Shown here piece after piece: positions 1 through 64,000 of a DNA stretch of 64,000 nt. The position numbers were made by a program, and so were the translations under genes. Location of the stretch: positions 80,988 through 144,987 of the forward strand of contig JAUSEX010000052.1 in NCBI GenBank assembly GCA_030649895.1, written 5' to 3'. This DNA is from Candidatus Omnitrophota bacterium. Lineage in GTDB: Bacteria; Omnitrophota; Gorgyraeia; Gorgyraeales; Gorgyraeaceae. Numbering within the stretch: position 1 is the first letter of the stretch; each line of letters begins with the position of its first letter. The notes below the pieces were generated by a model. That model saw only the letters and a program-made list of their open reading frames with translations, ran no database searches and was not told the origin of the DNA.

Positions 1-1350
1 AATCTTTATAAAATCCGGCTCGAGATAAGGTGTGTAGGAAGGGCAAAATAAATTTATAGACCCAACATAATCGCTTATATTATTCATAAAAAGGGAAGAA
101 TAAAATAGATATGTGCATAGATCCCCTCTCGTAGAATAAGTCAAAGGGGCCACTAAATTTTTGATATATTCTTCCAGATACGCATAATACCTTTCCCTGT
201 TATAATATTTATCAATTAGGACGTCATTGTATCTCTGCATCCTTATAAATTCCTTTACATTAAAAGCTTTTATCTTCCTGAAATAAGAATAATAATTTTT
301 TGTATACAGTTCGCTTCCTGCAAAGCCCCCTACCTCAATATCAGCTATCTTGGATACAGAATCAAAATAGTAATATCTATGGTAAGAGCCGATCGTCTTT
401 ATCAGCTTAAAAAAATCTTCATTTTCCTTTTTCCATTTAATTACGCTTTCCATATCGCCGCATATATTTCTGTAATCTAAATTGAATTCTTTAACAATTT
501 TCTGCGTTATCGGAAGATCGCTGTATCTCCCTTTCTTCAAATAATCCTCGTGCTGCATAATTTCATTACCACATAAAAATTGTTTGTTCTTCTTTAATAG
601 TGTGGATATATTCATCCTGGTATCAAATCCGCCTGTAATCCCGCAAAATATATTTTCAACATTATCTAAAAACCTGAAATTGGACTCAAAAATACCTGCA
701 AGATTATCCAAAACCTCCTCAATATTTTTATACCTGCCAAATCTTATATCTTTATTTATATCATAATATGTTTCTATCTTAACCTCATTATTTCTAAAAC
801 TATAGATGCTTCCTGGCTTTAAATAAAGGACTTCCTTGAAAAGCGTATCATTGCTAAAGACATGGAAATGGTCATGACACGATAAATGCTGAGCCAGATA
901 ATCAAAATTTACAGAATATCTTACGTTATTATTCCGCGACAATAGATAATACGTATTTGAAACTTCTATGGTATTTCCTTGGCGCAGTAGATATACCGGG
1001 ATTGTCCTGAATCTATCTGTGATGACCATTAATTTGCCTCTAAAATATAAAACCAAAAAGAACTGGCCATGCGCCTTCAATAGTAAATCTTCCAGCTTAT
1101 CCCCTGAATTAAGGTCTTCATAGAATAGACTTACTGCGACCTTGTTGAAATTATCCCTGTAGATAAATACTCCGCCATTGGCTATGAAGTCCTCGCCTTT
1201 AGAATAATATGAAAGATGGTGGTTTTTAAAAAGTATCTTTGCCTGAAATCCGGCAATAAAAGGAATATTGCTGTATTCCGTAAAAAACCTTTTTATTTTT
1301 TCAAAACCTGAGTTTTCCTTGCCTGTATTAGATAAATAAAATATCTGCAT
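1..1350 (-). CDS. Asparagine synthetase (AsnB)-like amidotransferase, N-terminal 450 aa. The 3' end lies beyond window position 1. Not in the ORF track because it is partial.
   Basis: Manual translation from the ATG at 1348-1350: MQIFYLSNTGKENSGFEKIKRFFTEYSNIPFIAGFQ... It contains GQFFLVLYFRGKLMVITDRFRTIPVYL (compare the AsnB glutaminase-domain GMFAF...LARDRFGIKPLYY) and a PP-loop-like CGITGGFDT (compare SGGLDS). There is no Cys2 nucleophile. A GAGG RBS lies 6 nt upstream. Confidence 0.55.
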   Translation of the reverse strand, partial: MQIFYLSNTGKENSGFEKIKRFFTEYSNIPFIAGFQAKILFKNHHLSYYSKGEDFIANGGVFIYRDNFNKVAVSLFYEDLNSGDKLEDLLLKAHGQFFLVLYFRGKLMVITDRFRTIPVYLLRQGNTIEVSNTYYLLSRNNNVRYSVNFDYLAQHLSCHDHFHVFSNDTLFKEVLYLKPGSIYSFRNNEVKIETYYDINKDIRFGRYKNIEEVLDNLAGIFESNFRFLDNVENIFCGITGGFDTRMNISTLLKKNKQFLCGNEIMQHEDYLKKGRYSDLPITQKIVKEFNLDYRNICGDMESVIKWKKENEDFFKLIKTIGSYHRYYYFDSVSKIADIEVGGFAGSELYTKNYYSYFRKIKAFNVKEFIRMQRYNDVLIDKYYNRERYYAYLEEYIKNLVAPLTYSTRGDLCTYLFYSSLFMNNISDYVGSINLFCPSYTPYLEPDFIKI

Positions 1351-1377
1351 CGTAACCTCTTAATTTTTATAAAAACG

Positions 1378-3168
1378 CTATTTTTCTATTAACCGGCTTA
1401 ACTCCTCTACCCATATCTTCATCCAATCTTTCCTGGCATAAGCATATTGTCTGCAAAACTCTAACCGGGCATTCTGAATATCATTTTTCAGCCACCAGTC
1501 CAAAGGGGAAGCAAAAACGTCTTTTGCCTTTTTAGCAGCGCTCAATGGGTCTTTAAAAAGAATTCCGACCTCTCTTAATAAATCAAAATATCTCTCAACT
1601 TCCGGCCTCATCAAACGCACTTTGTGATCCCAGTAAAAAATAGAAGGAGTGTTTATGGTTAAGGCCTCAATAAAAGATGTATGGGAATTGTCTATAATTG
1701 TCAATCTTGCCTTCTTCATCCACTCAACCAGCCGTCCATTGGATATAACTTTAGCGCCTGGGCATATTTCTTTTAGTACATCTGACTCATTCCATCCATA
1801 ATCATAAGTATAGAGCCGGCAAAGAATTTTATTTCTCATCTTTTCCGGCAAAGCATCAAAAAATATCTTCTGATCCTCAAAATATTTTGACATGTCTTCA
1901 GGAAAAAGGCCGTTATCAAACCAGAAATGATATCTAGGTATGGTGTTACTAATAAATAAAATATTGTCAAGCCGCGGCGAATAAGTATCCTTTAATTTAG
2001 AAAGGTGAGGACTTGGCAAAGGTTTGGTTTTATTAGCATTTTTAGAACCCCAACCCCATGTATAAAAAATATCCTTTTCCAAAGATATGGCCTCATGCGG
2101 AACAATCAATGAGATCCCATACCCGCCTCCATGTTGAAAATCAACAAGACTGGCTCCAGCTGATGCTCTCTCCGCAGCGAAAAATTTGAATCTTTCGTTA
2201 AAATACCAGCCTATTGCAGATCCCGTTATTTTCACAGAATCTATGTTTTTTATTCCCTTGATACTTCCCCTGTAAAATTTATAATTTTCCATATAACACA
2301 TTGGTATGGCCTCTGGAAGAATCTTATAAAGCAGGAATTGAAACCTATCAGAAACTCCTTTTAATTCTATCTTGCTCCTGATTTCAGGAGAGTATTTGTT
2401 TTCTAAAATATTTTCTCTTATCGATTCGAAGAATATAAAGCGAACTGTTTTGAACCCTCCTTTTAATTTTAGCAAGGCCCTATCATAAGGAGATAAGTGG
2501 TACATGTCGCATAACACTATCGGACTTTTAAAAAATATATCTAATGATTCCAATAGGCCATTAAACAACTTTCTTTTCCAGCTAGACTTAATTGAATATT
2601 CATACATACTAGGTTTCTCTTTATATTCTTTTACTATGATATTAGGCCTACATACCTCATGAGCGATCAAACTGAATAGTTTAAGGTTATAATAATCCTC
2701 GTTTACCTTTTCAGCGTGAAAGTCATACGTATCAAAAGATGCCAGCATACCCTCTTCTATAGGAAGCGCATAAGTGTAAAAATCAGGGAATAGCTCAAAA
2801 ACCTTTTCTATCCTCTTATACCTATCATAAAAAACTTCTATAAAATACAAAAGCCATGGCCCTAAAAGGACCTGCCAGTATTTCAAAGGATAAGACTCTT
2901 GGTGGGCATTATTCAATGATTCAGATAATTGAGGAAGCAACTCTATATAAATCCTGCGGCAATAATCCGCGGCTTCTTTTATTTTAAATTCCGGCTTCCA
3001 AGGAGAATCCGCTATCTTATAATCCCTGCCTTTGATTAGTTCCATAGCTGTTTTTCCTGTCAAGCACCATGGCCCTAAAAAAATCTGCCTGGTTTCCAAA
3101 TCCCAAAAATCTACTATATTTGTCGTAGCCAAACAATAACGGTCTTTTATCAAATGTTTATTAACCAT
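1378..3168 (-). CDS. Hypothetical 596-aa protein; possibly an O-antigen-cluster transferase of the LIC12162-like kind
   Basis: Long ORF in operon context. The family assignment is from memory of the TIGR04331-type family only. Confidence 0.4.
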   Translation of the reverse strand: MVNKHLIKDRYCLATTNIVDFWDLETRQIFLGPWCLTGKTAMELIKGRDYKIADSPWKPEFKIKEAADYCRRIYIELLPQLSESLNNAHQESYPLKYWQVLLGPWLLYFIEVFYDRYKRIEKVFELFPDFYTYALPIEEGMLASFDTYDFHAEKVNEDYYNLKLFSLIAHEVCRPNIIVKEYKEKPSMYEYSIKSSWKRKLFNGLLESLDIFFKSPIVLCDMYHLSPYDRALLKLKGGFKTVRFIFFESIRENILENKYSPEIRSKIELKGVSDRFQFLLYKILPEAIPMCYMENYKFYRGSIKGIKNIDSVKITGSAIGWYFNERFKFFAAERASAGASLVDFQHGGGYGISLIVPHEAISLEKDIFYTWGWGSKNANKTKPLPSPHLSKLKDTYSPRLDNILFISNTIPRYHFWFDNGLFPEDMSKYFEDQKIFFDALPEKMRNKILCRLYTYDYGWNESDVLKEICPGAKVISNGRLVEWMKKARLTIIDNSHTSFIEALTINTPSIFYWDHKVRLMRPEVERYFDLLREVGILFKDPLSAAKKAKDVFASPLDWWLKNDIQNARLEFCRQYAYARKDWMKIWVEELSRLIEK

Positions 3169-3205
3169 GCGCGTCTTTATTTCAATAAAATTAACTGGAT
3201 GATTA

Positions 3206-4378
3206 TTAATTAGTTTTTTCCTTCTTTAAAACCAAAATAATATTGGTGGACTCTTCTTCCGATACCGGGGATTTTTTTTCTTGTTCAATAATTTCTGAAA
3301 TTATGCCATAAATAAATCTATTTAACAAAATTGAATTATAGTACCCCTTGTATTCAATGTCTTTAAAATAAGAGAAATATTTACCAAAAAATGCATAATC
3401 TACTATTTTAAATCCATGAGTTTTAACTATATTTTCCCATTCCTGTATAGAAAAAATGTTTTGGCCTATCGCATCATATTCAAAATAGCTTTTCATTGGA
3501 TTGCCTCTTGGGTTATCTTTTATAATCCTCCATTTCTGATAACGCTCTGACCATTTTGTAGAAAATATTTTTCTAATCCTGACTCCTGGAAGATTTTTAA
3601 AGGTATTTTTTGAAAATCCAGTCATTACTAAATGTCCTCCCGGTCTCAATATTCTGCTAATCTCTTTAAGGCATTCATCTATATGAATTATATGATCAAT
3701 AATATGAACCATAATTACAGAAGTAAAAATATTAGACCTAAACGGCAATGATTTAATGCTGCCTCCGATATAGTGCTTAATCAGTTTATGCATCTCTTCA
3801 CTAAGCTCGCTTTGAGCATTCAAAAAACTATCCATAAAGTATTCACATCCAAATGTAATAGACTCTATATTATTTTTAAAAATCATATTTGTTGTCCTGG
3901 AATCGGCACAGCCAATTTCCAAGGATGGCTCCATAATATATTTCCCCATCTTTTTAAACTGGGCTATCTCTCCAGCTTTTAGTATCAGATTATAATAATT
4001 TCTCCATCCATAACAAAGCGCTTTTTCAACTTCGTTGCAATATTTTTGATGTAACATATTTTTTAAGCCTAATTTATATGAAAAAAATATAAAATTAATA
4101 AAGTGTATTACCTCTGCAAAAAAAAGCCGTTGAAAAAAATTTAACGATAATTCTTTATGGGGGTTTTTAATTTTTCTTTTATTAGCCGGCTGGTTTAAAA
4201 ATCTATCACTATAAATCCCCATTTCTTCGTCTTTAATCAAAGCTGGTATACCAAATCTTATTTTAGGTTCAAAACCACAACTATTACAAACCATTTTATT
4301 GCTGCCATATTTAAATGATTCTTCAAAATGACACACAGGGCATCTTAAATAAGAATCAACGATTAATTGGTTCAACAT
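3206..4378 (-). CDS. Class I SAM-dependent methyltransferase with an N-terminal Trm112-like zinc ribbon
   Basis: N-terminal CPVC...CNSC. The MTase core has LEIGCADSRTT and ILRPGGHLVMT. Confidence 0.7.
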   Translation of the reverse strand: MLNQLIVDSYLRCPVCHFEESFKYGSNKMVCNSCGFEPKIRFGIPALIKDEEMGIYSDRFLNQPANKRKIKNPHKELSLNFFQRLFFAEVIHFINFIFFSYKLGLKNMLHQKYCNEVEKALCYGWRNYYNLILKAGEIAQFKKMGKYIMEPSLEIGCADSRTTNMIFKNNIESITFGCEYFMDSFLNAQSELSEEMHKLIKHYIGGSIKSLPFRSNIFTSVIMVHIIDHIIHIDECLKEISRILRPGGHLVMTGFSKNTFKNLPGVRIRKIFSTKWSERYQKWRIIKDNPRGNPMKSYFEYDAIGQNIFSIQEWENIVKTHGFKIVDYAFFGKYFSYFKDIEYKGYYNSILLNRFIYGIISEIIEQEKKSPVSEEESTNIILVLKKEKTN

Positions 4379-4405
4379 AGATTTATATCATCCAAATATT
4401 CAACG

Positions 4406-5059
4406 CTAATTCAAAATCCTTGCAGGCACTCCAACTGCCGTAACGTCTTCCGGAATATCATCTTTTACAACTGCATTTGCTCCTATCTTTGACCTTTTTC
4501 CTATCCTAATGCCATTTATTATAACCGCGCCGGGACCTACAAACACCTGATCATCTATCGTTGAACTATCAGCTATATGCACTCCGCCGTTTAAAGTAAT
4601 GAAATCCCCTAATTGACAATGGTGCCCGATAGAAACAGCATAGTTGAAAAGATTAAAATTGCCTATTTTGGCATACGGCGCAACTATCGTATTCTGAGCA
4701 AAAATATTACCATGCCCAATAACAGCTTTTTTTGATATAATCGCTGATGGGTGAATAATATTAGGAAATTCTACATTAGCACAAAGTTGTATAGCTTTAA
4801 TTAATCCAGCCCTACCGATAGGGTTTATAAATGATATGACGTTTATCTCTTCTTTATGACTCATTAACCATTTTGGCGTATCTAGCACCTTATAACCAAA
4901 AAATTCCTCACCTTGTTTTCCTAAATCTGAATCGATAAAACCAAGAATTTTGTAACTCCTATTATCTGGCCTGTGTTCATATTGTGCATCTAAAATTTCC
5001 TCAATATTGACCACATATTTGCCTACTCCTAATATGATATATTTATCCATTCGAACCAT
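4406..5059 (-). CDS. NeuD/PglD-family sugar N-acyltransferase (left-handed beta-helix)
   Basis: N-terminal Rossmann-like region (ILGVGKY...GFIDSD) followed by hexapeptide repeats. Confidence 0.7.
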   Translation of the reverse strand: MVRMDKYIILGVGKYVVNIEEILDAQYEHRPDNRSYKILGFIDSDLGKQGEEFFGYKVLDTPKWLMSHKEEINVISFINPIGRAGLIKAIQLCANVEFPNIIHPSAIISKKAVIGHGNIFAQNTIVAPYAKIGNFNLFNYAVSIGHHCQLGDFITLNGGVHIADSSTIDDQVFVGPGAVIINGIRIGKRSKIGANAVVKDDIPEDVTAVGVPARILN

Positions 5060-5903
5060 ACCCTTCAGCAGGTGTTTTTAAACCCAGCAGTTCTCGCGCC
5101 TCAATAGGTTTCATGACAGGACGGCCCATGGTCTCTGCGATACTTATTAAACGTTTCAGCAAATCTCTGTTTGTCGCTAGCCTTGTTCTATTATTATCAA
5201 ACCAGATATTATCTTCCAAACCAATCCTAGCCCCACAGCCTATTACTGCAGCCAGCATGTTAATCATCTGTTGATTATCGCCGACAGCCCCCAGGCTGTA
5301 AATAGAGTCCTGCGGCAATTCATTAATCATAATACCTACGGATAAGATATTCGCCTGAGCGCATGCAATATTGCCAAAAATTAAATTGAAATAATAGGGC
5401 GATTTTAACAGTCCTTTTTTAATCAAATACTTGGCATAATTAATCATGCCAAGGTCAAATGCCTCCAGTTCAGGCCTAATACCTTTTTCTTTCATCTTTT
5501 CAGCTAGAGCAATTATCATACTTGGTTCATTTATGCTCGCCTGGTGGTTAAAATTCACTGAACTAAGCGTTAGACTTGCCAGGTCGGGTTTAGCCAAACC
5601 TTTGAGTTCTAAAACAGCAGACCGCTTTTCAAACTCGCTGTATGTCCTTCCGCTGCACGTCGCACAAATTATCGTTTCGGGACGCTCTTTTCTTATGCCT
5701 GTTATTATTTTCTCGTATATCTCCGGTTCCCATGTGGGGTCTCCGTCTTTATCGCGTCCGTGAATATGAACCATTGTTACGCCGAGCTCACAACAGCCTA
5801 AAACATCATCAATAATCTCCTCTGGGCTGATAGGCACTCTTTGAGTGTCTTTTTTTAACGGTATCATCCCTGTAGGGACAAGATTTACTATTAATTTCTT
5901 CAC
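5043..5903 (-). CDS. BKACE family enzyme (3-keto-5-aminohexanoate cleavage enzyme-like, DUF849)
   Basis: VNLVPTGM...K...PISPEEIIDDVLGCCELGVTMVHIHGRD matches the Kce signature region. Confidence 0.7.
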   Translation of the reverse strand: MKKLIVNLVPTGMIPLKKDTQRVPISPEEIIDDVLGCCELGVTMVHIHGRDKDGDPTWEPEIYEKIITGIRKERPETIICATCSGRTYSEFEKRSAVLELKGLAKPDLASLTLSSVNFNHQASINEPSMIIALAEKMKEKGIRPELEAFDLGMINYAKYLIKKGLLKSPYYFNLIFGNIACAQANILSVGIMINELPQDSIYSLGAVGDNQQMINMLAAVIGCGARIGLEDNIWFDNNRTRLATNRDLLKRLISIAETMGRPVMKPIEARELLGLKTPAEGYGSNG

Positions 5904-5922
5904 TTATACCTCCTCCCATCAA

Positions 5923-6201
5923 CTACCTTTTAACGCTTGAAAAGAAAGCATTGAGTTCATCTGCTAGCTGAACATCTCTACCTTTGGCGTTAAACGGAGC
6001 TAATAATTCATAAAAGGCCTTGTATGGAATAATTAATCCGGTAATATAATCTTTCTCTTTTAAAACCTTTACTCCTGGCAAGCCAGCTATCTTCTTAAAA
6101 AAAGAACCTATTTGTTTAACATCATTAAGCGTGGCCTCCGGCAGCCTCCATTCAAATTCAATCTCAAATTCATCCTTTCTATATGCGCATCTTTTAATCA
6201 T
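5923..6201 (-). CDS. Hypothetical 92-aa protein
   Basis: ORF in operon context with a 4-nt overlap to the downstream gene. No recognisable motif. Confidence 0.4.
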   Translation of the reverse strand: MIKRCAYRKDEFEIEFEWRLPEATLNDVKQIGSFFKKIAGLPGVKVLKEKDYITGLIIPYKAFYELLAPFNAKGRDVQLADELNAFFSSVKR

Positions 6202-7211
6202 TTTTGCGTCTCCTGCGAAATTATGTCATAAATACTTATTGATTGGTCAGGTAATACAAGTCCATGGCGACAAATTGAACAGCCTTTACAATCCATCCTT
6301 CTTCCGGACTTGTGCAGTTCGCGCAATTCGTTTAGTTTATCGCCATGCCATAATGCGCGCAGAGAAATGTCATTTACATTTCCCAGGGTTATATCTTCAG
6401 CGTCCCAGCCGGTGCAACACTGCACCCTGCCATTATGAGCTACCATCAAGCGTTCCCAGGGATACTGACAAACAAAACCAGGAACTGGCCTGCGATTATT
6501 CAAATCCATGTATTCGTTCATCACCACGAGGTCAGAAACCTTACTTAAACATTCATAATATCCTAAAGGATCCATAGAAACAGCCGGCCAAATAGAACAA
6601 ACGCGTATCTGCGGGTTAACTAACCCCAAACTGTCCCTTTTTTCCTTAAGATACTTGAGTTTATTAAGGCTTTCTTCAAATTTAGCGGGAAAGCGAATTC
6701 GATTATAAACTTCTCCCATGCCATCAAAAGAACAGCCTAAATAAGTCAGACCTTTTTCAATAAGAAAATCCGCCACTTCCTTTGTCACTAAGAACGTATT
6801 TGTCAGAAAAGAGACATTTGAAATCCTCTTGCATGCATATTCAACCATATCAAAAATCCTGGGATGAGTTAATGACTCGCCGCGCCAGCTAAGTCTCAGC
6901 GAATAGACTCCGTTTTCTTTGCATTCGTCAACTATTTTAGTGAAAACGTTCCAATTCATATCTCCCAGGTCTCTGAATTTTTTGCGAAAACACATTGGGC
7001 AGTTCATATTGCAATTGCTTGTAGTCTCTATGTCGACATGGAGCGGAAAATTAGATACAAAATAATTTTTAGAGTACTCATACCACTGCAAACGGTTAAT
7101 AAAGGTCTCCAAAAAATCGCCATGACTGCCATAGAACCTCCAAAAACGGCTTGGTGAGTCATAAACGCGCTGGTCTTTATTCGTATTCATGCTTATTCTC
7201 TCCTTCACCAT
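6198..7211 (-). CDS. Radical SAM protein with a SPASM/twitch-like C-terminal Cys cluster
   Basis: CNMNCPMC (CxxxCxxC). C-terminal CCTGW...CKGCSIC. Confidence 0.7.
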   Translation of the reverse strand: MVKERISMNTNKDQRVYDSPSRFWRFYGSHGDFLETFINRLQWYEYSKNYFVSNFPLHVDIETTSNCNMNCPMCFRKKFRDLGDMNWNVFTKIVDECKENGVYSLRLSWRGESLTHPRIFDMVEYACKRISNVSFLTNTFLVTKEVADFLIEKGLTYLGCSFDGMGEVYNRIRFPAKFEESLNKLKYLKEKRDSLGLVNPQIRVCSIWPAVSMDPLGYYECLSKVSDLVVMNEYMDLNNRRPVPGFVCQYPWERLMVAHNGRVQCCTGWDAEDITLGNVNDISLRALWHGDKLNELRELHKSGRRMDCKGCSICRHGLVLPDQSISIYDIISQETQK

Positions 7212-8261
7212 CTACTTGAAACAATCCCAGATAATCGGCTCTCCTTTTAAAATACGCCTTTGCGCCCTTATCCCATAAATATGCTGCAACAATCCAGGCT
7301 CTATTCCTCCTTCCGGCCTCAAAATGTCTACATTTTTTTCTGTAATCATTTCTCCTTCTTTGATATCTTTTACGGCATATATGGATTTTTTAAAAACCTG
7401 CCGTATCCCTTTCTCGGCATCTGTAACATCCTTATAAGGCAAACCCATCGCCTTTTCAGTCTCACGGATACCCTTAATTATCAATTCCATTTCATAAGGC
7501 ATCGTTGAAAAGAAATTATCAGGGCCAAGGGCTTCTCTTTTCAGTGTAAAATGTTTCTCTATAACACATGCCCCCATAGCAACAGCAGCAATAGGTATTG
7601 AAGTCGTCATCGTATGGTCGCTTAAACCAACAGGCACATCAAAAGTTTTCATTAATGTCTGCATCGTCCTTAAATTCATATCTTCAGGCCTTGCAGGATA
7701 TTGCGAAACGCAATGTAATAATATAGCATCGCTATTGCCTTCTTCTTTTATCGCCCTGATTGCGCTATCAATCTCTGAAAGATAGGACACCCCGGAAGAG
7801 ATTATCATTGGTTTTTTAAGCCGGGCTATATATTTTAAGAGAGGAATATTAGTCAAATCATCGGAACCAAGCTTATAGGCAGGAGGTCTGGCAATCTTTT
7901 CCAACAGGTCTACATCTTTAAAATGGCTCGGGGTAGAAAAAGCGGTTATATCTTTTTTCGCAGCATATAAAAATAACTCTTTTTGAAAATCCTCGGTCTG
8001 TTTCTCCTCGCTTTCCATAAATTCCTTATATTGGTCTATCATCCCTCTGCCATCTTTCAAATGCGTTCCTCTAATCACAGTTGTTTTGGCATGGAATGTT
8101 TGAAATTTAACGCAATCTGCTCCGATAGCCGCTGCTGAATCAACCAACCTTTTTGCACCATTTATATCATCAAAGTTCACGCCTGCTTCCAAAATAATAT
8201 AACAGGGACAATCCTTGCCTATTCTTCTTTTATTAATGACAATGGTTCCTCTCATAGACAC
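7212..8261 (-). CDS. NeuB-family nonulosonic acid synthase (N-acetylneuraminate / legionaminate / pseudaminate synthase-like)
   Basis: CYIILEAGVNFDDINGAKRLVDSAAAIGADCVKFQTF. C-terminal SAF-like region. Confidence 0.85.
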   Translation of the reverse strand: MSMRGTIVINKRRIGKDCPCYIILEAGVNFDDINGAKRLVDSAAAIGADCVKFQTFHAKTTVIRGTHLKDGRGMIDQYKEFMESEEKQTEDFQKELFLYAAKKDITAFSTPSHFKDVDLLEKIARPPAYKLGSDDLTNIPLLKYIARLKKPMIISSGVSYLSEIDSAIRAIKEEGNSDAILLHCVSQYPARPEDMNLRTMQTLMKTFDVPVGLSDHTMTTSIPIAAVAMGACVIEKHFTLKREALGPDNFFSTMPYEMELIIKGIRETEKAMGLPYKDVTDAEKGIRQVFKKSIYAVKDIKEGEMITEKNVDILRPEGGIEPGLLQHIYGIRAQRRILKGEPIIWDCFK

Positions 8262-9013
8262 CTCTTCCTTTTAAGAAATCTGGCCAGCTTTTTATTGCCA
8301 TAAATAATATTATCAGCGTCATGATAATATTCCAAAATAATATAATTGGCGCTGGATTTTTTCAAAACAAAATCTAATAATTTATACTCTTTTTCATCAG
8401 GCAGCTCATGGGAATCTTTGCCTAAAAAAGAGCGCGATAAATGGATTTCAATAACCTTTGATAAAGGCATCCTTTCTAAATAATCATGGATATCGATAGA
8501 CAAATTGCTGCAGGTAGCTTCAACATGCCCTATATCCAGTGTTAAATATACATTAAACTCTTTTACAAATGCATCTACAAACTCTGGAACGCATACAATT
8601 TCATAGGCGCCGGAAAGATGATAATCAAGATTTTCTACAGATATAATGCCCTTAAAATATTTTCGTATATTATTAATCTTTTTATCTGCGATTTTCAGAA
8701 TTTGTCCTTCCGTCAAAATATGGCTTTTGGCGACATATCCATTGTGAAAACAACCAACCTTGCGACAAGATGGCCCTAAATCAAATGACAACAGGCCTGC
8801 ACGAGATTGTATCTTTTTTAAAAATCTACAGTTATTAATTAATGCGTCGAATTCGTCGTTAATAAAGCCATTTGCATGAAATAAAACATCCTTTCCCTCA
8901 AAATCCTTATCCAGGTCTTTCTCTTTTCGGACAGACACAGCTCCTGCAATCGGAAGTAAATCGATTTTTACCTGTTCAAAATATTGCGATATAGGCAATC
9001 CTATTTTCATCAT
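8252..9013 (-). CDS. Hypothetical 253-aa protein; possibly a xylose-isomerase-like / DUF692-like TIM barrel
   Basis: Weak motif resemblance only (VENLDYH, LDIGHVE, EIHLS, HELPDEKEY). Confidence 0.3.
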   Translation of the reverse strand: MMKIGLPISQYFEQVKIDLLPIAGAVSVRKEKDLDKDFEGKDVLFHANGFINDEFDALINNCRFLKKIQSRAGLLSFDLGPSCRKVGCFHNGYVAKSHILTEGQILKIADKKINNIRKYFKGIISVENLDYHLSGAYEIVCVPEFVDAFVKEFNVYLTLDIGHVEATCSNLSIDIHDYLERMPLSKVIEIHLSRSFLGKDSHELPDEKEYKLLDFVLKKSSANYIILEYYHDADNIIYGNKKLARFLKRKRCL

Positions 9014-10539
9014 CTATAGTTTTTAACTACATCTTCGGATATCTTACGCAAATACTTTCGTTTATTTTCTAAACCAAGCTCTTTGTATACTGCATCCAGG
9101 ACAATATAGGAATAGATGCGGCTTGGAACATGCTTTATCCCATACTTTTGTTTAAATCTTTTTTCATAAACAGGGTAATTTTCATAAATATTTTTTCCAA
9201 GTTTAAAAAGACTGGCGTTAGAAGGCCATATATAATCAGATTTTTTAATAGATATGCTATTACTAATGGAGTATTCTTTTGTAATCCGTTTCAGAGAATC
9301 ATCATAATAAAATTCACTACCTGGTATATCCATAACTAATAAGGTGGTGCTTATCTCTACATTCTTCAGCATCTGCTTCACGCATAAATCAGCTGTCTCA
9401 ATTAAATCTTCCTTTGAGATACAAGGAGGCAACAGAATAATATAAATCAGAGGGGTAATCCCTGCCTCTATAGTTACATCAATAGACCGAATTATTTGCT
9501 GCCGCGTAACCCCCTTTTTTAGATAAGCCAAGACTCTATTGGAAAATGATTCTACGCCATACATAATCATTCGGAATCCCGCTTTTTTCATTAAGCCAAG
9601 TATCTCTTTTTTGGGTCCGGAAAAATCATCTGGCCTGCCCTGGCAAATAAAACTCAGGTCCTTTTCCAGCCTGCCTTTTTCCTTTAGAGCTATTATTCTT
9701 AAACACAGTTCCTCAAAGCATTTAAAATCCAAAAAAAGATTATCGTCGTCAAAAATAATAGTTTCAACTTCGCTCCATGTATCAGTAATATTAAGAATGA
9801 AATGAATAATATCTTCCACAGGTAATATATAGAAATGCCCTTGCCCCCTGAATTTGCCGCTATAAGAATAAGAAATAAAATTGGTTGATGAGCAAAATTT
9901 ACAACGAAGAGGACAGAAATTGGAAAACAGAACCCTGATAGCTCTGATTTCTGTCAGGTCAGGATCATTATACAAGGATGCATTATGTCTCCAATATCGA
10001 TTATACGGGACATCAACAACACCATATGCTTCGTAAATTTCCTTAAAATCGCGTAATGTTAGTTGTTTTCCGTATCCGCTAAAAAATATCTTGTCTTTGT
10101 CTCTCCAGTATATCGACCTAATGCTGCTGAATTCCCTTTTGCCTTCAACAATCGCTTCTAAAATTTTCAACAGGGTCTTTTCTCCTTCGCCTAAAACAAT
10201 TATATCGAAGAGGGCATATTCAAAGGACTTTTTCCCGAGAAACGACACCTCTGGTCCCCCTGCAATAAAAATTGCATCAGGAAACCTCAATTTAAAATAA
10301 TTAAATAGCAGCAGATCGTTTTCTAGGGTTAAATGCAATAAACTAAAACCTATCACATCATACATTTCTTTTATCTCTTTATAATTATCAATATTAGGGT
10401 CTAAAATATCGATACGGATCCGCTTTAGTTTCTTTTCAATATAAAACTTCATCCTGTATAATCCAAAAGAAGGAGCCAGAAACGAATCCCCTGAATTGTC
10501 CCGGCCTTTAAAAGGCCCTATCAATAAAACCCTTAACAT
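9010..10539 (-). CDS. B12-binding-domain radical SAM protein (class B)
   Basis: N-terminal Rossmann-like B12-binding region. CPLRCKFCSS (CxxxCxxC). Confidence 0.75.
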   Translation of the reverse strand: MLRVLLIGPFKGRDNSGDSFLAPSFGLYRMKFYIEKKLKRIRIDILDPNIDNYKEIKEMYDVIGFSLLHLTLENDLLLFNYFKLRFPDAIFIAGGPEVSFLGKKSFEYALFDIIVLGEGEKTLLKILEAIVEGKREFSSIRSIYWRDKDKIFFSGYGKQLTLRDFKEIYEAYGVVDVPYNRYWRHNASLYNDPDLTEIRAIRVLFSNFCPLRCKFCSSTNFISYSYSGKFRGQGHFYILPVEDIIHFILNITDTWSEVETIIFDDDNLFLDFKCFEELCLRIIALKEKGRLEKDLSFICQGRPDDFSGPKKEILGLMKKAGFRMIMYGVESFSNRVLAYLKKGVTRQQIIRSIDVTIEAGITPLIYIILLPPCISKEDLIETADLCVKQMLKNVEISTTLLVMDIPGSEFYYDDSLKRITKEYSISNSISIKKSDYIWPSNASLFKLGKNIYENYPVYEKRFKQKYGIKHVPSRIYSYIVLDAVYKELGLENKRKYLRKISEDVVKNYR

Positions 10540-10555
10540 ATTTTATCCTGCAAGG

Positions 10556-11272
10556 TTAAAGAAATACCTTTTTCATTAGCGGCACATCAATTCCATTGAT
10601 AATAGAAAAACTCTTATCGCCATAATTAAATAAAAGGTCTATTATTGACATGCAAGGCACAAATGGTTCATAAAGCTGTTTGTAAACTGGGTGATAAAAC
10701 TCCTGATAAGTTATTTTAATTCCTGCTTCTTCAAAATTTTCTAGATTCAAATAATCTTTCCCGGAAACTCCCGAGATATACGTTTCTGCTTTTAATTCCT
10801 TGCATATATTCAATATCAAATCACCTTTATGACCACTAGCTTCGAGAGAAGAGGAGAATACAAACCCTGTTTTTATATTTAAGGCTTGCATCAAATATCT
10901 AATAAACTCCAGGTTCATGTCCAAAAGAAAATTAAAATCTTTCAGATAAATCTCCTGCAAGCTATCAAAATAATGATTAAAATATTTAGCCTTAGAATAG
11001 GCGGTAGATATACTTTTAATATTCCTTTTTTTCCACCTAGGGTCATCCCTGGAAATCTTAACATCTTTAATCAGCGAACTATTCCTCGGTTCTTTGACTA
11101 CCGGAACAGAGACATACTGCGTTCCTGAGCATGTCCTTATCCGATTTCTATTTTGAAAATATCTTCTCCTGTATTGAACATCATCTAAAATCACATAAAC
11201 ATCTGCTATTGCTATTTTATGAAAGAATCCCAGCCACGGCAAATGCTCTGGCTGATGAATGGTTATCTTCAT
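10556..11272 (-). CDS. WbqC-like family protein
   Basis: MKITIHQPEHLPWLGFFHKI, the characteristic WbqC N-terminus. Confidence 0.7.
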   Translation of the reverse strand: MKITIHQPEHLPWLGFFHKIAIADVYVILDDVQYRRRYFQNRNRIRTCSGTQYVSVPVVKEPRNSSLIKDVKISRDDPRWKKRNIKSISTAYSKAKYFNHYFDSLQEIYLKDFNFLLDMNLEFIRYLMQALNIKTGFVFSSSLEASGHKGDLILNICKELKAETYISGVSGKDYLNLENFEEAGIKITYQEFYHPVYKQLYEPFVPCMSIIDLLFNYGDKSFSIINGIDVPLMKKVFL

Positions 11273-11274
11273 GA

Positions 11275-11901
11275 TTATTCTTTATGCCGCGAACTTTCTA
11301 ACAATATCTTTTCTGCTGCCCAAAAATCAAACTCATCATCTATCTCTACGTTTTCCTGACGGCTAATTATTTTCCTGCCAAGCTTTTTGCCATATTGATC
11401 GCCTTGCTTAATAAGGCTTGCCTTAATTACATACACATTTCCATCGTCATAAAAAAATCCGTTAATATCCTGCCTTCTTAACTGGTTTTTTCCGTATTCA
11501 ATGTATTTACACATAAAACCTGTGGCAAGAGAATCGTAATTATTATCCTTAAATTCTTTTATACATTCATCTACAAGCCCTTCGTTTCTTATGGGGGAGG
11601 TGGCTTGAAGAAGAACTACTATATCGCAAGGAATTTGTTTTATCACATGCTGAAGAACGCTCAAGGTGCTGGCTTCATCACTTGCCAGTTCAGGCGGACG
11701 ATAAAGAGCTTCTGTGTCATAACCCTTTGCAACCTTTGCTATACCCTTGTCTTCAGTAGAGATGATATATCTATCTAGCATGGTTGCCTTCTTCGCTGAT
11801 TCTATAGTCCACGCGATTAAAGGCCTGCCAGCAATCAATTTGATGTTCTTTTTAGGTATTCCTTTACTTCCACCCCGCGCCGGGGTAATACCAAGTATCA
11901 T
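11275..11901 (-). CDS. Acylneuraminate cytidylyltransferase family (CMP-nonulosonic acid synthetase)
   Basis: ILGITPARGGSKGIPKKNIKLIAGRPLIAW. Confidence 0.85.
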   Translation of the reverse strand: MILGITPARGGSKGIPKKNIKLIAGRPLIAWTIESAKKATMLDRYIISTEDKGIAKVAKGYDTEALYRPPELASDEASTLSVLQHVIKQIPCDIVVLLQATSPIRNEGLVDECIKEFKDNNYDSLATGFMCKYIEYGKNQLRRQDINGFFYDDGNVYVIKASLIKQGDQYGKKLGRKIISRQENVEIDDEFDFWAAEKILLESSRHKE

Positions 11902-11922
11902 CTTATCCCCATTTCTGTCCTT

Positions 11923-13278
11923 TTATATGTAATCTCCAAATCCAGCTGCCGTCTCTGTTAACATTTCCCTTGCTTTCAATAAATCATCATTTGACATATC
12001 GCTTATATTTACATAAGGCCGAACATGCATAGCTCCTAAGTTCATCGCATATCTATGTTCATCTCGAATAAAACTGCTTTTTATTGCTTCGTCATAAAGG
12101 ATGGTTCCAGGAAACAGTGTAAGAATATTTATCGCGGCGTTGTTTAACTTTAATTGCCTGATAAACCGTTCTGTTTCTTTAACCGTACCCCAGTTTTCAC
12201 CAGGTCCGCCCACAATAAATGTACAATGAATGTCAATCAGATTCTTTATAGACTTAAGATTTAAAATAGCCTTTTTTATATCAAGATTTTTATCATAACG
12301 ATTGAGCATATCCTGGCTTCCAGATTCAATTCCGAAAGAAATATCAAAAAGACCTACTTCTGCCATTCTCTCCACCATTTCCATGGAAATTCTATCTGCT
12401 CTTCCCTGAAACCGCCATTTGAATTCTCCAGGATACTTGTTCTTTAATAGGGAAATAAATTCTTCTATGCTTCTTGGACTATTTAAGAAATTATCATCAA
12501 CAAAGTTAAACCTCTCAATACCATAGTTCTCTTTGACATAAAGCATGTGTTTTATTATTAATTCTGGCGAGTAGCAAGTAATCCTTTTCCCAAAAGTTAA
12601 TTTACAAAATCTACACCTCCCATAACATCCTCTTGAAGCAGATATCTCCCAGCATCTTCCAGAGTTTTTTAAATAACTGATGTACTTTTCTATGGGGAAA
12701 GCCTCATAAAAAGGAAGTAGCGCTGCGTTTAAATTCATCATTCTGTCTCGTTCGCCGGTAAAAATAATTTTTCCTCCTTCTTTAAAATAAATTCCCCTCA
12801 CGCTTCTTACTTGCTCTTTGATAAAATTTTTTTCAATAACATCTAGCAATTCAACAATAGTTAATTCTCCTTCGCCTTTGACGACAAAATCAATTAATGT
12901 ATGCGAAATTAATAACTCAGGTATGGTAGTAGCCATTGGCCCGCCAATAATTATAAAAATGTTTCTGTTTATTTTTTTAATCTTTTTTGCAATTTCTATG
13001 CAGAATCGATAACTATAATTGCCTAAAAATCCTGACAATAGCACTACGTCTGGCAATAACTTTTCGACTCTTTTTAAAAAGCCGCCAGTCGTACCGTTAA
13101 CATAACTGTCGTAGACATCATAATCCCATCTTTTTTCTTTTAGCACTGCGGCAATAATCCCAAGACCTATAGGAAAATGCAGCGTAGAAAACCTTTGCAC
13201 AAGAGAGCGCTTTTGATAGCCCTCAAAATGAGGCTTTAAATTAGCTATCATAATTCTTAATGTTTTTAAGCTCTCCAT
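11923..13278 (-). CDS. B12-binding-domain radical SAM protein (class B)
   Basis: B12-binding-like N-terminus. SRGCYGRCRFCK. Confidence 0.75.
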   Translation of the reverse strand: MESLKTLRIMIANLKPHFEGYQKRSLVQRFSTLHFPIGLGIIAAVLKEKRWDYDVYDSYVNGTTGGFLKRVEKLLPDVVLLSGFLGNYSYRFCIEIAKKIKKINRNIFIIIGGPMATTIPELLISHTLIDFVVKGEGELTIVELLDVIEKNFIKEQVRSVRGIYFKEGGKIIFTGERDRMMNLNAALLPFYEAFPIEKYISYLKNSGRCWEISASRGCYGRCRFCKLTFGKRITCYSPELIIKHMLYVKENYGIERFNFVDDNFLNSPRSIEEFISLLKNKYPGEFKWRFQGRADRISMEMVERMAEVGLFDISFGIESGSQDMLNRYDKNLDIKKAILNLKSIKNLIDIHCTFIVGGPGENWGTVKETERFIRQLKLNNAAINILTLFPGTILYDEAIKSSFIRDEHRYAMNLGAMHVRPYVNISDMSNDDLLKAREMLTETAAGFGDYI

Positions 13279-13934
13279 TTCTTCCTTATAACCATAAATG
13301 CCTCTGCGTATTTAAATCCAATCTCAATCCCTCTTTTTTTAGCTAAAACCTTTAAGGCCTCTTTTGAACGCGGATGAGGGTAAGCCCTTTTTTCTGTTTC
13401 ATAACATTTAAATGCCTTTATTTTCTTATCAATATATTTTGCGATATCCACATAATAGTTTGGCAAAAATATATTTTCAGGCAATGGCGGAGATTGGTCT
13501 GTAGAGGAAGGGACTTCATACATGTAGATGCTATTGATGAATGGCGTAGCTATCGACCTCAAAACAACCCTAGCCGCGTCAAACACTGCCCTGTGGTCTT
13601 GGTTATTGTCATTCAAGAAGGGGATATAGACAACGGATGGCTTTATTTTATTTACATATTTCTCAAGTAAAATTATGATATCCTGAATAGATGCGTCTAG
13701 TCGTTCATCGTTTAAATCAAAAAATACAAGTTCTCTGTAACCAAGCGCATCTTTTGCCTTAATGGCGTGCTGCCTTTCAATCTCATTCTTGGCTCTGTCA
13801 AAATGATGATTATATACCCTGTTAGCTATGAAAGAGACGAAAACATTATCTTTTTCCCCTATATGCCTAGCTATTGTCCCCCCGCATCCAAGAACCTCAT
13901 CGTCCATATGCGGAGCTATTATCAATATATTCAT
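13266..13934 (-). CDS. PIG-L / LmbE family deacetylase
   Basis: IIAPHMDDEVLGCGGTIARH. Confidence 0.8.
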   Translation of the reverse strand: MNILIIAPHMDDEVLGCGGTIARHIGEKDNVFVSFIANRVYNHHFDRAKNEIERQHAIKAKDALGYRELVFFDLNDERLDASIQDIIILLEKYVNKIKPSVVYIPFLNDNNQDHRAVFDAARVVLRSIATPFINSIYMYEVPSSTDQSPPLPENIFLPNYYVDIAKYIDKKIKAFKCYETEKRAYPHPRSKEALKVLAKKRGIEIGFKYAEAFMVIRKKWRA

Positions 13935-13937
13935 AGG

Positions 13938-14882
13938 TTATCTCTCCAGAAGTTCGTCTATCTTCTTCTTATCTAAATTCCTACTGGATTCTCTTTCTTT
14001 ATACCACTCTATATATTTGGATAATCCTTTTTCAAAGCTAACCTTAGGCCGCCATCCCAATTCCTTTTTTGCCAACTCGCATGAAACTTCTTTGCCGGAA
14101 AAGTCTCCCGGCCTGCCAGGGATATGCTCAATCCTGACATTGCCTAAAATCTTCTGGATGCTTTCTGCTATCTGCTTGATTGTAATCTTTTCATTCCCAT
14201 CCAGATTATAAATTTTATTCCTGGCTGTTGATTTCAAGGCCATGACATTGCCTTCAGCAAGGTCTTCCACATATATGAATTTTCTGAATTGCGAGCCATC
14301 TCCCGCGATTGTAATAGGTTTTCCATTTAACGCCTTCTCTACGAATATAGGTATGACCGCTCCGTCCCTTGCCCTTGGGCCGTATGGTATGCCATATCTC
14401 AAAATAGTTACGTCCAGGCCGTATAATTTACTATAGGTCTGGCAGTAATATTCTCCAGCCAATTTAGTAGCCGTGTAAAAATGAGAAGGCGCATGAAGCG
14501 GAGTTGACTCAGTAACCCTGTCTTCACTTGCTTCGCTGTAAACCCAAGTAGTGCTTCCATAAATCATTTTATTTACTTTTGAGCATCGCACAGCCTCAAG
14601 TACATTTATAGTCCCTCTCACGTTTATTGATTCCGCGTAATAAGGGTCCTCAAAAACATCCTTGACGTCTGCCACCGCGGCAAGATGCATTACCGCGTCT
14701 ACACCGCTCATCGCAAAACCCAAAGCCGCCCTATCCAAAATGCTTCCTTGATAAAATTCTATGTCTTTTCTAAAAGTGGGTATGACAACATCATAAACCC
14801 TGACCTCTATTGCCTTATCTCTCAGCTTATCGACCACATGCGAACCAATAAATCCCGAGCCTCCAGTAACCAAAACCTTCAT
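13938..14882 (-). CDS. NAD-dependent epimerase/dehydratase (SDR). Start moved to the internal MKVLVTGG ATG, which forms an ATGA overlap with the upstream stop. The track ORF extends to 14918.
   Basis: MKVLVTGGSGFIGSHVV, YxxxK. Reverse-complement of 14879-14882 reads ATGA. Confidence 0.75.
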   Translation of the reverse strand: MKVLVTGGSGFIGSHVVDKLRDKAIEVRVYDVVIPTFRKDIEFYQGSILDRAALGFAMSGVDAVMHLAAVADVKDVFEDPYYAESINVRGTINVLEAVRCSKVNKMIYGSTTWVYSEASEDRVTESTPLHAPSHFYTATKLAGEYYCQTYSKLYGLDVTILRYGIPYGPRARDGAVIPIFVEKALNGKPITIAGDGSQFRKFIYVEDLAEGNVMALKSTARNKIYNLDGNEKITIKQIAESIQKILGNVRIEHIPGRPGDFSGKEVSCELAKKELGWRPKVSFEKGLSKYIEWYKERESSRNLDKKKIDELLER

Positions 14883-15853
14883 ATTAAATCCCCCTTGTAG
14901 TATAACGGTACGCACCAATGATTCTTCGCTACCCAGTCTGTATCAGGCAGTTCATACGCCTTTTTAAGAATCTTATGGCATGGCGCGTCATATACCTTGC
15001 CTGTAGAATTTTCTATCGGTTCAAAGACTATGTATTTATAATACCCTGAGACCATGCCTTCGGGTAAAACAACTCTCTTTTTAAATTTAGAATCAAGATG
15101 TTTTTTCACGTAACTGTTCTTCCATTCCGTAATCTCATCCAAACTATCTATCTGAGCGCAGCCGATAGCCGCCGTAAATTCGTTCATCCTGAAATTCAGG
15201 CCTTTGACATTGTATTCGAATTTTCCATAGTTCCTGAACTTGCGGGCAAAATCCGCAAGATCTTTGTTTTTGGTTACCAGCATCCCGCCTTCACCAGTAG
15301 TGATGGTTTTGGTCGCGTAAAACGAATAAACCCCCGCGTCTCCGAATATGCCGGGCCTCCTGCCGTTCCAGGACGCGCCATGGCTATGGGCGCAATCTTC
15401 AAGCAGAATAATGCCTTTATCTTTACAGTACGACGCGATTTCGTTTACCTGAAACGCTATATGGCCTCCTATATGGACTAACCAGACCGCGGAAGGCCTG
15501 TATTTTTTTATTTTTTCTTTCAGGTCATCAAAATTCACGCATAAATCAAATTTATTGCAATCTACAAATTCCACATTACATTCGAGATGCATGTTAACCA
15601 ACGGCGTAGCCATAAACGTATTAGATGGGCAGAGGATAACTTTTTTTCTCAAGTTATAATATTCCAATGCCGCCAGGCTAGCCCCTGCCCAGCTGCTAAA
15701 AGCTACAGCATAGGCATTATTCCATTTTGCCCATTTTTCTTCAAAGAGTTCTGTAAATTTTCCTTCTGACCATCTATTTTCTTTCATTATCTCTTCGAAA
15801 TAAGAAAATATCTTATCCTTATCTCTTTTATCGAATCCGATTGTAAATTTCAT
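14879..15853 (-). CDS. DegT/DnrJ/EryC1/StrS family sugar aminotransferase
   Basis: KTITTGEGGMLVT PLP-lysine region. Confidence 0.8.
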   Translation of the reverse strand: MKFTIGFDKRDKDKIFSYFEEIMKENRWSEGKFTELFEEKWAKWNNAYAVAFSSWAGASLAALEYYNLRKKVILCPSNTFMATPLVNMHLECNVEFVDCNKFDLCVNFDDLKEKIKKYRPSAVWLVHIGGHIAFQVNEIASYCKDKGIILLEDCAHSHGASWNGRRPGIFGDAGVYSFYATKTITTGEGGMLVTKNKDLADFARKFRNYGKFEYNVKGLNFRMNEFTAAIGCAQIDSLDEITEWKNSYVKKHLDSKFKKRVVLPEGMVSGYYKYIVFEPIENSTGKVYDAPCHKILKKAYELPDTDWVAKNHWCVPLYYKGDLI

Positions 15854-16398
15854 TTTTCCGCACCTTTATTGAATTTCTTTTTTATCAATCCGCCGCCCAA
15901 TAGTTTGTTCAGCACGCCAGAATTATACAGGTTGAATAATACCTGAGCCTGGGTGTAAAAATTTTTCAGTTTATCCAAACGTTCCTTTAATACCTTTACC
16001 CCTTCTTCTTTCCCGTTTTTTAAATCAACGGAATCAAGGACGTCATATGAAGATTTTAATATATCGTCTATTTCCAGAAGCCGCCTTTCGGCCATGGATT
16101 TAAAGCTCTCCATTATCACCTTGGTAATATCCATCTCTGCCTCATAATAATCTTTTCTTGAGCCTTTAACCCAAACCTTTCTTACAACGCCGTATCTTTC
16201 AAGCGCCCTTATATTGATGCTCACGCTTGCTTTGCTGATCTTAAGCCTTTCTGACATCTCATCAAGTGATAATGGGGCTTTGCTCAGGTAAGACAGGGCA
16301 TAAAGCTGCGCCATAATGTTATTAAGCCCGAATTTGTTACATATATGATTTATCTTTCCTAAAAAAACATCCTGCACATCTGTCAAATTTTTACTCAT
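15850..16398 (-). CDS. GbsR/MarR-type HTH transcriptional regulator
   Basis: MAQLYALSYLSKAPLSLDEMSERLKISKASVSINIRALERYGVVRKVWVKGSRKDYYEAE. Confidence 0.65.
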   Translation of the reverse strand: MSKNLTDVQDVFLGKINHICNKFGLNNIMAQLYALSYLSKAPLSLDEMSERLKISKASVSINIRALERYGVVRKVWVKGSRKDYYEAEMDITKVIMESFKSMAERRLLEIDDILKSSYDVLDSVDLKNGKEEGVKVLKERLDKLKNFYTQAQVLFNLYNSGVLNKLLGGGLIKKKFNKGAEK

Positions 16399-16450
16399 AT
16401 TTTTTCCTTCGTTTTTAATGCGTTTACAACGTTTAAAATCTTCTAAACAA

Positions 16451-16479
16451 TAATAACACCATACAACTATTCATGTCAA
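16451..16479 (-). promoter_or_regulatory. Candidate sigma70-type promoter for the regulator gene and downstream operon
   Basis: Minus strand reads TTGACA (16474-16479), then 17 nt, then TTATTA (16451-16456). AAGGA RBS before the ATG at 16398. Confidence 0.4.
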
Positions 16480-16601
16480 CAAAATAACTATTTAATTAAC
16501 TCTTAAACGGCGCGCGCTAAAGTGCGGATTTTTATGATTTTCTGTTAAAAATTAAGCTGTAGGGAAAATTTCTGGGAAAGAATTTTTTAATACCACATTG
16601 C

Positions 16602-17666
16602 CTATGCGCCTACCTTCTTTATTATTTCAAGAAAGTTAGAGCTATTTACTTTTAAAGAAAACTTATCCTCCACTGTTTTCCTGCCTTCAAGGCCGATATT
16701 TTTTCTCAAATTAGAATCTTCCATCAGTTTAGATATTTTATCTATCCATTCTTCTTCTCTTCTTACCAGATAGCCATTTACGCCATCTTTTATTATATCT
16801 CTGTTCGCGCCTACATCCGACACTACACACGGAACGCCAACGCTCATATACTGGATTGTCTTGAAAGGAGTCTTTGCCTTAGCCCATTCATCATTAAGTA
16901 TAGGATACACCCCTATATCTATGCTCTGAAAATTTTCCACTTCTTTATCCAAAGACCATTCTTCATTCATTACATTAATTCCATCTATGGTAACCTTAGT
17001 GCCGCCGCCCACTATTTTTAACGTAAATTTATGGCGCACGTAAATCTTTTTAAAAACATCTTTCAGCGCAAGTAAAAAAGGCAATGTTGTATGGCTGCCT
17101 ATCCATCCTATAGTTACCACATCTTTATTACCGGCCCCGGAAGCCCTGGGCATGAATTTATCAATATCAATAGATGTGGGTATTACCGTGATATTTTTGT
17201 TATACGGCTCTAAAAACACTTTCATATAATTATTGCACACTATGACATGCCTACTCATCGTGACGATCTTGAAAAATTTGGACGGATTCTTGAAAAAATT
17301 ACTTATCCCTTTGCGCGGAAGATATATGGCATCTTCGAAATCAAAAATGATAGGCTTTTTCAGTTTGAAGAAAAACCACTCTATAAACGGAGGCCCAAGA
17401 GGAAACGCTTCGATATGTATGAAAACTACATCATGCCTTAATGCCCGGAATATGTCCAAAAATCTGTTGAAAGAGCTCTGAAAAAAATATATTGTTTTTA
17501 ATAACCATTTCCCTTTTTTATAAAATATGCTGTAAAATTTTGAACTCATAAAAGGCCGAAGTGTAAAATCAATATTGGCAGCGGTTAAATAAGGAAGATA
17601 CTGTTCTACCCTGTATCTATTGCTCGGCCCTTCTGTCGGATAAGGCACTAAAAATAAAACTCTCAT
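16602..17666 (-). CDS. Glycosyltransferase family 4 (GT-B)
   Basis: C-terminal GVPCVVSDVGANRDIIKDGVNGYLV. Confidence 0.75.
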   Translation of the reverse strand: MRVLFLVPYPTEGPSNRYRVEQYLPYLTAANIDFTLRPFMSSKFYSIFYKKGKWLLKTIYFFQSSFNRFLDIFRALRHDVVFIHIEAFPLGPPFIEWFFFKLKKPIIFDFEDAIYLPRKGISNFFKNPSKFFKIVTMSRHVIVCNNYMKVFLEPYNKNITVIPTSIDIDKFMPRASGAGNKDVVTIGWIGSHTTLPFLLALKDVFKKIYVRHKFTLKIVGGGTKVTIDGINVMNEEWSLDKEVENFQSIDIGVYPILNDEWAKAKTPFKTIQYMSVGVPCVVSDVGANRDIIKDGVNGYLVRREEEWIDKISKLMEDSNLRKNIGLEGRKTVEDKFSLKVNSSNFLEIIKKVGA

Positions 17667-18949
17667 CTTTGCCTGACCTCTTTCGCAACCCTTTTACCAT
17701 CCAGGACCGCATCATGCATCCATTGATATTCCCATTTTCCATAACGGCCTGCGAGAAATACATCAAACCTTTTAAGATAACTGCTTATTATTTTCATATT
17801 CGCGTTGCGGTTATGGTCATAAATAGGATATCCGTATTTTACATCCCTGACATCAATAAGCTCTATCTCGCCCTTTTTCTTCAGGATTTTTGCCCTGATA
17901 AGATCTTTGACAACCTTGTTTGTCATATCCTGTTTATTTATACGCCCTGAATATGCTATCTCAGCTGTAATAGAAGATTTGTTTGAAGGCGCTAAATTAT
18001 TACAGAAATTTTTTGGAAAGCTTATCCTGAAAAACGAATAATCCTTTTCGGGATAATATATCCAGTGAGATTTATGTATGCTGGATTTTCCGACTCCCAG
18101 GTTAACGCATAATATAGAATTGCATCTTAATCCTCTTACCGCGTCTATCACTTTGGAAGGCACATTATCTTTTATTATGCGGAATAATTCCGGAACAGGA
18201 ATAGTGGCTATCAGCGACTTATATCCGGCAATAGGCCCATCCTCAAAAGTAATAACCTTATTCTTAAGAGACAGGCAAACCGCTTTTTTATTTAAAAAAA
18301 CTCTGTTGCTTATCTTTGGTAAAAATGCTTCTGGAATTTTTGATATACCGGCATTCAAGGGATATCTGAATGTGGCATTGGGCCCATATTCTTTTTCATA
18401 CAACCTGCTGGAACCTTCTATTACATCCTCCAGTTTTGGCAGAGGCACTCTGACATCAACCCAGTCCATAGTCATTTCCTTTGCTGGAACTGTCCAGAAT
18501 TTCTCGCTGTAAGGAAGATAGAAATGTTCCGCTATGCCCTTTCCGAATTTACCATAAACCCATTCTTCATAATCTCTGTATTTCTTCCGTCTATCCATCT
18601 TTCCGCAAGCATCCCTGAATCCATCTATGCAGTCTTTCTTAACGCCTGCAGGCAGGCCGAATGTATTTACCTGGAACGGATATTTCGTCATAACGCCGCT
18701 GGAATATATCCAGGCGGAGCGCTTTATTATATGAATCTTACAGTTCAGCTTATTTATCAGCAAATCCAGCACATACTTATCTTTTGTATGCAAAACATGT
18801 ATGCCAAGGTCAAATATAAAACCATCCGCTTTGGGAGATGCGCATGTGCCGCCAACCGCACCTTCTTTCTCATAGATAAATCCGCCGCCATGATAGGCGG
18901 CGCTCAAGCCGGTCAATCCTCCTCCTAAAATAATTATATCTTTATTCAT
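17663..18949 (-). CDS. FAD/NAD(P)-binding oxidoreductase (amine-oxidase or UDP-galactopyranose-mutase-like fold)
   Basis: IIILGGGLTGLSAAYH dinucleotide-binding motif. Confidence 0.55.
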   Translation of the reverse strand: MNKDIIILGGGLTGLSAAYHGGGFIYEKEGAVGGTCASPKADGFIFDLGIHVLHTKDKYVLDLLINKLNCKIHIIKRSAWIYSSGVMTKYPFQVNTFGLPAGVKKDCIDGFRDACGKMDRRKKYRDYEEWVYGKFGKGIAEHFYLPYSEKFWTVPAKEMTMDWVDVRVPLPKLEDVIEGSSRLYEKEYGPNATFRYPLNAGISKIPEAFLPKISNRVFLNKKAVCLSLKNKVITFEDGPIAGYKSLIATIPVPELFRIIKDNVPSKVIDAVRGLRCNSILCVNLGVGKSSIHKSHWIYYPEKDYSFFRISFPKNFCNNLAPSNKSSITAEIAYSGRINKQDMTNKVVKDLIRAKILKKKGEIELIDVRDVKYGYPIYDHNRNANMKIISSYLKRFDVFLAGRYGKWEYQWMHDAVLDGKRVAKEVRQR

Positions 18950-19835
18950 ATCGCTCTTTTATTTCTGATATATATTCCTTCAAGGCCTCTTGCCATGGCC
19001 TCATATGATTTAACCCAATCAATGTAAGCCTATGATTAGACAGCATCTCTGACCTGCCCCTTGGAGCCGGTAGAGGAAAGGCTTCACTAGTGATAGGTTT
19101 TATAGCCACATCTTTTTTACCTAGGTACTCTATTATTTTCTGAGCTATATCAAGCCTGGAACAGCTGCCTTTATTTGCCATATGGTAGAGGCCATATTTT
19201 TCTGTGGGCACAACAGATATTATCCCTTTTGAAAAATCCCTGGTAAACGTAGGGCTGCCAAATTTGTCCATCACGACCAGGATCTCTTTTTTTATTTTCG
19301 CCAGGTCTACTATTTTAGCTACAAATTTTTTATCCTTTTCATAACCTCCGATCATCCATCCTGCTCTAAAAATATAATATCTGTCCAAAAGAGACGCGAC
19401 TATCCGCTCCCCTTCAAATTTACTCTTTCCATACACGCTTATAGGATCAGGTTTATCTGATTCTATGTATGGTTCTGGTTTCTCGCCATTAAAAACACTG
19501 CCTGTGCTGATATAAACAAAAAGGGCATTAATATCTTTGGCCGCCAATGCCATATTCTCTGTCCCTCTTGCATTAGTCTCATAGGCATGTTCTGGTTTCA
19601 ACTCGCATTTATCCACATCTGTCTCCGCGGCTAAATGAAAAATAATATCCGGATTGATTCCCATGATAACCTTATGAACATCTGCCGCATCCGTGATATC
19701 CATAGGAAAAATCTGCTTATTGTCTATACCGTTTATATCCGTAAGATAGATATCATATCCTGCGTTTTTTAATAAAGGGTTGAACGCATCTGCCAGCATG
19801 CCATTTGCCCCGGTAACCAAAGCTCTCGTTTTCAT
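18942..19835 (-). CDS. RmlD-like sugar-nucleotide reductase (dTDP-4-dehydrorhamnose reductase family SDR)
   Basis: ALVTGANGMLA...YGKSK. Confidence 0.65.
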   Translation of the reverse strand: MKTRALVTGANGMLADAFNPLLKNAGYDIYLTDINGIDNKQIFPMDITDAADVHKVIMGINPDIIFHLAAETDVDKCELKPEHAYETNARGTENMALAAKDINALFVYISTGSVFNGEKPEPYIESDKPDPISVYGKSKFEGERIVASLLDRYYIFRAGWMIGGYEKDKKFVAKIVDLAKIKKEILVVMDKFGSPTFTRDFSKGIISVVPTEKYGLYHMANKGSCSRLDIAQKIIEYLGKKDVAIKPITSEAFPLPAPRGRSEMLSNHRLTLIGLNHMRPWQEALKEYISEIKERYE

Positions 19836-19836
19836 C

Positions 19837-21069
19837 TTAAAGCTCCGTTTTTTGAAAAACTTTATTATAAAGGCCTAAATATAAATGAGCCCCTCGCTCT
19901 AAAGAAAATAATCTTTCGGCTGTTTCTACGCATCTTTTTTTAACATCTCCATCATTACTATATTTTAATATCAGACTTGCGCCTTCTGCATACTCTTCTT
20001 TGGTAAAATTTCCCACCACAAAACCTATTTTATTTCGCTCAACTACTTCAGCCGTATCTCCTATACCCTTATTGATCAATACGGGCAGGCCGCAAGACAG
20101 ATATTCAGCAAATTTAGTCGGACATGAAGATCTCTTTGAAAAACATGGCTTGATAAAAAAAATACCGGCATCTGCCATGGATATATAAGCAGGCATATCC
20201 ATAGGGGTAACGCTTGTTATTGTAACATCGCTCAGAGAAAGCCTTTTCCTGATACAAGCGGCTTCAACTATATGCCTTCCTTCGTGAACTAAAAAATAAA
20301 AATGCGCGTTTGGAATAGCCTCTTTAGCACATGTAAAGAACTCCAGCATCTCCTCTACAAGATACCATGTCCCTAAAGATCCACTATATAAAAATACAAA
20401 TTTATCCTGAAGTCCGCATCTTTGTCTAAGATCCAAGTTGTATATAGGCCTAAATCTGTTCATATCCACGCAGGAAGGGATAACTGTCATTCTGTCTTTT
20501 TTGTGGACATTCCAGTTTTTAATATAAAAACTATCTTTAAGAAAAACGCGTATATTATCAGATAATACCACCACGCCGTCTGCATTCTTTAAAAATTTCT
20601 TTTCAAAATAAAGCGTCAATTTGTAAACAACACTGTTTTTATTCCACATCCCGCCGTCTACATATTCTTCCGCCATCAGGCCTCTTTCATCAAAAATAAA
20701 TTTTTTCCGTAATATTTTAGAAAGCGCATAGCCAATAGCTGCCGGAACAGTACTGCGGGCATGTATGATATTTATATCTTCTTTCAGGATGATAAAAATT
20801 CCAAAAAATATCCCTTGCAATATGTCAAATAAAGTAGCTGGAAAGGTGGGGCGCTTATGATAACGCAAACGATACCATTCTATTCCACGATCAGCTAAAT
20901 CTCGTTTTAGAATATCTATATTCACACTTGTATTCTTTTTCCGCGCTTTTTCAAAACTTAAAAGAGTTACCCCTACTCCTTCCGCAGACAAAACCCTTAG
21001 ATATGGAATCCCCTGAGATTGCATTAACGGCTCAGCGGCTCCGTTATAAGAAATAAATAAAGTTTTCAT
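19837..21069 (-). CDS. Glycosyltransferase family 4 (GT-B)
   Basis: GT1/GT4-type C-terminal domain. 1-nt overlap with the upstream gene. Confidence 0.7.
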   Translation of the reverse strand: MKTLFISYNGAAEPLMQSQGIPYLRVLSAEGVGVTLLSFEKARKKNTSVNIDILKRDLADRGIEWYRLRYHKRPTFPATLFDILQGIFFGIFIILKEDINIIHARSTVPAAIGYALSKILRKKFIFDERGLMAEEYVDGGMWNKNSVVYKLTLYFEKKFLKNADGVVVLSDNIRVFLKDSFYIKNWNVHKKDRMTVIPSCVDMNRFRPIYNLDLRQRCGLQDKFVFLYSGSLGTWYLVEEMLEFFTCAKEAIPNAHFYFLVHEGRHIVEAACIRKRLSLSDVTITSVTPMDMPAYISMADAGIFFIKPCFSKRSSCPTKFAEYLSCGLPVLINKGIGDTAEVVERNKIGFVVGNFTKEEYAEGASLILKYSNDGDVKKRCVETAERLFSLERGAHLYLGLYNKVFQKTEL

Positions 21070-22391
21070 TACATCTCCGCGCCCGGATTTATGCCCTTAT
21101 GTTTATAATTAACTATACCTACTGCTATCACTATAAAACAGAAAGGCAGCATAATAGCTCTGTGGCGGAATAATGTCCCGATATTTCCCTCTATCAATGC
21201 TAGTATTAAGCTCATAACAAATATATACGGGATGATCAAACTGCCTTCTTTAAATCTATTTTTTAGTATAAAAAATATCCCGTAAAACATAGCTGGTATA
21301 AATAAATAAAAAAGAGCCATTTCCGGCATGGCGCTTACCTGACTCAAGCTCCCCAGATTCCAAGGAAAAGGAGCTAACCATGCTATCAATAAAGATAGCG
21401 GCAAAAAAATAATAAAATTCTGAATATTACTGAAATTTAGGTTTACAAGAAAGGCGGATCCGCCGGATGCCCTGTAAGACCTCATCCTGTATAACCATTC
21501 TAACAATTCCTCTTTATTTCCTATAGCAGGCAATAAAGACTTCAAATCCTGGCCATGAAAAAAAATGATAATGCCACATGTTAAAATAAGAAATAAAAAC
21601 ATCTCTTTCCTGAACCTGGATGTAATGATTAAACTGAATAAGAATACAGCCATTAGCACTACTATCGCGAATCCGCGGAGTTCTTTTAAAGCAAATGCCG
21701 CGGCAATAGCCAAAAATATCAGATAGAACCTGAATCTTTTTCTTATCTGTAAAAAAATCCACATCAAAAAGCATATTAACAGCACTACTATAGGTTCCTT
21801 AAGATTCTGGATTGACCATAAGAAAGTAGACGGCCAAAAACACATCAGCATGGCAGCCAGCATCGCTGCCTTCCTGTTCAAAATCTCTTTTGTCATGGCA
21901 TAGACAAATACGATTGCCAGAGAACCTGCTATACAATTGATAAATATTAACGAAATCGGGCTTTTCCCTATAAAAAAATAAACTATCGCGTTCCAGTAAT
22001 CATAACCTCCAAGCGTTCCGCTTAAACTAGTAGTCCTCATATAAGAATCAATATATCTTATATCATGCGTTCCGTTTAGCCACATCTGAAGTATCGTATA
22101 TCCGTTCTCGCTATACGGCCAGCTATCGTGCAATAAGCCATGCCCATTCAGCACAAAAAGAAAATTATAAACCAGAGAAGCCATTATGATCCTTAAAAGA
22201 AACGCCGCTATGAATAAACTTAATAAAAAATAATAATCCTGCGCATCTTCCTGGCTGCACGAGATCAGGAATAATCCAAAAAATACACCTAAAAGCGCAA
22301 TTAAAAAAGGCGCTACATAAATTATCGGCGCGAAAACCGTTATCACAGCTACTACGATCCCGATTAAGATATAATTCCAGTTCTTTTGCAT
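21069..22391 (-). CDS. Polytopic membrane protein; candidate Wzy-like polymerase / O-antigen ligase-like
   Basis: At least 10 hydrophobic segments with a periplasmic-loop-like region. Confidence 0.45.
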   Translation of the reverse strand: MQKNWNYILIGIVVAVITVFAPIIYVAPFLIALLGVFFGLFLISCSQEDAQDYYFLLSLFIAAFLLRIIMASLVYNFLFVLNGHGLLHDSWPYSENGYTILQMWLNGTHDIRYIDSYMRTTSLSGTLGGYDYWNAIVYFFIGKSPISLIFINCIAGSLAIVFVYAMTKEILNRKAAMLAAMLMCFWPSTFLWSIQNLKEPIVVLLICFLMWIFLQIRKRFRFYLIFLAIAAAFALKELRGFAIVVLMAVFLFSLIITSRFRKEMFLFLILTCGIIIFFHGQDLKSLLPAIGNKEELLEWLYRMRSYRASGGSAFLVNLNFSNIQNFIIFLPLSLLIAWLAPFPWNLGSLSQVSAMPEMALFYLFIPAMFYGIFFILKNRFKEGSLIIPYIFVMSLILALIEGNIGTLFRHRAIMLPFCFIVIAVGIVNYKHKGINPGAEM

Positions 22392-22407
22392 ATTTCAGAA
22401 AATCCTG

Positions 22408-24258
22408 TCAATTTTTTATAAATGAATCCACAATCTCTTTAACCCTATCGGAAGCTTTTCCGTCTAATCTATAAGCATGTTCATTTAAATATGCCTTCCT
22501 ACCATTATTTAATTTATTTATAGTATCCTTATCAAATAAGGCATCCCGTATACAACCTTCTAAATCCTTCAGATCATTTACAATAATGGCAGCATGGCAT
22601 CTATTAAAATCCCATACATCCTCTCCTTCAAAATTAGAACTGCCGCTCAGGGAAATAACGGCTTTATCCAATAGAATCGCCTCATAACCTACTGTAGAAA
22701 GATGCGTTATTAGAAGATGACAGCCGCGGAGAAGTTTTAACATTTCAGCATGCTGGTTTATGGTATAGTCCGATAGGCCCGCTTCCTTGATTGTATTCTT
22801 ATACATATTTAAATCTTTTTCATATGGATGAATTTTGATTATCAAATGCGCTTCTTTTATGTTGTTCATTGCATTACATACTGCTTTCAATTGCTCTATT
22901 GCCTCATATGCTACCATCCCTATATCTAACTCTGTATGATTGGTAGCAAAAACAACTGTCTTTTTAGATCCGTCTGAAATATTTGATTCTTTTATATTAA
23001 ATCTATCACTAACCATAACATCATATTTAGCCGGGCCGGTGACCAAAACCTTATCCGGGTCAAATGCCTGTCTTTTTAACAGATACTCTTTCCAATAAAC
23101 CCCATCTACCGTGATAACATCCGTTACAACAGGGCCAAAAAAATAAAGTTCGTTGATAAAACCATTCTGCATATGCACAACAGGCATAGACATGCTTTTC
23201 GCTGTCAAGATAATATCCGCGGAATAATTAGCTACTACGATTAACCGAGGTTCATAACGCGAGATAATGCCTCTCATGACATCTATGTTGTATGCGCTGT
23301 TTGGAAATATCCTGCAAATTGCCTCTTCCATCACATCTTCCATAAAACTTCCTATGGAAACTTCTTTATATAATAAGTCTTTGTAAAAAGAGCTGTTTTT
23401 CCGGATTGCGCCTTTGATTTCTTTCAGCAACCGTTTGACATGCGGATTAAACAAAATATATGGCTTATATCCGTTAAAATCCATGTAAAATATTCTATTC
23501 TCCTTTAATCTTGCGGAACATTCCGACGAAAATGTATCCACTACCAGCCGTTCCTCATCATTATACTTAAGAATTACCGGCAAAATAGAATCAAAGCACC
23601 TTTTAACTGAAGTAAAGAATATGACCTTGCATTTTTTGCGGCCTTTTTTGAATTTTGCAAGATTGCTGGATAAAAATTTAAGATTTACCAAAAATCTTTT
23701 TAGAGTTCTTGCGAAAACTATGAATCTCCTAAAAACCCAGCTTAGATACAACTTGTCCCTGTTAACTTTTTCATAGACGAAAAAAGGGATTTGTTTTTTT
23801 TCACAGACCAGCTTAAATATACGCCCCAATTTGGAAGAACTATTTATACAGTGTACTTCTGAAGGATTTTCTATATCCAACACTGTGTATGCCATGTTAA
23901 TTTTGTATAAGATAGGCAATAGTTCTGAGAATACATGCTGAACGCTAACATTCCACAGAGAAACCCCTTTATACGCTGTCAGATCCCTGAGTTTTAAACC
24001 TTCACAAACCTCTTTCTCTGCCAGAGAATAAAATAAATCATGCGCATCCCGCCTGATATCAGCATAGCTGGTATGAAAAAAATCTTTGTAATGATTGAAT
24101 TTTTTTGCCGCATATCTTTTATACGCGATATCGACATTGTCCTGCGCCAATACCATAGGATTTTTTCCGGCATTAACGAGCTTATCGTACAATACAACCG
24201 CATTCTTAATGTCTGAACCATCTGTTAATAAGATTATGCTTTTATTGATGCTGTTCAT
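22408..24258 (-). CDS. GT-B protein resembling capsule biosynthesis KpsC/KpsS (CMP-ulosonic acid transferase family) or the TagB/TagF-type
   Basis: C-terminal HLLITHLSTVGYEAILLDKAVISLSG (compare TINSGVGFEALLLGKPVV). Confidence 0.4.
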   Translation of the reverse strand: MNSINKSIILLTDGSDIKNAVVLYDKLVNAGKNPMVLAQDNVDIAYKRYAAKKFNHYKDFFHTSYADIRRDAHDLFYSLAEKEVCEGLKLRDLTAYKGVSLWNVSVQHVFSELLPILYKINMAYTVLDIENPSEVHCINSSSKLGRIFKLVCEKKQIPFFVYEKVNRDKLYLSWVFRRFIVFARTLKRFLVNLKFLSSNLAKFKKGRKKCKVIFFTSVKRCFDSILPVILKYNDEERLVVDTFSSECSARLKENRIFYMDFNGYKPYILFNPHVKRLLKEIKGAIRKNSSFYKDLLYKEVSIGSFMEDVMEEAICRIFPNSAYNIDVMRGIISRYEPRLIVVANYSADIILTAKSMSMPVVHMQNGFINELYFFGPVVTDVITVDGVYWKEYLLKRQAFDPDKVLVTGPAKYDVMVSDRFNIKESNISDGSKKTVVFATNHTELDIGMVAYEAIEQLKAVCNAMNNIKEAHLIIKIHPYEKDLNMYKNTIKEAGLSDYTINQHAEMLKLLRGCHLLITHLSTVGYEAILLDKAVISLSGSSNFEGEDVWDFNRCHAAIIVNDLKDLEGCIRDALFDKDTINKLNNGRKAYLNEHAYRLDGKASDRVKEIVDSFIKN

Positions 24259-24288
24259 TGATTTTAAATCAAGGTAGGCTACACGCCT

Positions 24289-25662
24289 TTAGTCCTGGTT
24301 TATTATATTTTTAACAGCTCTGTCAGTATCGCAGTCATGCACAACAACTTCGCAAACCCCATATTTATCCGCGCAGGCAACGCCTATCTTCTCAATCTTT
24401 TCAAAAGGGAATGTCTGCCAATCAAAGGTATATTTCCAGCAATTCTTCTCCAATGCGAAATCCAGATTGTCATAATAATACCTTCCATTCTTGTCTTTAA
24501 TAGCAAGAAAAGGCTGAGGGCCAAAGATATCTGACTGCGTCTTTACGATCATATCGATAGTATCGTGAGATATGGCATGCTTAAAAAAATCCACTTTTAA
24601 CCCGATATTTGCCTGCCGTTCAAGTTTTAAATGCCTGACAGCGGCTTCTACGGCATTGGAATACCTGAACTCTACCTTCTTCCATTTTTTACCAGCCTTT
24701 TCAATCATGCCCCGGACCTTATTTATATCTAAGGTCATATCCCTGAAATCATGGTCAGTAAAAGCCAGCACACTGGACATATTCTTATCAGCCTGGCGGA
24801 ATGCTTCATCAACATCTTGCTGGGTAAGCTCCCGAAGCCTTGCTTCCATATTCAGGCATCTGAAAATCCAGCGCCTGCAGCGGCCTTCAACCTGATAATC
24901 GTCATGGCTGGGATGATAAGCTCCCCAGATTTCAGGAGATCTACGCCAGTCTCCGAACCTTCCATCTGCTGCGTCCGGCTGCAGCACATCCTGCGCAGTA
25001 GCCTGGTTTGAATAATCAAAAGGCATCCATTGCTCCAGAAACCAATTGCTGTCAGGCCGAATAGTATGGAACCCGGGCCTAAAAACAGACGGGAACCATT
25101 TCCTATCAATTATCTTTTTAGCCAATATCTCAAACAGATGATTCTGGTTAAAATAAAAAGTTGCGCAAGAATGCGCCATTTTATTATACGGCAAAGGATG
25201 ATAATGAAAATATACCCTGTCTTTTTTATTTATATCGCGCTCAAGAAGACCGCTAAAATAATCGAATATCCTGTGATCTCCCATATCGCGCTTCCTGGGA
25301 TTGGCATCATAACCTACATGGTCTACGCAAAACCAGTTATATACCCATCCGCCGCCAAAAGAATCCGGCAGCATATTCCTGAAAGATAAGGAGGTAATCC
25401 GATTCAGCATTTTATCTATATCTTCCCATGTTTCGTTGAATGAAACGCGCTTTTGTCCTACCAGATTCATCACCTCTTCTGTCTTATTCCCAAGGTCGAA
25501 ACCGCCTTTCTGCAATTTCAACAAATTCTCTCTTGTCGCTTCTATATCTACGCCAAAAATCTGCCTTAAACGTTCAAAAGTACCAGCCAATGACTCGCTC
25601 AAAGGCCCCTCTGTGTCAACGCAATGAACTATATAAACTATTCTCTCTTTTTCCATTGTCAT
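24289..25662 (-). CDS. Hypothetical 457-aa protein
   Basis: ORF in operon context. VHCVDTEGPL motif unassigned. Confidence 0.4.
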   Translation of the reverse strand: MTMEKERIVYIVHCVDTEGPLSESLAGTFERLRQIFGVDIEATRENLLKLQKGGFDLGNKTEEVMNLVGQKRVSFNETWEDIDKMLNRITSLSFRNMLPDSFGGGWVYNWFCVDHVGYDANPRKRDMGDHRIFDYFSGLLERDINKKDRVYFHYHPLPYNKMAHSCATFYFNQNHLFEILAKKIIDRKWFPSVFRPGFHTIRPDSNWFLEQWMPFDYSNQATAQDVLQPDAADGRFGDWRRSPEIWGAYHPSHDDYQVEGRCRRWIFRCLNMEARLRELTQQDVDEAFRQADKNMSSVLAFTDHDFRDMTLDINKVRGMIEKAGKKWKKVEFRYSNAVEAAVRHLKLERQANIGLKVDFFKHAISHDTIDMIVKTQSDIFGPQPFLAIKDKNGRYYYDNLDFALEKNCWKYTFDWQTFPFEKIEKIGVACADKYGVCEVVVHDCDTDRAVKNIINQD

Positions 25663-26990
25663 TTTTTTAGAATGGCTTTTTTTACAAAACCTTTCAGGTA
25701 TTCCTTAGTTAAACCATGCGGTATAAATATAGGTTCCCACAGATTAAGCTTGTCCCAATCCCCAGGCTCAGCCCCTTCCCATCTGCCGTATTTGTGCCAT
25801 TCCTTATAAATATCTGTATTTGGTATAGGCGTAAAAGCTGACATTGAAATATAGTCCAGATCTATCTTTTTAATAAATTCATGCGTCTCCCGCAAGGTTT
25901 CTTCCGTCTCGTTCGGGCACCCTGCCATAAATAAACCTTTCACGGTAATTCCAAACTGTTTTGCTGTTTTAACAGCGTTCTCAATCTGCTCAACAGTCAC
26001 ATCTTTCTTTAATATATCCAATATCTTCTGAGAACCGCTTTCTATACCAAGCGCAATCTGCCAACAGCCAGCCTCTTTCATTATCTTTACGACATCCGCA
26101 CTCACAGAATCAGCCCTGCCAATCGTACTCCATAAAAGATCCGGATGCTTTTGCTTTATCCCATCGCATATTTCAATTACGCGTTTTTTATTTACCATAA
26201 AATGATCGTCCTGGAAGTTTATATCCTTTATTCCGTATTTTGACACAAGATGATCTACCCAGCTCAATATAGTCCCTACACTATGCGCCCTCCATACCCG
26301 GCCGAATACAGATCTGTCGCAAAATGTGCACCTGTTGGGGCATCCTCTCGATGTTACTATGGCGACCGCGGGCAGGGCCCTGTAGGTCATTATAGACGGC
26401 CTGTAATAATCCGGCAGGTGAGGAAGAAGATCCCATCTCGGCATAGGAAGGGTATCGAGATTTTTAATCAGCGGCCTAGGCGCAGTATATGTTATATCGC
26501 CGCGTTCATCTTTGAAAACTATGCCTTTAATATCTTTCAAATTTCCGCCTTTTTCGTAGCATTCTATCAATTCCGGCAGGGTATATTCGCCCTCGTGCAG
26601 AACGCCTGCCTCAAACATCGGATATCTTTTAAATGTCTCTTCCGGGCAGGCATTTATATGCGGTCCTCCCAGAATAATCTTTACATCCGGGATAACAGCC
26701 TTTAGCATTTCATGCAGCCTGGCAATAGTATGCATGCATATGGTAAAAGTTATTATCCCTATATAATCGGGCTTTAACTCTGCCACCTTTTTTACGGTTT
26801 CATCCAATCCTATAAACAACGCCTGCGAATCAATGATTGATACATTAAACTCCTCTTCGGAAAACATCGCGGCTAAATGGCACAATCCCTGCGGAGGATG
26901 TATATGTGAAACTATATTTTTTGAACTGCCAAATTTTTCTTCGACTGAAAGTGGCGGATGTATAAGGACTATATTTTTTTTGTTTTTCAT
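25659..26990 (-). CDS. B12-binding-domain radical SAM protein (class B)
   Basis: SRGCPNRCTFCD. Confidence 0.75.
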   Translation of the reverse strand: MKNKKNIVLIHPPLSVEEKFGSSKNIVSHIHPPQGLCHLAAMFSEEEFNVSIIDSQALFIGLDETVKKVAELKPDYIGIITFTICMHTIARLHEMLKAVIPDVKIILGGPHINACPEETFKRYPMFEAGVLHEGEYTLPELIECYEKGGNLKDIKGIVFKDERGDITYTAPRPLIKNLDTLPMPRWDLLPHLPDYYRPSIMTYRALPAVAIVTSRGCPNRCTFCDRSVFGRVWRAHSVGTILSWVDHLVSKYGIKDINFQDDHFMVNKKRVIEICDGIKQKHPDLLWSTIGRADSVSADVVKIMKEAGCWQIALGIESGSQKILDILKKDVTVEQIENAVKTAKQFGITVKGLFMAGCPNETEETLRETHEFIKKIDLDYISMSAFTPIPNTDIYKEWHKYGRWEGAEPGDWDKLNLWEPIFIPHGLTKEYLKGFVKKAILKK

Positions 26991-26993
26991 TGT

Positions 26994-27725
26994 TTATTTA
27001 ACCCTCTTCAATTTAAAAATGGCTTCGGCTACATAAAAATCTAACTCATTATCTATATCAATAGAAGACATAGAATCAGTAATCACCACTCCTCTTTTCT
27101 GTTTTGGGCCAGGCAGACATAATCTTGCTGTATCCATATTATTAAGAATATACTCTACCCTACCTGCAAATGCTGCACCTGTGCTTCTATATAAAGTTTC
27201 TTCGGCCTGCCTATGAGTTATTGCACGGTCATAACCATCTATAAAAGCAAATTCAGGTATGCTATCTTTGATTCTCAACGTCCATTGCGAAGGATGGTCG
27301 ACTTTGCAAACTGTAAAAACAGCGTCCAGCTCTTCCTCTACTATCTTTTTTATTACTGAATAGATATCCGCTATCTTTGTCAGAGGCGAATTGGCCTGCA
27401 GAACCAATACATAATCAAATCTTTCACCCGCCTTTTCCATCCGTTTTATTGCGTCAGCAATAACCAATATCAAAGGCGCACTATTAGTCGCAAGTTTTTT
27501 ATCCCTCAAAAAAGGCGTTTCAGCGCCATATTTTCTGGCAATCCCGGCTATAGCCTCATCTTCGGTAGAAACAATTACCCTGTCTATCTCTTTAATGCTA
27601 AGCGCCTTCTCTATACTATGCGCTATCATGGGTTTGCCGCCTATTACCTTGACATTTTTGCCGGGTAATCCCACAGACCCCATCCTGGCCGGAATAATAG
27701 AAAGTACCCTTTTGTTATTTATCAT
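26994..27725 (-). CDS. Acylneuraminate cytidylyltransferase family (second copy)
   Basis: VLSIIPARMGSVGLPGKNVKVIGGKPMIAHSI. Confidence 0.85.
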   Translation of the reverse strand: MINNKRVLSIIPARMGSVGLPGKNVKVIGGKPMIAHSIEKALSIKEIDRVIVSTEDEAIAGIARKYGAETPFLRDKKLATNSAPLILVIADAIKRMEKAGERFDYVLVLQANSPLTKIADIYSVIKKIVEEELDAVFTVCKVDHPSQWTLRIKDSIPEFAFIDGYDRAITHRQAEETLYRSTGAAFAGRVEYILNNMDTARLCLPGPKQKRGVVITDSMSSIDIDNELDFYVAEAIFKLKRVK

Positions 27726-28509
27726 GGCTTTTTGCCCTCAGAAACGTTTTGCTTACACCATTAGATACGATAATGCCTGCGCATTCGGTCTTATTGGCAA
27801 CGCCGATTTTCTGTAAAAATAAGGCGTACTCATAAAATTCCCCGGCACCATTACCGGCGATCATATATCTATTGCGGGAAAAATCTCCTCTTTTCTCATA
27901 ATAATAGGCCTTCAACAGTTTAAAACCAAAAGCATCAAGATTAGCAAGCAGATTCGCAACATCTGTAAAATAATTTGGATGAGACTTCTCTCTTGCTCTT
28001 ATTTCCGCCACCAAGGCTTTTTCATCGTCATCTTTGTAATTATCGTTTTTCCCAGTTATTAAAACCTTCCCGCCATGTTTTAATTTTTCATTGATTTCTA
28101 CCAAAGCCTCTTTTTGATATAACGCGTCAAAAACCGCGAAGCAGACTATTTTAGTGAATGATTCGTTTTTAAAAGGCGGCTTTTCAGCTTCTGCGACTAT
28201 CAGACCATTTGTCTCATCGCCATAATCATTCTTTGCGGCCCTTACCATGGCTTCTGAAATATCCATACCATACACATTTTTAGATTGTGTCAATAGACGC
28301 TCAAGCCCTCTTCCAAATCCACACCCTATCTCCAGCACTATGTCTTCTGCGCCTATAGACAATCCCTTGATTAAACTATAATAGGTAAATCTGTCCGCTG
28401 TCTTTGTATCGCCTTTAATTACATTACTGACCCCGGATAATTCCGCTTCTTCTGTCCTTTGTTTCCAATATTCACAGTATTCTTTATTCCAATATTTTTT
28501 TCTATCCAT
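27715..28509 (-). CDS. Class I SAM-dependent methyltransferase
   Basis: VLEIGCGFGRG...VYGMDIS. Confidence 0.75.
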   Translation of the reverse strand: MDRKKYWNKEYCEYWKQRTEEAELSGVSNVIKGDTKTADRFTYYSLIKGLSIGAEDIVLEIGCGFGRGLERLLTQSKNVYGMDISEAMVRAAKNDYGDETNGLIVAEAEKPPFKNESFTKIVCFAVFDALYQKEALVEINEKLKHGGKVLITGKNDNYKDDDEKALVAEIRAREKSHPNYFTDVANLLANLDAFGFKLLKAYYYEKRGDFSRNRYMIAGNGAGEFYEYALFLQKIGVANKTECAGIIVSNGVSKTFLRAKSHDK

Positions 28510-28516
28510 ATCCCTA

Positions 28517-29515
28517 TTAAATAAATACTTCTTTTAACAGTTTCTTTATCTCTTTTACGGTCATAAAACTACCACTATGCTGCGATTTGTATATTTTCGG
28601 CATACGGCTGCCTTTGGCTTTTTTATTGCATTCAAAAGACGGCAGTATAAACATATCCTTTGTTTCGCACGCAATCCCAGCTTCGTCCTCATTCATTAAT
28701 TCTTCATACATCTTCTCTCCGCTCCTCCTACCTATGAATTTCATTTTAATCTCTTCCGGCGCATAACCGCAAGACAGAGCCATCTCTTCAATCATCGCCT
28801 TTGCTAAATCTTTTATGCGCAAAACCGGCATTTTAAGTATGAATATCTCTCCTCCCTCGGACATCTGCGCGGCCTTAAGGACAAGCTCTGTAGCCTTGTC
28901 GATACTCATGATAAACCTTGTCATGCCGTTGTCCGTAATCGTGACAGGCCCGCCCTTTTTTATCTGTTCCATGAATATAGGTAAGACAGAGCCCTGTGAA
29001 TTCAACACATTACCGAACCTCACGCATGAAAAAGTAGTGTCTCTTTTGCCTTTATATAAATTAGCGGAGACTGTTAGTCTCTCGGCGAGGAGTTTAGACG
29101 CGCCCAGGACATTTATGGGGTTAACCGCCTTATCTGTGCTTATGGTCACGAACTTTTTAACCTCTTCCTCAAGCGCGGCTTCTATCAAATTCTTTGTCCC
29201 CAAGACATTCGTCTGCACGGCCTCGAATGGATTAGACTCGCAGAGAGGCACATGTTTCAGCGCGGCTGCATGGAATATTATATCAACATCTTCTACTGCC
29301 CTTACCAATCTCCCTTTATCTTTTATATCACCTACTAAAAATCTTGTCTTTTTCCCATGTAACGCCTGCTCTAAATTAAACAGCCCTGTTTCATTTGTAT
29401 CCAAAATCCTCACTGTCCTGGGGTTGAACTCCAGGAGCTTCCTGACCAGGGCACTGCCTATGGAACCTGCCCCGCCTGTTACAAGTATTGTTTTCCCTTC
29501 ATATAAATTTTTCAT
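28517..29515 (-). CDS. UDP-sugar 4,6-dehydratase, short CapD/PseB/FlaA1 type (Polysacc_synt_2)
   Basis: KTILVTGGAGSIGSALVRKLL, 332 aa. Confidence 0.7.
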   Translation of the reverse strand: MKNLYEGKTILVTGGAGSIGSALVRKLLEFNPRTVRILDTNETGLFNLEQALHGKKTRFLVGDIKDKGRLVRAVEDVDIIFHAAALKHVPLCESNPFEAVQTNVLGTKNLIEAALEEEVKKFVTISTDKAVNPINVLGASKLLAERLTVSANLYKGKRDTTFSCVRFGNVLNSQGSVLPIFMEQIKKGGPVTITDNGMTRFIMSIDKATELVLKAAQMSEGGEIFILKMPVLRIKDLAKAMIEEMALSCGYAPEEIKMKFIGRRSGEKMYEELMNEDEAGIACETKDMFILPSFECNKKAKGSRMPKIYKSQHSGSFMTVKEIKKLLKEVFI

Positions 29516-30468
29516 GACATGACTCCTTTTATTTTAATAAGGTCATTTACGTCTAATCTGGGTAAGGTAAGTGGCCTATCCGAGGTTAAATCCGCAATCC
29601 GCGGTTCTGTAGTAAGGCCTGCGACGCAACCTTTATCTTTAATAATCTTCAGCAAAAAATCATTATAACTGCCATAGGGATAACACATTACCCATTCTTT
29701 AATATCGCATCCGATTATATCATGCAAAAAACTCAAAGATAGCGCTATTTCTGTTTTCTGCTTATATTCATCCATTTCATTAAGCCAAGAATGTCCAAAA
29801 CCATGGCTTCCAATATACATTCCATTCCTTTTCATACATTTAAGCTGGTCTACATTAAGATATAATTCATTGCAGAAACTTTTCTCATTTTTTGTAACAT
29901 ATTTATTAAAAAGCCTGCCCGTAATTTCATTCCTTAAATCTTCCGGTAATTCCTTTTGTAATATTCTTTTTATAAATACCACTTCTTTTGTGTCAAAGCG
30001 ATCTTTAACCGCTAATTTCCTAAAATAATAACGATTACATTCCAGAGAATACTTTTGCTTATATTCATCTAATAATGAAAATATCTCTTCTACTAATTTT
30101 TGTTTATCATTAATAGACGCTAGTATAAAATGTATTTTATTAACATCTAAAACCTGACTGTGGGTAACAGCCTTTACCGGAGGAAAAAAACTTCCACTGA
30201 CCCCTGATTCCTTCAGCAAAGGAAAGACGTTTATAAAATGATCCGCGTAACCATCGTCGAAAGTGAGTAAAGCCGCACGCTTAGGAAGGCTATCCCCGTA
30301 CTTTAGGGAATATATCAGCTCTTCCATTGAGATGATATTACAGCATCTTATTAAATATTTTAATTGCTTTCTGAAATGAAGCAGAGACAGTCCTTTAATC
30401 TCAGGAAAACGAGAATTTTTAAATTCTCTGACGTAGTGATACATTATTATTGAAACTTTATTTTTCAT
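29512..30468 (-). CDS. Polysaccharide deacetylase (CE4 / NodB homology)
   Basis: LTFDDGYADH. Confidence 0.75.
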   Translation of the reverse strand: MKNKVSIIMYHYVREFKNSRFPEIKGLSLLHFRKQLKYLIRCCNIISMEELIYSLKYGDSLPKRAALLTFDDGYADHFINVFPLLKESGVSGSFFPPVKAVTHSQVLDVNKIHFILASINDKQKLVEEIFSLLDEYKQKYSLECNRYYFRKLAVKDRFDTKEVVFIKRILQKELPEDLRNEITGRLFNKYVTKNEKSFCNELYLNVDQLKCMKRNGMYIGSHGFGHSWLNEMDEYKQKTEIALSLSFLHDIIGCDIKEWVMCYPYGSYNDFLLKIIKDKGCVAGLTTEPRIADLTSDRPLTLPRLDVNDLIKIKGVMS

Positions 30469-31595
30469 TGCGCGCTTTTTCTTTCTGATATCTGATCAAT
30501 ATTGTTTAATCTATCTCTGTCTGAATCAGTCCTGGTAAAAAATATCTGTTTTTCTGTCAGTCTTGAAATTTCATTTTTATATTTCTTGCTAAACAAGCCT
30601 ATATATTCATTATTTAAGCGATTTTCTACCGGACACGTGACAAATGGCAATAAACCGGCATCTTCATTACGAAGAAAAGAAAAACCATGTTTTTCTAATA
30701 CATCCCCGTAAGCTGAACCAAAAGAAGAAAAATCAATATAGATATGCCCAGAGCCTTTGGCGCGTAGCACCACTTCACATAATACCTCCGGCATATAATC
30801 TTTTATGCCTAATAAATCTATTATACGCGTAATGTAAAAGTCGGTGGAATGCAAGCGTTCTACCCTGATTATCGCATAAGATAATATTTTATTAGCCAAA
30901 ACATAAGCTATGCAATGATATTTAATATACGGGTTATCAAAAAATCGCCATTTCAAAAAATTAATATCACGTTGTGTAACTGCCGCCGCAGGATACTCGC
31001 AGTTCAGATAAAAATTATCTATGTTTTCTCTGCTTATTTCAGTTACATTAACATTACCATCTGAAAACTCAAAATTTACGGGCTTAAATAGACTTCTCGC
31101 TTTAACAAAATCCTGCCCTATTATTTTTACAATATCAAAAGTTTTTTCGTTTAAATTTAATGCATACCGGTTAAATCGTTTATTCTCAAATGTATTGAAT
31201 CCTAACTCTCTATAAAACGAAGCGGTCTTTGAAGTAAAACCGATAACTCCAAATACATCGTGCCTGTTTATCATATTATTCACAAACGTGCTATTTATAC
31301 CGCGACCTCTCCATTCCGGAAGAGTATACGCATTAACGCCCCAGGCAAATGATACAGGAGTATTATTTAATATAAGCGCATATCTCAATTCTCCATAATG
31401 CGCTACTATTTCGTTTTCTTTATCCACTGCAATTAGAGAGGTTATAAAAGACTTTTTTTCAAATTGCGAAAAACCGAAGTACCACTTTAAAAATATGGAA
31501 TCCTGGAAAATAGTCTTAGACCCGTACGCTTTAATAAAAAATTTTGCCAGGTTATTTAAGTCTTCTTCGTTAAAAGAGCGTATTGTATATTTCAT
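30465..31595 (-). CDS. GNAT-like (possibly FemAB-like) acyltransferase, 376 aa
   Basis: N-terminal IRSFNEEDLNNLAKFF GNAT-like start. Confidence 0.45.
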   Translation of the reverse strand: MKYTIRSFNEEDLNNLAKFFIKAYGSKTIFQDSIFLKWYFGFSQFEKKSFITSLIAVDKENEIVAHYGELRYALILNNTPVSFAWGVNAYTLPEWRGRGINSTFVNNMINRHDVFGVIGFTSKTASFYRELGFNTFENKRFNRYALNLNEKTFDIVKIIGQDFVKARSLFKPVNFEFSDGNVNVTEISRENIDNFYLNCEYPAAAVTQRDINFLKWRFFDNPYIKYHCIAYVLANKILSYAIIRVERLHSTDFYITRIIDLLGIKDYMPEVLCEVVLRAKGSGHIYIDFSSFGSAYGDVLEKHGFSFLRNEDAGLLPFVTCPVENRLNNEYIGLFSKKYKNEISRLTEKQIFFTRTDSDRDRLNNIDQISERKSAQ

Positions 31596-31767
31596 ACAGT
31601 TTGTTTTTCAACCAGGATATAATTTGAAGATATTTAAAATCTCTCTTAATGATAATTTTTGCGTTAGAATCAACTATCTTATCTTAAGCCATATTTTAGC
31701 ATGGCTTGTTTTACGGGTTATTATCTCTAACGCTTTGAAAAATATTTGCAATTTTTATCTTGACCTA

Positions 31768-32895
31768 TTACCGCAACACTTTTTTAATTTCTTTTACCAT
31801 ATAATCCATCTCTTCACTTTTTAACATCGGATACATAGGTAATGTGATAACCTCTTTTGAAACCTTCTCTGTAACGGGCAATCTGCATTTATATTTAAGT
31901 TTATTTTTGTAAAAATAAGACAAATGAGCTGGCTGAAAATATACCTTGGTCATAATACCTTTTGAAGCAAGATGTTGCATCAGTTTGTTTCTATATTTCT
32001 TATTAACTTTTATAGTATATAATTGATATACGTGAAAATATTCATCCGGCGGGTTTGGAGTCATTATCCGGCCTGTTTCCTGAGACAAACTGGTGTTTAA
32101 ATATTCTGAATTTTTTCTTCTCATTTCAATAATATTTTCCACTTTCTCCAGCTGCGAAATTCCTAAAGCCGCTATAACACTCGGCATTCTAAAATTATAC
32201 CCAAGGCTGACATAATCAAGAGGTTTCATAGTCGTAAAATAATCTTCTGTTTCCAACCTGCCATGAGACCTTATCAGTTTGAGCTTTTCACAAATCTGTC
32301 TGGAATTTGTTACTATTGCTCCACCTTCACCTGTCGCAATGATTTTATTCTGGCAAAAGCTAATCATCGCAGAATCTCCAAAGGTCCCAACTTTTTTGCC
32401 TTTTATATTCGCTCCAAAAGATTCCGCAGCGTCTTCTATAAGAATAAGATTATGTTCCTGCGCGATCTTTTTCAACTCCCTTATCCTGCAGGGGCAGCCG
32501 CCATAATGGATGGGGATTATCGCTTTTGTCTTGCGGGTAATTTTCTTCTTAACGTCTTCCGGATCCAATCCAAAGGTTTCTTCTTCTATATCAGCAAAAA
32601 CAGGTTTTGCGCCTACAAATAAAACAGCATTGGCTGTTGAAATAAAAGTAAACGACGGGACAATAACCTCATCCCCTTTTCCTATTCCGTAAGCCAGAAG
32701 AAGCGCATGCATAGCTGAAGTCCCAGAATTAAAAACTATACAATACTTAACGCCGATATAGCCGGAGATTTTATTCTCAAATTCCTTTATACTGAGTCCT
32801 TCTGCCCACTGCATGCCAGACTTAACAACTTTATTAACAGCCCTTACATCTTCATCATCCCAATAAATCTTAAACATTGGTATTTTCCAATTCAT
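31768..32895 (-). CDS. DegT-family sugar aminotransferase (PseC/LegC/PglE-like)
   Basis: DEVIVPSFTFISTANAV...NKIIATGEGGAIVT. Confidence 0.85.
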   Translation of the reverse strand: MNWKIPMFKIYWDDEDVRAVNKVVKSGMQWAEGLSIKEFENKISGYIGVKYCIVFNSGTSAMHALLLAYGIGKGDEVIVPSFTFISTANAVLFVGAKPVFADIEEETFGLDPEDVKKKITRKTKAIIPIHYGGCPCRIRELKKIAQEHNLILIEDAAESFGANIKGKKVGTFGDSAMISFCQNKIIATGEGGAIVTNSRQICEKLKLIRSHGRLETEDYFTTMKPLDYVSLGYNFRMPSVIAALGISQLEKVENIIEMRRKNSEYLNTSLSQETGRIMTPNPPDEYFHVYQLYTIKVNKKYRNKLMQHLASKGIMTKVYFQPAHLSYFYKNKLKYKCRLPVTEKVSKEVITLPMYPMLKSEEMDYMVKEIKKVLR

Positions 32896-33308
32896 AATTT
32901 CTTATCCTTGTTTGTTAATTTTCTTATTACTTTTATAGGAACTCCGTATGCCAGAGAATTAGGAGGGATATCCCTGTTAACAAAGCTGAAAGCCCCTATA
33001 ATTGAATTTTCCCCTATTGTTACTCCTGGCATCACAACGCTATGGGTGCCTATCTTGGAGTTCCTTTTTATTAAAATTTTACCCTTTTTATTATCAATAG
33101 TGGAAACAGTGTATAAAGAACAATGTGAGCCCACCTGAACATTGTCTTGCAATTCAACTTTGTGCTTTGCATTGATATAAGTAAATGCGCCTACATCAAC
33201 ATGTTTTCCTATTTTTAACTTCTCGTGATGCTGGCATTTCCAATGCCATTTTGTCATGCCATTTTTATCAAATCTTGGAGGTTTCCAATTTTCAAATCTG
33301 TTTTTCAT
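32892..33308 (-). CDS. Hexapeptide-repeat acetyltransferase (left-handed beta-helix)
   Basis: GTHSVVMPGVTIGENSIIGAFSFV. Confidence 0.75.
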   Translation of the reverse strand: MKNRFENWKPPRFDKNGMTKWHWKCQHHEKLKIGKHVDVGAFTYINAKHKVELQDNVQVGSHCSLYTVSTIDNKKGKILIKRNSKIGTHSVVMPGVTIGENSIIGAFSFVNRDIPPNSLAYGVPIKVIRKLTNKDKKL

Positions 33309-33310
33309 AT

Positions 33311-34453
33311 TTAATAAGTTATCCTTTTCTGTAATAATTCGTTATTGATTTTTATCCTGCGAAGTTCTTTTACAATCCGGCTGCTTACTTTTCCGTCTCC
33401 ATATGGATTTCCGCATTTTTTCACTTTCTTCTTAAACGCGGCATTATGGATAGCTTTCTTTATCGCTTTTTTTATTTTTTCTCTATCATAGCTGACATCT
33501 ATGACATTTTCTGCCCTTTCCCTACCGTCTTGCCTTGTTCCGATATTTACAACCGGCAAATGAAAAGAAGAAGCTTCGATAATCCCGGAACTGGAATTGC
33601 CCACAAGAACACCAGTTGCTCTCATTAAACTAAGATATTCCCTTCGGATTATACTCTTATATATATGGATAAACGGATATTTTCTGTATTTTTTAATAAC
33701 CTTTATCATCCCTCTTCCACCACTATCTGCATTTGGATAAATAACAATTGCTTGATATCCAAGTTCTCTTATCGCTTCCATGGTTTCCAACATATGCCTT
33801 AACGATTGTTTATTATCAATTGATACCGGATGCTGGATTACCATTAAAAAAGGGTTAGTTGTATCCAAATTATATTTTTTTGCTATACGTTTGGGAGGAA
33901 TGAGCTTCTCGCGCAAAATACTTTCTAACCCCGGAGCGCCTACTACATGAACTCTCCATGGGTCTTCACCCATTTCTATTATTCTTTTGGCGGATTTTCT
34001 TGTAGCCGCAAAGTGGACATGAGAAAGTTTGGTTATTGCATGGCGGGTAATTTCATCAACCGTAGAGGTAACATCTCCGCCATGTATATGAACAACAGGA
34101 ATCATCGAATATGCGCCTACTATAGCGCCGGCTAACATCTCAGCCCTGTCTCCAAGCACTAACACAATATCCGGCTTAACCAATTTGATCTTTTCTGTAA
34201 ATTTTAGAATAAACCCGCCAATAAAACTTGCCATTGACTCTCTGTTGTCATCTTTATATACAGCCTTAACAGCATGAATCTTAAATTTATCTTTTTTAAT
34301 CTCATCTATGGTATTCCCAAATTCAGACATTAGATGCATACCTGTAACAACTATTTCTATTTTTAATCCAAGGCGTCTCTTGATAGAAATAAGCGTCTCT
34401 CTCATTAAACCGTAATCCGCCCTTGTTCCTGAAATATACAAAATTTTTCTCAT
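33311..34453 (-). CDS. NeuC/LegG-type UDP-N-acetylhexosamine 2-epimerase (hydrolysing)
   Basis: ILYISGTRADYGLMRETL. Confidence 0.8.
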   Translation of the reverse strand: MRKILYISGTRADYGLMRETLISIKRRLGLKIEIVVTGMHLMSEFGNTIDEIKKDKFKIHAVKAVYKDDNRESMASFIGGFILKFTEKIKLVKPDIVLVLGDRAEMLAGAIVGAYSMIPVVHIHGGDVTSTVDEITRHAITKLSHVHFAATRKSAKRIIEMGEDPWRVHVVGAPGLESILREKLIPPKRIAKKYNLDTTNPFLMVIQHPVSIDNKQSLRHMLETMEAIRELGYQAIVIYPNADSGGRGMIKVIKKYRKYPFIHIYKSIIRREYLSLMRATGVLVGNSSSGIIEASSFHLPVVNIGTRQDGRERAENVIDVSYDREKIKKAIKKAIHNAAFKKKVKKCGNPYGDGKVSSRIVKELRRIKINNELLQKRITY

Positions 34454-35508
34454 GCCAAATCCTTGAAATTAATCAAACTGTCTTTAGCGATATTCACCCT
34501 AGCTCTTTTTCCTATAACCTGATTCATCAATGCCGGCGGAATACCTGTGCCGGGCCTTTTTATATCAATCATCTCCCTTGTCAAGACAGCGCCCTTGGGC
34601 ATATAAACACTTGAAACTACGCTTTTTCTTACTACTTTTTTTATCATGTCCTCGCTCTTTGCCGGCCTCTTTATCCCATCCCCCATGGACATTCCCACAT
34701 CCCTAATAGCCTTTACCATTTCTCTAAATTCTTCCGGCTCCAAGGATGCCTTATGGTCAGGCCCGGACATGCTTTTATCAAGCGTAAAATGTTTCTCTAT
34801 TACGCTTGCGCCTAAAGCTACGGCCACTATCGAAGCGATAATACCTGTGGTATGGTCGGAAAACCCTACGGGCAATTTAAAAAAGCGTTTCATGGTCTGT
34901 ATCGTCCTTAAATTAACATCCTTTATGGACGCGGGATAATTTGTAACGCATTGAAGCAGGGTTATATCCTTAACGCCTTCTTTTCTGATTACTCCCAATG
35001 CCGCCTTTATTTCCTTTAGATCAGACATCCCAGTAGACAAGATAACAGGCTTTCCTTTCCTAGCTATATGTTTAAGCAAAGGTATATTTGTTATTTCTCC
35101 GGACGGTATTTTAAAAATCCTGATACCTATTTTATCCAGCGCATCCGCGCTTTCTTTATCAAAAGGTGACGATAAAAAAATGATATTTTTCTTTTTTGCA
35201 TAGCCTGCTATCTTTTTAAACTCGCCGGCGGTAAGTTCTAGTTTCTTTAGCATCTCCAATTGCGTTTCATCTCTATCTGTAACGTTTTTCTGATATTCAG
35301 CTTTCGGAGCGCATACGGAAACAAGCGACTCAGCCTTAAAAGTTTGAAACTTAACCGCGTCAGCGCCCGCCTGGCTTGCCGCATCTATCAATCTCTTAGC
35401 TATTTTAATAGAGCCATTATGATTTACGCCTGCCTCGGCTATAATAAACACTTTATCTGTTACCGTCCTTTTATTTCCTCTTTTTAAAAACATGGTTTTA
35501 CGCCCCAT
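34450..35508 (-). CDS. NeuB-family nonulosonic acid synthase (second copy)
   Basis: VFIIAEAGVNHNGSIKIAKRLIDAASQAGADAVKFQTF. Confidence 0.85.
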   Translation of the reverse strand: MGRKTMFLKRGNKRTVTDKVFIIAEAGVNHNGSIKIAKRLIDAASQAGADAVKFQTFKAESLVSVCAPKAEYQKNVTDRDETQLEMLKKLELTAGEFKKIAGYAKKKNIIFLSSPFDKESADALDKIGIRIFKIPSGEITNIPLLKHIARKGKPVILSTGMSDLKEIKAALGVIRKEGVKDITLLQCVTNYPASIKDVNLRTIQTMKRFFKLPVGFSDHTTGIIASIVAVALGASVIEKHFTLDKSMSGPDHKASLEPEEFREMVKAIRDVGMSMGDGIKRPAKSEDMIKKVVRKSVVSSVYMPKGAVLTREMIDIKRPGTGIPPALMNQVIGKRARVNIAKDSLINFKDLA

Positions 35509-37267
35509 TAAGCACCTGCTGTTTTACCATATGGCTGAAATAACCGCCTTTCTGGATAAGCGCTGCATAACTGCCTTCCTCTGCAACTCTGCCATTCTTA
35601 AGCACATATATATAATCCGCATTTGCAACTGTAGAAAGCCGATGAGCAATAACAAGAACTGTTGTTTCTTTCGCAATAGCTTCTATGGACTGCTGAATCA
35701 GGCGTTCTGAATATGTATCCAATGCGCTAGTAGCTTCGTCCAAAATAAGAAGATCGGGCTTACGCAATATTGCTCTGGCTAACGCAATCCTCTGGATTTG
35801 GCCGCCTGATAAACGCACGCCTCTATCACCTACCAACGTATTATAACCTTCTGGAAATTTTTCAATAAATTCTTCCGCATTTGCCTGGCGGCAAGCCTCT
35901 TCAATTTCAGCTTCATTAGCGTCGGCTTTTGACCAGCGCAAATTGTCCATAATAGTTGTATTAAAAAGAACGCTATCCTGCGGCACATAACCAATCCTCT
36001 GGCGATAAGAGTTGATATTAAAATCCTGTATAGCCGCGCCATCAAACGTAATACTTCCTTTCGCAGGTTCATTAAAACCCATTATCATATCAATCAAGGT
36101 TGATTTTCCCGCTCCGGATTCACCCACAAACGCAACCATCTTTCCTTTAGGAATACGCACATTGATATCAATCAGAACTGGCTCATTGTCAGGATACGCA
36201 AAAAAAACTTTATTCATAGTTATTTCCCGCTCAAACCCTTTGAATATCTTTGCGCCTGTCAGTTGTTTAAGCTGGCTGGCGCGGTTCCTTAAGTTCATAA
36301 CCTGTTCATAACTCGGGAAAAAATTATCTAATGAATTTTTCTGCGCTATTAAATCTGTAACGCAGGGGACAATCCTTAGAAAAGAATATAATAATACCGC
36401 CGCTTCTGACAGGGAAAGGCCGAATCTCCGCGATATAAACATGCCGATAATCAATACCAGCACGCCGAACGGATAATACATCAATGGTATTGCAACGCCT
36501 AATGTCTGCGATTTAATTGTCGCCTTTGAATGGCTACTAAAAGCATCATCCAATGCCTTTACGCTCTTGCCCTGATTGCCAAATCCCAGTATTACCTTTG
36601 CCATGCTGAGATTTTCTTGTATGACTGAACCCATATGATTCGCGGTAGAAGTATTTTTCTTGCCCAATCTGTAATTCATCCTTCCAAGCAAGACAAAAGG
36701 CAAGGCAAACAATAACGCGGAACCCATGCAGATAGACGTAACCCTCCAGGAAAGGTAAAAAGGCACCACGAGACAGAATGCCCCTTCTAAGAACCTGGCA
36801 AAAAAACGCGCCATAGCTCCAAAAGAATCTCCTACTACATTGATCTCGCGTATAAAGGTATTTAAAATCGCGCCCTGCTTGGAGCTGTTAAAAAAATACC
36901 ATCTGGCCTGAAAAAAGTCCTCAAACGAGCCTATCATGATATCGCGCATAACCCTGTATTTTGTCTTGAATATCAGGCGCTGGGCAAAAATCAGAAAACT
37001 AATTTTAAGCACGCTAAATAAAAGAAAAGCGATAAAAAGCCGGCTTAATGTAACTGAAAAACCAACCGCTTTCATCGCTTCAATTATCTTTTGGGTAACA
37101 GGACTGATATCTTTCAAACCAGGTTTAACCAGGAAATCGATAATTGGGATAAGGGCAAAAACCGACACCGCATCAAATAAACCCCCTACAAAAAGCAATA
37201 ATACATTACTGCTTAGCAAAGCAGGATATTTTTTAAAAATATCGCGAATAAAAAGAGATGCTTTCAT
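35498..37267 (-). CDS. ABC exporter, fused permease + ATPase (MsbA/Wzk-like)
   Basis: N-terminal 6-TM region. GESGAGKSTL Walker A. LSGGQIQRIALARA signature. Confidence 0.85.
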   Translation of the reverse strand: MKASLFIRDIFKKYPALLSSNVLLLFVGGLFDAVSVFALIPIIDFLVKPGLKDISPVTQKIIEAMKAVGFSVTLSRLFIAFLLFSVLKISFLIFAQRLIFKTKYRVMRDIMIGSFEDFFQARWYFFNSSKQGAILNTFIREINVVGDSFGAMARFFARFLEGAFCLVVPFYLSWRVTSICMGSALLFALPFVLLGRMNYRLGKKNTSTANHMGSVIQENLSMAKVILGFGNQGKSVKALDDAFSSHSKATIKSQTLGVAIPLMYYPFGVLVLIIGMFISRRFGLSLSEAAVLLYSFLRIVPCVTDLIAQKNSLDNFFPSYEQVMNLRNRASQLKQLTGAKIFKGFEREITMNKVFFAYPDNEPVLIDINVRIPKGKMVAFVGESGAGKSTLIDMIMGFNEPAKGSITFDGAAIQDFNINSYRQRIGYVPQDSVLFNTTIMDNLRWSKADANEAEIEEACRQANAEEFIEKFPEGYNTLVGDRGVRLSGGQIQRIALARAILRKPDLLILDEATSALDTYSERLIQQSIEAIAKETTVLVIAHRLSTVANADYIYVLKNGRVAEEGSYAALIQKGGYFSHMVKQQVLNGA

Positions 37268-37275
37268 GAGCCGCC

Positions 37276-38505
37276 TTACTCCAATAATCCCTTGTTCTGC
37301 CGCAAAAATTCTGCGCCGATCCTTGAAACAATCTTACCGTTAAATCTGCTTGGCCTAAATAATAACCTGAACATCTTCTGCAATTTTTCATCCTTTTCTG
37401 TTGTTTTCCATTCTCCTTTAAGCCTTTCATCCATCTCAACCGCGACCGAAGTAATTTCTTCCGGAGTATTTTCTATAACTTCTATACCTAGCTTTTCATA
37501 TTCTTCAGTATTATACATTCTTCCTTTTTCTGATCCAAGAATCTCGCGAAAAGTTAAAAAACGGCTCTCACCGCGCAGCCAGAGTTTTTTGGGAATAAAT
37601 AAATAGTCAGAAGACCATGTGGGCACATATTCAAGAGGGACCATATTTACTATTGCCAATGGCCGCCTGAATATAACAGGTATGGCATGAAAACCGCAGG
37701 AATCACCTAAATAAAAATGGCATTTGGCGCCCAAAAATATATCAAGAAATTCTGTCCTATGTTTTACAGCATAATCAACGATCATAGGATTTGTAGTTTC
37801 GAGCGGCTGTTTAACCATAGTACCCATTCTTAGCGCAAAATATCCTCTGCGCGTCAGTTCCTCAATTGTAGAGACAAAATTTTTAATATTCGAATCCCTG
37901 TAGTCATGATAACTCCAGTTATCATCTGGACTCAGCTTATTTAAATAAGCTGAGTCTCTTGAAAGAAAGCAAATAAACGAAGCCCCCTTTGATATACCCA
38001 GTTTCTGAAGCTCCTTCTGCCCAAAAAGTTCTTCTTCAAGAGTAAAAGAAAGATGCGGCTGTGTGCTCTCCAATAAACCACAGATGTCTCTATCTGTAGC
38101 TATTGATGAAATTTCATGGCTTTCCCATCCGGGGATAAAACGATTTATCTTATCCAACCAATTCGCTATAGGCGAAATACGCAATACGCGCCTCCACATC
38201 TTTTCTAACTGCCGATTACAAATAAAACTGGTATGATAAAAAATATCAAGCTTACGGCTTTTGTTTTTATTAAAATCGCGGTCACAAAGATATAACTCGA
38301 TATTACCCGCAAAATGACCTATCCTGCTGCTAATCAGCCCTCCAAATCTTATTAATACCAAAGGCCGCAAAAGGCGTATACACAAAACCATTAACAATAA
38401 TACCGGCGTTAATAAAACAATACCTGTTTTACGTAACAACATTAATAATCCGCCATTGCGAATTTGGGTAACCTGATTATTTAAAAGGGTTTTTAGATTT
38501 TTCAT
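37276..38505 (-). CDS. Hypothetical membrane-anchored 409-aa protein; possible glycosyltransferase
   Basis: N-terminal TM segment. Distant resemblance to the 1378..3168 product. Confidence 0.35.
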   Translation of the reverse strand: MKNLKTLLNNQVTQIRNGGLLMLLRKTGIVLLTPVLLLMVLCIRLLRPLVLIRFGGLISSRIGHFAGNIELYLCDRDFNKNKSRKLDIFYHTSFICNRQLEKMWRRVLRISPIANWLDKINRFIPGWESHEISSIATDRDICGLLESTQPHLSFTLEEELFGQKELQKLGISKGASFICFLSRDSAYLNKLSPDDNWSYHDYRDSNIKNFVSTIEELTRRGYFALRMGTMVKQPLETTNPMIVDYAVKHRTEFLDIFLGAKCHFYLGDSCGFHAIPVIFRRPLAIVNMVPLEYVPTWSSDYLFIPKKLWLRGESRFLTFREILGSEKGRMYNTEEYEKLGIEVIENTPEEITSVAVEMDERLKGEWKTTEKDEKLQKMFRLLFRPSRFNGKIVSRIGAEFLRQNKGLLE

Positions 38506-38510
38506 CGTAT

Positions 38511-38560
38511 ATGCTTCTCGACTTCATTCACTTCGTTCATTTCGCTCGAAGAATATTAAG
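38511..38560. repeat. Intergenic palindromic element copy R1. Its AATATTA end overlaps the TAA stop of the upstream gene.
   Basis: CTTCTCGACTTC...TTCGCTCGAAGAATATTAAG. Confidence 0.7.
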
Positions 38561-39440
38561 TCGTTAATAGTTCTCCAATAACCGTATCAATAGTCTGCCA
38601 TACATCAGGCGATTCTATACCTAATACACTTTTAAGACGGTTGGTATTTAATGTGCTATACCGCCCTCCTGTTTCCTTATCTTCATCTATCTTCGAAGCT
38701 TCCGTCGGATTCACTAATTTCGGGTCACATTTCAGCAATTCCGCTATTCTACACGCGATATCAGCATATGAGATATCCTTGTCTCCCGATACTTGTAAAA
38801 GACCTGAAATCTTTTGCGAAGCAGCTAATTTTAAAACCGATACCGCGAATGACAACGAAACAGGCGATATATACTTATCTTTAAAAGGATATATTGCCCT
38901 ATCCTCCTTAAAATCGTTTATCCATTTGGAAAAAAAAATATTTTCTTTTCCAAGTATTTTCGTAAAACGAACAACTGTTACAGAATCTTTCCATTGATTT
39001 ATTAATCGTTCTGTTTCCGCTTTTTGCCGCCCGTATTCAGTAACCGGAGAAAAAGGTTCCTCAGGCAAACAATATGGAATCGAACCATCAAATACCTGAT
39101 TTGTAGATAGATAAATTACAAATATGCCTTTATTTATAAGATTTTTTATTAACTTACAAGTTCCATCTACATTTACACGCCTTGATGTATCAGGATCACG
39201 TCTACATTCTTCTAATTTTGTCACGCCTGCACATATAAAAGCTGTATCAATGCCTGATGGAAAACTCCAGGATTCCGGATTATCCAAAAGATCCAGGTAA
39301 AGATGCTTTTGGCCTACGGTATCTCGGCATCTCGTAGTGCCAATTACTTCTTCACCAGACATCTCGAAATACTGCGTTAATGCTTTACCTACAAGGCTGT
39401 CTGACCCTACAATTAGTTTAATATTTTTTGGAGCCATCAA
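38556..39440 (-). CDS. RmlD-substrate-binding-like SDR (sugar nucleotide reductase/epimerase)
   Basis: IKLIVGSDSLVGKAL...YGRQK. Confidence 0.6.
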   Translation of the reverse strand: MMAPKNIKLIVGSDSLVGKALTQYFEMSGEEVIGTTRCRDTVGQKHLYLDLLDNPESWSFPSGIDTAFICAGVTKLEECRRDPDTSRRVNVDGTCKLIKNLINKGIFVIYLSTNQVFDGSIPYCLPEEPFSPVTEYGRQKAETERLINQWKDSVTVVRFTKILGKENIFFSKWINDFKEDRAIYPFKDKYISPVSLSFAVSVLKLAASQKISGLLQVSGDKDISYADIACRIAELLKCDPKLVNPTEASKIDEDKETGGRYSTLNTNRLKSVLGIESPDVWQTIDTVIGELLTT

Positions 39441-40507
39441 ACAAACTCCAGATGTTCTTTGTCCGCGTTAAGATAATCAAAAATAAGCCTGTTTTTAGCA
39501 TCAGCTACACAGTGGTGATTGCAATTGCGAGACGGATTAATCTTGAAAAATTTTTCTTTATCTCTGAACCAGAAATCCTTAAATCTCTTCTCTTTTATAG
39601 AGCCGACCAATCCCTCGCTAAGATTATAAGCTTTGTCCTGGCATGGATATATATTAAGATCAGCTCCTATGATCGGCAAAATTTGTAAATAAGGGCACCA
39701 TGTATATATCTTATTAAACGTCTCAAGCTGGGCATGATATGAATCAAATATCTCGAAACTTTCATTCGAAAACTCATGCAATGCTTTTTCTATCTGAGCT
39801 TTCACTTTTTTTAAAATAGGTTTGTGATACATGTTGTTTTTAATACCGTCGTTATCTATAATACACGGGGAAACTTTAACGCTGTTCACGCCTATATCCC
39901 TGAGTATCTTAATAAGGCCATATATATGCGATGAATTTTTCTTATCAACTATGATATTGATACCCAGAAAACATGCGCCTTTGAGTTTCTTAAAATTTCT
40001 TATATTATTTATCACTTTAGTAAATTCACCGTCCGGAACCCGCCTATAGAAAGAATAGCTTTTATCATCCCATCCATCTATAGAAATCCTTAACCAAGCA
40101 GCATGGCAGGCAAAAATTTCCGCTAATTCTCCGTTAAGTTTCGAGCCGTTCGTTAAACACGCGAATTTGACTTTCGTCTGAGAAAGCTTTTTTACGGTAT
40201 CCAATAAATATAAATAGCAAAAAGGATCTCCACCCCCACTGAATGTAACAGCCTTTACGCCGATTTCCGCGATATCGTCGATGATCTCCATCATCTTTTC
40301 TTTCGGTATATAATCTTTTCGCGCCATATCCTTGCCAAGCTGTTGATTATCCGATCTATACGCGCAATATAAGCAATTATGATTGCACGTATTCGTAGGT
40401 TTTATGCGTATATGAATAGGCGCCATTATGTTATTCGCAGACAACGGCAGTGAATCCAGCTTATCTTTAAAATGGAATATTTTCATCTTTGTATATAAAA
40501 ACCCCAT
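39437..40507 (-). CDS. Radical SAM protein (CNHxCxYC type, Cys-rich C-terminus)
   Basis: TNTCNHNCLYCAYR. C-terminal CPYLQ...CNHHC. Confidence 0.7.
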   Translation of the reverse strand: MGFLYTKMKIFHFKDKLDSLPLSANNIMAPIHIRIKPTNTCNHNCLYCAYRSDNQQLGKDMARKDYIPKEKMMEIIDDIAEIGVKAVTFSGGGDPFCYLYLLDTVKKLSQTKVKFACLTNGSKLNGELAEIFACHAAWLRISIDGWDDKSYSFYRRVPDGEFTKVINNIRNFKKLKGACFLGINIIVDKKNSSHIYGLIKILRDIGVNSVKVSPCIIDNDGIKNNMYHKPILKKVKAQIEKALHEFSNESFEIFDSYHAQLETFNKIYTWCPYLQILPIIGADLNIYPCQDKAYNLSEGLVGSIKEKRFKDFWFRDKEKFFKINPSRNCNHHCVADAKNRLIFDYLNADKEHLEFV

Positions 40508-40518
40508 GACGCTATCCT

Positions 40519-41952
40519 TTATTTAATTGACTGAAACGCGCTGTTAAAAGTCCGCTTTCGCGTCTCTTTTAATTCGTCCTCAGTCATGCCCATCATCGCC
40601 GCGGTCTTTTTGCGTTTTTCCGGATTTGTAAAATTAATCCTATCCCATTCATAAGCTCGTAAAATAGTGAGGTCTCGACTAGAAAACTCTTTTGTCTCAA
40701 TCTGGCCGACATTCCACATGCCTTCTGATTTGTCGAATTCTTCTTTAAAGGCGCTTTCTTTTTCGCAAAGTTCCCATAATTTTGTATTTCGTAACGGCAT
40801 AGCTGTGAATATTTTCGCGTAATCCACATCTATATCTTCGGCGAACTTTATGGTCTGCCTGATCTCGTCCCACGTCTCCGTGGGGAAACCTATTATAAAA
40901 TTGGCCGCAACATAAATGCCTTCTTTCTTAGCTGACCGGGCCATTTCTTTGGCTTGCTCAAAGTTAACCGGCTTTTTTATTATTTTTTTCAACACCCTTT
41001 CGGTCCCAGACTCGATAGCTATGTCTATATACTCGCAGCCGCTTGCCTTCATCAGCTTAATCAGCTCTTCATCTAATTTAAAAACCGCTACGGCTATACT
41101 GGCCCAGGGCATAGCAATATCCCTGTCAATCATTCCCTGAAAAATATCTTTGGCTCTCTGCCTATCGGTAAAAAGATTATCGTCGTCAAAAATAAGGGAC
41201 TTAATTCCGTATTCTTTTTTTAACCACGCTATTTCATCTAATACATTTTTCGCGCTCCGCGGCCTGAACTCCCTACCGGAAATTACCTCTACCTGACAAA
41301 ATGAACACCCGTAAGGGCAACCCCTCGAGGTCATGATGCGCGCGTAGGGATATTTCCTGGGAGAATCAACGCTTTTTCTGTGAGCACTATTAGCGTAGTT
41401 TTTAAAATTTATCAGGTGATATGCCGGCAATGGGATATCATCTAAATCTTTGATAAAATCAGCGTGGCCTGTATTAACAATCTTTCCGTCTAAACTATAA
41501 CAAACGCCCTTTTGAGGAAGCGGATTTTTTTTCATGACATACCCTATTAAATCCCTAAGCGCATATTCGCCCTCGCCTACAACAACAAAATCAATGTTAT
41601 TATCCTTTACAGCCCTCTCCGGGTTTACTGTAGCATAAACCCCTCCCATCACTACAATAATCTCTCTATTAATAGATTTTGCTATTTTTGCTGCTGTATG
41701 TCCGGAAGAAGCATATTGATCCATAAGAACCGTAATCCCCACAATGTCAGGATTAAGTTTTCTCAATTCAGATTTAAACGCATCCTCGCTCATATTTGAC
41801 GTATAAGCATCTAAAATACTAACGTCGCAGATATCCTTTATTACCGCAGCTAAAAGACAGAGATTGTAAGGGGTATAATGCCATAGCGCATTTATATCAG
41901 AATTTACCCAGCGAAAATTTGGCACAACCAGGACTACTTTTAACTTTTTCAT
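40519..41952 (-). CDS. B12-binding-domain radical SAM protein (class B)
   Basis: TSRGCPYGCSFCQ. Confidence 0.75.
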   Translation of the reverse strand: MKKLKVVLVVPNFRWVNSDINALWHYTPYNLCLLAAVIKDICDVSILDAYTSNMSEDAFKSELRKLNPDIVGITVLMDQYASSGHTAAKIAKSINREIIVVMGGVYATVNPERAVKDNNIDFVVVGEGEYALRDLIGYVMKKNPLPQKGVCYSLDGKIVNTGHADFIKDLDDIPLPAYHLINFKNYANSAHRKSVDSPRKYPYARIMTSRGCPYGCSFCQVEVISGREFRPRSAKNVLDEIAWLKKEYGIKSLIFDDDNLFTDRQRAKDIFQGMIDRDIAMPWASIAVAVFKLDEELIKLMKASGCEYIDIAIESGTERVLKKIIKKPVNFEQAKEMARSAKKEGIYVAANFIIGFPTETWDEIRQTIKFAEDIDVDYAKIFTAMPLRNTKLWELCEKESAFKEEFDKSEGMWNVGQIETKEFSSRDLTILRAYEWDRINFTNPEKRKKTAAMMGMTEDELKETRKRTFNSAFQSIK

Positions 41953-41965
41953 ATTCTATCTCTAT

Positions 41966-50426: not shown

Positions 50427-53294
50427 TTAGTTAAGAGCGGCAATGATACCAACGCCCATTACTATGCGGGAAAGGATTTCTACTGTATCCTTAAGAAGCT
50501 GGCCCGGTGGAGTCCAGTATTTGAACTCCTGCGGGATGACTATGGTGTCTCCACGCTCTACAAACTTCGTCATCATGAATTTATTAATAGCCTCGCCATT
50601 GGCGCGGACAACGTAGACGCCGCTTTTATCAGCGTGTTTAGTCATGCCGCCTGTGCGCTGGACATAGTAGTCTATACCCTTGCCTACTTCAAAAGGAACT
50701 GAGGTAGGGTTATTTACGCTGCCTATGACAGTAACAGCTGAAGGCGACTCAGGTATAGTAATGGAATCGCCATCTTCCAGGGGAATATCATACTTACTAT
50801 GCTTTAGCTGGTCAAGAGGCACAAGCGCTATGACCATGCGGCCTTCTATATCAGCCTCAGATATCATCTCCATCATATCTATTCTGGCTCTCACAGACTG
50901 GGTGATAGAATCTGCTCCGGCTGCGCTTCCAGCCCTTAATAGCATCGCCTGCTGTTCTTCCATAATAGTACGCTGTTCTTTTTCCAAGAATTTCTTACGC
51001 ATTTTTTCCTGAACTTCTTTTATAGACTTACGGGTAAATACAGCTCCCGGTAAAAATGCATCCTGGGTATATCCGCCAGCTCTCGCTATAAGATCGCTAA
51101 GCCGCTCTCCCTGTATAACAGGATATGTGCCTGGGAATCTCACCTGGCCTTTTATAGTAACCATCTTTTTCTCAGTGAGCTTAGGCTCGCGCTTCACAAA
51201 AAGCGTGTCGCCTGCCTGCAAAATAATGTCCTTATCTATCGCTATATTAGCTCCGAAAATCCTCTTTACGCCAATCTCTCTCACAACAGGCTGTTCGCCA
51301 GGGACAATATGAAATAACTCTGCGCCTCTAATAAAATCCCCTGAAGTAACGCCTCCTGCTCTAAAAATAAGGTCTGAGATTTTCATATTAGGAGTAAGCT
51401 CGTATTTGCCGGGCTTATTAACCGCTCCATCTATTTCCACGAATGAAGGGGCAGAGACTTCTGCCTCCGAGTAAATTAAAAGTATATCCCACTCTTTTAA
51501 AGAGATATTCTCGTCTTTACCGCCCAGCATCATCTTATTTAAATTAATAGGTATGATCTCGCGAGAGCGGTCTTCAGAGACGCGCGCGATTTCAGCCCTG
51601 TATAAAAACGAGCCGGGCATAAAACCCTTTGCCATCTCTATTAATTTTTCCACAGACATATCCTCTTTAAGGCCATAATCACCGGGATTCTCGACATTGC
51701 CTAATATGGTAACAAACTCATGTTTAAGCCGGACAATGGGAGAAACCATAACCATGTCGCCATTATGAAGATTAATATCTTTAAAATTGCCGTTTTTTAA
51801 CTTAATATCCACCACCACCCTGCGCTCATTATCCTCAATACGCTCAACCTGAATATGCTGAAGATTACCCGTAGGAGTAATACCGCCTGCAAATTCCATG
51901 AGATCGCTTAAAGAAATATCGCTTTTGGTTTCATATATAGCGGGGCGCTTAACATTCCCTGAAACACCAACCACATCGCCTATAGAAGGAACAAATATAG
52001 TATCGCCTGATTGTACTATAGAATTATCAGCCTGCTCGCCTTTTAATAAAAACTGATACAGGTCTATTTCTCTTGATTTACCGTTTGGTGAAGCGATTTT
52101 TATTTTACGCATAGAACCCATCTTCGTTGGGCCGCCTGCCTCATAAAGCGCCTGGAATACGCTCGACTGAGAGCTTACAGTATATGCGCCTGGCTTTTTA
52201 ACCTCGCCCATTACAAATACTCGGATACTGCGAAGCTTACCCATGGAGACATCTACATTGAAATTAGTATAATATTGATTCAGGCGCTGGGTAATGCGGG
52301 CCTCTGCTTCCTTAAGCTTCATGCCCCATATATAAAGCGGGCCTGACTTAGGAAGCATGATTTTACCTTCCCTGTCAACCTCTACAGGGAAGCTTTCCTG
52401 CACGCTACCCCAGATATTAATAAGAAGTGTATCGCCCGGGCCTACAACATAATCAGCGTTTACAGGAACAACTACAGAATCTTCCGCGCCTGTGACTTGA
52501 CTAGAGGAAAAACCTGCATCCTGGCCACCCTGGCCGCCAAGAGCGGTCTTTAGCATGCCAAGAGCTGCCAGAGACTCCATGGATTTAACAGCCTGGGAAC
52601 CTTCGCCATTTCCTTCCCCGCCTTTTTTAGGCCTACCTGCGGATAAAAATAATTCGTAGCCAAACTGTTTTAAGTCTTTCTGCGCGCCAAAAGAAATGGC
52701 CTTTGAAAAACTGGATTCTATATTGGATGGTTCCTCTAATAAGGCCAGGCCAGATTTAGATTTTGCCTGATCCAGCAGGTCTCCTTCAGGAAAAAATACA
52801 AAACCATCGTAAGGGCATGTAAGCTGCTGGCGAAGTTTATATTCAACCTGGTCCATGGATTCCTGGGTAGCGAGAGCAGTTTTAACAGCATCTTCTTTTT
52901 TAATATTTTTATCTTTGGCGTCGCCCCCGAGCTTAAAAAGGCTGAAAAGTTTATCCTGTTTCTTTAATTCTTTTACCTTATCCTGATCATCTTTTAAGCT
53001 GTCTTTAATATCTATGCCATCTTTTTTATATACGTTTAATTCTTTTTTAACCTCATACTGGACCCAGCGGGAATGAGGACTATCCTTGCCAGGTATATAG
53101 AAAAACTCCATAAGGCAGCTTGGGCAGCGGATCTTCTTAAAAGAAACTATATCCATGCCTTTGGATTCGTCTACGAGGTAGCGCTCTTCCGAATCTCTGG
53201 CGCTCTGATATGAAAATGCGCCGGGTGGAAAAATAGTGGTTAGTAAAAATATTATAGCGCTAAAAAAATTGATAAAAGAAAATCTTTTGGACAT
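50427..53294 (-). CDS. Wza-like polysaccharide export protein (Poly_export domain plus multiple SLBB repeats) with a roughly 270-aa N-terminal extension
   Basis: VVGPGDTLLINIWGSVQ...REGKIMLP. Repeated SLBB-like units. N-terminal signal/TM. Confidence 0.8.
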   Translation of the reverse strand: MSKRFSFINFFSAIIFLLTTIFPPGAFSYQSARDSEERYLVDESKGMDIVSFKKIRCPSCLMEFFYIPGKDSPHSRWVQYEVKKELNVYKKDGIDIKDSLKDDQDKVKELKKQDKLFSLFKLGGDAKDKNIKKEDAVKTALATQESMDQVEYKLRQQLTCPYDGFVFFPEGDLLDQAKSKSGLALLEEPSNIESSFSKAISFGAQKDLKQFGYELFLSAGRPKKGGEGNGEGSQAVKSMESLAALGMLKTALGGQGGQDAGFSSSQVTGAEDSVVVPVNADYVVGPGDTLLINIWGSVQESFPVEVDREGKIMLPKSGPLYIWGMKLKEAEARITQRLNQYYTNFNVDVSMGKLRSIRVFVMGEVKKPGAYTVSSQSSVFQALYEAGGPTKMGSMRKIKIASPNGKSREIDLYQFLLKGEQADNSIVQSGDTIFVPSIGDVVGVSGNVKRPAIYETKSDISLSDLMEFAGGITPTGNLQHIQVERIEDNERRVVVDIKLKNGNFKDINLHNGDMVMVSPIVRLKHEFVTILGNVENPGDYGLKEDMSVEKLIEMAKGFMPGSFLYRAEIARVSEDRSREIIPINLNKMMLGGKDENISLKEWDILLIYSEAEVSAPSFVEIDGAVNKPGKYELTPNMKISDLIFRAGGVTSGDFIRGAELFHIVPGEQPVVREIGVKRIFGANIAIDKDIILQAGDTLFVKREPKLTEKKMVTIKGQVRFPGTYPVIQGERLSDLIARAGGYTQDAFLPGAVFTRKSIKEVQEKMRKKFLEKEQRTIMEEQQAMLLRAGSAAGADSITQSVRARIDMMEMISEADIEGRMVIALVPLDQLKHSKYDIPLEDGDSITIPESPSAVTVIGSVNNPTSVPFEVGKGIDYYVQRTGGMTKHADKSGVYVVRANGEAINKFMMTKFVERGDTIVIPQEFKYWTPPGQLLKDTVEILSRIVMGVGIIAALN

Positions 53295-53321
53295 TTAAAA
53301 CCTCCTGTTATAACCTCACCA

Positions 53322-53352
53322 CCTACGGGGAGGCCTATGGCCACCCCGTAGG
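53322..53352. repeat. GC-rich palindromic element G3
   Basis: CCTACGGGGAGGCC-TAT-GGCCACCCCGTAGG. Confidence 0.65.
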
Positions 53353-53355
53353 CGT

Positions 53356-53553
53356 TTATTTATATTTTTTTAATACTATCCTTCCATCAGGCATGAGATG
53401 ATATACTCTGCCGTAAAGGGAAAAAGACGTAGGTATACCGAGCTTTTTATTCTCTTCTACTATCTTTCTATGCACCTTTCTAGACTTTGCCATATCATCT
53501 ATTAAATCTTTATATATAGCTAATGGTAAATTGTCTTGTTTAGCTTTAACCAT
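53356..53553 (-). CDS. Hypothetical 65-aa protein. Overlaps the upstream kinase-like gene by 8 nt.
   Basis: Small ORF translationally coupled to 53546..54097. Confidence 0.35.
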   Translation of the reverse strand: MVKAKQDNLPLAIYKDLIDDMAKSRKVHRKIVEENKKLGIPTSFSLYGRVYHLMPDGRIVLKKYK

Positions 53554-54097
53554 GATTAACCGCCTCTTTAAAAATATCGAATTCAGACTCGTTTATTAAA
53601 TTAAAACTTCCGTTAATGCCTACTGCTATAGTTTCAGATTCAAGCTGATTATTATTAATTATACTCCATTTAGAAGCATAAAATCTATACTTATTCCAAA
53701 AGTTATAAGCGCTTCTATAATAGCGCCTTATAACATCTTCATTAGCTACCATATGACCGCCTTTGGCAACTCTTTCTCTTATCCTTTCTATAAGTAATTC
53801 TATCGGATAGGCGAATAAATAAAAAATTATTACAGTATACTTTTCTTTCTTAAGGCTTTCAAATCTTTTGGACAAGCCTATGCCAGACATAGTAGTTTCG
53901 AATGAAAAATCCTTATTTTCTGCAATAGATTTGCTTATTAAACGAAGCGACTCTTTGCCAGCATCTATATATGAAAGTTTTTTATCTTTTTTAATATCAT
54001 CTGCATTAATAAAAATAAATCCTGGCTCAATAATGCTCTTAGCAAAAGTTGTCTTACCGCTTCCATTAGCTCCGGCAAAGATTAAAACTTTTGGCAT
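53546..54097 (-). CDS. Zeta-toxin-like / AAA_33 P-loop kinase
   Basis: VLIFAGANGSGKTT Walker A. C-terminal AKGGHMV...IRRYY typical of zeta/PezT-like kinases. Confidence 0.55.
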   Translation of the reverse strand: MPKVLIFAGANGSGKTTFAKSIIEPGFIFINADDIKKDKKLSYIDAGKESLRLISKSIAENKDFSFETTMSGIGLSKRFESLKKEKYTVIIFYLFAYPIELLIERIRERVAKGGHMVANEDVIRRYYRSAYNFWNKYRFYASKWSIINNNQLESETIAVGINGSFNLINESEFDIFKEAVNHG

Positions 54098-54099
54098 AT

Positions 54100-55680
54100 T
54101 TAAAATTTCCTTGTGACCTCAGCGCCTACTATATGATTATTGGCTGTGGAGCCGGTGTTTTCAAAATTTGTGATATCGTCAAGTTCGTAGAATAGCGTTA
54201 CTTCTACATCTTTTATATTATACATATTTAAGGCATTAGTTAAACTAAATTCTAATCTTATTTGATTTGTGGTTTCTATGAGGGCTTTGGTAAGGCCACG
54301 CCTCATATGGCTGAAAGTGACGCTGAATTTATACTCATCCGGAAAATTAAATATGCCTGTAACCGCCATATCCTCTGAATCGCCTCCCGCGTGATGGCCT
54401 ATGAAGTTCCCTTTATGCATATAACCTGTGACGTATTTAAAATGCTCGTAAAAAACTTTATGAAACCTGGCAATCTCGGCTTTTACGTCAAAACCAGGGA
54501 TTTTAAAGACGTCTGTAAAATAAGCGCCGGTTATAGACGAAAGATCTATGGGAATACTTTTAGATTCGTCTTCCGCGCCCCATTCAGTGTAGAGCTTCGC
54601 GCCTGTTGCAATAGGTAAAAATCTATCAATCCGCCTTAAAAAAAGCTGAGCATCCCATGACATGATGTGGTTTTCCGGATCATCCGCTCCTCCGCCCGAG
54701 CTAAAAAAAAGCGAGCTATTGCCCACAAAATCATGAATGCCATACATATTAACACCCTTACCGCCAAGCATAAGGATATGACCTACTCCAAACTTTAAAA
54801 ATTCCATGGGTATAAAATCCAGTTTCCAGCCTGTAAATATAGGGTGAGAAGGATTAAACTTTTTCTCTAGCCTCGATATAAACCATGTGCCGCTCCATCT
54901 GCCCATCTTTTTAAATACCCAGGGAAGCCTGAAAGGCCAGATATTATTGATCCTCAAGGTGTCCATGGGAAATGCATTGTCAGTCATAAGAACTGAGCCA
55001 TGAAAACCCGGGCCCCACCACATGGAAGATCTGCCTATGGCGTACTCTGTATTCCAACCCGGAGGATTCAGCCTAAGATGAGCGTCTTCTATATTAACGT
55101 CAGTATCTTCGCCGGAATATCTGATGCCAGGCGTTACAGATACAGCGCTTATATCAGATAACTTAGCCCACGCCGTAGCCTTGACTCTGGCGTTAAATCC
55201 GTCTTTCAGGATCCAGCCGTCTTTATTTTCAAAGAGCATGCGGTCTTTATCAAGCTTAGCGTATACTTTTTCAATCTTTATGTCATTCAGAATATTTAGC
55301 GTATTTTTCGGAAGCGGCTTGTCAAAAGTGCTCGCAACCTCAACGCCTATGCCGACAAGCTCTACCCTGAACTCGCCTATAAGTTTATTTAATAAAGCCT
55401 CTAAATAATCCTGCTCGTTCCATTCAAATTCTTTATCGTAATCCCGGGCTTTATCAATGGCTGTCTTTACAATGTAAGCCATTTTTATGCGGGAGACCGG
55501 ACGAACGCCGATGTCAGCTATATCGCAAAGACCTATGATCGCGAGTTTTTCAATAGCGTCATAGCTCCAGTGCCTCAAAGGCACATCAACCGAAGGCGAT
55601 GCGTTGAGGATACAGGGAGATAAAAGAGTAAAAAATAAAATTATTAAAAATAGGCCGCTTTGCTTTGCTCTTAATGACAT
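54100..55680 (-). CDS. Outer-membrane beta-barrel protein (Wzi/porin-like). Start moved to the internal MSLRAKQ, because the track start runs into repeat R4.
   Basis: Signal peptide LFLIILFFTLLSPCILNA. Beta-rich. C-terminal ...VTRKF aromatic terminus. Confidence 0.5.
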   Translation of the reverse strand: MSLRAKQSGLFLIILFFTLLSPCILNASPSVDVPLRHWSYDAIEKLAIIGLCDIADIGVRPVSRIKMAYIVKTAIDKARDYDKEFEWNEQDYLEALLNKLIGEFRVELVGIGVEVASTFDKPLPKNTLNILNDIKIEKVYAKLDKDRMLFENKDGWILKDGFNARVKATAWAKLSDISAVSVTPGIRYSGEDTDVNIEDAHLRLNPPGWNTEYAIGRSSMWWGPGFHGSVLMTDNAFPMDTLRINNIWPFRLPWVFKKMGRWSGTWFISRLEKKFNPSHPIFTGWKLDFIPMEFLKFGVGHILMLGGKGVNMYGIHDFVGNSSLFFSSGGGADDPENHIMSWDAQLFLRRIDRFLPIATGAKLYTEWGAEDESKSIPIDLSSITGAYFTDVFKIPGFDVKAEIARFHKVFYEHFKYVTGYMHKGNFIGHHAGGDSEDMAVTGIFNFPDEYKFSVTFSHMRRGLTKALIETTNQIRLEFSLTNALNMYNIKDVEVTLFYELDDITNFENTGSTANNHIVGAEVTRKF

Positions 55681-55686
55681 TTGATT

Positions 55687-55758
55687 ACTTCTCGACTCAG
55701 GCAAAATATTCTTCGAGCTTGTCGAGAAGAATATTTTGCCTTCGCTCGAAGAATATTA
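55687..55758. repeat. Intergenic palindromic element copy R4. It has an internal 14-bp inverted repeat, and its end overlaps the uxs stop.
   Basis: ACTTCTCGACTCAGGCAAAATATTCTTCGAGC-TT-GTCGAGAAGAATATTTTGCC-TTCGCTCGAAGAATATTA. Confidence 0.7.
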
Positions 55759-56685
55759 TCCTCTTTTGAACCAATCTATTGTTTCTTTTAAGCCTTTTTC
55801 CAGGTCAACCTTTGGGGACCAGCTCAGGAACTTGCTGGCCCTCTTAATATCAGGCTGCCTCTGTTTCGGGTCATCCACAGGAAGAGGATTGTAAATAATT
55901 TTACTTTTGCTGTTAGTAAGCTTAATAATTAATTTTGCCAGGTCTATGATTTTTAGCTCATGAGGATTGCCGATATTCACAGGATCGTGGACATCGGACT
56001 GGCTAAGGCGGAAAATGCCCTCTATGAGGTCTGAGAAAAAACAAAGAGACCTGGTCTGATCGCCTTTACCATAAACAGTGATAGGCTCGTTTTTTAACGC
56101 CTGGGTGATAAAATTCGGTATAACACGGCCGTCGTTTTTTCTCATCCTGGGGCCGTAAGTATTAAAAATACGGACTATCTTTGTATCGAGCTTATGAAAA
56201 TTATGATACGCCATGGTAATGGCTTCTGCAAAGCGCTTTGCCTCGTCGTAGACTCCCCTGGGGCCTACGCAATTAACGTGGCCATAATAAGACTCGGGCT
56301 GAGGATTTACCTTAGGGTCGCCATACACTTCGGAAGTGGAGGCTAAAAGATACTTTGCATTTTTAGCTTTTGCCACGCCAAGGGTGTTATGCGTGCCAAG
56401 AGAACCGACTTTTAACGTCGGTATAGGGTGCATGAGATAATCGATAGGGCTCGCTGGCGAAGCAAAGTGCAGGATAAGATCGACCCCGTCCTTTAAATCT
56501 ATATATTCAGATACATTATGTTTTATAAATTTAAAATCAGGATTTTTCTCAAGGTGAGAAATATTGGCAAGGCTTCCGGTTATAAGATTATCCATACAAA
56601 TAACCTTATAGCCTTCTTTTAAGAACCTGTCGCATAAGTGGGAGCCTAAAAAACCAGCTCCGCCGGTTATTAATACAGTTTTCAT
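55756..56685 (-). CDS. uxs: UDP-glucuronate decarboxylase (UDP-xylose synthase)
   Basis: [17 protein letters not shown]...STSEVYGDP...IFNTYGPRM. Confidence 0.85.
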
Positions 56686-56695
56686 AAATACCTTG

Positions 56696-56801
56696 TCTTC
56701 TCGACTCGCTTCGCTCGCTCGAAGAATATTAGTTCGCTCGCTAGAAGAATATTAGTTCGCTCGCTCGAAGAATATTAGTTTGCTCGCTCGAAGAATATTA
56801 G
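56696..56801. repeat. Intergenic palindromic element copy R5: an outer arm plus 4 tandem 23-bp units. The last unit overlaps the gmd stop.
   Basis: CTTCTCGACTCGC followed by (TTCGCTCGCTCGAAGAATATTAG) x4 at 56710-56801, with single-base variants. Confidence 0.75.
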
Positions 56802-57772
56802 TTTGCCTTTAATCTCTTTAAATCCTCATACACCATTATTTTTACAAGCTCTTCGAATTTTACTTTTGGCTTCCAGCCTAATACGCGCTTTGCTTTGGAT
56901 GAATTGCCTATAAGTAGATTAACCTCAGCCGGCCTAAAGAGCTCTTTATCCTGCTTTACGTATTTTTTCCAATTAAGGCCAGCGTGGCCGAACGCAAGCT
57001 CTACGAATCTTTTTACCGTATGAGTTTCGCCCGTAGCTACCACGTAATCATCCGGCTTTTTCTCCTGCAGCATAAGATACATGGCCTCAACAAAATCGCC
57101 TGCAAAGCCCCAGTCGCGCTTAGCGTCCAGATTTCCGAGTTTTAATTCATTGGCAAGGCCCGCTTTGATGCGCGCCACGCCAAGAGTAATCTTACGGGTC
57201 ACAAATTCATATCCTCTCATAGGGGATTCATGGTTGAACAAAATACCATTACAAGCAAATAAGCCGTATGCTTCGCGGTAATTACGCGTAAGCTCAAAAC
57301 CAGCGACCTTGGAAATACCGTAAGGAGACCTCGGGTGAAAAGGTGTGGTCTCTTTCTGAGGCACTTCCCTTACCTTGCCGAACATCTCGGACGATCCGGC
57401 AAAATAAAATTTACATTTAGGCGCCCTGTGTTTTATGGCTGAAAGCATAAAGAGGGTGCCGTTAATATTAGTATTGATCGTGGAGAATTCGTCTTCAAAT
57501 GAATAGCTTACAAAGCTCTGCGCCGCCAGGTGGTAGCATTCGTCAGGCTTTACTTTCTGGACGATATTAAAGAGGCTGGCGTAGCTTTCTAAAGATCCGG
57601 CGTGCAGTTTTATTTTATGCAGAATAGGCTTTAAGCGCCATAATCTATGGTCAGGATCTTCTAATGCCACACGCCGCACTATGCCATGGACCTGATAGCC
57701 TTTATCTAATAATAATTTGGAAAGATACGCGCCATCCTGGCCTGTGATGCCTGTGATTAAAGCTTTTTTCAT
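56798..57772 (-). CDS. gmd: GDP-mannose 4,6-dehydratase
   Basis: ALITGITGQDGAYLSKLLLDKGYQVHGI...NHESPMRGYEFVTRKIT...LGNLDAKRDWG. Confidence 0.9.
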   Translation of the reverse strand: MKKALITGITGQDGAYLSKLLLDKGYQVHGIVRRVALEDPDHRLWRLKPILHKIKLHAGSLESYASLFNIVQKVKPDECYHLAAQSFVSYSFEDEFSTINTNINGTLFMLSAIKHRAPKCKFYFAGSSEMFGKVREVPQKETTPFHPRSPYGISKVAGFELTRNYREAYGLFACNGILFNHESPMRGYEFVTRKITLGVARIKAGLANELKLGNLDAKRDWGFAGDFVEAMYLMLQEKKPDDYVVATGETHTVKRFVELAFGHAGLNWKKYVKQDKELFRPAEVNLLIGNSSKAKRVLGWKPKVKFEELVKIMVYEDLKRLKAN

Positions 57773-57893
57773 AGTTTACCCTCCATAGAAAGTGTATTTA
57801 ATTATAGTATATTAAGGTAATATGCGCAAGAACAAATTCCAGGTTTAAGCATAATGGGGAAACATGGAGCAGCACGTAGGACGCAAAGAGCTT

Positions 57894-58145
57894 CTAACGA
57901 TATGCTTCTTTGCGATGTTTTACCCTATATATCGTAATAAGTTTCTGACTATCATCTATCGTGTACAATATACGATAATCTCCGATCCTAACACGCCAGC
58001 CGACTTCTCCTGTCAGTTTCTTTGAGCCATGCGGTCGAGGGTTAAGTTTTAAATTCTTGATTGTATCTATAACACGTTGGATTGCATCGTTAGGAAGGCA
58101 TTCTGTTTCTTTGGCGGCTTTATGCTCAATAATAATTCTATACAT
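57894..58145 (-). CDS. RelE/ParE-family type II toxin
   Basis: GDYRILYTIDDSQKLITIYRVKHRKEAY. Confidence 0.8.
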   Translation of the reverse strand: MYRIIIEHKAAKETECLPNDAIQRVIDTIKNLKLNPRPHGSKKLTGEVGWRVRIGDYRILYTIDDSQKLITIYRVKHRKEAYR

Positions 58146-58351
58146 TACTGTATGCGGCCTTGTTTTTTAAGCTTAGCGGTAAACTTTCCGAAATCAATAA
58201 AATCCTTGGCATCCTTTTTTGCTTTTTTCAGATCAAGAGCGTCTTCCATGTCTTCAAGATACTCCAATAATTTAATATAATTACGAATAGGCAAAACTAC
58301 AGATTTTTTTTTACCCTTTTGATCAACAAGATACTCTGTTTGAATAACCAT
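58145..58351 (-). CDS. Antitoxin partner of the RelE/ParE toxin (1-nt overlap, upstream position)
   Basis: 68-aa acidic protein directly upstream of and overlapping the toxin gene. Confidence 0.5.
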   Translation of the reverse strand: MVIQTEYLVDQKGKKKSVVLPIRNYIKLLEYLEDMEDALDLKKAKKDAKDFIDFGKFTAKLKKQGRIQ

Positions 58352-58371
58352 ATTTCATCCTCCTGTACGCA

Positions 58372-58399
58372 AGTTTAACATAATACAGAAAAATTGCAA
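58372..58399 (-). promoter_or_regulatory. Candidate sigma70 promoter for the toxin-antitoxin pair
   Basis: Minus strand reads TTGCAA (58394-58399), then 16 nt, then TAAACT (58372-58377). AGGAGG RBS before the ATG at 58351. Confidence 0.35.
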
Positions 58400-58429
58400 G
58401 GGGAACTTTAGAGTCAGGCGAACCTGGAA

Positions 58430-59362
58430 CTATTTCAACTTACTAAAATATTCTATAGTTTTTTTAAGGCCCTCTTCAAAGCCGATTTCCGGCTTAAAGC
58501 CGATAAGTTTTTTGGCTTTAGAAATATCCGCGAGGGTATGCTTCGCATCTCCGGACCTTACGGGGCCAAACTTCGGCAATACGCTTTTTCCAAGAATCTT
58601 ATTTACATATTTAACTATATCAAGGACAGCGTATGCCTTGCCGCACGCAATATTAAAGACCTCGCACTTAACGCCGGGCGCAGTGGCTGATTTGATATTT
58701 GCCTGGACTACGTTTGCCACATATGTAAAATCCCTGGTCTGTTTGCCGTCGCCGTGGATAGGCGGAGGTTCATTCTTAAGTATACAGGTTATAAATTTAG
58801 GGATTACTACTGCGTATTCGTTTTCCAGGGACTGGCGCGGGCCAAAGACATTGAAATACCTGAGGTTTACTGTTTCAAGGCCGTAGATCAGGCTAAAAAT
58901 CCTGGAATAATACTCGCCTGCGAGCTTTGTAAGGCCGTAGGGCGAGATAAGCTGAGGTAAAAAATCCTCTTTCTCCGGAAGCTTGTCTACGTCTCCATAA
59001 ATAGAGCTGGAAGAAGCTGTAACTACCCTTTTTACTTTTGCGTTGCGAGCAGCCGTAAGAATATTAAGAGTGCCGTTGATATTGACGTCATTATAAAGCT
59101 CTGGATTCGCCAAAGACTTGGGGACACTTCTAAGGGCTGCCTGATGAAGAACGTAATCTACTCCCTCCACTGCCTTCGCGACAAGCTCTTTATTTCTAAT
59201 GTCGCCTTTTATAAGTTCTATCTTATTTAAAACTCCCTCGAGATTTTCCATGCGGCCGGAGCTAAAATCATCGATTACCTTTACCTTGTCGCCGTTTCCG
59301 ACCAATGCGCCTACTATGTGTGAACCTATAAAGCCTGCTCCGCCGGTGACTAAGAATTTCAT
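58430..59362 (-). CDS. NAD-dependent UDP-sugar 4-epimerase (WbpP/TviC/GalE-like)
   Basis: FLVTGGAGFIGSH...YGLTK. Confidence 0.8.
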   Translation of the reverse strand: MKFLVTGGAGFIGSHIVGALVGNGDKVKVIDDFSSGRMENLEGVLNKIELIKGDIRNKELVAKAVEGVDYVLHQAALRSVPKSLANPELYNDVNINGTLNILTAARNAKVKRVVTASSSSIYGDVDKLPEKEDFLPQLISPYGLTKLAGEYYSRIFSLIYGLETVNLRYFNVFGPRQSLENEYAVVIPKFITCILKNEPPPIHGDGKQTRDFTYVANVVQANIKSATAPGVKCEVFNIACGKAYAVLDIVKYVNKILGKSVLPKFGPVRSGDAKHTLADISKAKKLIGFKPEIGFEEGLKKTIEYFSKLK

Positions 59363-59379
59363 TATTTATCTCCTATTTA

Positions 59380-59449
59380 CTTCTCGACTCAGCCCTGCGG
59401 GCTTCGCTCGAAGAATATTGTTCGAGCGAACGAAGTGAGTCGAGAACTA
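59380..59449. repeat. Intergenic palindromic element copy R6, the full-length form (outer arms + GC hairpin + 28-bp palindrome)
   Basis: ACTTCTCGACTCA / AGCC-CTGC-GGCT / TTCGCTCGAAGAATATTGTTCGAGCGAA (59403-59430) / CGAAG / TGAGTCGAGAA. Confidence 0.8.

Positions 59450-64000: not shown

Follow-up and report, generated by a model that had tools for sequence, protein, structure and literature searches.

A BKACE-family enzyme coupled to an N-acyltransferase in a sugar island of a Candidatus Omnitrophota bacterium: a possible in-cluster route to a non-acetyl N-acyl donor

The known contexts of BKACE-family enzymes are catabolic, whereas the one encoded in the window (the whole stretch of 64,000 nucleotides that was analysed) has a biosynthetic setting, beside acyltransferases in glycan loci. 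What, then, would such an enzyme supply to a sugar island? All the genes that an earlier note had named here were found in place, on the minus strand and tightly packed (Table 1). They belong to an operon-like run whose upstream part encodes a DUF692/MNIO-like TIM barrel, a B12 radical SAM enzyme, WbqC, a CMP-sugar-type cytidylyltransferase, a further B12 radical SAM enzyme, a PIG-L deacetylase, a 4,6-dehydratase/epimerase and a DegT aminotransferase.

Table 1. Features of the BKACE locus, in window positions.
Feature	Position	Strand	Basis or remark
Putative AsnB-superfamily remote homolog (N-terminal 450 aa of a 601-aa protein)	1..1350	-	hhalign
LIC12162-family transferase of O-antigen loci	1378..3168	-	TIGR04331 E 8e-118, 394.6 bits vs cut-off 225
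Class I SAM-dependent methyltransferase, 390 aa	3206..4378	-	PF08241 E 3e-11; directly downstream of the acyltransferase
PglD/PerB/VioB-type left-handed beta-helix N-acyltransferase	4406..5059	-	TIGR03570, Hexapep
BKACE-family Zn enzyme, 286 aa	5043..5903	-	PF05853; GTG start, GGAGG before the start
92-aa protein, rare unnamed family	5923..6201	-	Predicted to partner the radical SAM enzyme as a subunit
Radical SAM enzyme with SPASM/twitch auxiliary-cluster domain	6198..7211	-	PF04055, PF13186
NeuB-family nonulosonic acid synthase, the window's second NeuB paralog	7212..8261	-	PF03102 E 7e-76
Upstream genes, same operon-like run	8252..15853	-	Pfam and NCBIfam matches
CMP-sugar-type cytidylyltransferase	11275-11901		Within the upstream operon-like run
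4,6-dehydratase	13938-14918		Same operon as BKACE
DegT aminotransferase	14879-15853		Same operon as BKACE

The BKACE product matched PF05853 over model positions 1-274 of 274 (E 1.6e-76; 257.7 bits, cut-off 24.8). We compared its active site with that of Kce in the 2y7d alignment, considering, in Kce numbering, (i) the Zn ligands His46, His48 and Glu230 and (ii) the catalytic residues Glu143, Arg226 and Asp231. Each had its counterpart at the same position (H46 and H48 of the HxH motif, E147 for Kce E143, R226, E230 and D231), and all six were 100% conserved in 75 BKACE orthologs; judged by these residues, the enzyme appears catalytically intact. The two proteins belong to the same fold family over their full length, with an identity of about 30-35% as read from the alignment, and presumably share a reaction type (beta-keto acid plus acetyl-CoA giving acyl-CoA plus acetoacetate). 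They differ at the amino-binding Glu14 of Kce, which is replaced by Ile in the window enzyme and in 95% of its subfamily (75 orthologs). In Kce this glutamate contacts the 5-amino group of the substrate, and its replacement signals an altered substrate in CsTAL (PMC10470551); the alignment thus marks position 14 as a changed specificity position. The protein did not reach the equivalog cut-off of the Kce sensu stricto model (NF052387; 216.9 bits versus 382), and it lay under the cut-offs of all four NCBIfam equivalogs, i.e., Kce, 3-oxoadipate, KAL-fused and dioxohexanoate. BKACEs release acyl-CoA and acetoacetate, and a solved BKACE has one entry channel, occupied by acetyl-CoA; the keto acid enters first and must be small (PMC11961710).

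The BKACE and acyltransferase genes overlap. The 17-nt overlap reported earlier holds if the first ATG of the acyltransferase gene (5059) is used, whereas with the second ATG (5050) it shrinks to 8 nt (ATGGATAA), the form found at the ortholog locus L004. The pairing extends well beyond these two loci. BKACE orthologs (55-72% identity) were collected from the genomes of 80 species that span many phyla of bacteria and archaea. An acyltransferase, GNAT or hexapeptide in type, was present at 64 of these 80 loci, usually immediately beside BKACE. A BKACE gene was called at 74 of the ortholog loci; with the window added, the acyltransferase lay within two genes of BKACE at 54 of 75, mostly at +1 and on the same strand. 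That two structurally unrelated families of acyl-CoA-dependent transferases accompany BKACE points to acyl-CoA as the common currency. A search by sequence found no solved relative of the GNAT partner family. Apparent BKACE-acyltransferase fusions, such as the long ORFs at L006, L024 and L081, seem to be artefacts of start-codon choice in ORF calling. DegT, WbqC, GT4 or dehydratase genes were present in 38 of the 80 loci; in several Flavobacteriaceae, the BKACE-GNAT pair instead had Nramp and unrelated genes as neighbours and sugar genes were not evident, so the acceptor need not always be a sugar. The co-occurrence of BKACE, NeuD-type and NeuB genes that had been proposed as a check was borne out for the pair but not for the trio: NeuB was near BKACE in just one of the 80 loci. 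The trio is therefore not general, and the nonulosonic acid link, read from adjacency, is specific to this genome.

The acyltransferase scored just under the cut-off of TIGR03570 (NeuD/PglB/VioB type; 158.0 versus 160.8 bits) and matched Hexapep at E 5e-13. Its closest solved relatives, 4m9c, PerB, PglB, VioB and PglD, all N-acylate NDP-4-amino-4,6-dideoxyhexoses, and all are N-acetyltransferases. It thus shares with PglD, PerB, VioB and LegH both the left-handed beta-helix family and an operon that also holds a DegT aminotransferase and a 4,6-dehydratase; it differs from them in being coupled to BKACE, and for this reason its donor is probably not acetyl-CoA. The uniform activity of the solved relatives would also suit an ordinary pathway N-acetyltransferase, equivalent to LegH or PglD, with BKACE either in a metabolic side role, in which it would recycle or make acetoacetate or acetyl-CoA, or carried along as a hitch-hiker in a mobile island. 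Such an account would agree with the island being strain-specific, with an IS110 transposase aboard, and with the Flavobacteriaceae pairs that lie outside sugar loci. We nonetheless consider it unlikely, since hitch-hiking would not produce so frequent an adjacency to acyltransferases across bacteria and archaea, and since the canonical nonulosonic acid module of the window already has its own small hexapeptide transferase (32892-33308). A megablast of window 1-7300 against plasmids gave no match.

Because BKACE is linked to an N-acyltransferase far beyond this genome, and its active site is intact, the in-cluster route to a non-acetyl N-acyl donor suggested by the earlier note is still the best reading of the locus. 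We hold, with slightly better than even confidence, that an acyl-CoA other than acetyl-CoA is produced by BKACE and serves to N-acylate a 4-amino-4,6-dideoxyhexose, in this locus probably a precursor of a nonulosonic acid. The two genes at 4406-5903 would then form a cassette for acyl supply and acyl transfer, in which BKACE would turn a small free beta-keto acid and acetyl-CoA into acetoacetate and a non-acetyl acyl-CoA (the generic BKACE reaction), and the translationally coupled hexapeptide transferase would use that acyl-CoA to acylate an NDP-4-amino-4,6-dideoxyhexose at its 4-amino group, with the 4,6-dehydratase and DegT aminotransferase of the same operon as the source of the sugar. In this genome the acylated sugar would most likely pass to the adjacent NeuB-family synthase, giving a nonulosonic acid whose N-acyl group is unusual; the cytidylyltransferase would CMP-activate this product and the methyltransferase may methylate it. 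The synthase has NeuB and SAF domains, with scores under both equivalog cut-offs (NeuB, 305 versus 399.65 bits; PseI, 295.6 versus 340.25). Its module, the second with a NeuB, was found to lack a hydrolysing 2-epimerase of its own, the sole one found (33311-34453) belonging to the other module; this counts against the scheme. The LIC12162-family protein is a candidate glycosyl or nonulosonate transferase.

Counting against acyl supply, no source of the beta-keto acid is encoded beside BKACE here, nor consistently in the 80 loci. This would fit the reverse order, in which the transferase acts first and BKACE then works on a beta-dicarbonyl N-acyl group already bound to the sugar, with no free acyl-CoA made; N-malonyl, for example, would undergo Claisen condensation with acetyl-CoA to give N-acetoacetyl. 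Translational coupling and constant adjacency suit consecutive steps as well as they suit supply. We regard this order of events as quite improbable. Two points count against it: active-site residues hardly vary between BKACEs next to a GNAT and those next to a hexapeptide enzyme, and amide carbonyls are poorly suited to BKACE chemistry. Further, the acetyl-CoA-filled channel of the solved BKACE (PMC11961710) leaves little space for a substrate borne on a nucleotide sugar.

If BKACE does supply the donor, precedent would allow a hydroxyacyl group, for example glyceroyl or 3-hydroxybutyryl; a cationic aminoacyl group is unlikely. Non-acetyl acylation of amino sugars is known from anthrose (AntA-D of Bacillus anthracis), from the modified-viosamine island of Pseudomonas syringae and from FdhC, which uses 3-hydroxybutanoyl-CoA. 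These systems resemble the window in having one or more dedicated donor-making enzymes and an N-acyltransferase inside the sugar locus. Their donors arise via enoyl-CoA hydratase or KAS/KR/ACP chemistry, and we know of no BKACE in any of these pathways. D-glyceryl-CoA has been proposed as the product of one BKACE (PMC6365646). In the literature on polysaccharide, O-antigen and glycosylation, we found no paper on a glycan role of BKACE/DUF849.

The acyl route as first proposed had also included the 92-aa protein and the SPASM radical SAM enzyme. By HMM, the 92-aa protein occurs in only one of the 80 BKACE loci, and its predicted binding partner is the radical SAM enzyme; this part of the proposal was not upheld, and the two proteins are best explained as a unit separate from the BKACE cassette. 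The radical SAM enzyme matched PF04055 (E 2.5e-16) and PF13186 (E 2e-10), carries the CxxxCxxC motif and an N-terminal extension of about 55 residues, and has seven cysteines (C67, C71, C74, C248, C266, C311 and C314) that were invariant among 11 homologs. The best solved relative of its auxiliary domain, over residues 246-330, was BtrN (E 1.6e-17), the radical SAM 2-deoxy-scyllo-inosamine dehydrogenase (PDB 4M7S/4M7T). Both enzymes have a radical SAM core and a related auxiliary Fe-S domain, and both act or sit in carbohydrate pathways. BtrN, however, works without a partner subunit, whereas the window enzyme is longer and its N-terminal extension is predicted, from the complex model, to hold the separate 92-aa protein.

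In that model, the pair scored 0.89, against 0.00 for the best control; of 80 solved complexes, 58 attained the mark set for this score, compared with 2 of 110 mismatched pairs. The runs shared at least 90% of contacts, with a partner pLDDT of at least 87, consistent with the 92-aa protein being a bound subunit of a BtrN-like SPASM enzyme. Its ORF overlaps the stop codon of the radical SAM gene by 4 nt (ATGA), and the two genes co-occur in the only close relative, in the same gene position at L004. The family is otherwise rare: about 10 representatives were found in 1.84 billion proteins, a metagenome scan gave no further copies, and the protein was not found in the 60 relatives and 400 genomes of the phylum that were searched. 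A PqqD-like RiPP recognition element was considered as a candidate identity; the protein had no Pfam match at E up to 10. The AF2 model is a compact alpha/beta domain (pLDDT 91) for which Foldseek (pdb) gave no match at E 0.001 or better and the ESM Atlas none that was usable; VIA-align against 48,161 chains reached a best Z of 3.9, with weak winged-helix rows only.

A small protein next to SPASM, DUF692/MNIO-like and B12 radical SAM enzymes might also be the precursor of a RiPP cluster lodged in the sugar island. Each of the four types of enzyme is characteristic of RiPP maturation, and there were weak NCBIfam matches to ApyH, ApyD and other maturases. Every one of these matches was far under its cut-off, and enzymes of these types turn up repeatedly in this sugar island and in related ones. 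The 92-aa protein, for its part, is conserved over its whole length and is modelled as a compact domain that docks as a folded subunit. We rejected this explanation as highly improbable.

The block of radical SAM, 92-aa, BKACE and acyltransferase genes is kept in this genome and at L004. Conceivably all four serve one pathway, in which a two-subunit BtrN-like dehydrogenase would oxidise a beta-hydroxy acid to the beta-keto acid, BKACE would convert this to an unusual acyl-CoA without ATP, and the acyl group would be placed on N7 of a new nonulosonic acid; we give this extension little credence.

The AsnB-like gene continues beyond the window, and its full 601-aa product is encoded at L002:14533-16338. 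It had been read as an acetamidino-forming amidotransferase lacking the Cys2 nucleophile. Cys2 is indeed missing: the protein begins MQIFYL, whereas two genuine AsnB paralogs of the same genome begin MCGICG. Its ITGGFDTR aligns with the LSGGIDSS of these paralogs, against which hhalign gave a match (97%, E 1e-10, columns 78-363). The protein had no Pfam match, even at E 10, and matched three AsnB-type NCBIfam models far under their cut-offs (E 4e-4 to 8e-4); its AsnB likeness therefore depends on the profile-profile match together with these weak ones. One distant member of the family matched PF00733 at 1.8e-5. Taken together, profile comparison indicates that the protein is a real but very remote AsnB homolog. 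A single-sequence AlphaFold model had a pLDDT of 36, and a PDB search with the protein's profile gave no significant match; among AsnB-type entries the best was 7ylz at E 0.97. This entry is the TsnB9 hydroxyamidotransferase. TsnB9, beta-lactam synthetase and the lasso-peptide cyclases are AsnB-family enzymes without a working glutaminase domain. The window protein resembles them in lacking Cys2 and in its remote homology at the end of the N-terminal domain and in the PP-loop region, and differs in escaping the Pfam Asn_synthase model and in accompanying a Wzx-like flippase. The acetamidino role was not borne out: an NCBIfam search at E up to 0.01 gave no match to TIGR03573, the PseA/WbuX-type N-acetyl sugar amidotransferase family; no copy of the gene turned up at the 80 BKACE loci; and genome G291 has an ortholog with the flippase and without BKACE. 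The protein probably forms an amide bond at the expense of ATP, and it accompanies the flippase, separate from the BKACE cassette.

Non-acetyl N-acyl groups shape how phages, predators and immune systems recognise the surface sugars of bacteria and archaea, and only for a minority of these groups have the donor-making enzymes been identified. Donor supply by a BKACE to a sugar N-acyltransferase would, if true, represent ATP-free donor synthesis and the first biosynthetic role for a family so far known from catabolism. Given the many phyla that carry the pair, hundreds of loci would gain an annotation from one in vitro reconstitution, and the predicted two-subunit radical SAM enzyme offers a second, independent lead.

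The recurrence of the BKACE enzyme (PF05853) with an acyltransferase was examined by scanning one genome per prokaryotic species, which yielded 353 relatives; in the best 80 loci of these 353 (55-72% identity), spread over very many bacterial phyla and archaea, genes were called and neighbours clustered. Within these 80, the adjoining gene, in most cases at +1 and in the same orientation, encodes a GNAT of ~215 aa (28 loci), a longer GNAT (6-8), or a PglD-type hexapeptide transferase (16-20). BKACE was called as a gene in 75 loci (74 ortholog loci and the window), and in 54 of them an acyltransferase lies no more than two genes away; by phmmer, a GNAT or hexapeptide acyltransferase is present in 64 of the best 80. 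Other neighbours in this set are DegT (15), CapK/PaaK-like AMP-binding enzymes (16), GT4 (15), dehydratases (8-11), and WbqC (9); at least one sugar-pathway gene occurs in 38/80. An earlier note had proposed looking for BKACE, NeuD, and NeuB together across genomes: the pairing with an acyltransferase was borne out, but the trio was not, as NeuB and a CMP-transferase accompany BKACE in only one of the best 80 loci (L074). On these counts, what is conserved is BKACE together with an N-acyltransferase dependent on acyl-CoA, frequently within amino-sugar loci, and the nonulosonic acid setting is peculiar to the source genome. No BKACE turned up in 60 relatives of this genome, 12 of the same genus among them, consistent with a module that is exchanged horizontally and sits in a hypervariable island.

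In some Flavobacteriaceae (Flagellimonas/Allomuricauda and relatives; loci L022, L026, L034, L036, and L037, around position 10000), a small operon comprises the gene for a 147-aa protein outside any known family together with BKACE and a GNAT; it adjoins an Nramp transporter, and its flanks carry no obvious sugar genes. The acceptor served by the BKACE-GNAT pair is perhaps not a sugar in every case.

The window's BKACE covers the PF05853 model end to end. Aligned with the characterised Kce (2y7d) and with 3no5, it retains the HxH Zn motif (H46, H48), R226, E230, and D231, while E147 aligns with Kce E143; these six residues and many further pocket positions are invariant in 75 orthologs, so the Zn-binding and catalytic residues whose loss would have refuted the earlier proposal are in place. 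In Kce, Glu14 is a ligand of the substrate 5-amino group, and its replacement by Trp accompanies the substrate change in triacetate acetoacetate-lyase (PMC10470551). This position is Ile in the window's enzyme and in 95% of the subfamily, and the score falls short of the cut-off for each of the four curated BKACE equivalogs. Judged from these sequence features, the enzyme is an intact member of an uncharacterised specificity group, and is unlikely to use a cationic substrate.

BKACEs consume acetyl-CoA to transfer the acyl moiety of a beta-keto acid to CoA, releasing acetoacetate (PMC11961710). We propose that this BKACE would supply an acyl-CoA donor to the neighbouring acyltransferase, which is the simplest account of why two unrelated acyl-CoA-using transferase folds adjoin BKACE. 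Since the single entry channel is filled by acetyl-CoA (PMC11961710), a small free keto acid is favoured over one borne on a nucleotide sugar. A hydroxyacyl-CoA or ketoacyl-CoA product would have precedents, in the proposed D-glyceryl-CoA (PMC6365646) and the demonstrated acetoacetyl-CoA (PMC10470551). The closest relatives of the hexapeptide transferase acylate NDP-4-amino-4,6-dideoxyhexoses, and the same operon encodes a dehydratase and an aminotransferase that make this type of sugar. No keto-acid source is encoded near BKACE, and a literature search returned no paper linking BKACE or DUF849 to glycan synthesis. The earlier observation of the block is confirmed, and its reading as a route to a non-acetyl N-acyl donor is supported in part.

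ORF calls and Pfam/NCBIfam searches recovered all the ORFs noted earlier, with their families. The 17-nt overlap described between BKACE and the hexapeptide transferase holds if the first ATG is used; with the second ATG it is 8 nt, the arrangement found in the ortholog locus L004. There is a 4-nt overlap between the 92-aa ORF and the radical SAM stop codon, and 19 nt separate the end of this ORF from BKACE. The 92-aa product matches no Pfam or NCBIfam model, and an exhaustive HMMER search of 1.84 billion representatives returned only about ten relatives (92-109 aa), conserved over their whole length. AlphaFold with the family alignment predicted a compact fold with confidence (pLDDT 91; beta-beta-alpha-alpha-beta-beta-alpha-alpha), for which structural searches found no clear relative. 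Among the best 80 BKACE loci, the protein occurs only in L004, where a radical SAM gene of 66% identity and BKACE flank it in the order seen in the window; elsewhere in the phylum, radical SAM homologs reach only 30-39% identity, and the 92-aa protein was not found in their genomes.

Complex prediction for the radical SAM enzyme and the 92-aa protein scored 0.89 (three runs, 0.85-0.90) versus 0.00 for the best of three controls. Of 80 solved complexes, 58 attained this level, as did 2 of 110 mismatched pairs; the runs had no less than 90% of their contacts in common, with partner pLDDT of at least 87. The model, in which the 92-aa protein rests on residues 20-55, N-terminal of the CxxxCxxC motif (67-74), lends support to a putative binding of the two. 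The closest likeness of the auxiliary-cluster domain is to the corresponding domain of BtrN, a sugar dehydrogenase of the radical SAM class. From this likeness and the predicted complex, we propose a putative two-subunit sugar-modifying radical SAM enzyme.

The AsnB-like protein matches no Pfam model (one distant family member matches PF00733), and a PDB search with its family profile gave no significant match. Against the source genome's own two genuine AsnB paralogs, a profile built from eight homologs aligned with 97% probability over a region that begins late in the N-terminal domain and extends through the PP-loop, with ITGGFDTR opposite LSGGIDSS. The reported lack of Cys2 was verified, and by sequence the protein therefore cannot use glutamine in the AsnB manner; from its family we infer an ATP-dependent amide-forming role. 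The suggested acetamidino-forming function was not upheld, the protein not being of the PseA/WbuX type in an NCBIfam scan. It was found in none of the best 80 BKACE loci. In another genome, G291 (locus L114, G291:C1:44000-63900; 10000-13270), an ortholog (47% identity) is again directly followed by the Wzx-like flippase, here an ortholog of 29% identity, in an island that carries genes for NeuB and B12 radical SAM enzymes and has no BKACE. The two genes look like a conserved pair, and the AsnB-like protein is part of the island, outside the acyl cassette.

The genes of the window (G000:C11:80988-144987), nearly all on the (-) strand with minimal spacing, together form one very large surface-glycan island. 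The genome's 16S gene fits the bacterial model, and for two proteins the nearest named homologs belong to Candidatus Omnitrophota. It includes two NeuB paralogs, three CMP-sugar-type cytidylyltransferases, several methyltransferases, GT4 glycosyltransferases, an ABC exporter, a Wza-type export protein, and heptose-pathway genes. The abundance of radical SAM genes suggests heavy radical C-H chemistry (e.g., C-methylation) on surface sugars. The TIM-barrel protein (PF05114, E 9e-12; ApyH, E 9e-14, far below cut-off) is flanked by NeuB and a B12 radical SAM gene, an unusual location for the DUF692/MNIO family. One DegT aminotransferase is short, covering only model positions 4-247 of 360, and its gene shares 40 nt with the next; the C-terminal domain of this enzyme may have diverged or been truncated. 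The island continues past the window, where the two genuine AsnB genes lie, and seems to span ~100 kb of a 1.68-Mb genome (59 contigs, ~98% complete).

Features of the glycan island (window positions unless marked)
Feature	Position	Strand	Remarks
AsnB-like protein	1-1350	(-)	first 450 of 601 residues
Hexapeptide N-acyltransferase	4406-5059	(-)	PglD/PerB/VioB type
BKACE	5043-5903	(-)	PF05853
92-aa protein	5923-6201	(-)	
SPASM radical SAM	6198-7211	(-)	predicted partner of 92-aa protein
SPASM radical SAM	45346-46413		
SPASM radical SAM			third window copy
SPASM radical SAM	L002:11883-12884		same contig, outside window
NeuB	7212-8261	(-)	
TIM-barrel protein	8252-9013	(-)	253 aa; partial DUF692/MNIO RiPP-maturase matches
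B12-binding radical SAM (four)	9010-10539, 11923-13278, 25659-26990, 40519-41952	(-)	
DegT aminotransferase	14879-15853	(-)	324 aa
Second nonulosonic acid module	26994-35508	(-)	canonical-looking by gene families: cytidylyltransferase, PseB/LegB-type dehydratase, polysaccharide deacetylase, DegT, small hexapeptide transferase, NeuC/LegG-type 2-epimerase, second NeuB
ABC exporter	35498-37267		after second module
Plain radical SAM	39437-40507		
IS110-family transposase	42677-43708	(-)	inside island
Far side of island	46406-53294	(-)	SIS-domain (GmhA-like) protein, HldE-like kinase/adenylyltransferase, 955-aa Wza/SLBB polysaccharide export protein
Genuine AsnB paralogs (Cys2)	G000:C11:33726-34871 and 63424-64575		source-genome contig, outside window; 647 and 631 aa, 49% identical

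To what is seen at other BKACE loci, the window adds a nonulosonic acid context that is rare among them, a predicted partner subunit for the radical SAM enzyme, and an AsnB-like gene set apart from the BKACE cassette.

Follow-up and report, generated by a model that had tools for sequence, protein, structure and literature searches.

A surface-polysaccharide locus of an uncultured Omnitrophota bacterium most likely serves the synthesis of two different CMP-nonulosonates. Profile searches of the 64-kb stretch of DNA that was analysed (the window) place a legionaminic-acid (Leg)-type route and a second cassette of nine-carbon-sugar type in one capsule locus of ~55 kb in a Candidatus Omnitrophota MAG. 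All of the genes that the preliminary description named are intact ORFs on the minus strand, at the coordinates it gave. NCBIfam curated equivalog cut-offs and Pfam domains are the basis of the family assignments, and the E-values of the Pfam family matches lie far outside the range of chance; which genes are present, which families they belong to, how the cassette is conserved and linked, and what signature its synthase carries are matters of direct observation. As the preliminary description had it, there are two NeuB synthases (Pfam NeuB with SAF) and two CMP-sugar cytidylyltransferases (CTP_transf_3), and profile matches also bear out a single epimerase of NeuC type, a single dehydratase of PseB/CapD type, a pair of DegT aminotransferases, and deacetylases of the PIG-L and CE4 families.

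The Leg-type route (module B) and a nearby putative transferase comprise the following genes.

34450..35508 (-), NeuB2, canonical NeuB/LegI-type nonulosonate synthase (Pfam NeuB 3.5e-101, with SAF; TIGR03569 475.4 bits, above the 399.65 cut-off)
33311..34453 (-), NeuC/LegG-type hydrolysing UDP-sugar 2-epimerase (TIGR03568 434.4 bits, above 235.9)
32892..33308 (-), short hexapeptide (left-handed beta-helix) N-acetyltransferase, 138 aa (Pfam Hexapep 1.2e-14)
31768..32895 (-), full-length DegT aminotransferase, PseC/LegC-like (Pfam DegT 7e-116; below cut-off with the PseC model, at 313.6 bits, and with the LegC model, at 272.3 bits)
30465..31595 (-), 376-aa protein with a weak N-terminal GNAT domain (Pfam Acetyltransf_9 4.5e-5; no match in the NCBIfam search)
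29512..30468 (-), CE4 polysaccharide-deacetylase-family protein (Pfam Polysacc_deac_1 2e-17)
28517..29515 (-), PseB/CapD-type UDP-GlcNAc 4,6-dehydratase (Polysacc_synt_2 8e-108; PseB model 315 bits, below 407.75)
27715..28509 (-), SAM-dependent methyltransferase, 264 aa (Pfam Methyltransf_11 1e-17)
26994..27725 (-), CMP2, module B cytidylyltransferase (CTP_transf_3 1.1e-23; PseF model 126.7 bits, below 205.7)
25659..26990 (-), B12-binding radical SAM enzyme (c), directly downstream of CMP2 (Radical_SAM 2.6e-25, B12-binding 2.2e-19; NCBIfam HpnJ, ApyD, BchE and PhpK matches all below cut-off)
22408..24258 (-), 616-aa GT-B-like protein (weak C-terminal matches to the BFO_1060-family glycosyltransferase model, at 47.8 bits against a cut-off of 200, and to TIGR04396, Epimerase_2 and Capsule_synth)

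Judged by its families, module B is a canonical legionaminic-acid-type set with the full complement for a 5,7-diamino-nonulosonate, as originally claimed; NeuB2 and NeuC lie above curated equivalog cut-offs, and the NCBIfam PseB, PseC and PseF cut-offs are reached by none of its enzymes. The closest solved structures to the dehydratase are 6BWC and 2GN4, with PglF weaker. Three N-acyltransferases of different folds had been counted in the locus. The three proteins are there (the GNAT match being weak), but they represent only two folds, because the NeuD/PglD-type protein of the other module and the 138-aa hexapeptide protein, which aligns with the C-terminal half of the NeuD/PglD model, share the left-handed beta-helix. 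The GT-B-like protein may possibly be the transferase for the module B sugar.

The other set, module A, had been delimited as 4406-11901 and taken for a parallel Leg/Pse/Neu module with extras. Its true span is 1378-16398.

15850..16398 (-), MarR-type HTH regulator heading the module (Pfam MarR_2 7e-8)
14879..15853 (-), short DegT-family aminotransferase, 324 aa (Pfam DegT 1.8e-60, profile positions 4-247 of 360)
13938..14918 (-), GalE-like extended SDR, probable start ATG at 14879 (Pfam Epimerase 3.6e-56)
13266..13934 (-), PIG-L/LmbE-family de-N-acetylase (Pfam PIG-L 3e-20)
11923..13278 (-), B12-binding radical SAM enzyme (b) (Pfam Radical_SAM and B12-binding)
11275..11901 (-), CMP1, CMP-nonulosonate-synthetase-type cytidylyltransferase (CTP_transf_3 1.8e-24; PseF model 112 bits, below 205.7)
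10556..11272 (-), WbqC-family protein (Pfam WbqC 9e-74)
9010..10539 (-), B12-binding radical SAM enzyme (a) (Pfam Radical_SAM and B12-binding)
8252..9013 (-), DUF692/MNIO-like TIM-barrel metalloprotein (Pfam MbnB_TglH_ChrH 45 bits, above 25)
7212..8261 (-), NeuB1, divergent nonulosonate-synthase-family enzyme (Pfam NeuB 7e-76, with SAF)
6198..7211 (-), radical SAM/SPASM enzyme, a divergent relative of the cassette radical-SAM/SPASM (Pfam Radical_SAM and SPASM)
5923..6201 (-), conserved 92-aa ORF, function not assigned by family
5043..5903 (-), BKACE, beta-keto acid cleavage enzyme (Pfam BKACE 1.6e-76; NCBIfam Kce 217 bits, below cut-off)
4406..5059 (-), NeuD/PglD-type left-handed beta-helix N-acyltransferase (TIGR03570 158 bits, just below 160.8)
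3206..4378 (-), SAM-dependent methyltransferase, 390 aa (Pfam Methyltransf_11 3e-11)
1378..3168 (-), LIC12162-family transferase (TIGR04331 394.6 bits, above 225)

Rather than a parallel copy of module B, module A is, on its sequence, a distinct, conserved cassette of short DegT, GalE-like SDR, PIG-L, cytidylyltransferase, WbqC, B12-radical-SAM, DUF692/MNIO-like, radical-SAM/SPASM, NeuB1 and LIC12162-family transferase genes. NeuB1 falls short of the NCBIfam equivalog cut-offs for NeuB (305 against 399.65) and PseI (295.6 against 340.25). No 4,6-dehydratase can be recognised in the cassette: its SDR (motif GSTTWVYS, SSSSAVYG in the relative from locus L009; YxxxK present) lacks the D/E acid/base pair of those enzymes. 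There is no NeuC/PseG-type NDP-sugar hydrolase or 2-epimerase either, so that the branch itself offers no evident source of NeuB1's free aldose. The short DegT keeps its PLP lysine and is closest among solved structures to PglE and KdnA; the PIG-L orthologues keep the HMDDE and DHR motifs. The single operon originally proposed is borne out only in part: the genes are packed tightly on one strand, but the best sigma-70-like site of 15000-34900 falls at 16479-16450 (-), in a gap of 203 nt immediately upstream of the MarR gene. Branch A thus probably forms a transcription unit of its own, with the MarR-type regulator at its head; locus L013 has an HTH gene at the matching position.

NeuB1 stands out by the signature of its sugar pocket. 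Its orthologues share 51-79% identity (generic NeuB at most 48%) and carry the strictly clade-specific signature F/Y-D-D-V-N-F-F-L where generic relatives have H-G-E-M-H-K/R-A-K; NeuB2 agrees with the bulk of the latter (HGEMHKAK). E25, K52, Q54, K130, H216, E235, H237, D248 and R315 are invariant in 41 orthologues, and residues aligned with the catalytic and PEP-binding positions of NmNeuB are kept. Three intermediate sequences shift position in simple NJ trees, and bootstrap support for exact monophyly of the clade is low for that reason (6/30 and 11/40). A pseudogene, or a KDO-8-P or DAHP synthase, is excluded for either copy: both are intact NeuB+SAF proteins of the nonulosonate family, as first described, with the NeuB1 orthologues and NmNeuB-aligned residues just mentioned. 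The identity of CMP1 is likewise upheld, the closest solved structures to CMP1 being CMP-Neu5Ac synthetases (1e-20 to 1e-22; KdsB 1e-6). A further reading, in which the second synthase and cytidylyltransferase are merely a redundant or decaying copy of the first pair and have no distinct function, is strongly disfavoured and hardly credible. Nothing specific speaks for it beyond the scores of NeuB1, CMP1 and CMP2 below curated equivalog cut-offs; against it stand the intact ORFs, the invariant catalytic-position residues, orthologues with conserved neighbours in at least four phyla, and pairwise identities (41% for NeuB1 and NeuB2, 31% for CMP1 and CMP2) that are those of ancient paralogues, not recent copies.

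The NeuB1 cassette recurs in Omnitrophota, where it is collinear, in Oligoflexia and Dehalococcoidales, where its order is shuffled, and in Elusimicrobia. Its linkage is reciprocal: the MNIO-like gene is present in 6/6 loci fetched via NeuB1, NeuB1 in six of the seven fetched via the MNIO-like gene, and both, with radical-SAM/SPASM, in 12/12 of the retrieved loci counted. The LIC12162-family gene adjoins the cassette in L001, L003, L009, L012, L013 and L014, and its product is a candidate glycosyltransferase for the module A sugar. L012, the closest relative, has a cassette lacking CMP1. It has syntenic counterparts of the 390-aa methyltransferase (68% identical), BKACE (85%) and radical SAM enzyme (b) (73%), and it keeps the NeuD-type ORF, which in the window overlaps the BKACE gene, and the 92-aa ORF (59% identical; no match in the Pfam search), whose 4-nt overlap in the window with the radical-SAM gene upstream takes in that gene's stop codon. 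The L009 cassette, like the window, is accompanied by a CE4+GNAT pair.

The cassette is not bound to a canonical module, since the window and L001 are the only loci with a NeuC homologue in view. A second NeuB lies within 10-26 kb of NeuB1 in six of ~10 sizeable loci (the window, L001, L005, L007, L013 and L015), an arrangement that would accord with reliance on a partner pathway. It also fits an appreciable but clearly less probable explanation, that module B alone makes a six-carbon precursor or CMP-nonulosonate which module A enzymes modify. Module A would then deacetylate, amidinate, re-acylate, aminate and methylate the module B product, and NeuB1 and CMP1 would do no more than provide an alternative synthase and activator, working on a modified intermediate of module B such as a 2,4-diamino-2,4,6-trideoxy-hexose after N-acyl exchange. 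The lack of a dehydratase-type SDR, hydrolase and 2-epimerase in module A points the same way, as do the PtmG-type and deacetylase tailoring known on CMP-sugars and the arrangement in L001, in which a five-gene core (WbqC, B12-rSAM, MNIO-like, rSAM/SPASM, NeuB1) without DegT324, SDR, PIG-L and CMP1 genes adjoins a canonical PseB-like/DegT/PglD/NeuB/NeuC set. On the other side, L003, L009, L012 and L014 have no second NeuB or NeuC in the 7-10 kb of flank visible; the cassette has its own LIC12162 transferase and, in most loci, its own cytidylyltransferase; and so clade-specific a pocket would be unexpected in a redundant synthase. Between the two readings that the preliminary description had left standing, the evidence favours two different nonulosonates over one re-tailored scaffold.

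The preliminary description made no mention of the WbqC, MNIO-like and BKACE genes or of the four radical-SAM enzymes (6198-7211, 9010-10539, 11923-13278 and 25659-26990). Each of the two cytidylyltransferase genes of the window has a B12-radical-SAM gene directly beside it, and a CTP_transf_3::radical-SAM/SPASM fusion in L009 ties radical-SAM chemistry to CMP-sugars; both speak for tailoring of CMP-sugars. Orthologues of enzyme (a) (33-69% identity) adjoin the MNIO-like gene in L001, L003, L005, L007, L014 and L015. The radical SAM/SPASM protein of the window, 87% identical in L012, lies on the opposite side of NeuB1 from the cassette orthologues and is 33-38% identical to them (46-67% among themselves). 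WbqC is found in most cassette loci; its AF2 model (pLDDT 93) has no significant fold match in the PDB. The AF2 model of the MNIO-like protein (pLDDT 92) best fits the folds of TglH, 3BWW and MbnB, then keto-sugar epimerases, and its ligand-type residues align with TglH.

To our knowledge, MNIO iron enzymes have so far been met only in peptide chemistry, every characterised one acting on a peptide, and MNIO, rSAM/SPASM and B12-rSAM together are a classic RiPP enzyme set. The trio might accordingly mature a ribosomal peptide that is then glycosylated; or the aldehyde that NeuB1 condenses with PEP might be no hexose but, for instance, a heptose supplied by the GmhA/HldE-like genes nearby (44030-49492) or a radical-SAM/SPASM product, which would yield an 8-, 10- or higher-carbon ulosonic acid. 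The failure of NeuB1 at both equivalog cut-offs, its altered pocket and the heptose-type module lend something to such a product, and in Magnetospirillum CMP-linked ulosonic acids whose backbone is extended (C10), genes unknown, have been detected (10.64898/2026.04.20.719630). We nevertheless consider it unlikely, in either form, that the module A product is not a nonulosonate. In other loci the conserved cassette does not include the heptose genes; the MNIO-like gene overlaps or abuts its neighbours, and neither a conserved small ORF nor an MNIO partner protein stands beside it; the small ORFs that follow NeuB1 in L003 and L005 are remnants of DegT; CMP1 resembles CMP-Neu5Ac synthetases; and all conserved neighbours come from sugar-tailoring families.

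For two nonulosonates, substrates, step order and products can be proposed from the enzyme families. Branch B would lead from UDP-GlcNAc through the PseB/CapD-type 4,6-dehydratase, DegT aminotransferase and hexapeptide N-acetyltransferase to the NeuC-type hydrolysing 2-epimerase, NeuB2 and CMP2, with tailoring by the CE4 deacetylase, GNAT-like protein, methyltransferase and B12-radical-SAM enzyme. In branch A, NeuB1, with its remodelled pocket, would join PEP to a different aldose, CMP1 would activate the product and the LIC12162-family transferase would install it. The SDR, short DegT, PIG-L, WbqC, MNIO-like, radical-SAM/SPASM and B12-radical-SAM proteins would build or re-decorate the sugar: a hydroxyl oxidised and then transaminated, an N-acetyl group removed and the free amine re-acylated or amidinated, and carbon methylated. 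BKACE, from which we infer a supply of an unusual acyl-CoA for N-acylation, and the NeuD-type acyltransferase would be additions in the window genome. C. jejuni PtmG is presumably a member of Pfam WbqC. These decorations may be made largely at the CMP-sugar stage, as PtmG converts CMP-Leg5Ac7Ac to CMP-Leg5Am7Ac (PMC3766260) and the Leg-like cluster of Kuenenia has deacetylase and formyltransferase steps on CMP-sugars (10.64898/2026.04.20.719630).

Each branch would have its own synthase, cytidylyltransferase and candidate transferase (NeuB1/CMP1/LIC12162; NeuB2/CMP2/BFO_1060-like protein), and Leptospira offers a precedent for two synthases within one locus. The module A cassette appears to be undescribed so far. 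For this bacterium, we think it rather probable that two separate branches, each ending in a CMP-activated nine-carbon 2-keto-3-deoxy sugar acid, would both supply one exported polysaccharide.

The window amounts to a single surface-polysaccharide locus on the minus strand, running from about 1378 to 57772, with several glycosyltransferases, unusually many radical-SAM genes, a GC content of 33-44% and a GC skew that is negative throughout. Its export genes are:

35498-37267, minus strand, ABC exporter
50427-53294, minus strand, Wza-like export protein
54100-55704, minus strand, Wzi export protein

The genes picked out in the preliminary description of this DNA are all intact ORFs, lying where it placed them and giving very strong family matches. 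Both of its NeuB-family synthases, NeuB1 (7212-8261) and NeuB2 (34450-35508), have NeuB and SAF domains and are 41% identical to each other; both of its CMP-sugar cytidylyltransferases, CMP1 (11275-11901) and CMP2 (26994-27725), are CTP_transf_3 proteins and are 31% identical. It had also counted three acyltransferase folds, but the NeuD-type and hexapeptide proteins have one in common; it had drawn module A, the NeuB1 cassette, at 4406-11901, but the true extent is 1378-16398; and it had left out the radical-SAM enzymes, the DUF692/MNIO-like protein, WbqC and BKACE. The placing of both modules in one operon survives in part. The genes are tightly packed, with only two gaps of more than 100 nt within the span (16398-16602 and 31595-31768), but the top sigma-70-like site in 15000-34900 (16479-16450, minus strand, TTGACA-18-TATTAT with a TG extension) falls in the intergenic gap upstream of the MarR-type gene at the head of module A, so that this module may be a separate transcription unit. 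Since promoter-like sites overall are not enriched over shuffles, the promoter evidence is only suggestive. In the stretch separating the two modules, between glycosyltransferase genes and an RmlD-type reductase, lies a 428-residue protein (17663-18949) resembling flavin amine oxidases and UDP-galactopyranose mutase.

Module B (25659-35508) has the full canonical complement that had been claimed for it, with all six families (dehydratase, aminotransferase, N-acetyltransferase, hydrolysing epimerase, synthase and CMP-transferase) found:

34450-35508, minus strand, NeuB2 synthase (NeuB 338 bits, plus SAF; TIGR03569 475.4 bits against a cut-off of 399.65)
33311-34453, minus strand, NeuC-type hydrolysing 2-epimerase (TIGR03568 434.4 bits against a cut-off of 235.9)
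32892-33308, minus strand, short beta-helix acetyltransferase of 138 residues, matching the C-terminal half of NeuD/PglD
31768-32895, minus strand, full-length DegT aminotransferase (DegT 7e-116)
28517-29515, minus strand, PseB/CapD-type dehydratase (Polysacc_synt_2 8e-108; nearest solved structures Pen/CapD 6BWC and PseB 2GN4)
26994-27725, minus strand, CMP2 cytidylyltransferase (CTP_transf_3 above the Pfam gathering score; PseF model TIGR03584 126.7 bits, below 205.7)

Against the PseI model TIGR03586, NeuB2 scores 314.6 bits, under the cut-off of 340.25. A hydrolysing epimerase of NeuC rather than PseG type, combined with a synthase above the cut-off of the NeuB/LegI model and below that of the PseI model, points to a legionaminic-type rather than a pseudaminic product, and branch B, the pathway of this module, would then follow textbook Leg logic from UDP-GlcNAc. 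Its stereochemistry (retaining or inverting) is not legible in the sequence, since Pen/CapD and PseB are the solved structures nearest to the dehydratase. Module B shares its six activities, each in a recognisable family, with the legionaminic acid pathway (C. jejuni LegB/C/H/G/I/F; the UDP-route NeuC/NeuB/NeuA of Legionella pneumophila). Module B differs from the Leg pathway in that its dehydratase and aminotransferase are nearer to PseB/Pen and PseC than to LegB/PglF (and below all curated cut-offs), in that its N-acetyltransferase is a 138-residue beta-helix without the PglD N-domain, and in that a B12-radical-SAM gene adjoins its cytidylyltransferase gene. This last gene (25659-26990) lies immediately downstream of CMP2; with a CE4 deacetylase, a weak GNAT and a SAM methyltransferase it suggests N-acyl exchange and methylation. 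These tailoring genes are reminiscent of C. jejuni ptmG/ptmH and of the deacetylase and formyltransferase of the Leg-like cluster of Kuenenia, which lead to CMP-nonulosonates with a free amine (10.64898/2026.04.20.719630).

NeuB1 matches Pfam NeuB (PF03102) at 255 bits and has a SAF domain, and it fails both TIGR03569 (305 bits against 399.65) and the PseI model TIGR03586 (295.6 against 340.25). The preliminary description had allowed that one of the synthases might turn out to be of KDO8P/DAHP type, or a pseudogene. Neither is the case: both are intact NeuB plus SAF proteins that match the solved structures of NeuB, PseI and SpsE. Aligned to N. meningitidis NeuB (NmNeuB), NeuB1 keeps E25, K52, Q54, K130, S133, H216, E235, H237, D248 and R315, and the residues aligned to NmNeuB positions E25, K53, Q55, K129, H215, E234, H236, D247 and R314 are invariant in NeuB1, NeuB2 and 41 sequences of the NeuB1 clade. 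These we take, from the NmNeuB structure, to be metal ligands and PEP- and sugar-binding residues. Redundancy or decay of the second synthase/cytidylyltransferase pair, as an explanation of the duplication, is essentially excluded.

The clade to which NeuB1 belongs is a tight one, comprising about 40 proteins of 51-79% identity in a homologue search in which generic NeuB proteins reach at most 48%. Neighbour-joining trees with three solved references set it apart from NmNeuB, PseI and SpsE; with it come three intermediate sequences (P0042, P0053 and P0054), whose shifting positions keep the bootstrap values for the exact set low (6/30 and 11/40). A published phylogeny of NulO synthases makes no mention of this clade or of Omnitrophota. 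At eight positions the clade carries the signature F/Y-D-D-V-N-F-F-L, against H-G-E-M-H-K/R-A-K in the bulk of its relatives, NeuB2 included, and three of these positions come directly after the conserved GPD motif. Its residues include F/Y30, D134, D135, N249, F250 and F251, and CP070837.1 is one of the genomes that carry it. The substitutions suggest a sugar pocket that has been remodelled and made more hydrophobic, which would imply an aldose substrate different from that of NeuB2. NeuB1 and the adjacent DUF692 protein are identical in sequence to MDO8603566.1 and MDO8603567.1, from a 164-kb contig of a Candidatus Omnitrophota MAG, and the public gene model of NeuB1 starts two residues later.

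The cassette around NeuB1, in order of transcription, is composed as follows:

Minus strand, heading the module, MarR-type regulator
14879-15853, minus strand, short DegT aminotransferase of 324 residues (DegT324)
13938-14918, minus strand, GalE-like SDR
Minus strand, PIG-L deacetylase
11923-13278, minus strand, B12-radical-SAM protein (b)
11275-11901, minus strand, CMP1 cytidylyltransferase
10556-11272, minus strand, WbqC-family protein
9010-10539, minus strand, B12-radical-SAM protein (a)
8252-9013, minus strand, DUF692 (PF05114) protein, MNIO-like
7212-8261, minus strand, NeuB1 synthase
6198-7211, minus strand, radical-SAM/SPASM protein
5923-6201, minus strand, ORF of 92 residues
5043-5903, minus strand, BKACE protein
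Minus strand, NeuD-type acyltransferase
Minus strand, methyltransferase
1378-3168, minus strand, LIC12162-family transferase (TIGR04331 394.6 bits against a cut-off of 225)

The 92-residue ORF is translationally coupled to the upstream radical-SAM/SPASM gene and is 59% identical to its counterpart in L012, one of the contigs from other genomes and metagenomes (L001-L017) retrieved for comparison; it matches no family and shows neither an ACP-like serine motif nor any other feature that could be recognised.

Contigs with NeuB1 homologues, together with genome and metagenome scans with the MNIO-like protein, gave 12 independent cassette loci, which were mapped by tblastn; the metagenome scan for further cassette loci yielded only three. 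The order DegT324-SDR-PIG-L-CMP1-WbqC-B12-radical-SAM-MNIO-like-radical-SAM/SPASM-NeuB1 is collinear in several Omnitrophota-type contigs (L003, L005, L007, L015/16), and its parts recur in shuffled order in MAGs of Oligoflexia (L009) and Dehalococcoidales (L010). All 12 loci have the MNIO-like protein, the radical-SAM/SPASM protein and NeuB1 together, down to contigs of 2.5-5 kb from Elusimicrobia (L008) and from a metagenome (L017). Linkage holds in both directions, loci reached by way of NeuB1 having the MNIO-like gene and vice versa, with L011 (10001-16811; Thermodesulfobacteriota MAG JBFMAW010000007.1) as the sole exception. There a more distant MNIO-like protein (32% identity) adjoins a CMP1-like cytidylyltransferase (49%) and a tandem array of four radical-SAM/SPASM paralogues, with no NeuB1 in view, and this is the only retrieved MNIO-like locus without the synthase. 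The LIC12162-family transferase stands beside the cassette in the window and in L001, L003, L009, L012, L013 and L014; a 616-residue protein at 22408-24258 has no similarity to LIC12162 or PFTS.

The window has two synthase/activator sets, each with a candidate transferase, and the cassette set occurs also in other genomes without a canonical module nearby. We infer that, most likely, two different CMP-nonulosonates are made. One could suppose instead that a single scaffold is built and then re-tailored by the products of the cassette. A second NeuB is found near NeuB1 in six of about ten sizeable loci, and in L001 a five-gene core of the cassette sits beside a canonical set, but L003, L009, L012 and L014 have no such partner in the flanks in view, and we regard re-tailoring of one scaffold as rather unlikely.

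The cassettes are mosaic. The tail of L012, the closest relative, matches that of the window (radical-SAM/SPASM, small ORF, BKACE, acyltransferase, methyltransferase and LIC12162), with NeuB1 and the tail genes 57-87% identical, whereas its MNIO-like gene (9213-10001) is only 39% identical to 8252-9013 of the window and its cassette has no CMP1. A second SDR precedes the MNIO-like gene there, in place of the B12-radical-SAM gene. This indicates recombination between two cassette subtypes. Just after NeuB1, gaps and small ORFs in L003 (11044-11569) and L005 (11041-11211) contain remnants of a DegT N-terminus; the same position holds an intact DegT of 362 residues in L007 and L015/16 and no DegT in the window. 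In L013 (15897-21044; Logan ERR14369873) the NeuB1 cassette is accompanied by a different second module (two GFO/IDH/MocA oxidoreductases, a cytidylyltransferase, a NeuB, a formyltransferase and an AP_endonuc_2 TIM barrel), with FkbH-like, MaoC and CE4 genes upstream; these genes suggest decorations of N-formyl or N-glyceroyl type. In L014 (14430-16992; Logan SRR22387824) the LIC12162 transferase of the cassette is followed by HisF-like and HisH-like (glutamine amidotransferase) proteins and a 396-residue protein, a trio reminiscent of the N-acetyl-sugar amidotransferase systems that make acetamidino sugars.

The MNIO-like protein exceeds the gathering cut-off of PF05114 (45.2 bits against 25) and falls far under all NCBIfam MNIO equivalogs (51 bits against 400). 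Its subfamily is small, with 57 cluster representatives at E <1e-30 and 422 at E <1e-10, out of 1.84 billion. The AF2 model (pLDDT 92) finds its best fold matches by Foldseek in TglH, the DUF692 protein 3BWW and MbnB (TM about 0.68), and the keto-sugar epimerases YcjR and D-allulose 3-epimerase match nearly as well. Residues E127, D160, H191, D200, H202 and E228 align with TglH, and the D-x-x-N position reads D-I-G-H, in an alignment without the N-terminal ligands. The protein has the PF05114 domain and the TIM-barrel fold of the MNIOs MbnB, TglH, ChrH and ApyH; unlike them it is strictly linked in genomes to a sugar synthase, and it has no partner-protein or precursor-peptide gene beside it in the window or in the 12 related loci, where the small ORFs are DegT remnants or are not conserved. 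A RiPP reading of the MNIO-like, radical-SAM/SPASM and B12-radical-SAM proteins was considered and rejected for want of a conserved precursor or partner ORF, the small ORFs of L003 and L005 being such remnants. All characterised MNIOs act on peptide substrates (PMC13056109, PMC11002830), and an MNIO-like enzyme tied to a sugar synthase is beyond the known scope of the family.

Among solved structures, with which CMP1 alone of the two cytidylyltransferases was compared, its nearest relatives are CMP-Neu5Ac synthetases (3.5e-22 to 1.5e-20, against 2e-6 for KdsB); it is above the Pfam gathering score for CTP_transf_3 and below the cut-off of the PseF model TIGR03584 (111.8 bits against 205.7). 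In the shuffled NeuB1 cassette of L009 (13988-15727, minus strand; Oligoflexia MAG JADFZW010000035.1) a 579-residue fusion of CTP_transf_3 and radical-SAM/SPASM domains stands beside a separate cytidylyltransferase of 225 residues, a Rosetta-stone hint that a radical-SAM enzyme acts on a CMP-linked sugar. In L005 a radical-SAM/SPASM gene adjoins a cytidylyltransferase gene, and in the window each of the two cytidylyltransferase genes has a B12-radical-SAM gene directly beside it. PtmG (Cj1324) of C. jejuni turns CMP-Leg5Ac7Ac into its 5-acetamidino form (PMC3766260, PMC5378307). This fusion and these neighbours, with the PtmG and Kuenenia precedents, suggest that tailoring in branch A, the pathway of module A, would take place largely at the CMP-sugar stage. 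Our literature search found no paper linking radical SAM enzymes with nonulosonic acids.

In branch A, NeuB1 would condense PEP with an aldose other than the substrate of NeuB2, and CMP1 would activate the product. Three kinds of further step can be proposed. Oxidation by the radical-SAM/SPASM protein or the SDR could be followed by transamination by DegT324, which keeps the PLP lysine and has PglE and the Kdo8N transaminase KdnA as its nearest solved relatives. PIG-L, with its metal motifs kept, could remove an N-acetyl group, and WbqC or the NeuD-type transferase could then re-acylate or amidinate the amine, with acyl-CoA from BKACE. The B12-radical-SAM enzymes could carry out C-methylation. 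The MNIO-like TIM barrel would be an oxidase or a keto-sugar epimerase. WbqC itself belongs to a large family (PF08889, 248 bits against a cut-off of 21.3), and its model, although of pLDDT 93, has no significant fold match in the PDB; a literature search on WbqC yielded nothing functional, and PtmG is, we assume, a protein of the same family. The SDR at 13938-14918, the only one in module A, was rejected as a 4,6-dehydratase: its motif is GSTTWVYS (an epimerase-like SSSSAVYG in the L009 orthologue) and lacks the Asp/Glu pair that RmlB-type dehydratases have at that position, so that it looks like an epimerase or oxidoreductase. No NeuC/PseG/LegG-type gene (Epimerase_2 or PseG-type) is found in 1378-16398, and of the cassette loci only the window and L001 have a NeuC in view. 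The source of the free aldose for NeuB1 is the main gap in the model.

Its closest parallel in chemical logic, and it is an analogy of logic only, is the anaerobic tailoring of aminoglycoside type, which combines the same enzyme families: BtrD is a PIG-L deacetylase, BtrN a radical-SAM dehydrogenase, BtrS/BtrR a DegT aminotransferase and GenK a B12-radical-SAM methylase; AprD4/AprD3 belong here too, and Fom1/Fom3 act on a CMP-linked substrate. DegT324 matches 2-deoxy-scyllo-inosose aminotransferases at 2e-25 and the AprD4 model is among the matches of the B12-radical-SAM proteins, none of these at a curated cut-off. The scaffold here differs from those of the aminoglycoside and Fom systems in being the product of a NeuB, not an aminocyclitol or a phosphonate.

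The NulO locus of Leptospira interrogans has multiple NulO synthases and multiple CMP-NulO synthetases along with several aminotransferases, and has been read as making several nonulosonates (PMC3438082). The locus in the window resembles it, and the C. jejuni flagellar glycosylation island, in its multiple synthases and CMP-synthetases, but the synthases of those systems each belong to a recognised Neu, Leg or Pse lineage, whereas the second synthase of the window forms a separate clade and stands among radical-SAM and DUF692/MNIO-like enzymes and lacks its own dehydratase and hydrolase. A locus holding two synthases along with two CMP-synthetases is therefore precedented; the NeuB1 cassette matches no described pathway. 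A bolder reading, which we think less likely than not, is that the cassette leads, by a route not recognised before, to a nonulosonic or higher ulosonic acid of a new kind, in which amino, deoxy or C-methyl groups would be put on the CMP-sugar or a precursor by radical-SAM and B12 chemistry that needs no oxygen, and in which a DUF692/MNIO-type enzyme would act on a carbohydrate, the first non-peptide substrate of its family.

A third sugar module, at 44030-49492, contains a split transketolase, a second radical-SAM/SPASM protein (45346-46413), a SIS/GmhA-like isomerase, an HldE-like kinase/nucleotidyltransferase and a GSU2086-family protein (369.6 bits against a cut-off of 250), and looks like a heptose or branched-sugar branch. 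The product of the cassette might be no nonulosonate at all but a higher ulosonic acid, made for example by way of these heptose-type genes, or alternatively a glycosylated peptide. This module is not kept with the NeuB1 cassette in other loci, its heptose genes lying outside the part that is conserved, and a gene for a precursor peptide was looked for without success in the loci considered; we think a product of either kind improbable. Within 42677-45335 an IS110-family transposase (42677-43708) inside the locus adjoins the split transketolase, whose C-terminal subunit ORF (44030-44584; 184 residues) has part of the pyrimidine-binding domain and no C-terminal domain and may have been truncated by the insertion. 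At the upstream end of the window, 55756-63979 holds a gene of GDP-mannose 4,6-dehydratase type (56798-57772), three more SDR epimerase/dehydratases, two genes of the UDP-glucose/GDP-mannose dehydrogenase family and an RmlA-type nucleotidyltransferase; given these nucleotide-sugar genes, the polysaccharide probably includes a number of further modified sugars.

Bacterial surfaces are capped by nonulosonic acids, which control their charge and how phages and the immune system recognise them; what is known of the biosynthesis of these acids comes down to the Neu, Leg and Pse routes of the textbooks. Surveys by mass spectrometry have turned up ulosonic acids that these routes do not explain, for example with free amines, odd acyl groups or extended carbon backbones; CMP-ulosonic acids with extended backbones, the genes behind them unassigned, are a recent instance (10.64898/2026.04.20.719630). 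The NeuB1 cassette could plausibly be the sort of source from which these compounds come and, if the bolder reading above is right, cassettes of this kind could supply the genes so far missing for those CMP-ulosonic acids of environmental bacteria that have extended (C10) backbones or otherwise defy assignment. The locus provides a concrete, conserved and testable gene set: a synthase subfamily bearing a diagnostic signature, radical-SAM and B12 enzymes beside cytidylyltransferases, an MNIO-like protein outside a peptide context and a dedicated transferase family in LIC12162. Even if the cassette only re-decorates legionaminic acid, it would still be a reusable tailoring module, and would supply a signature for NeuB paralogues that equivalog models leave unnamed. 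Omnitrophota are an uncultured phylum, and the cassette suggests that anaerobes may own a separate toolkit for sialic-acid-like sugars.
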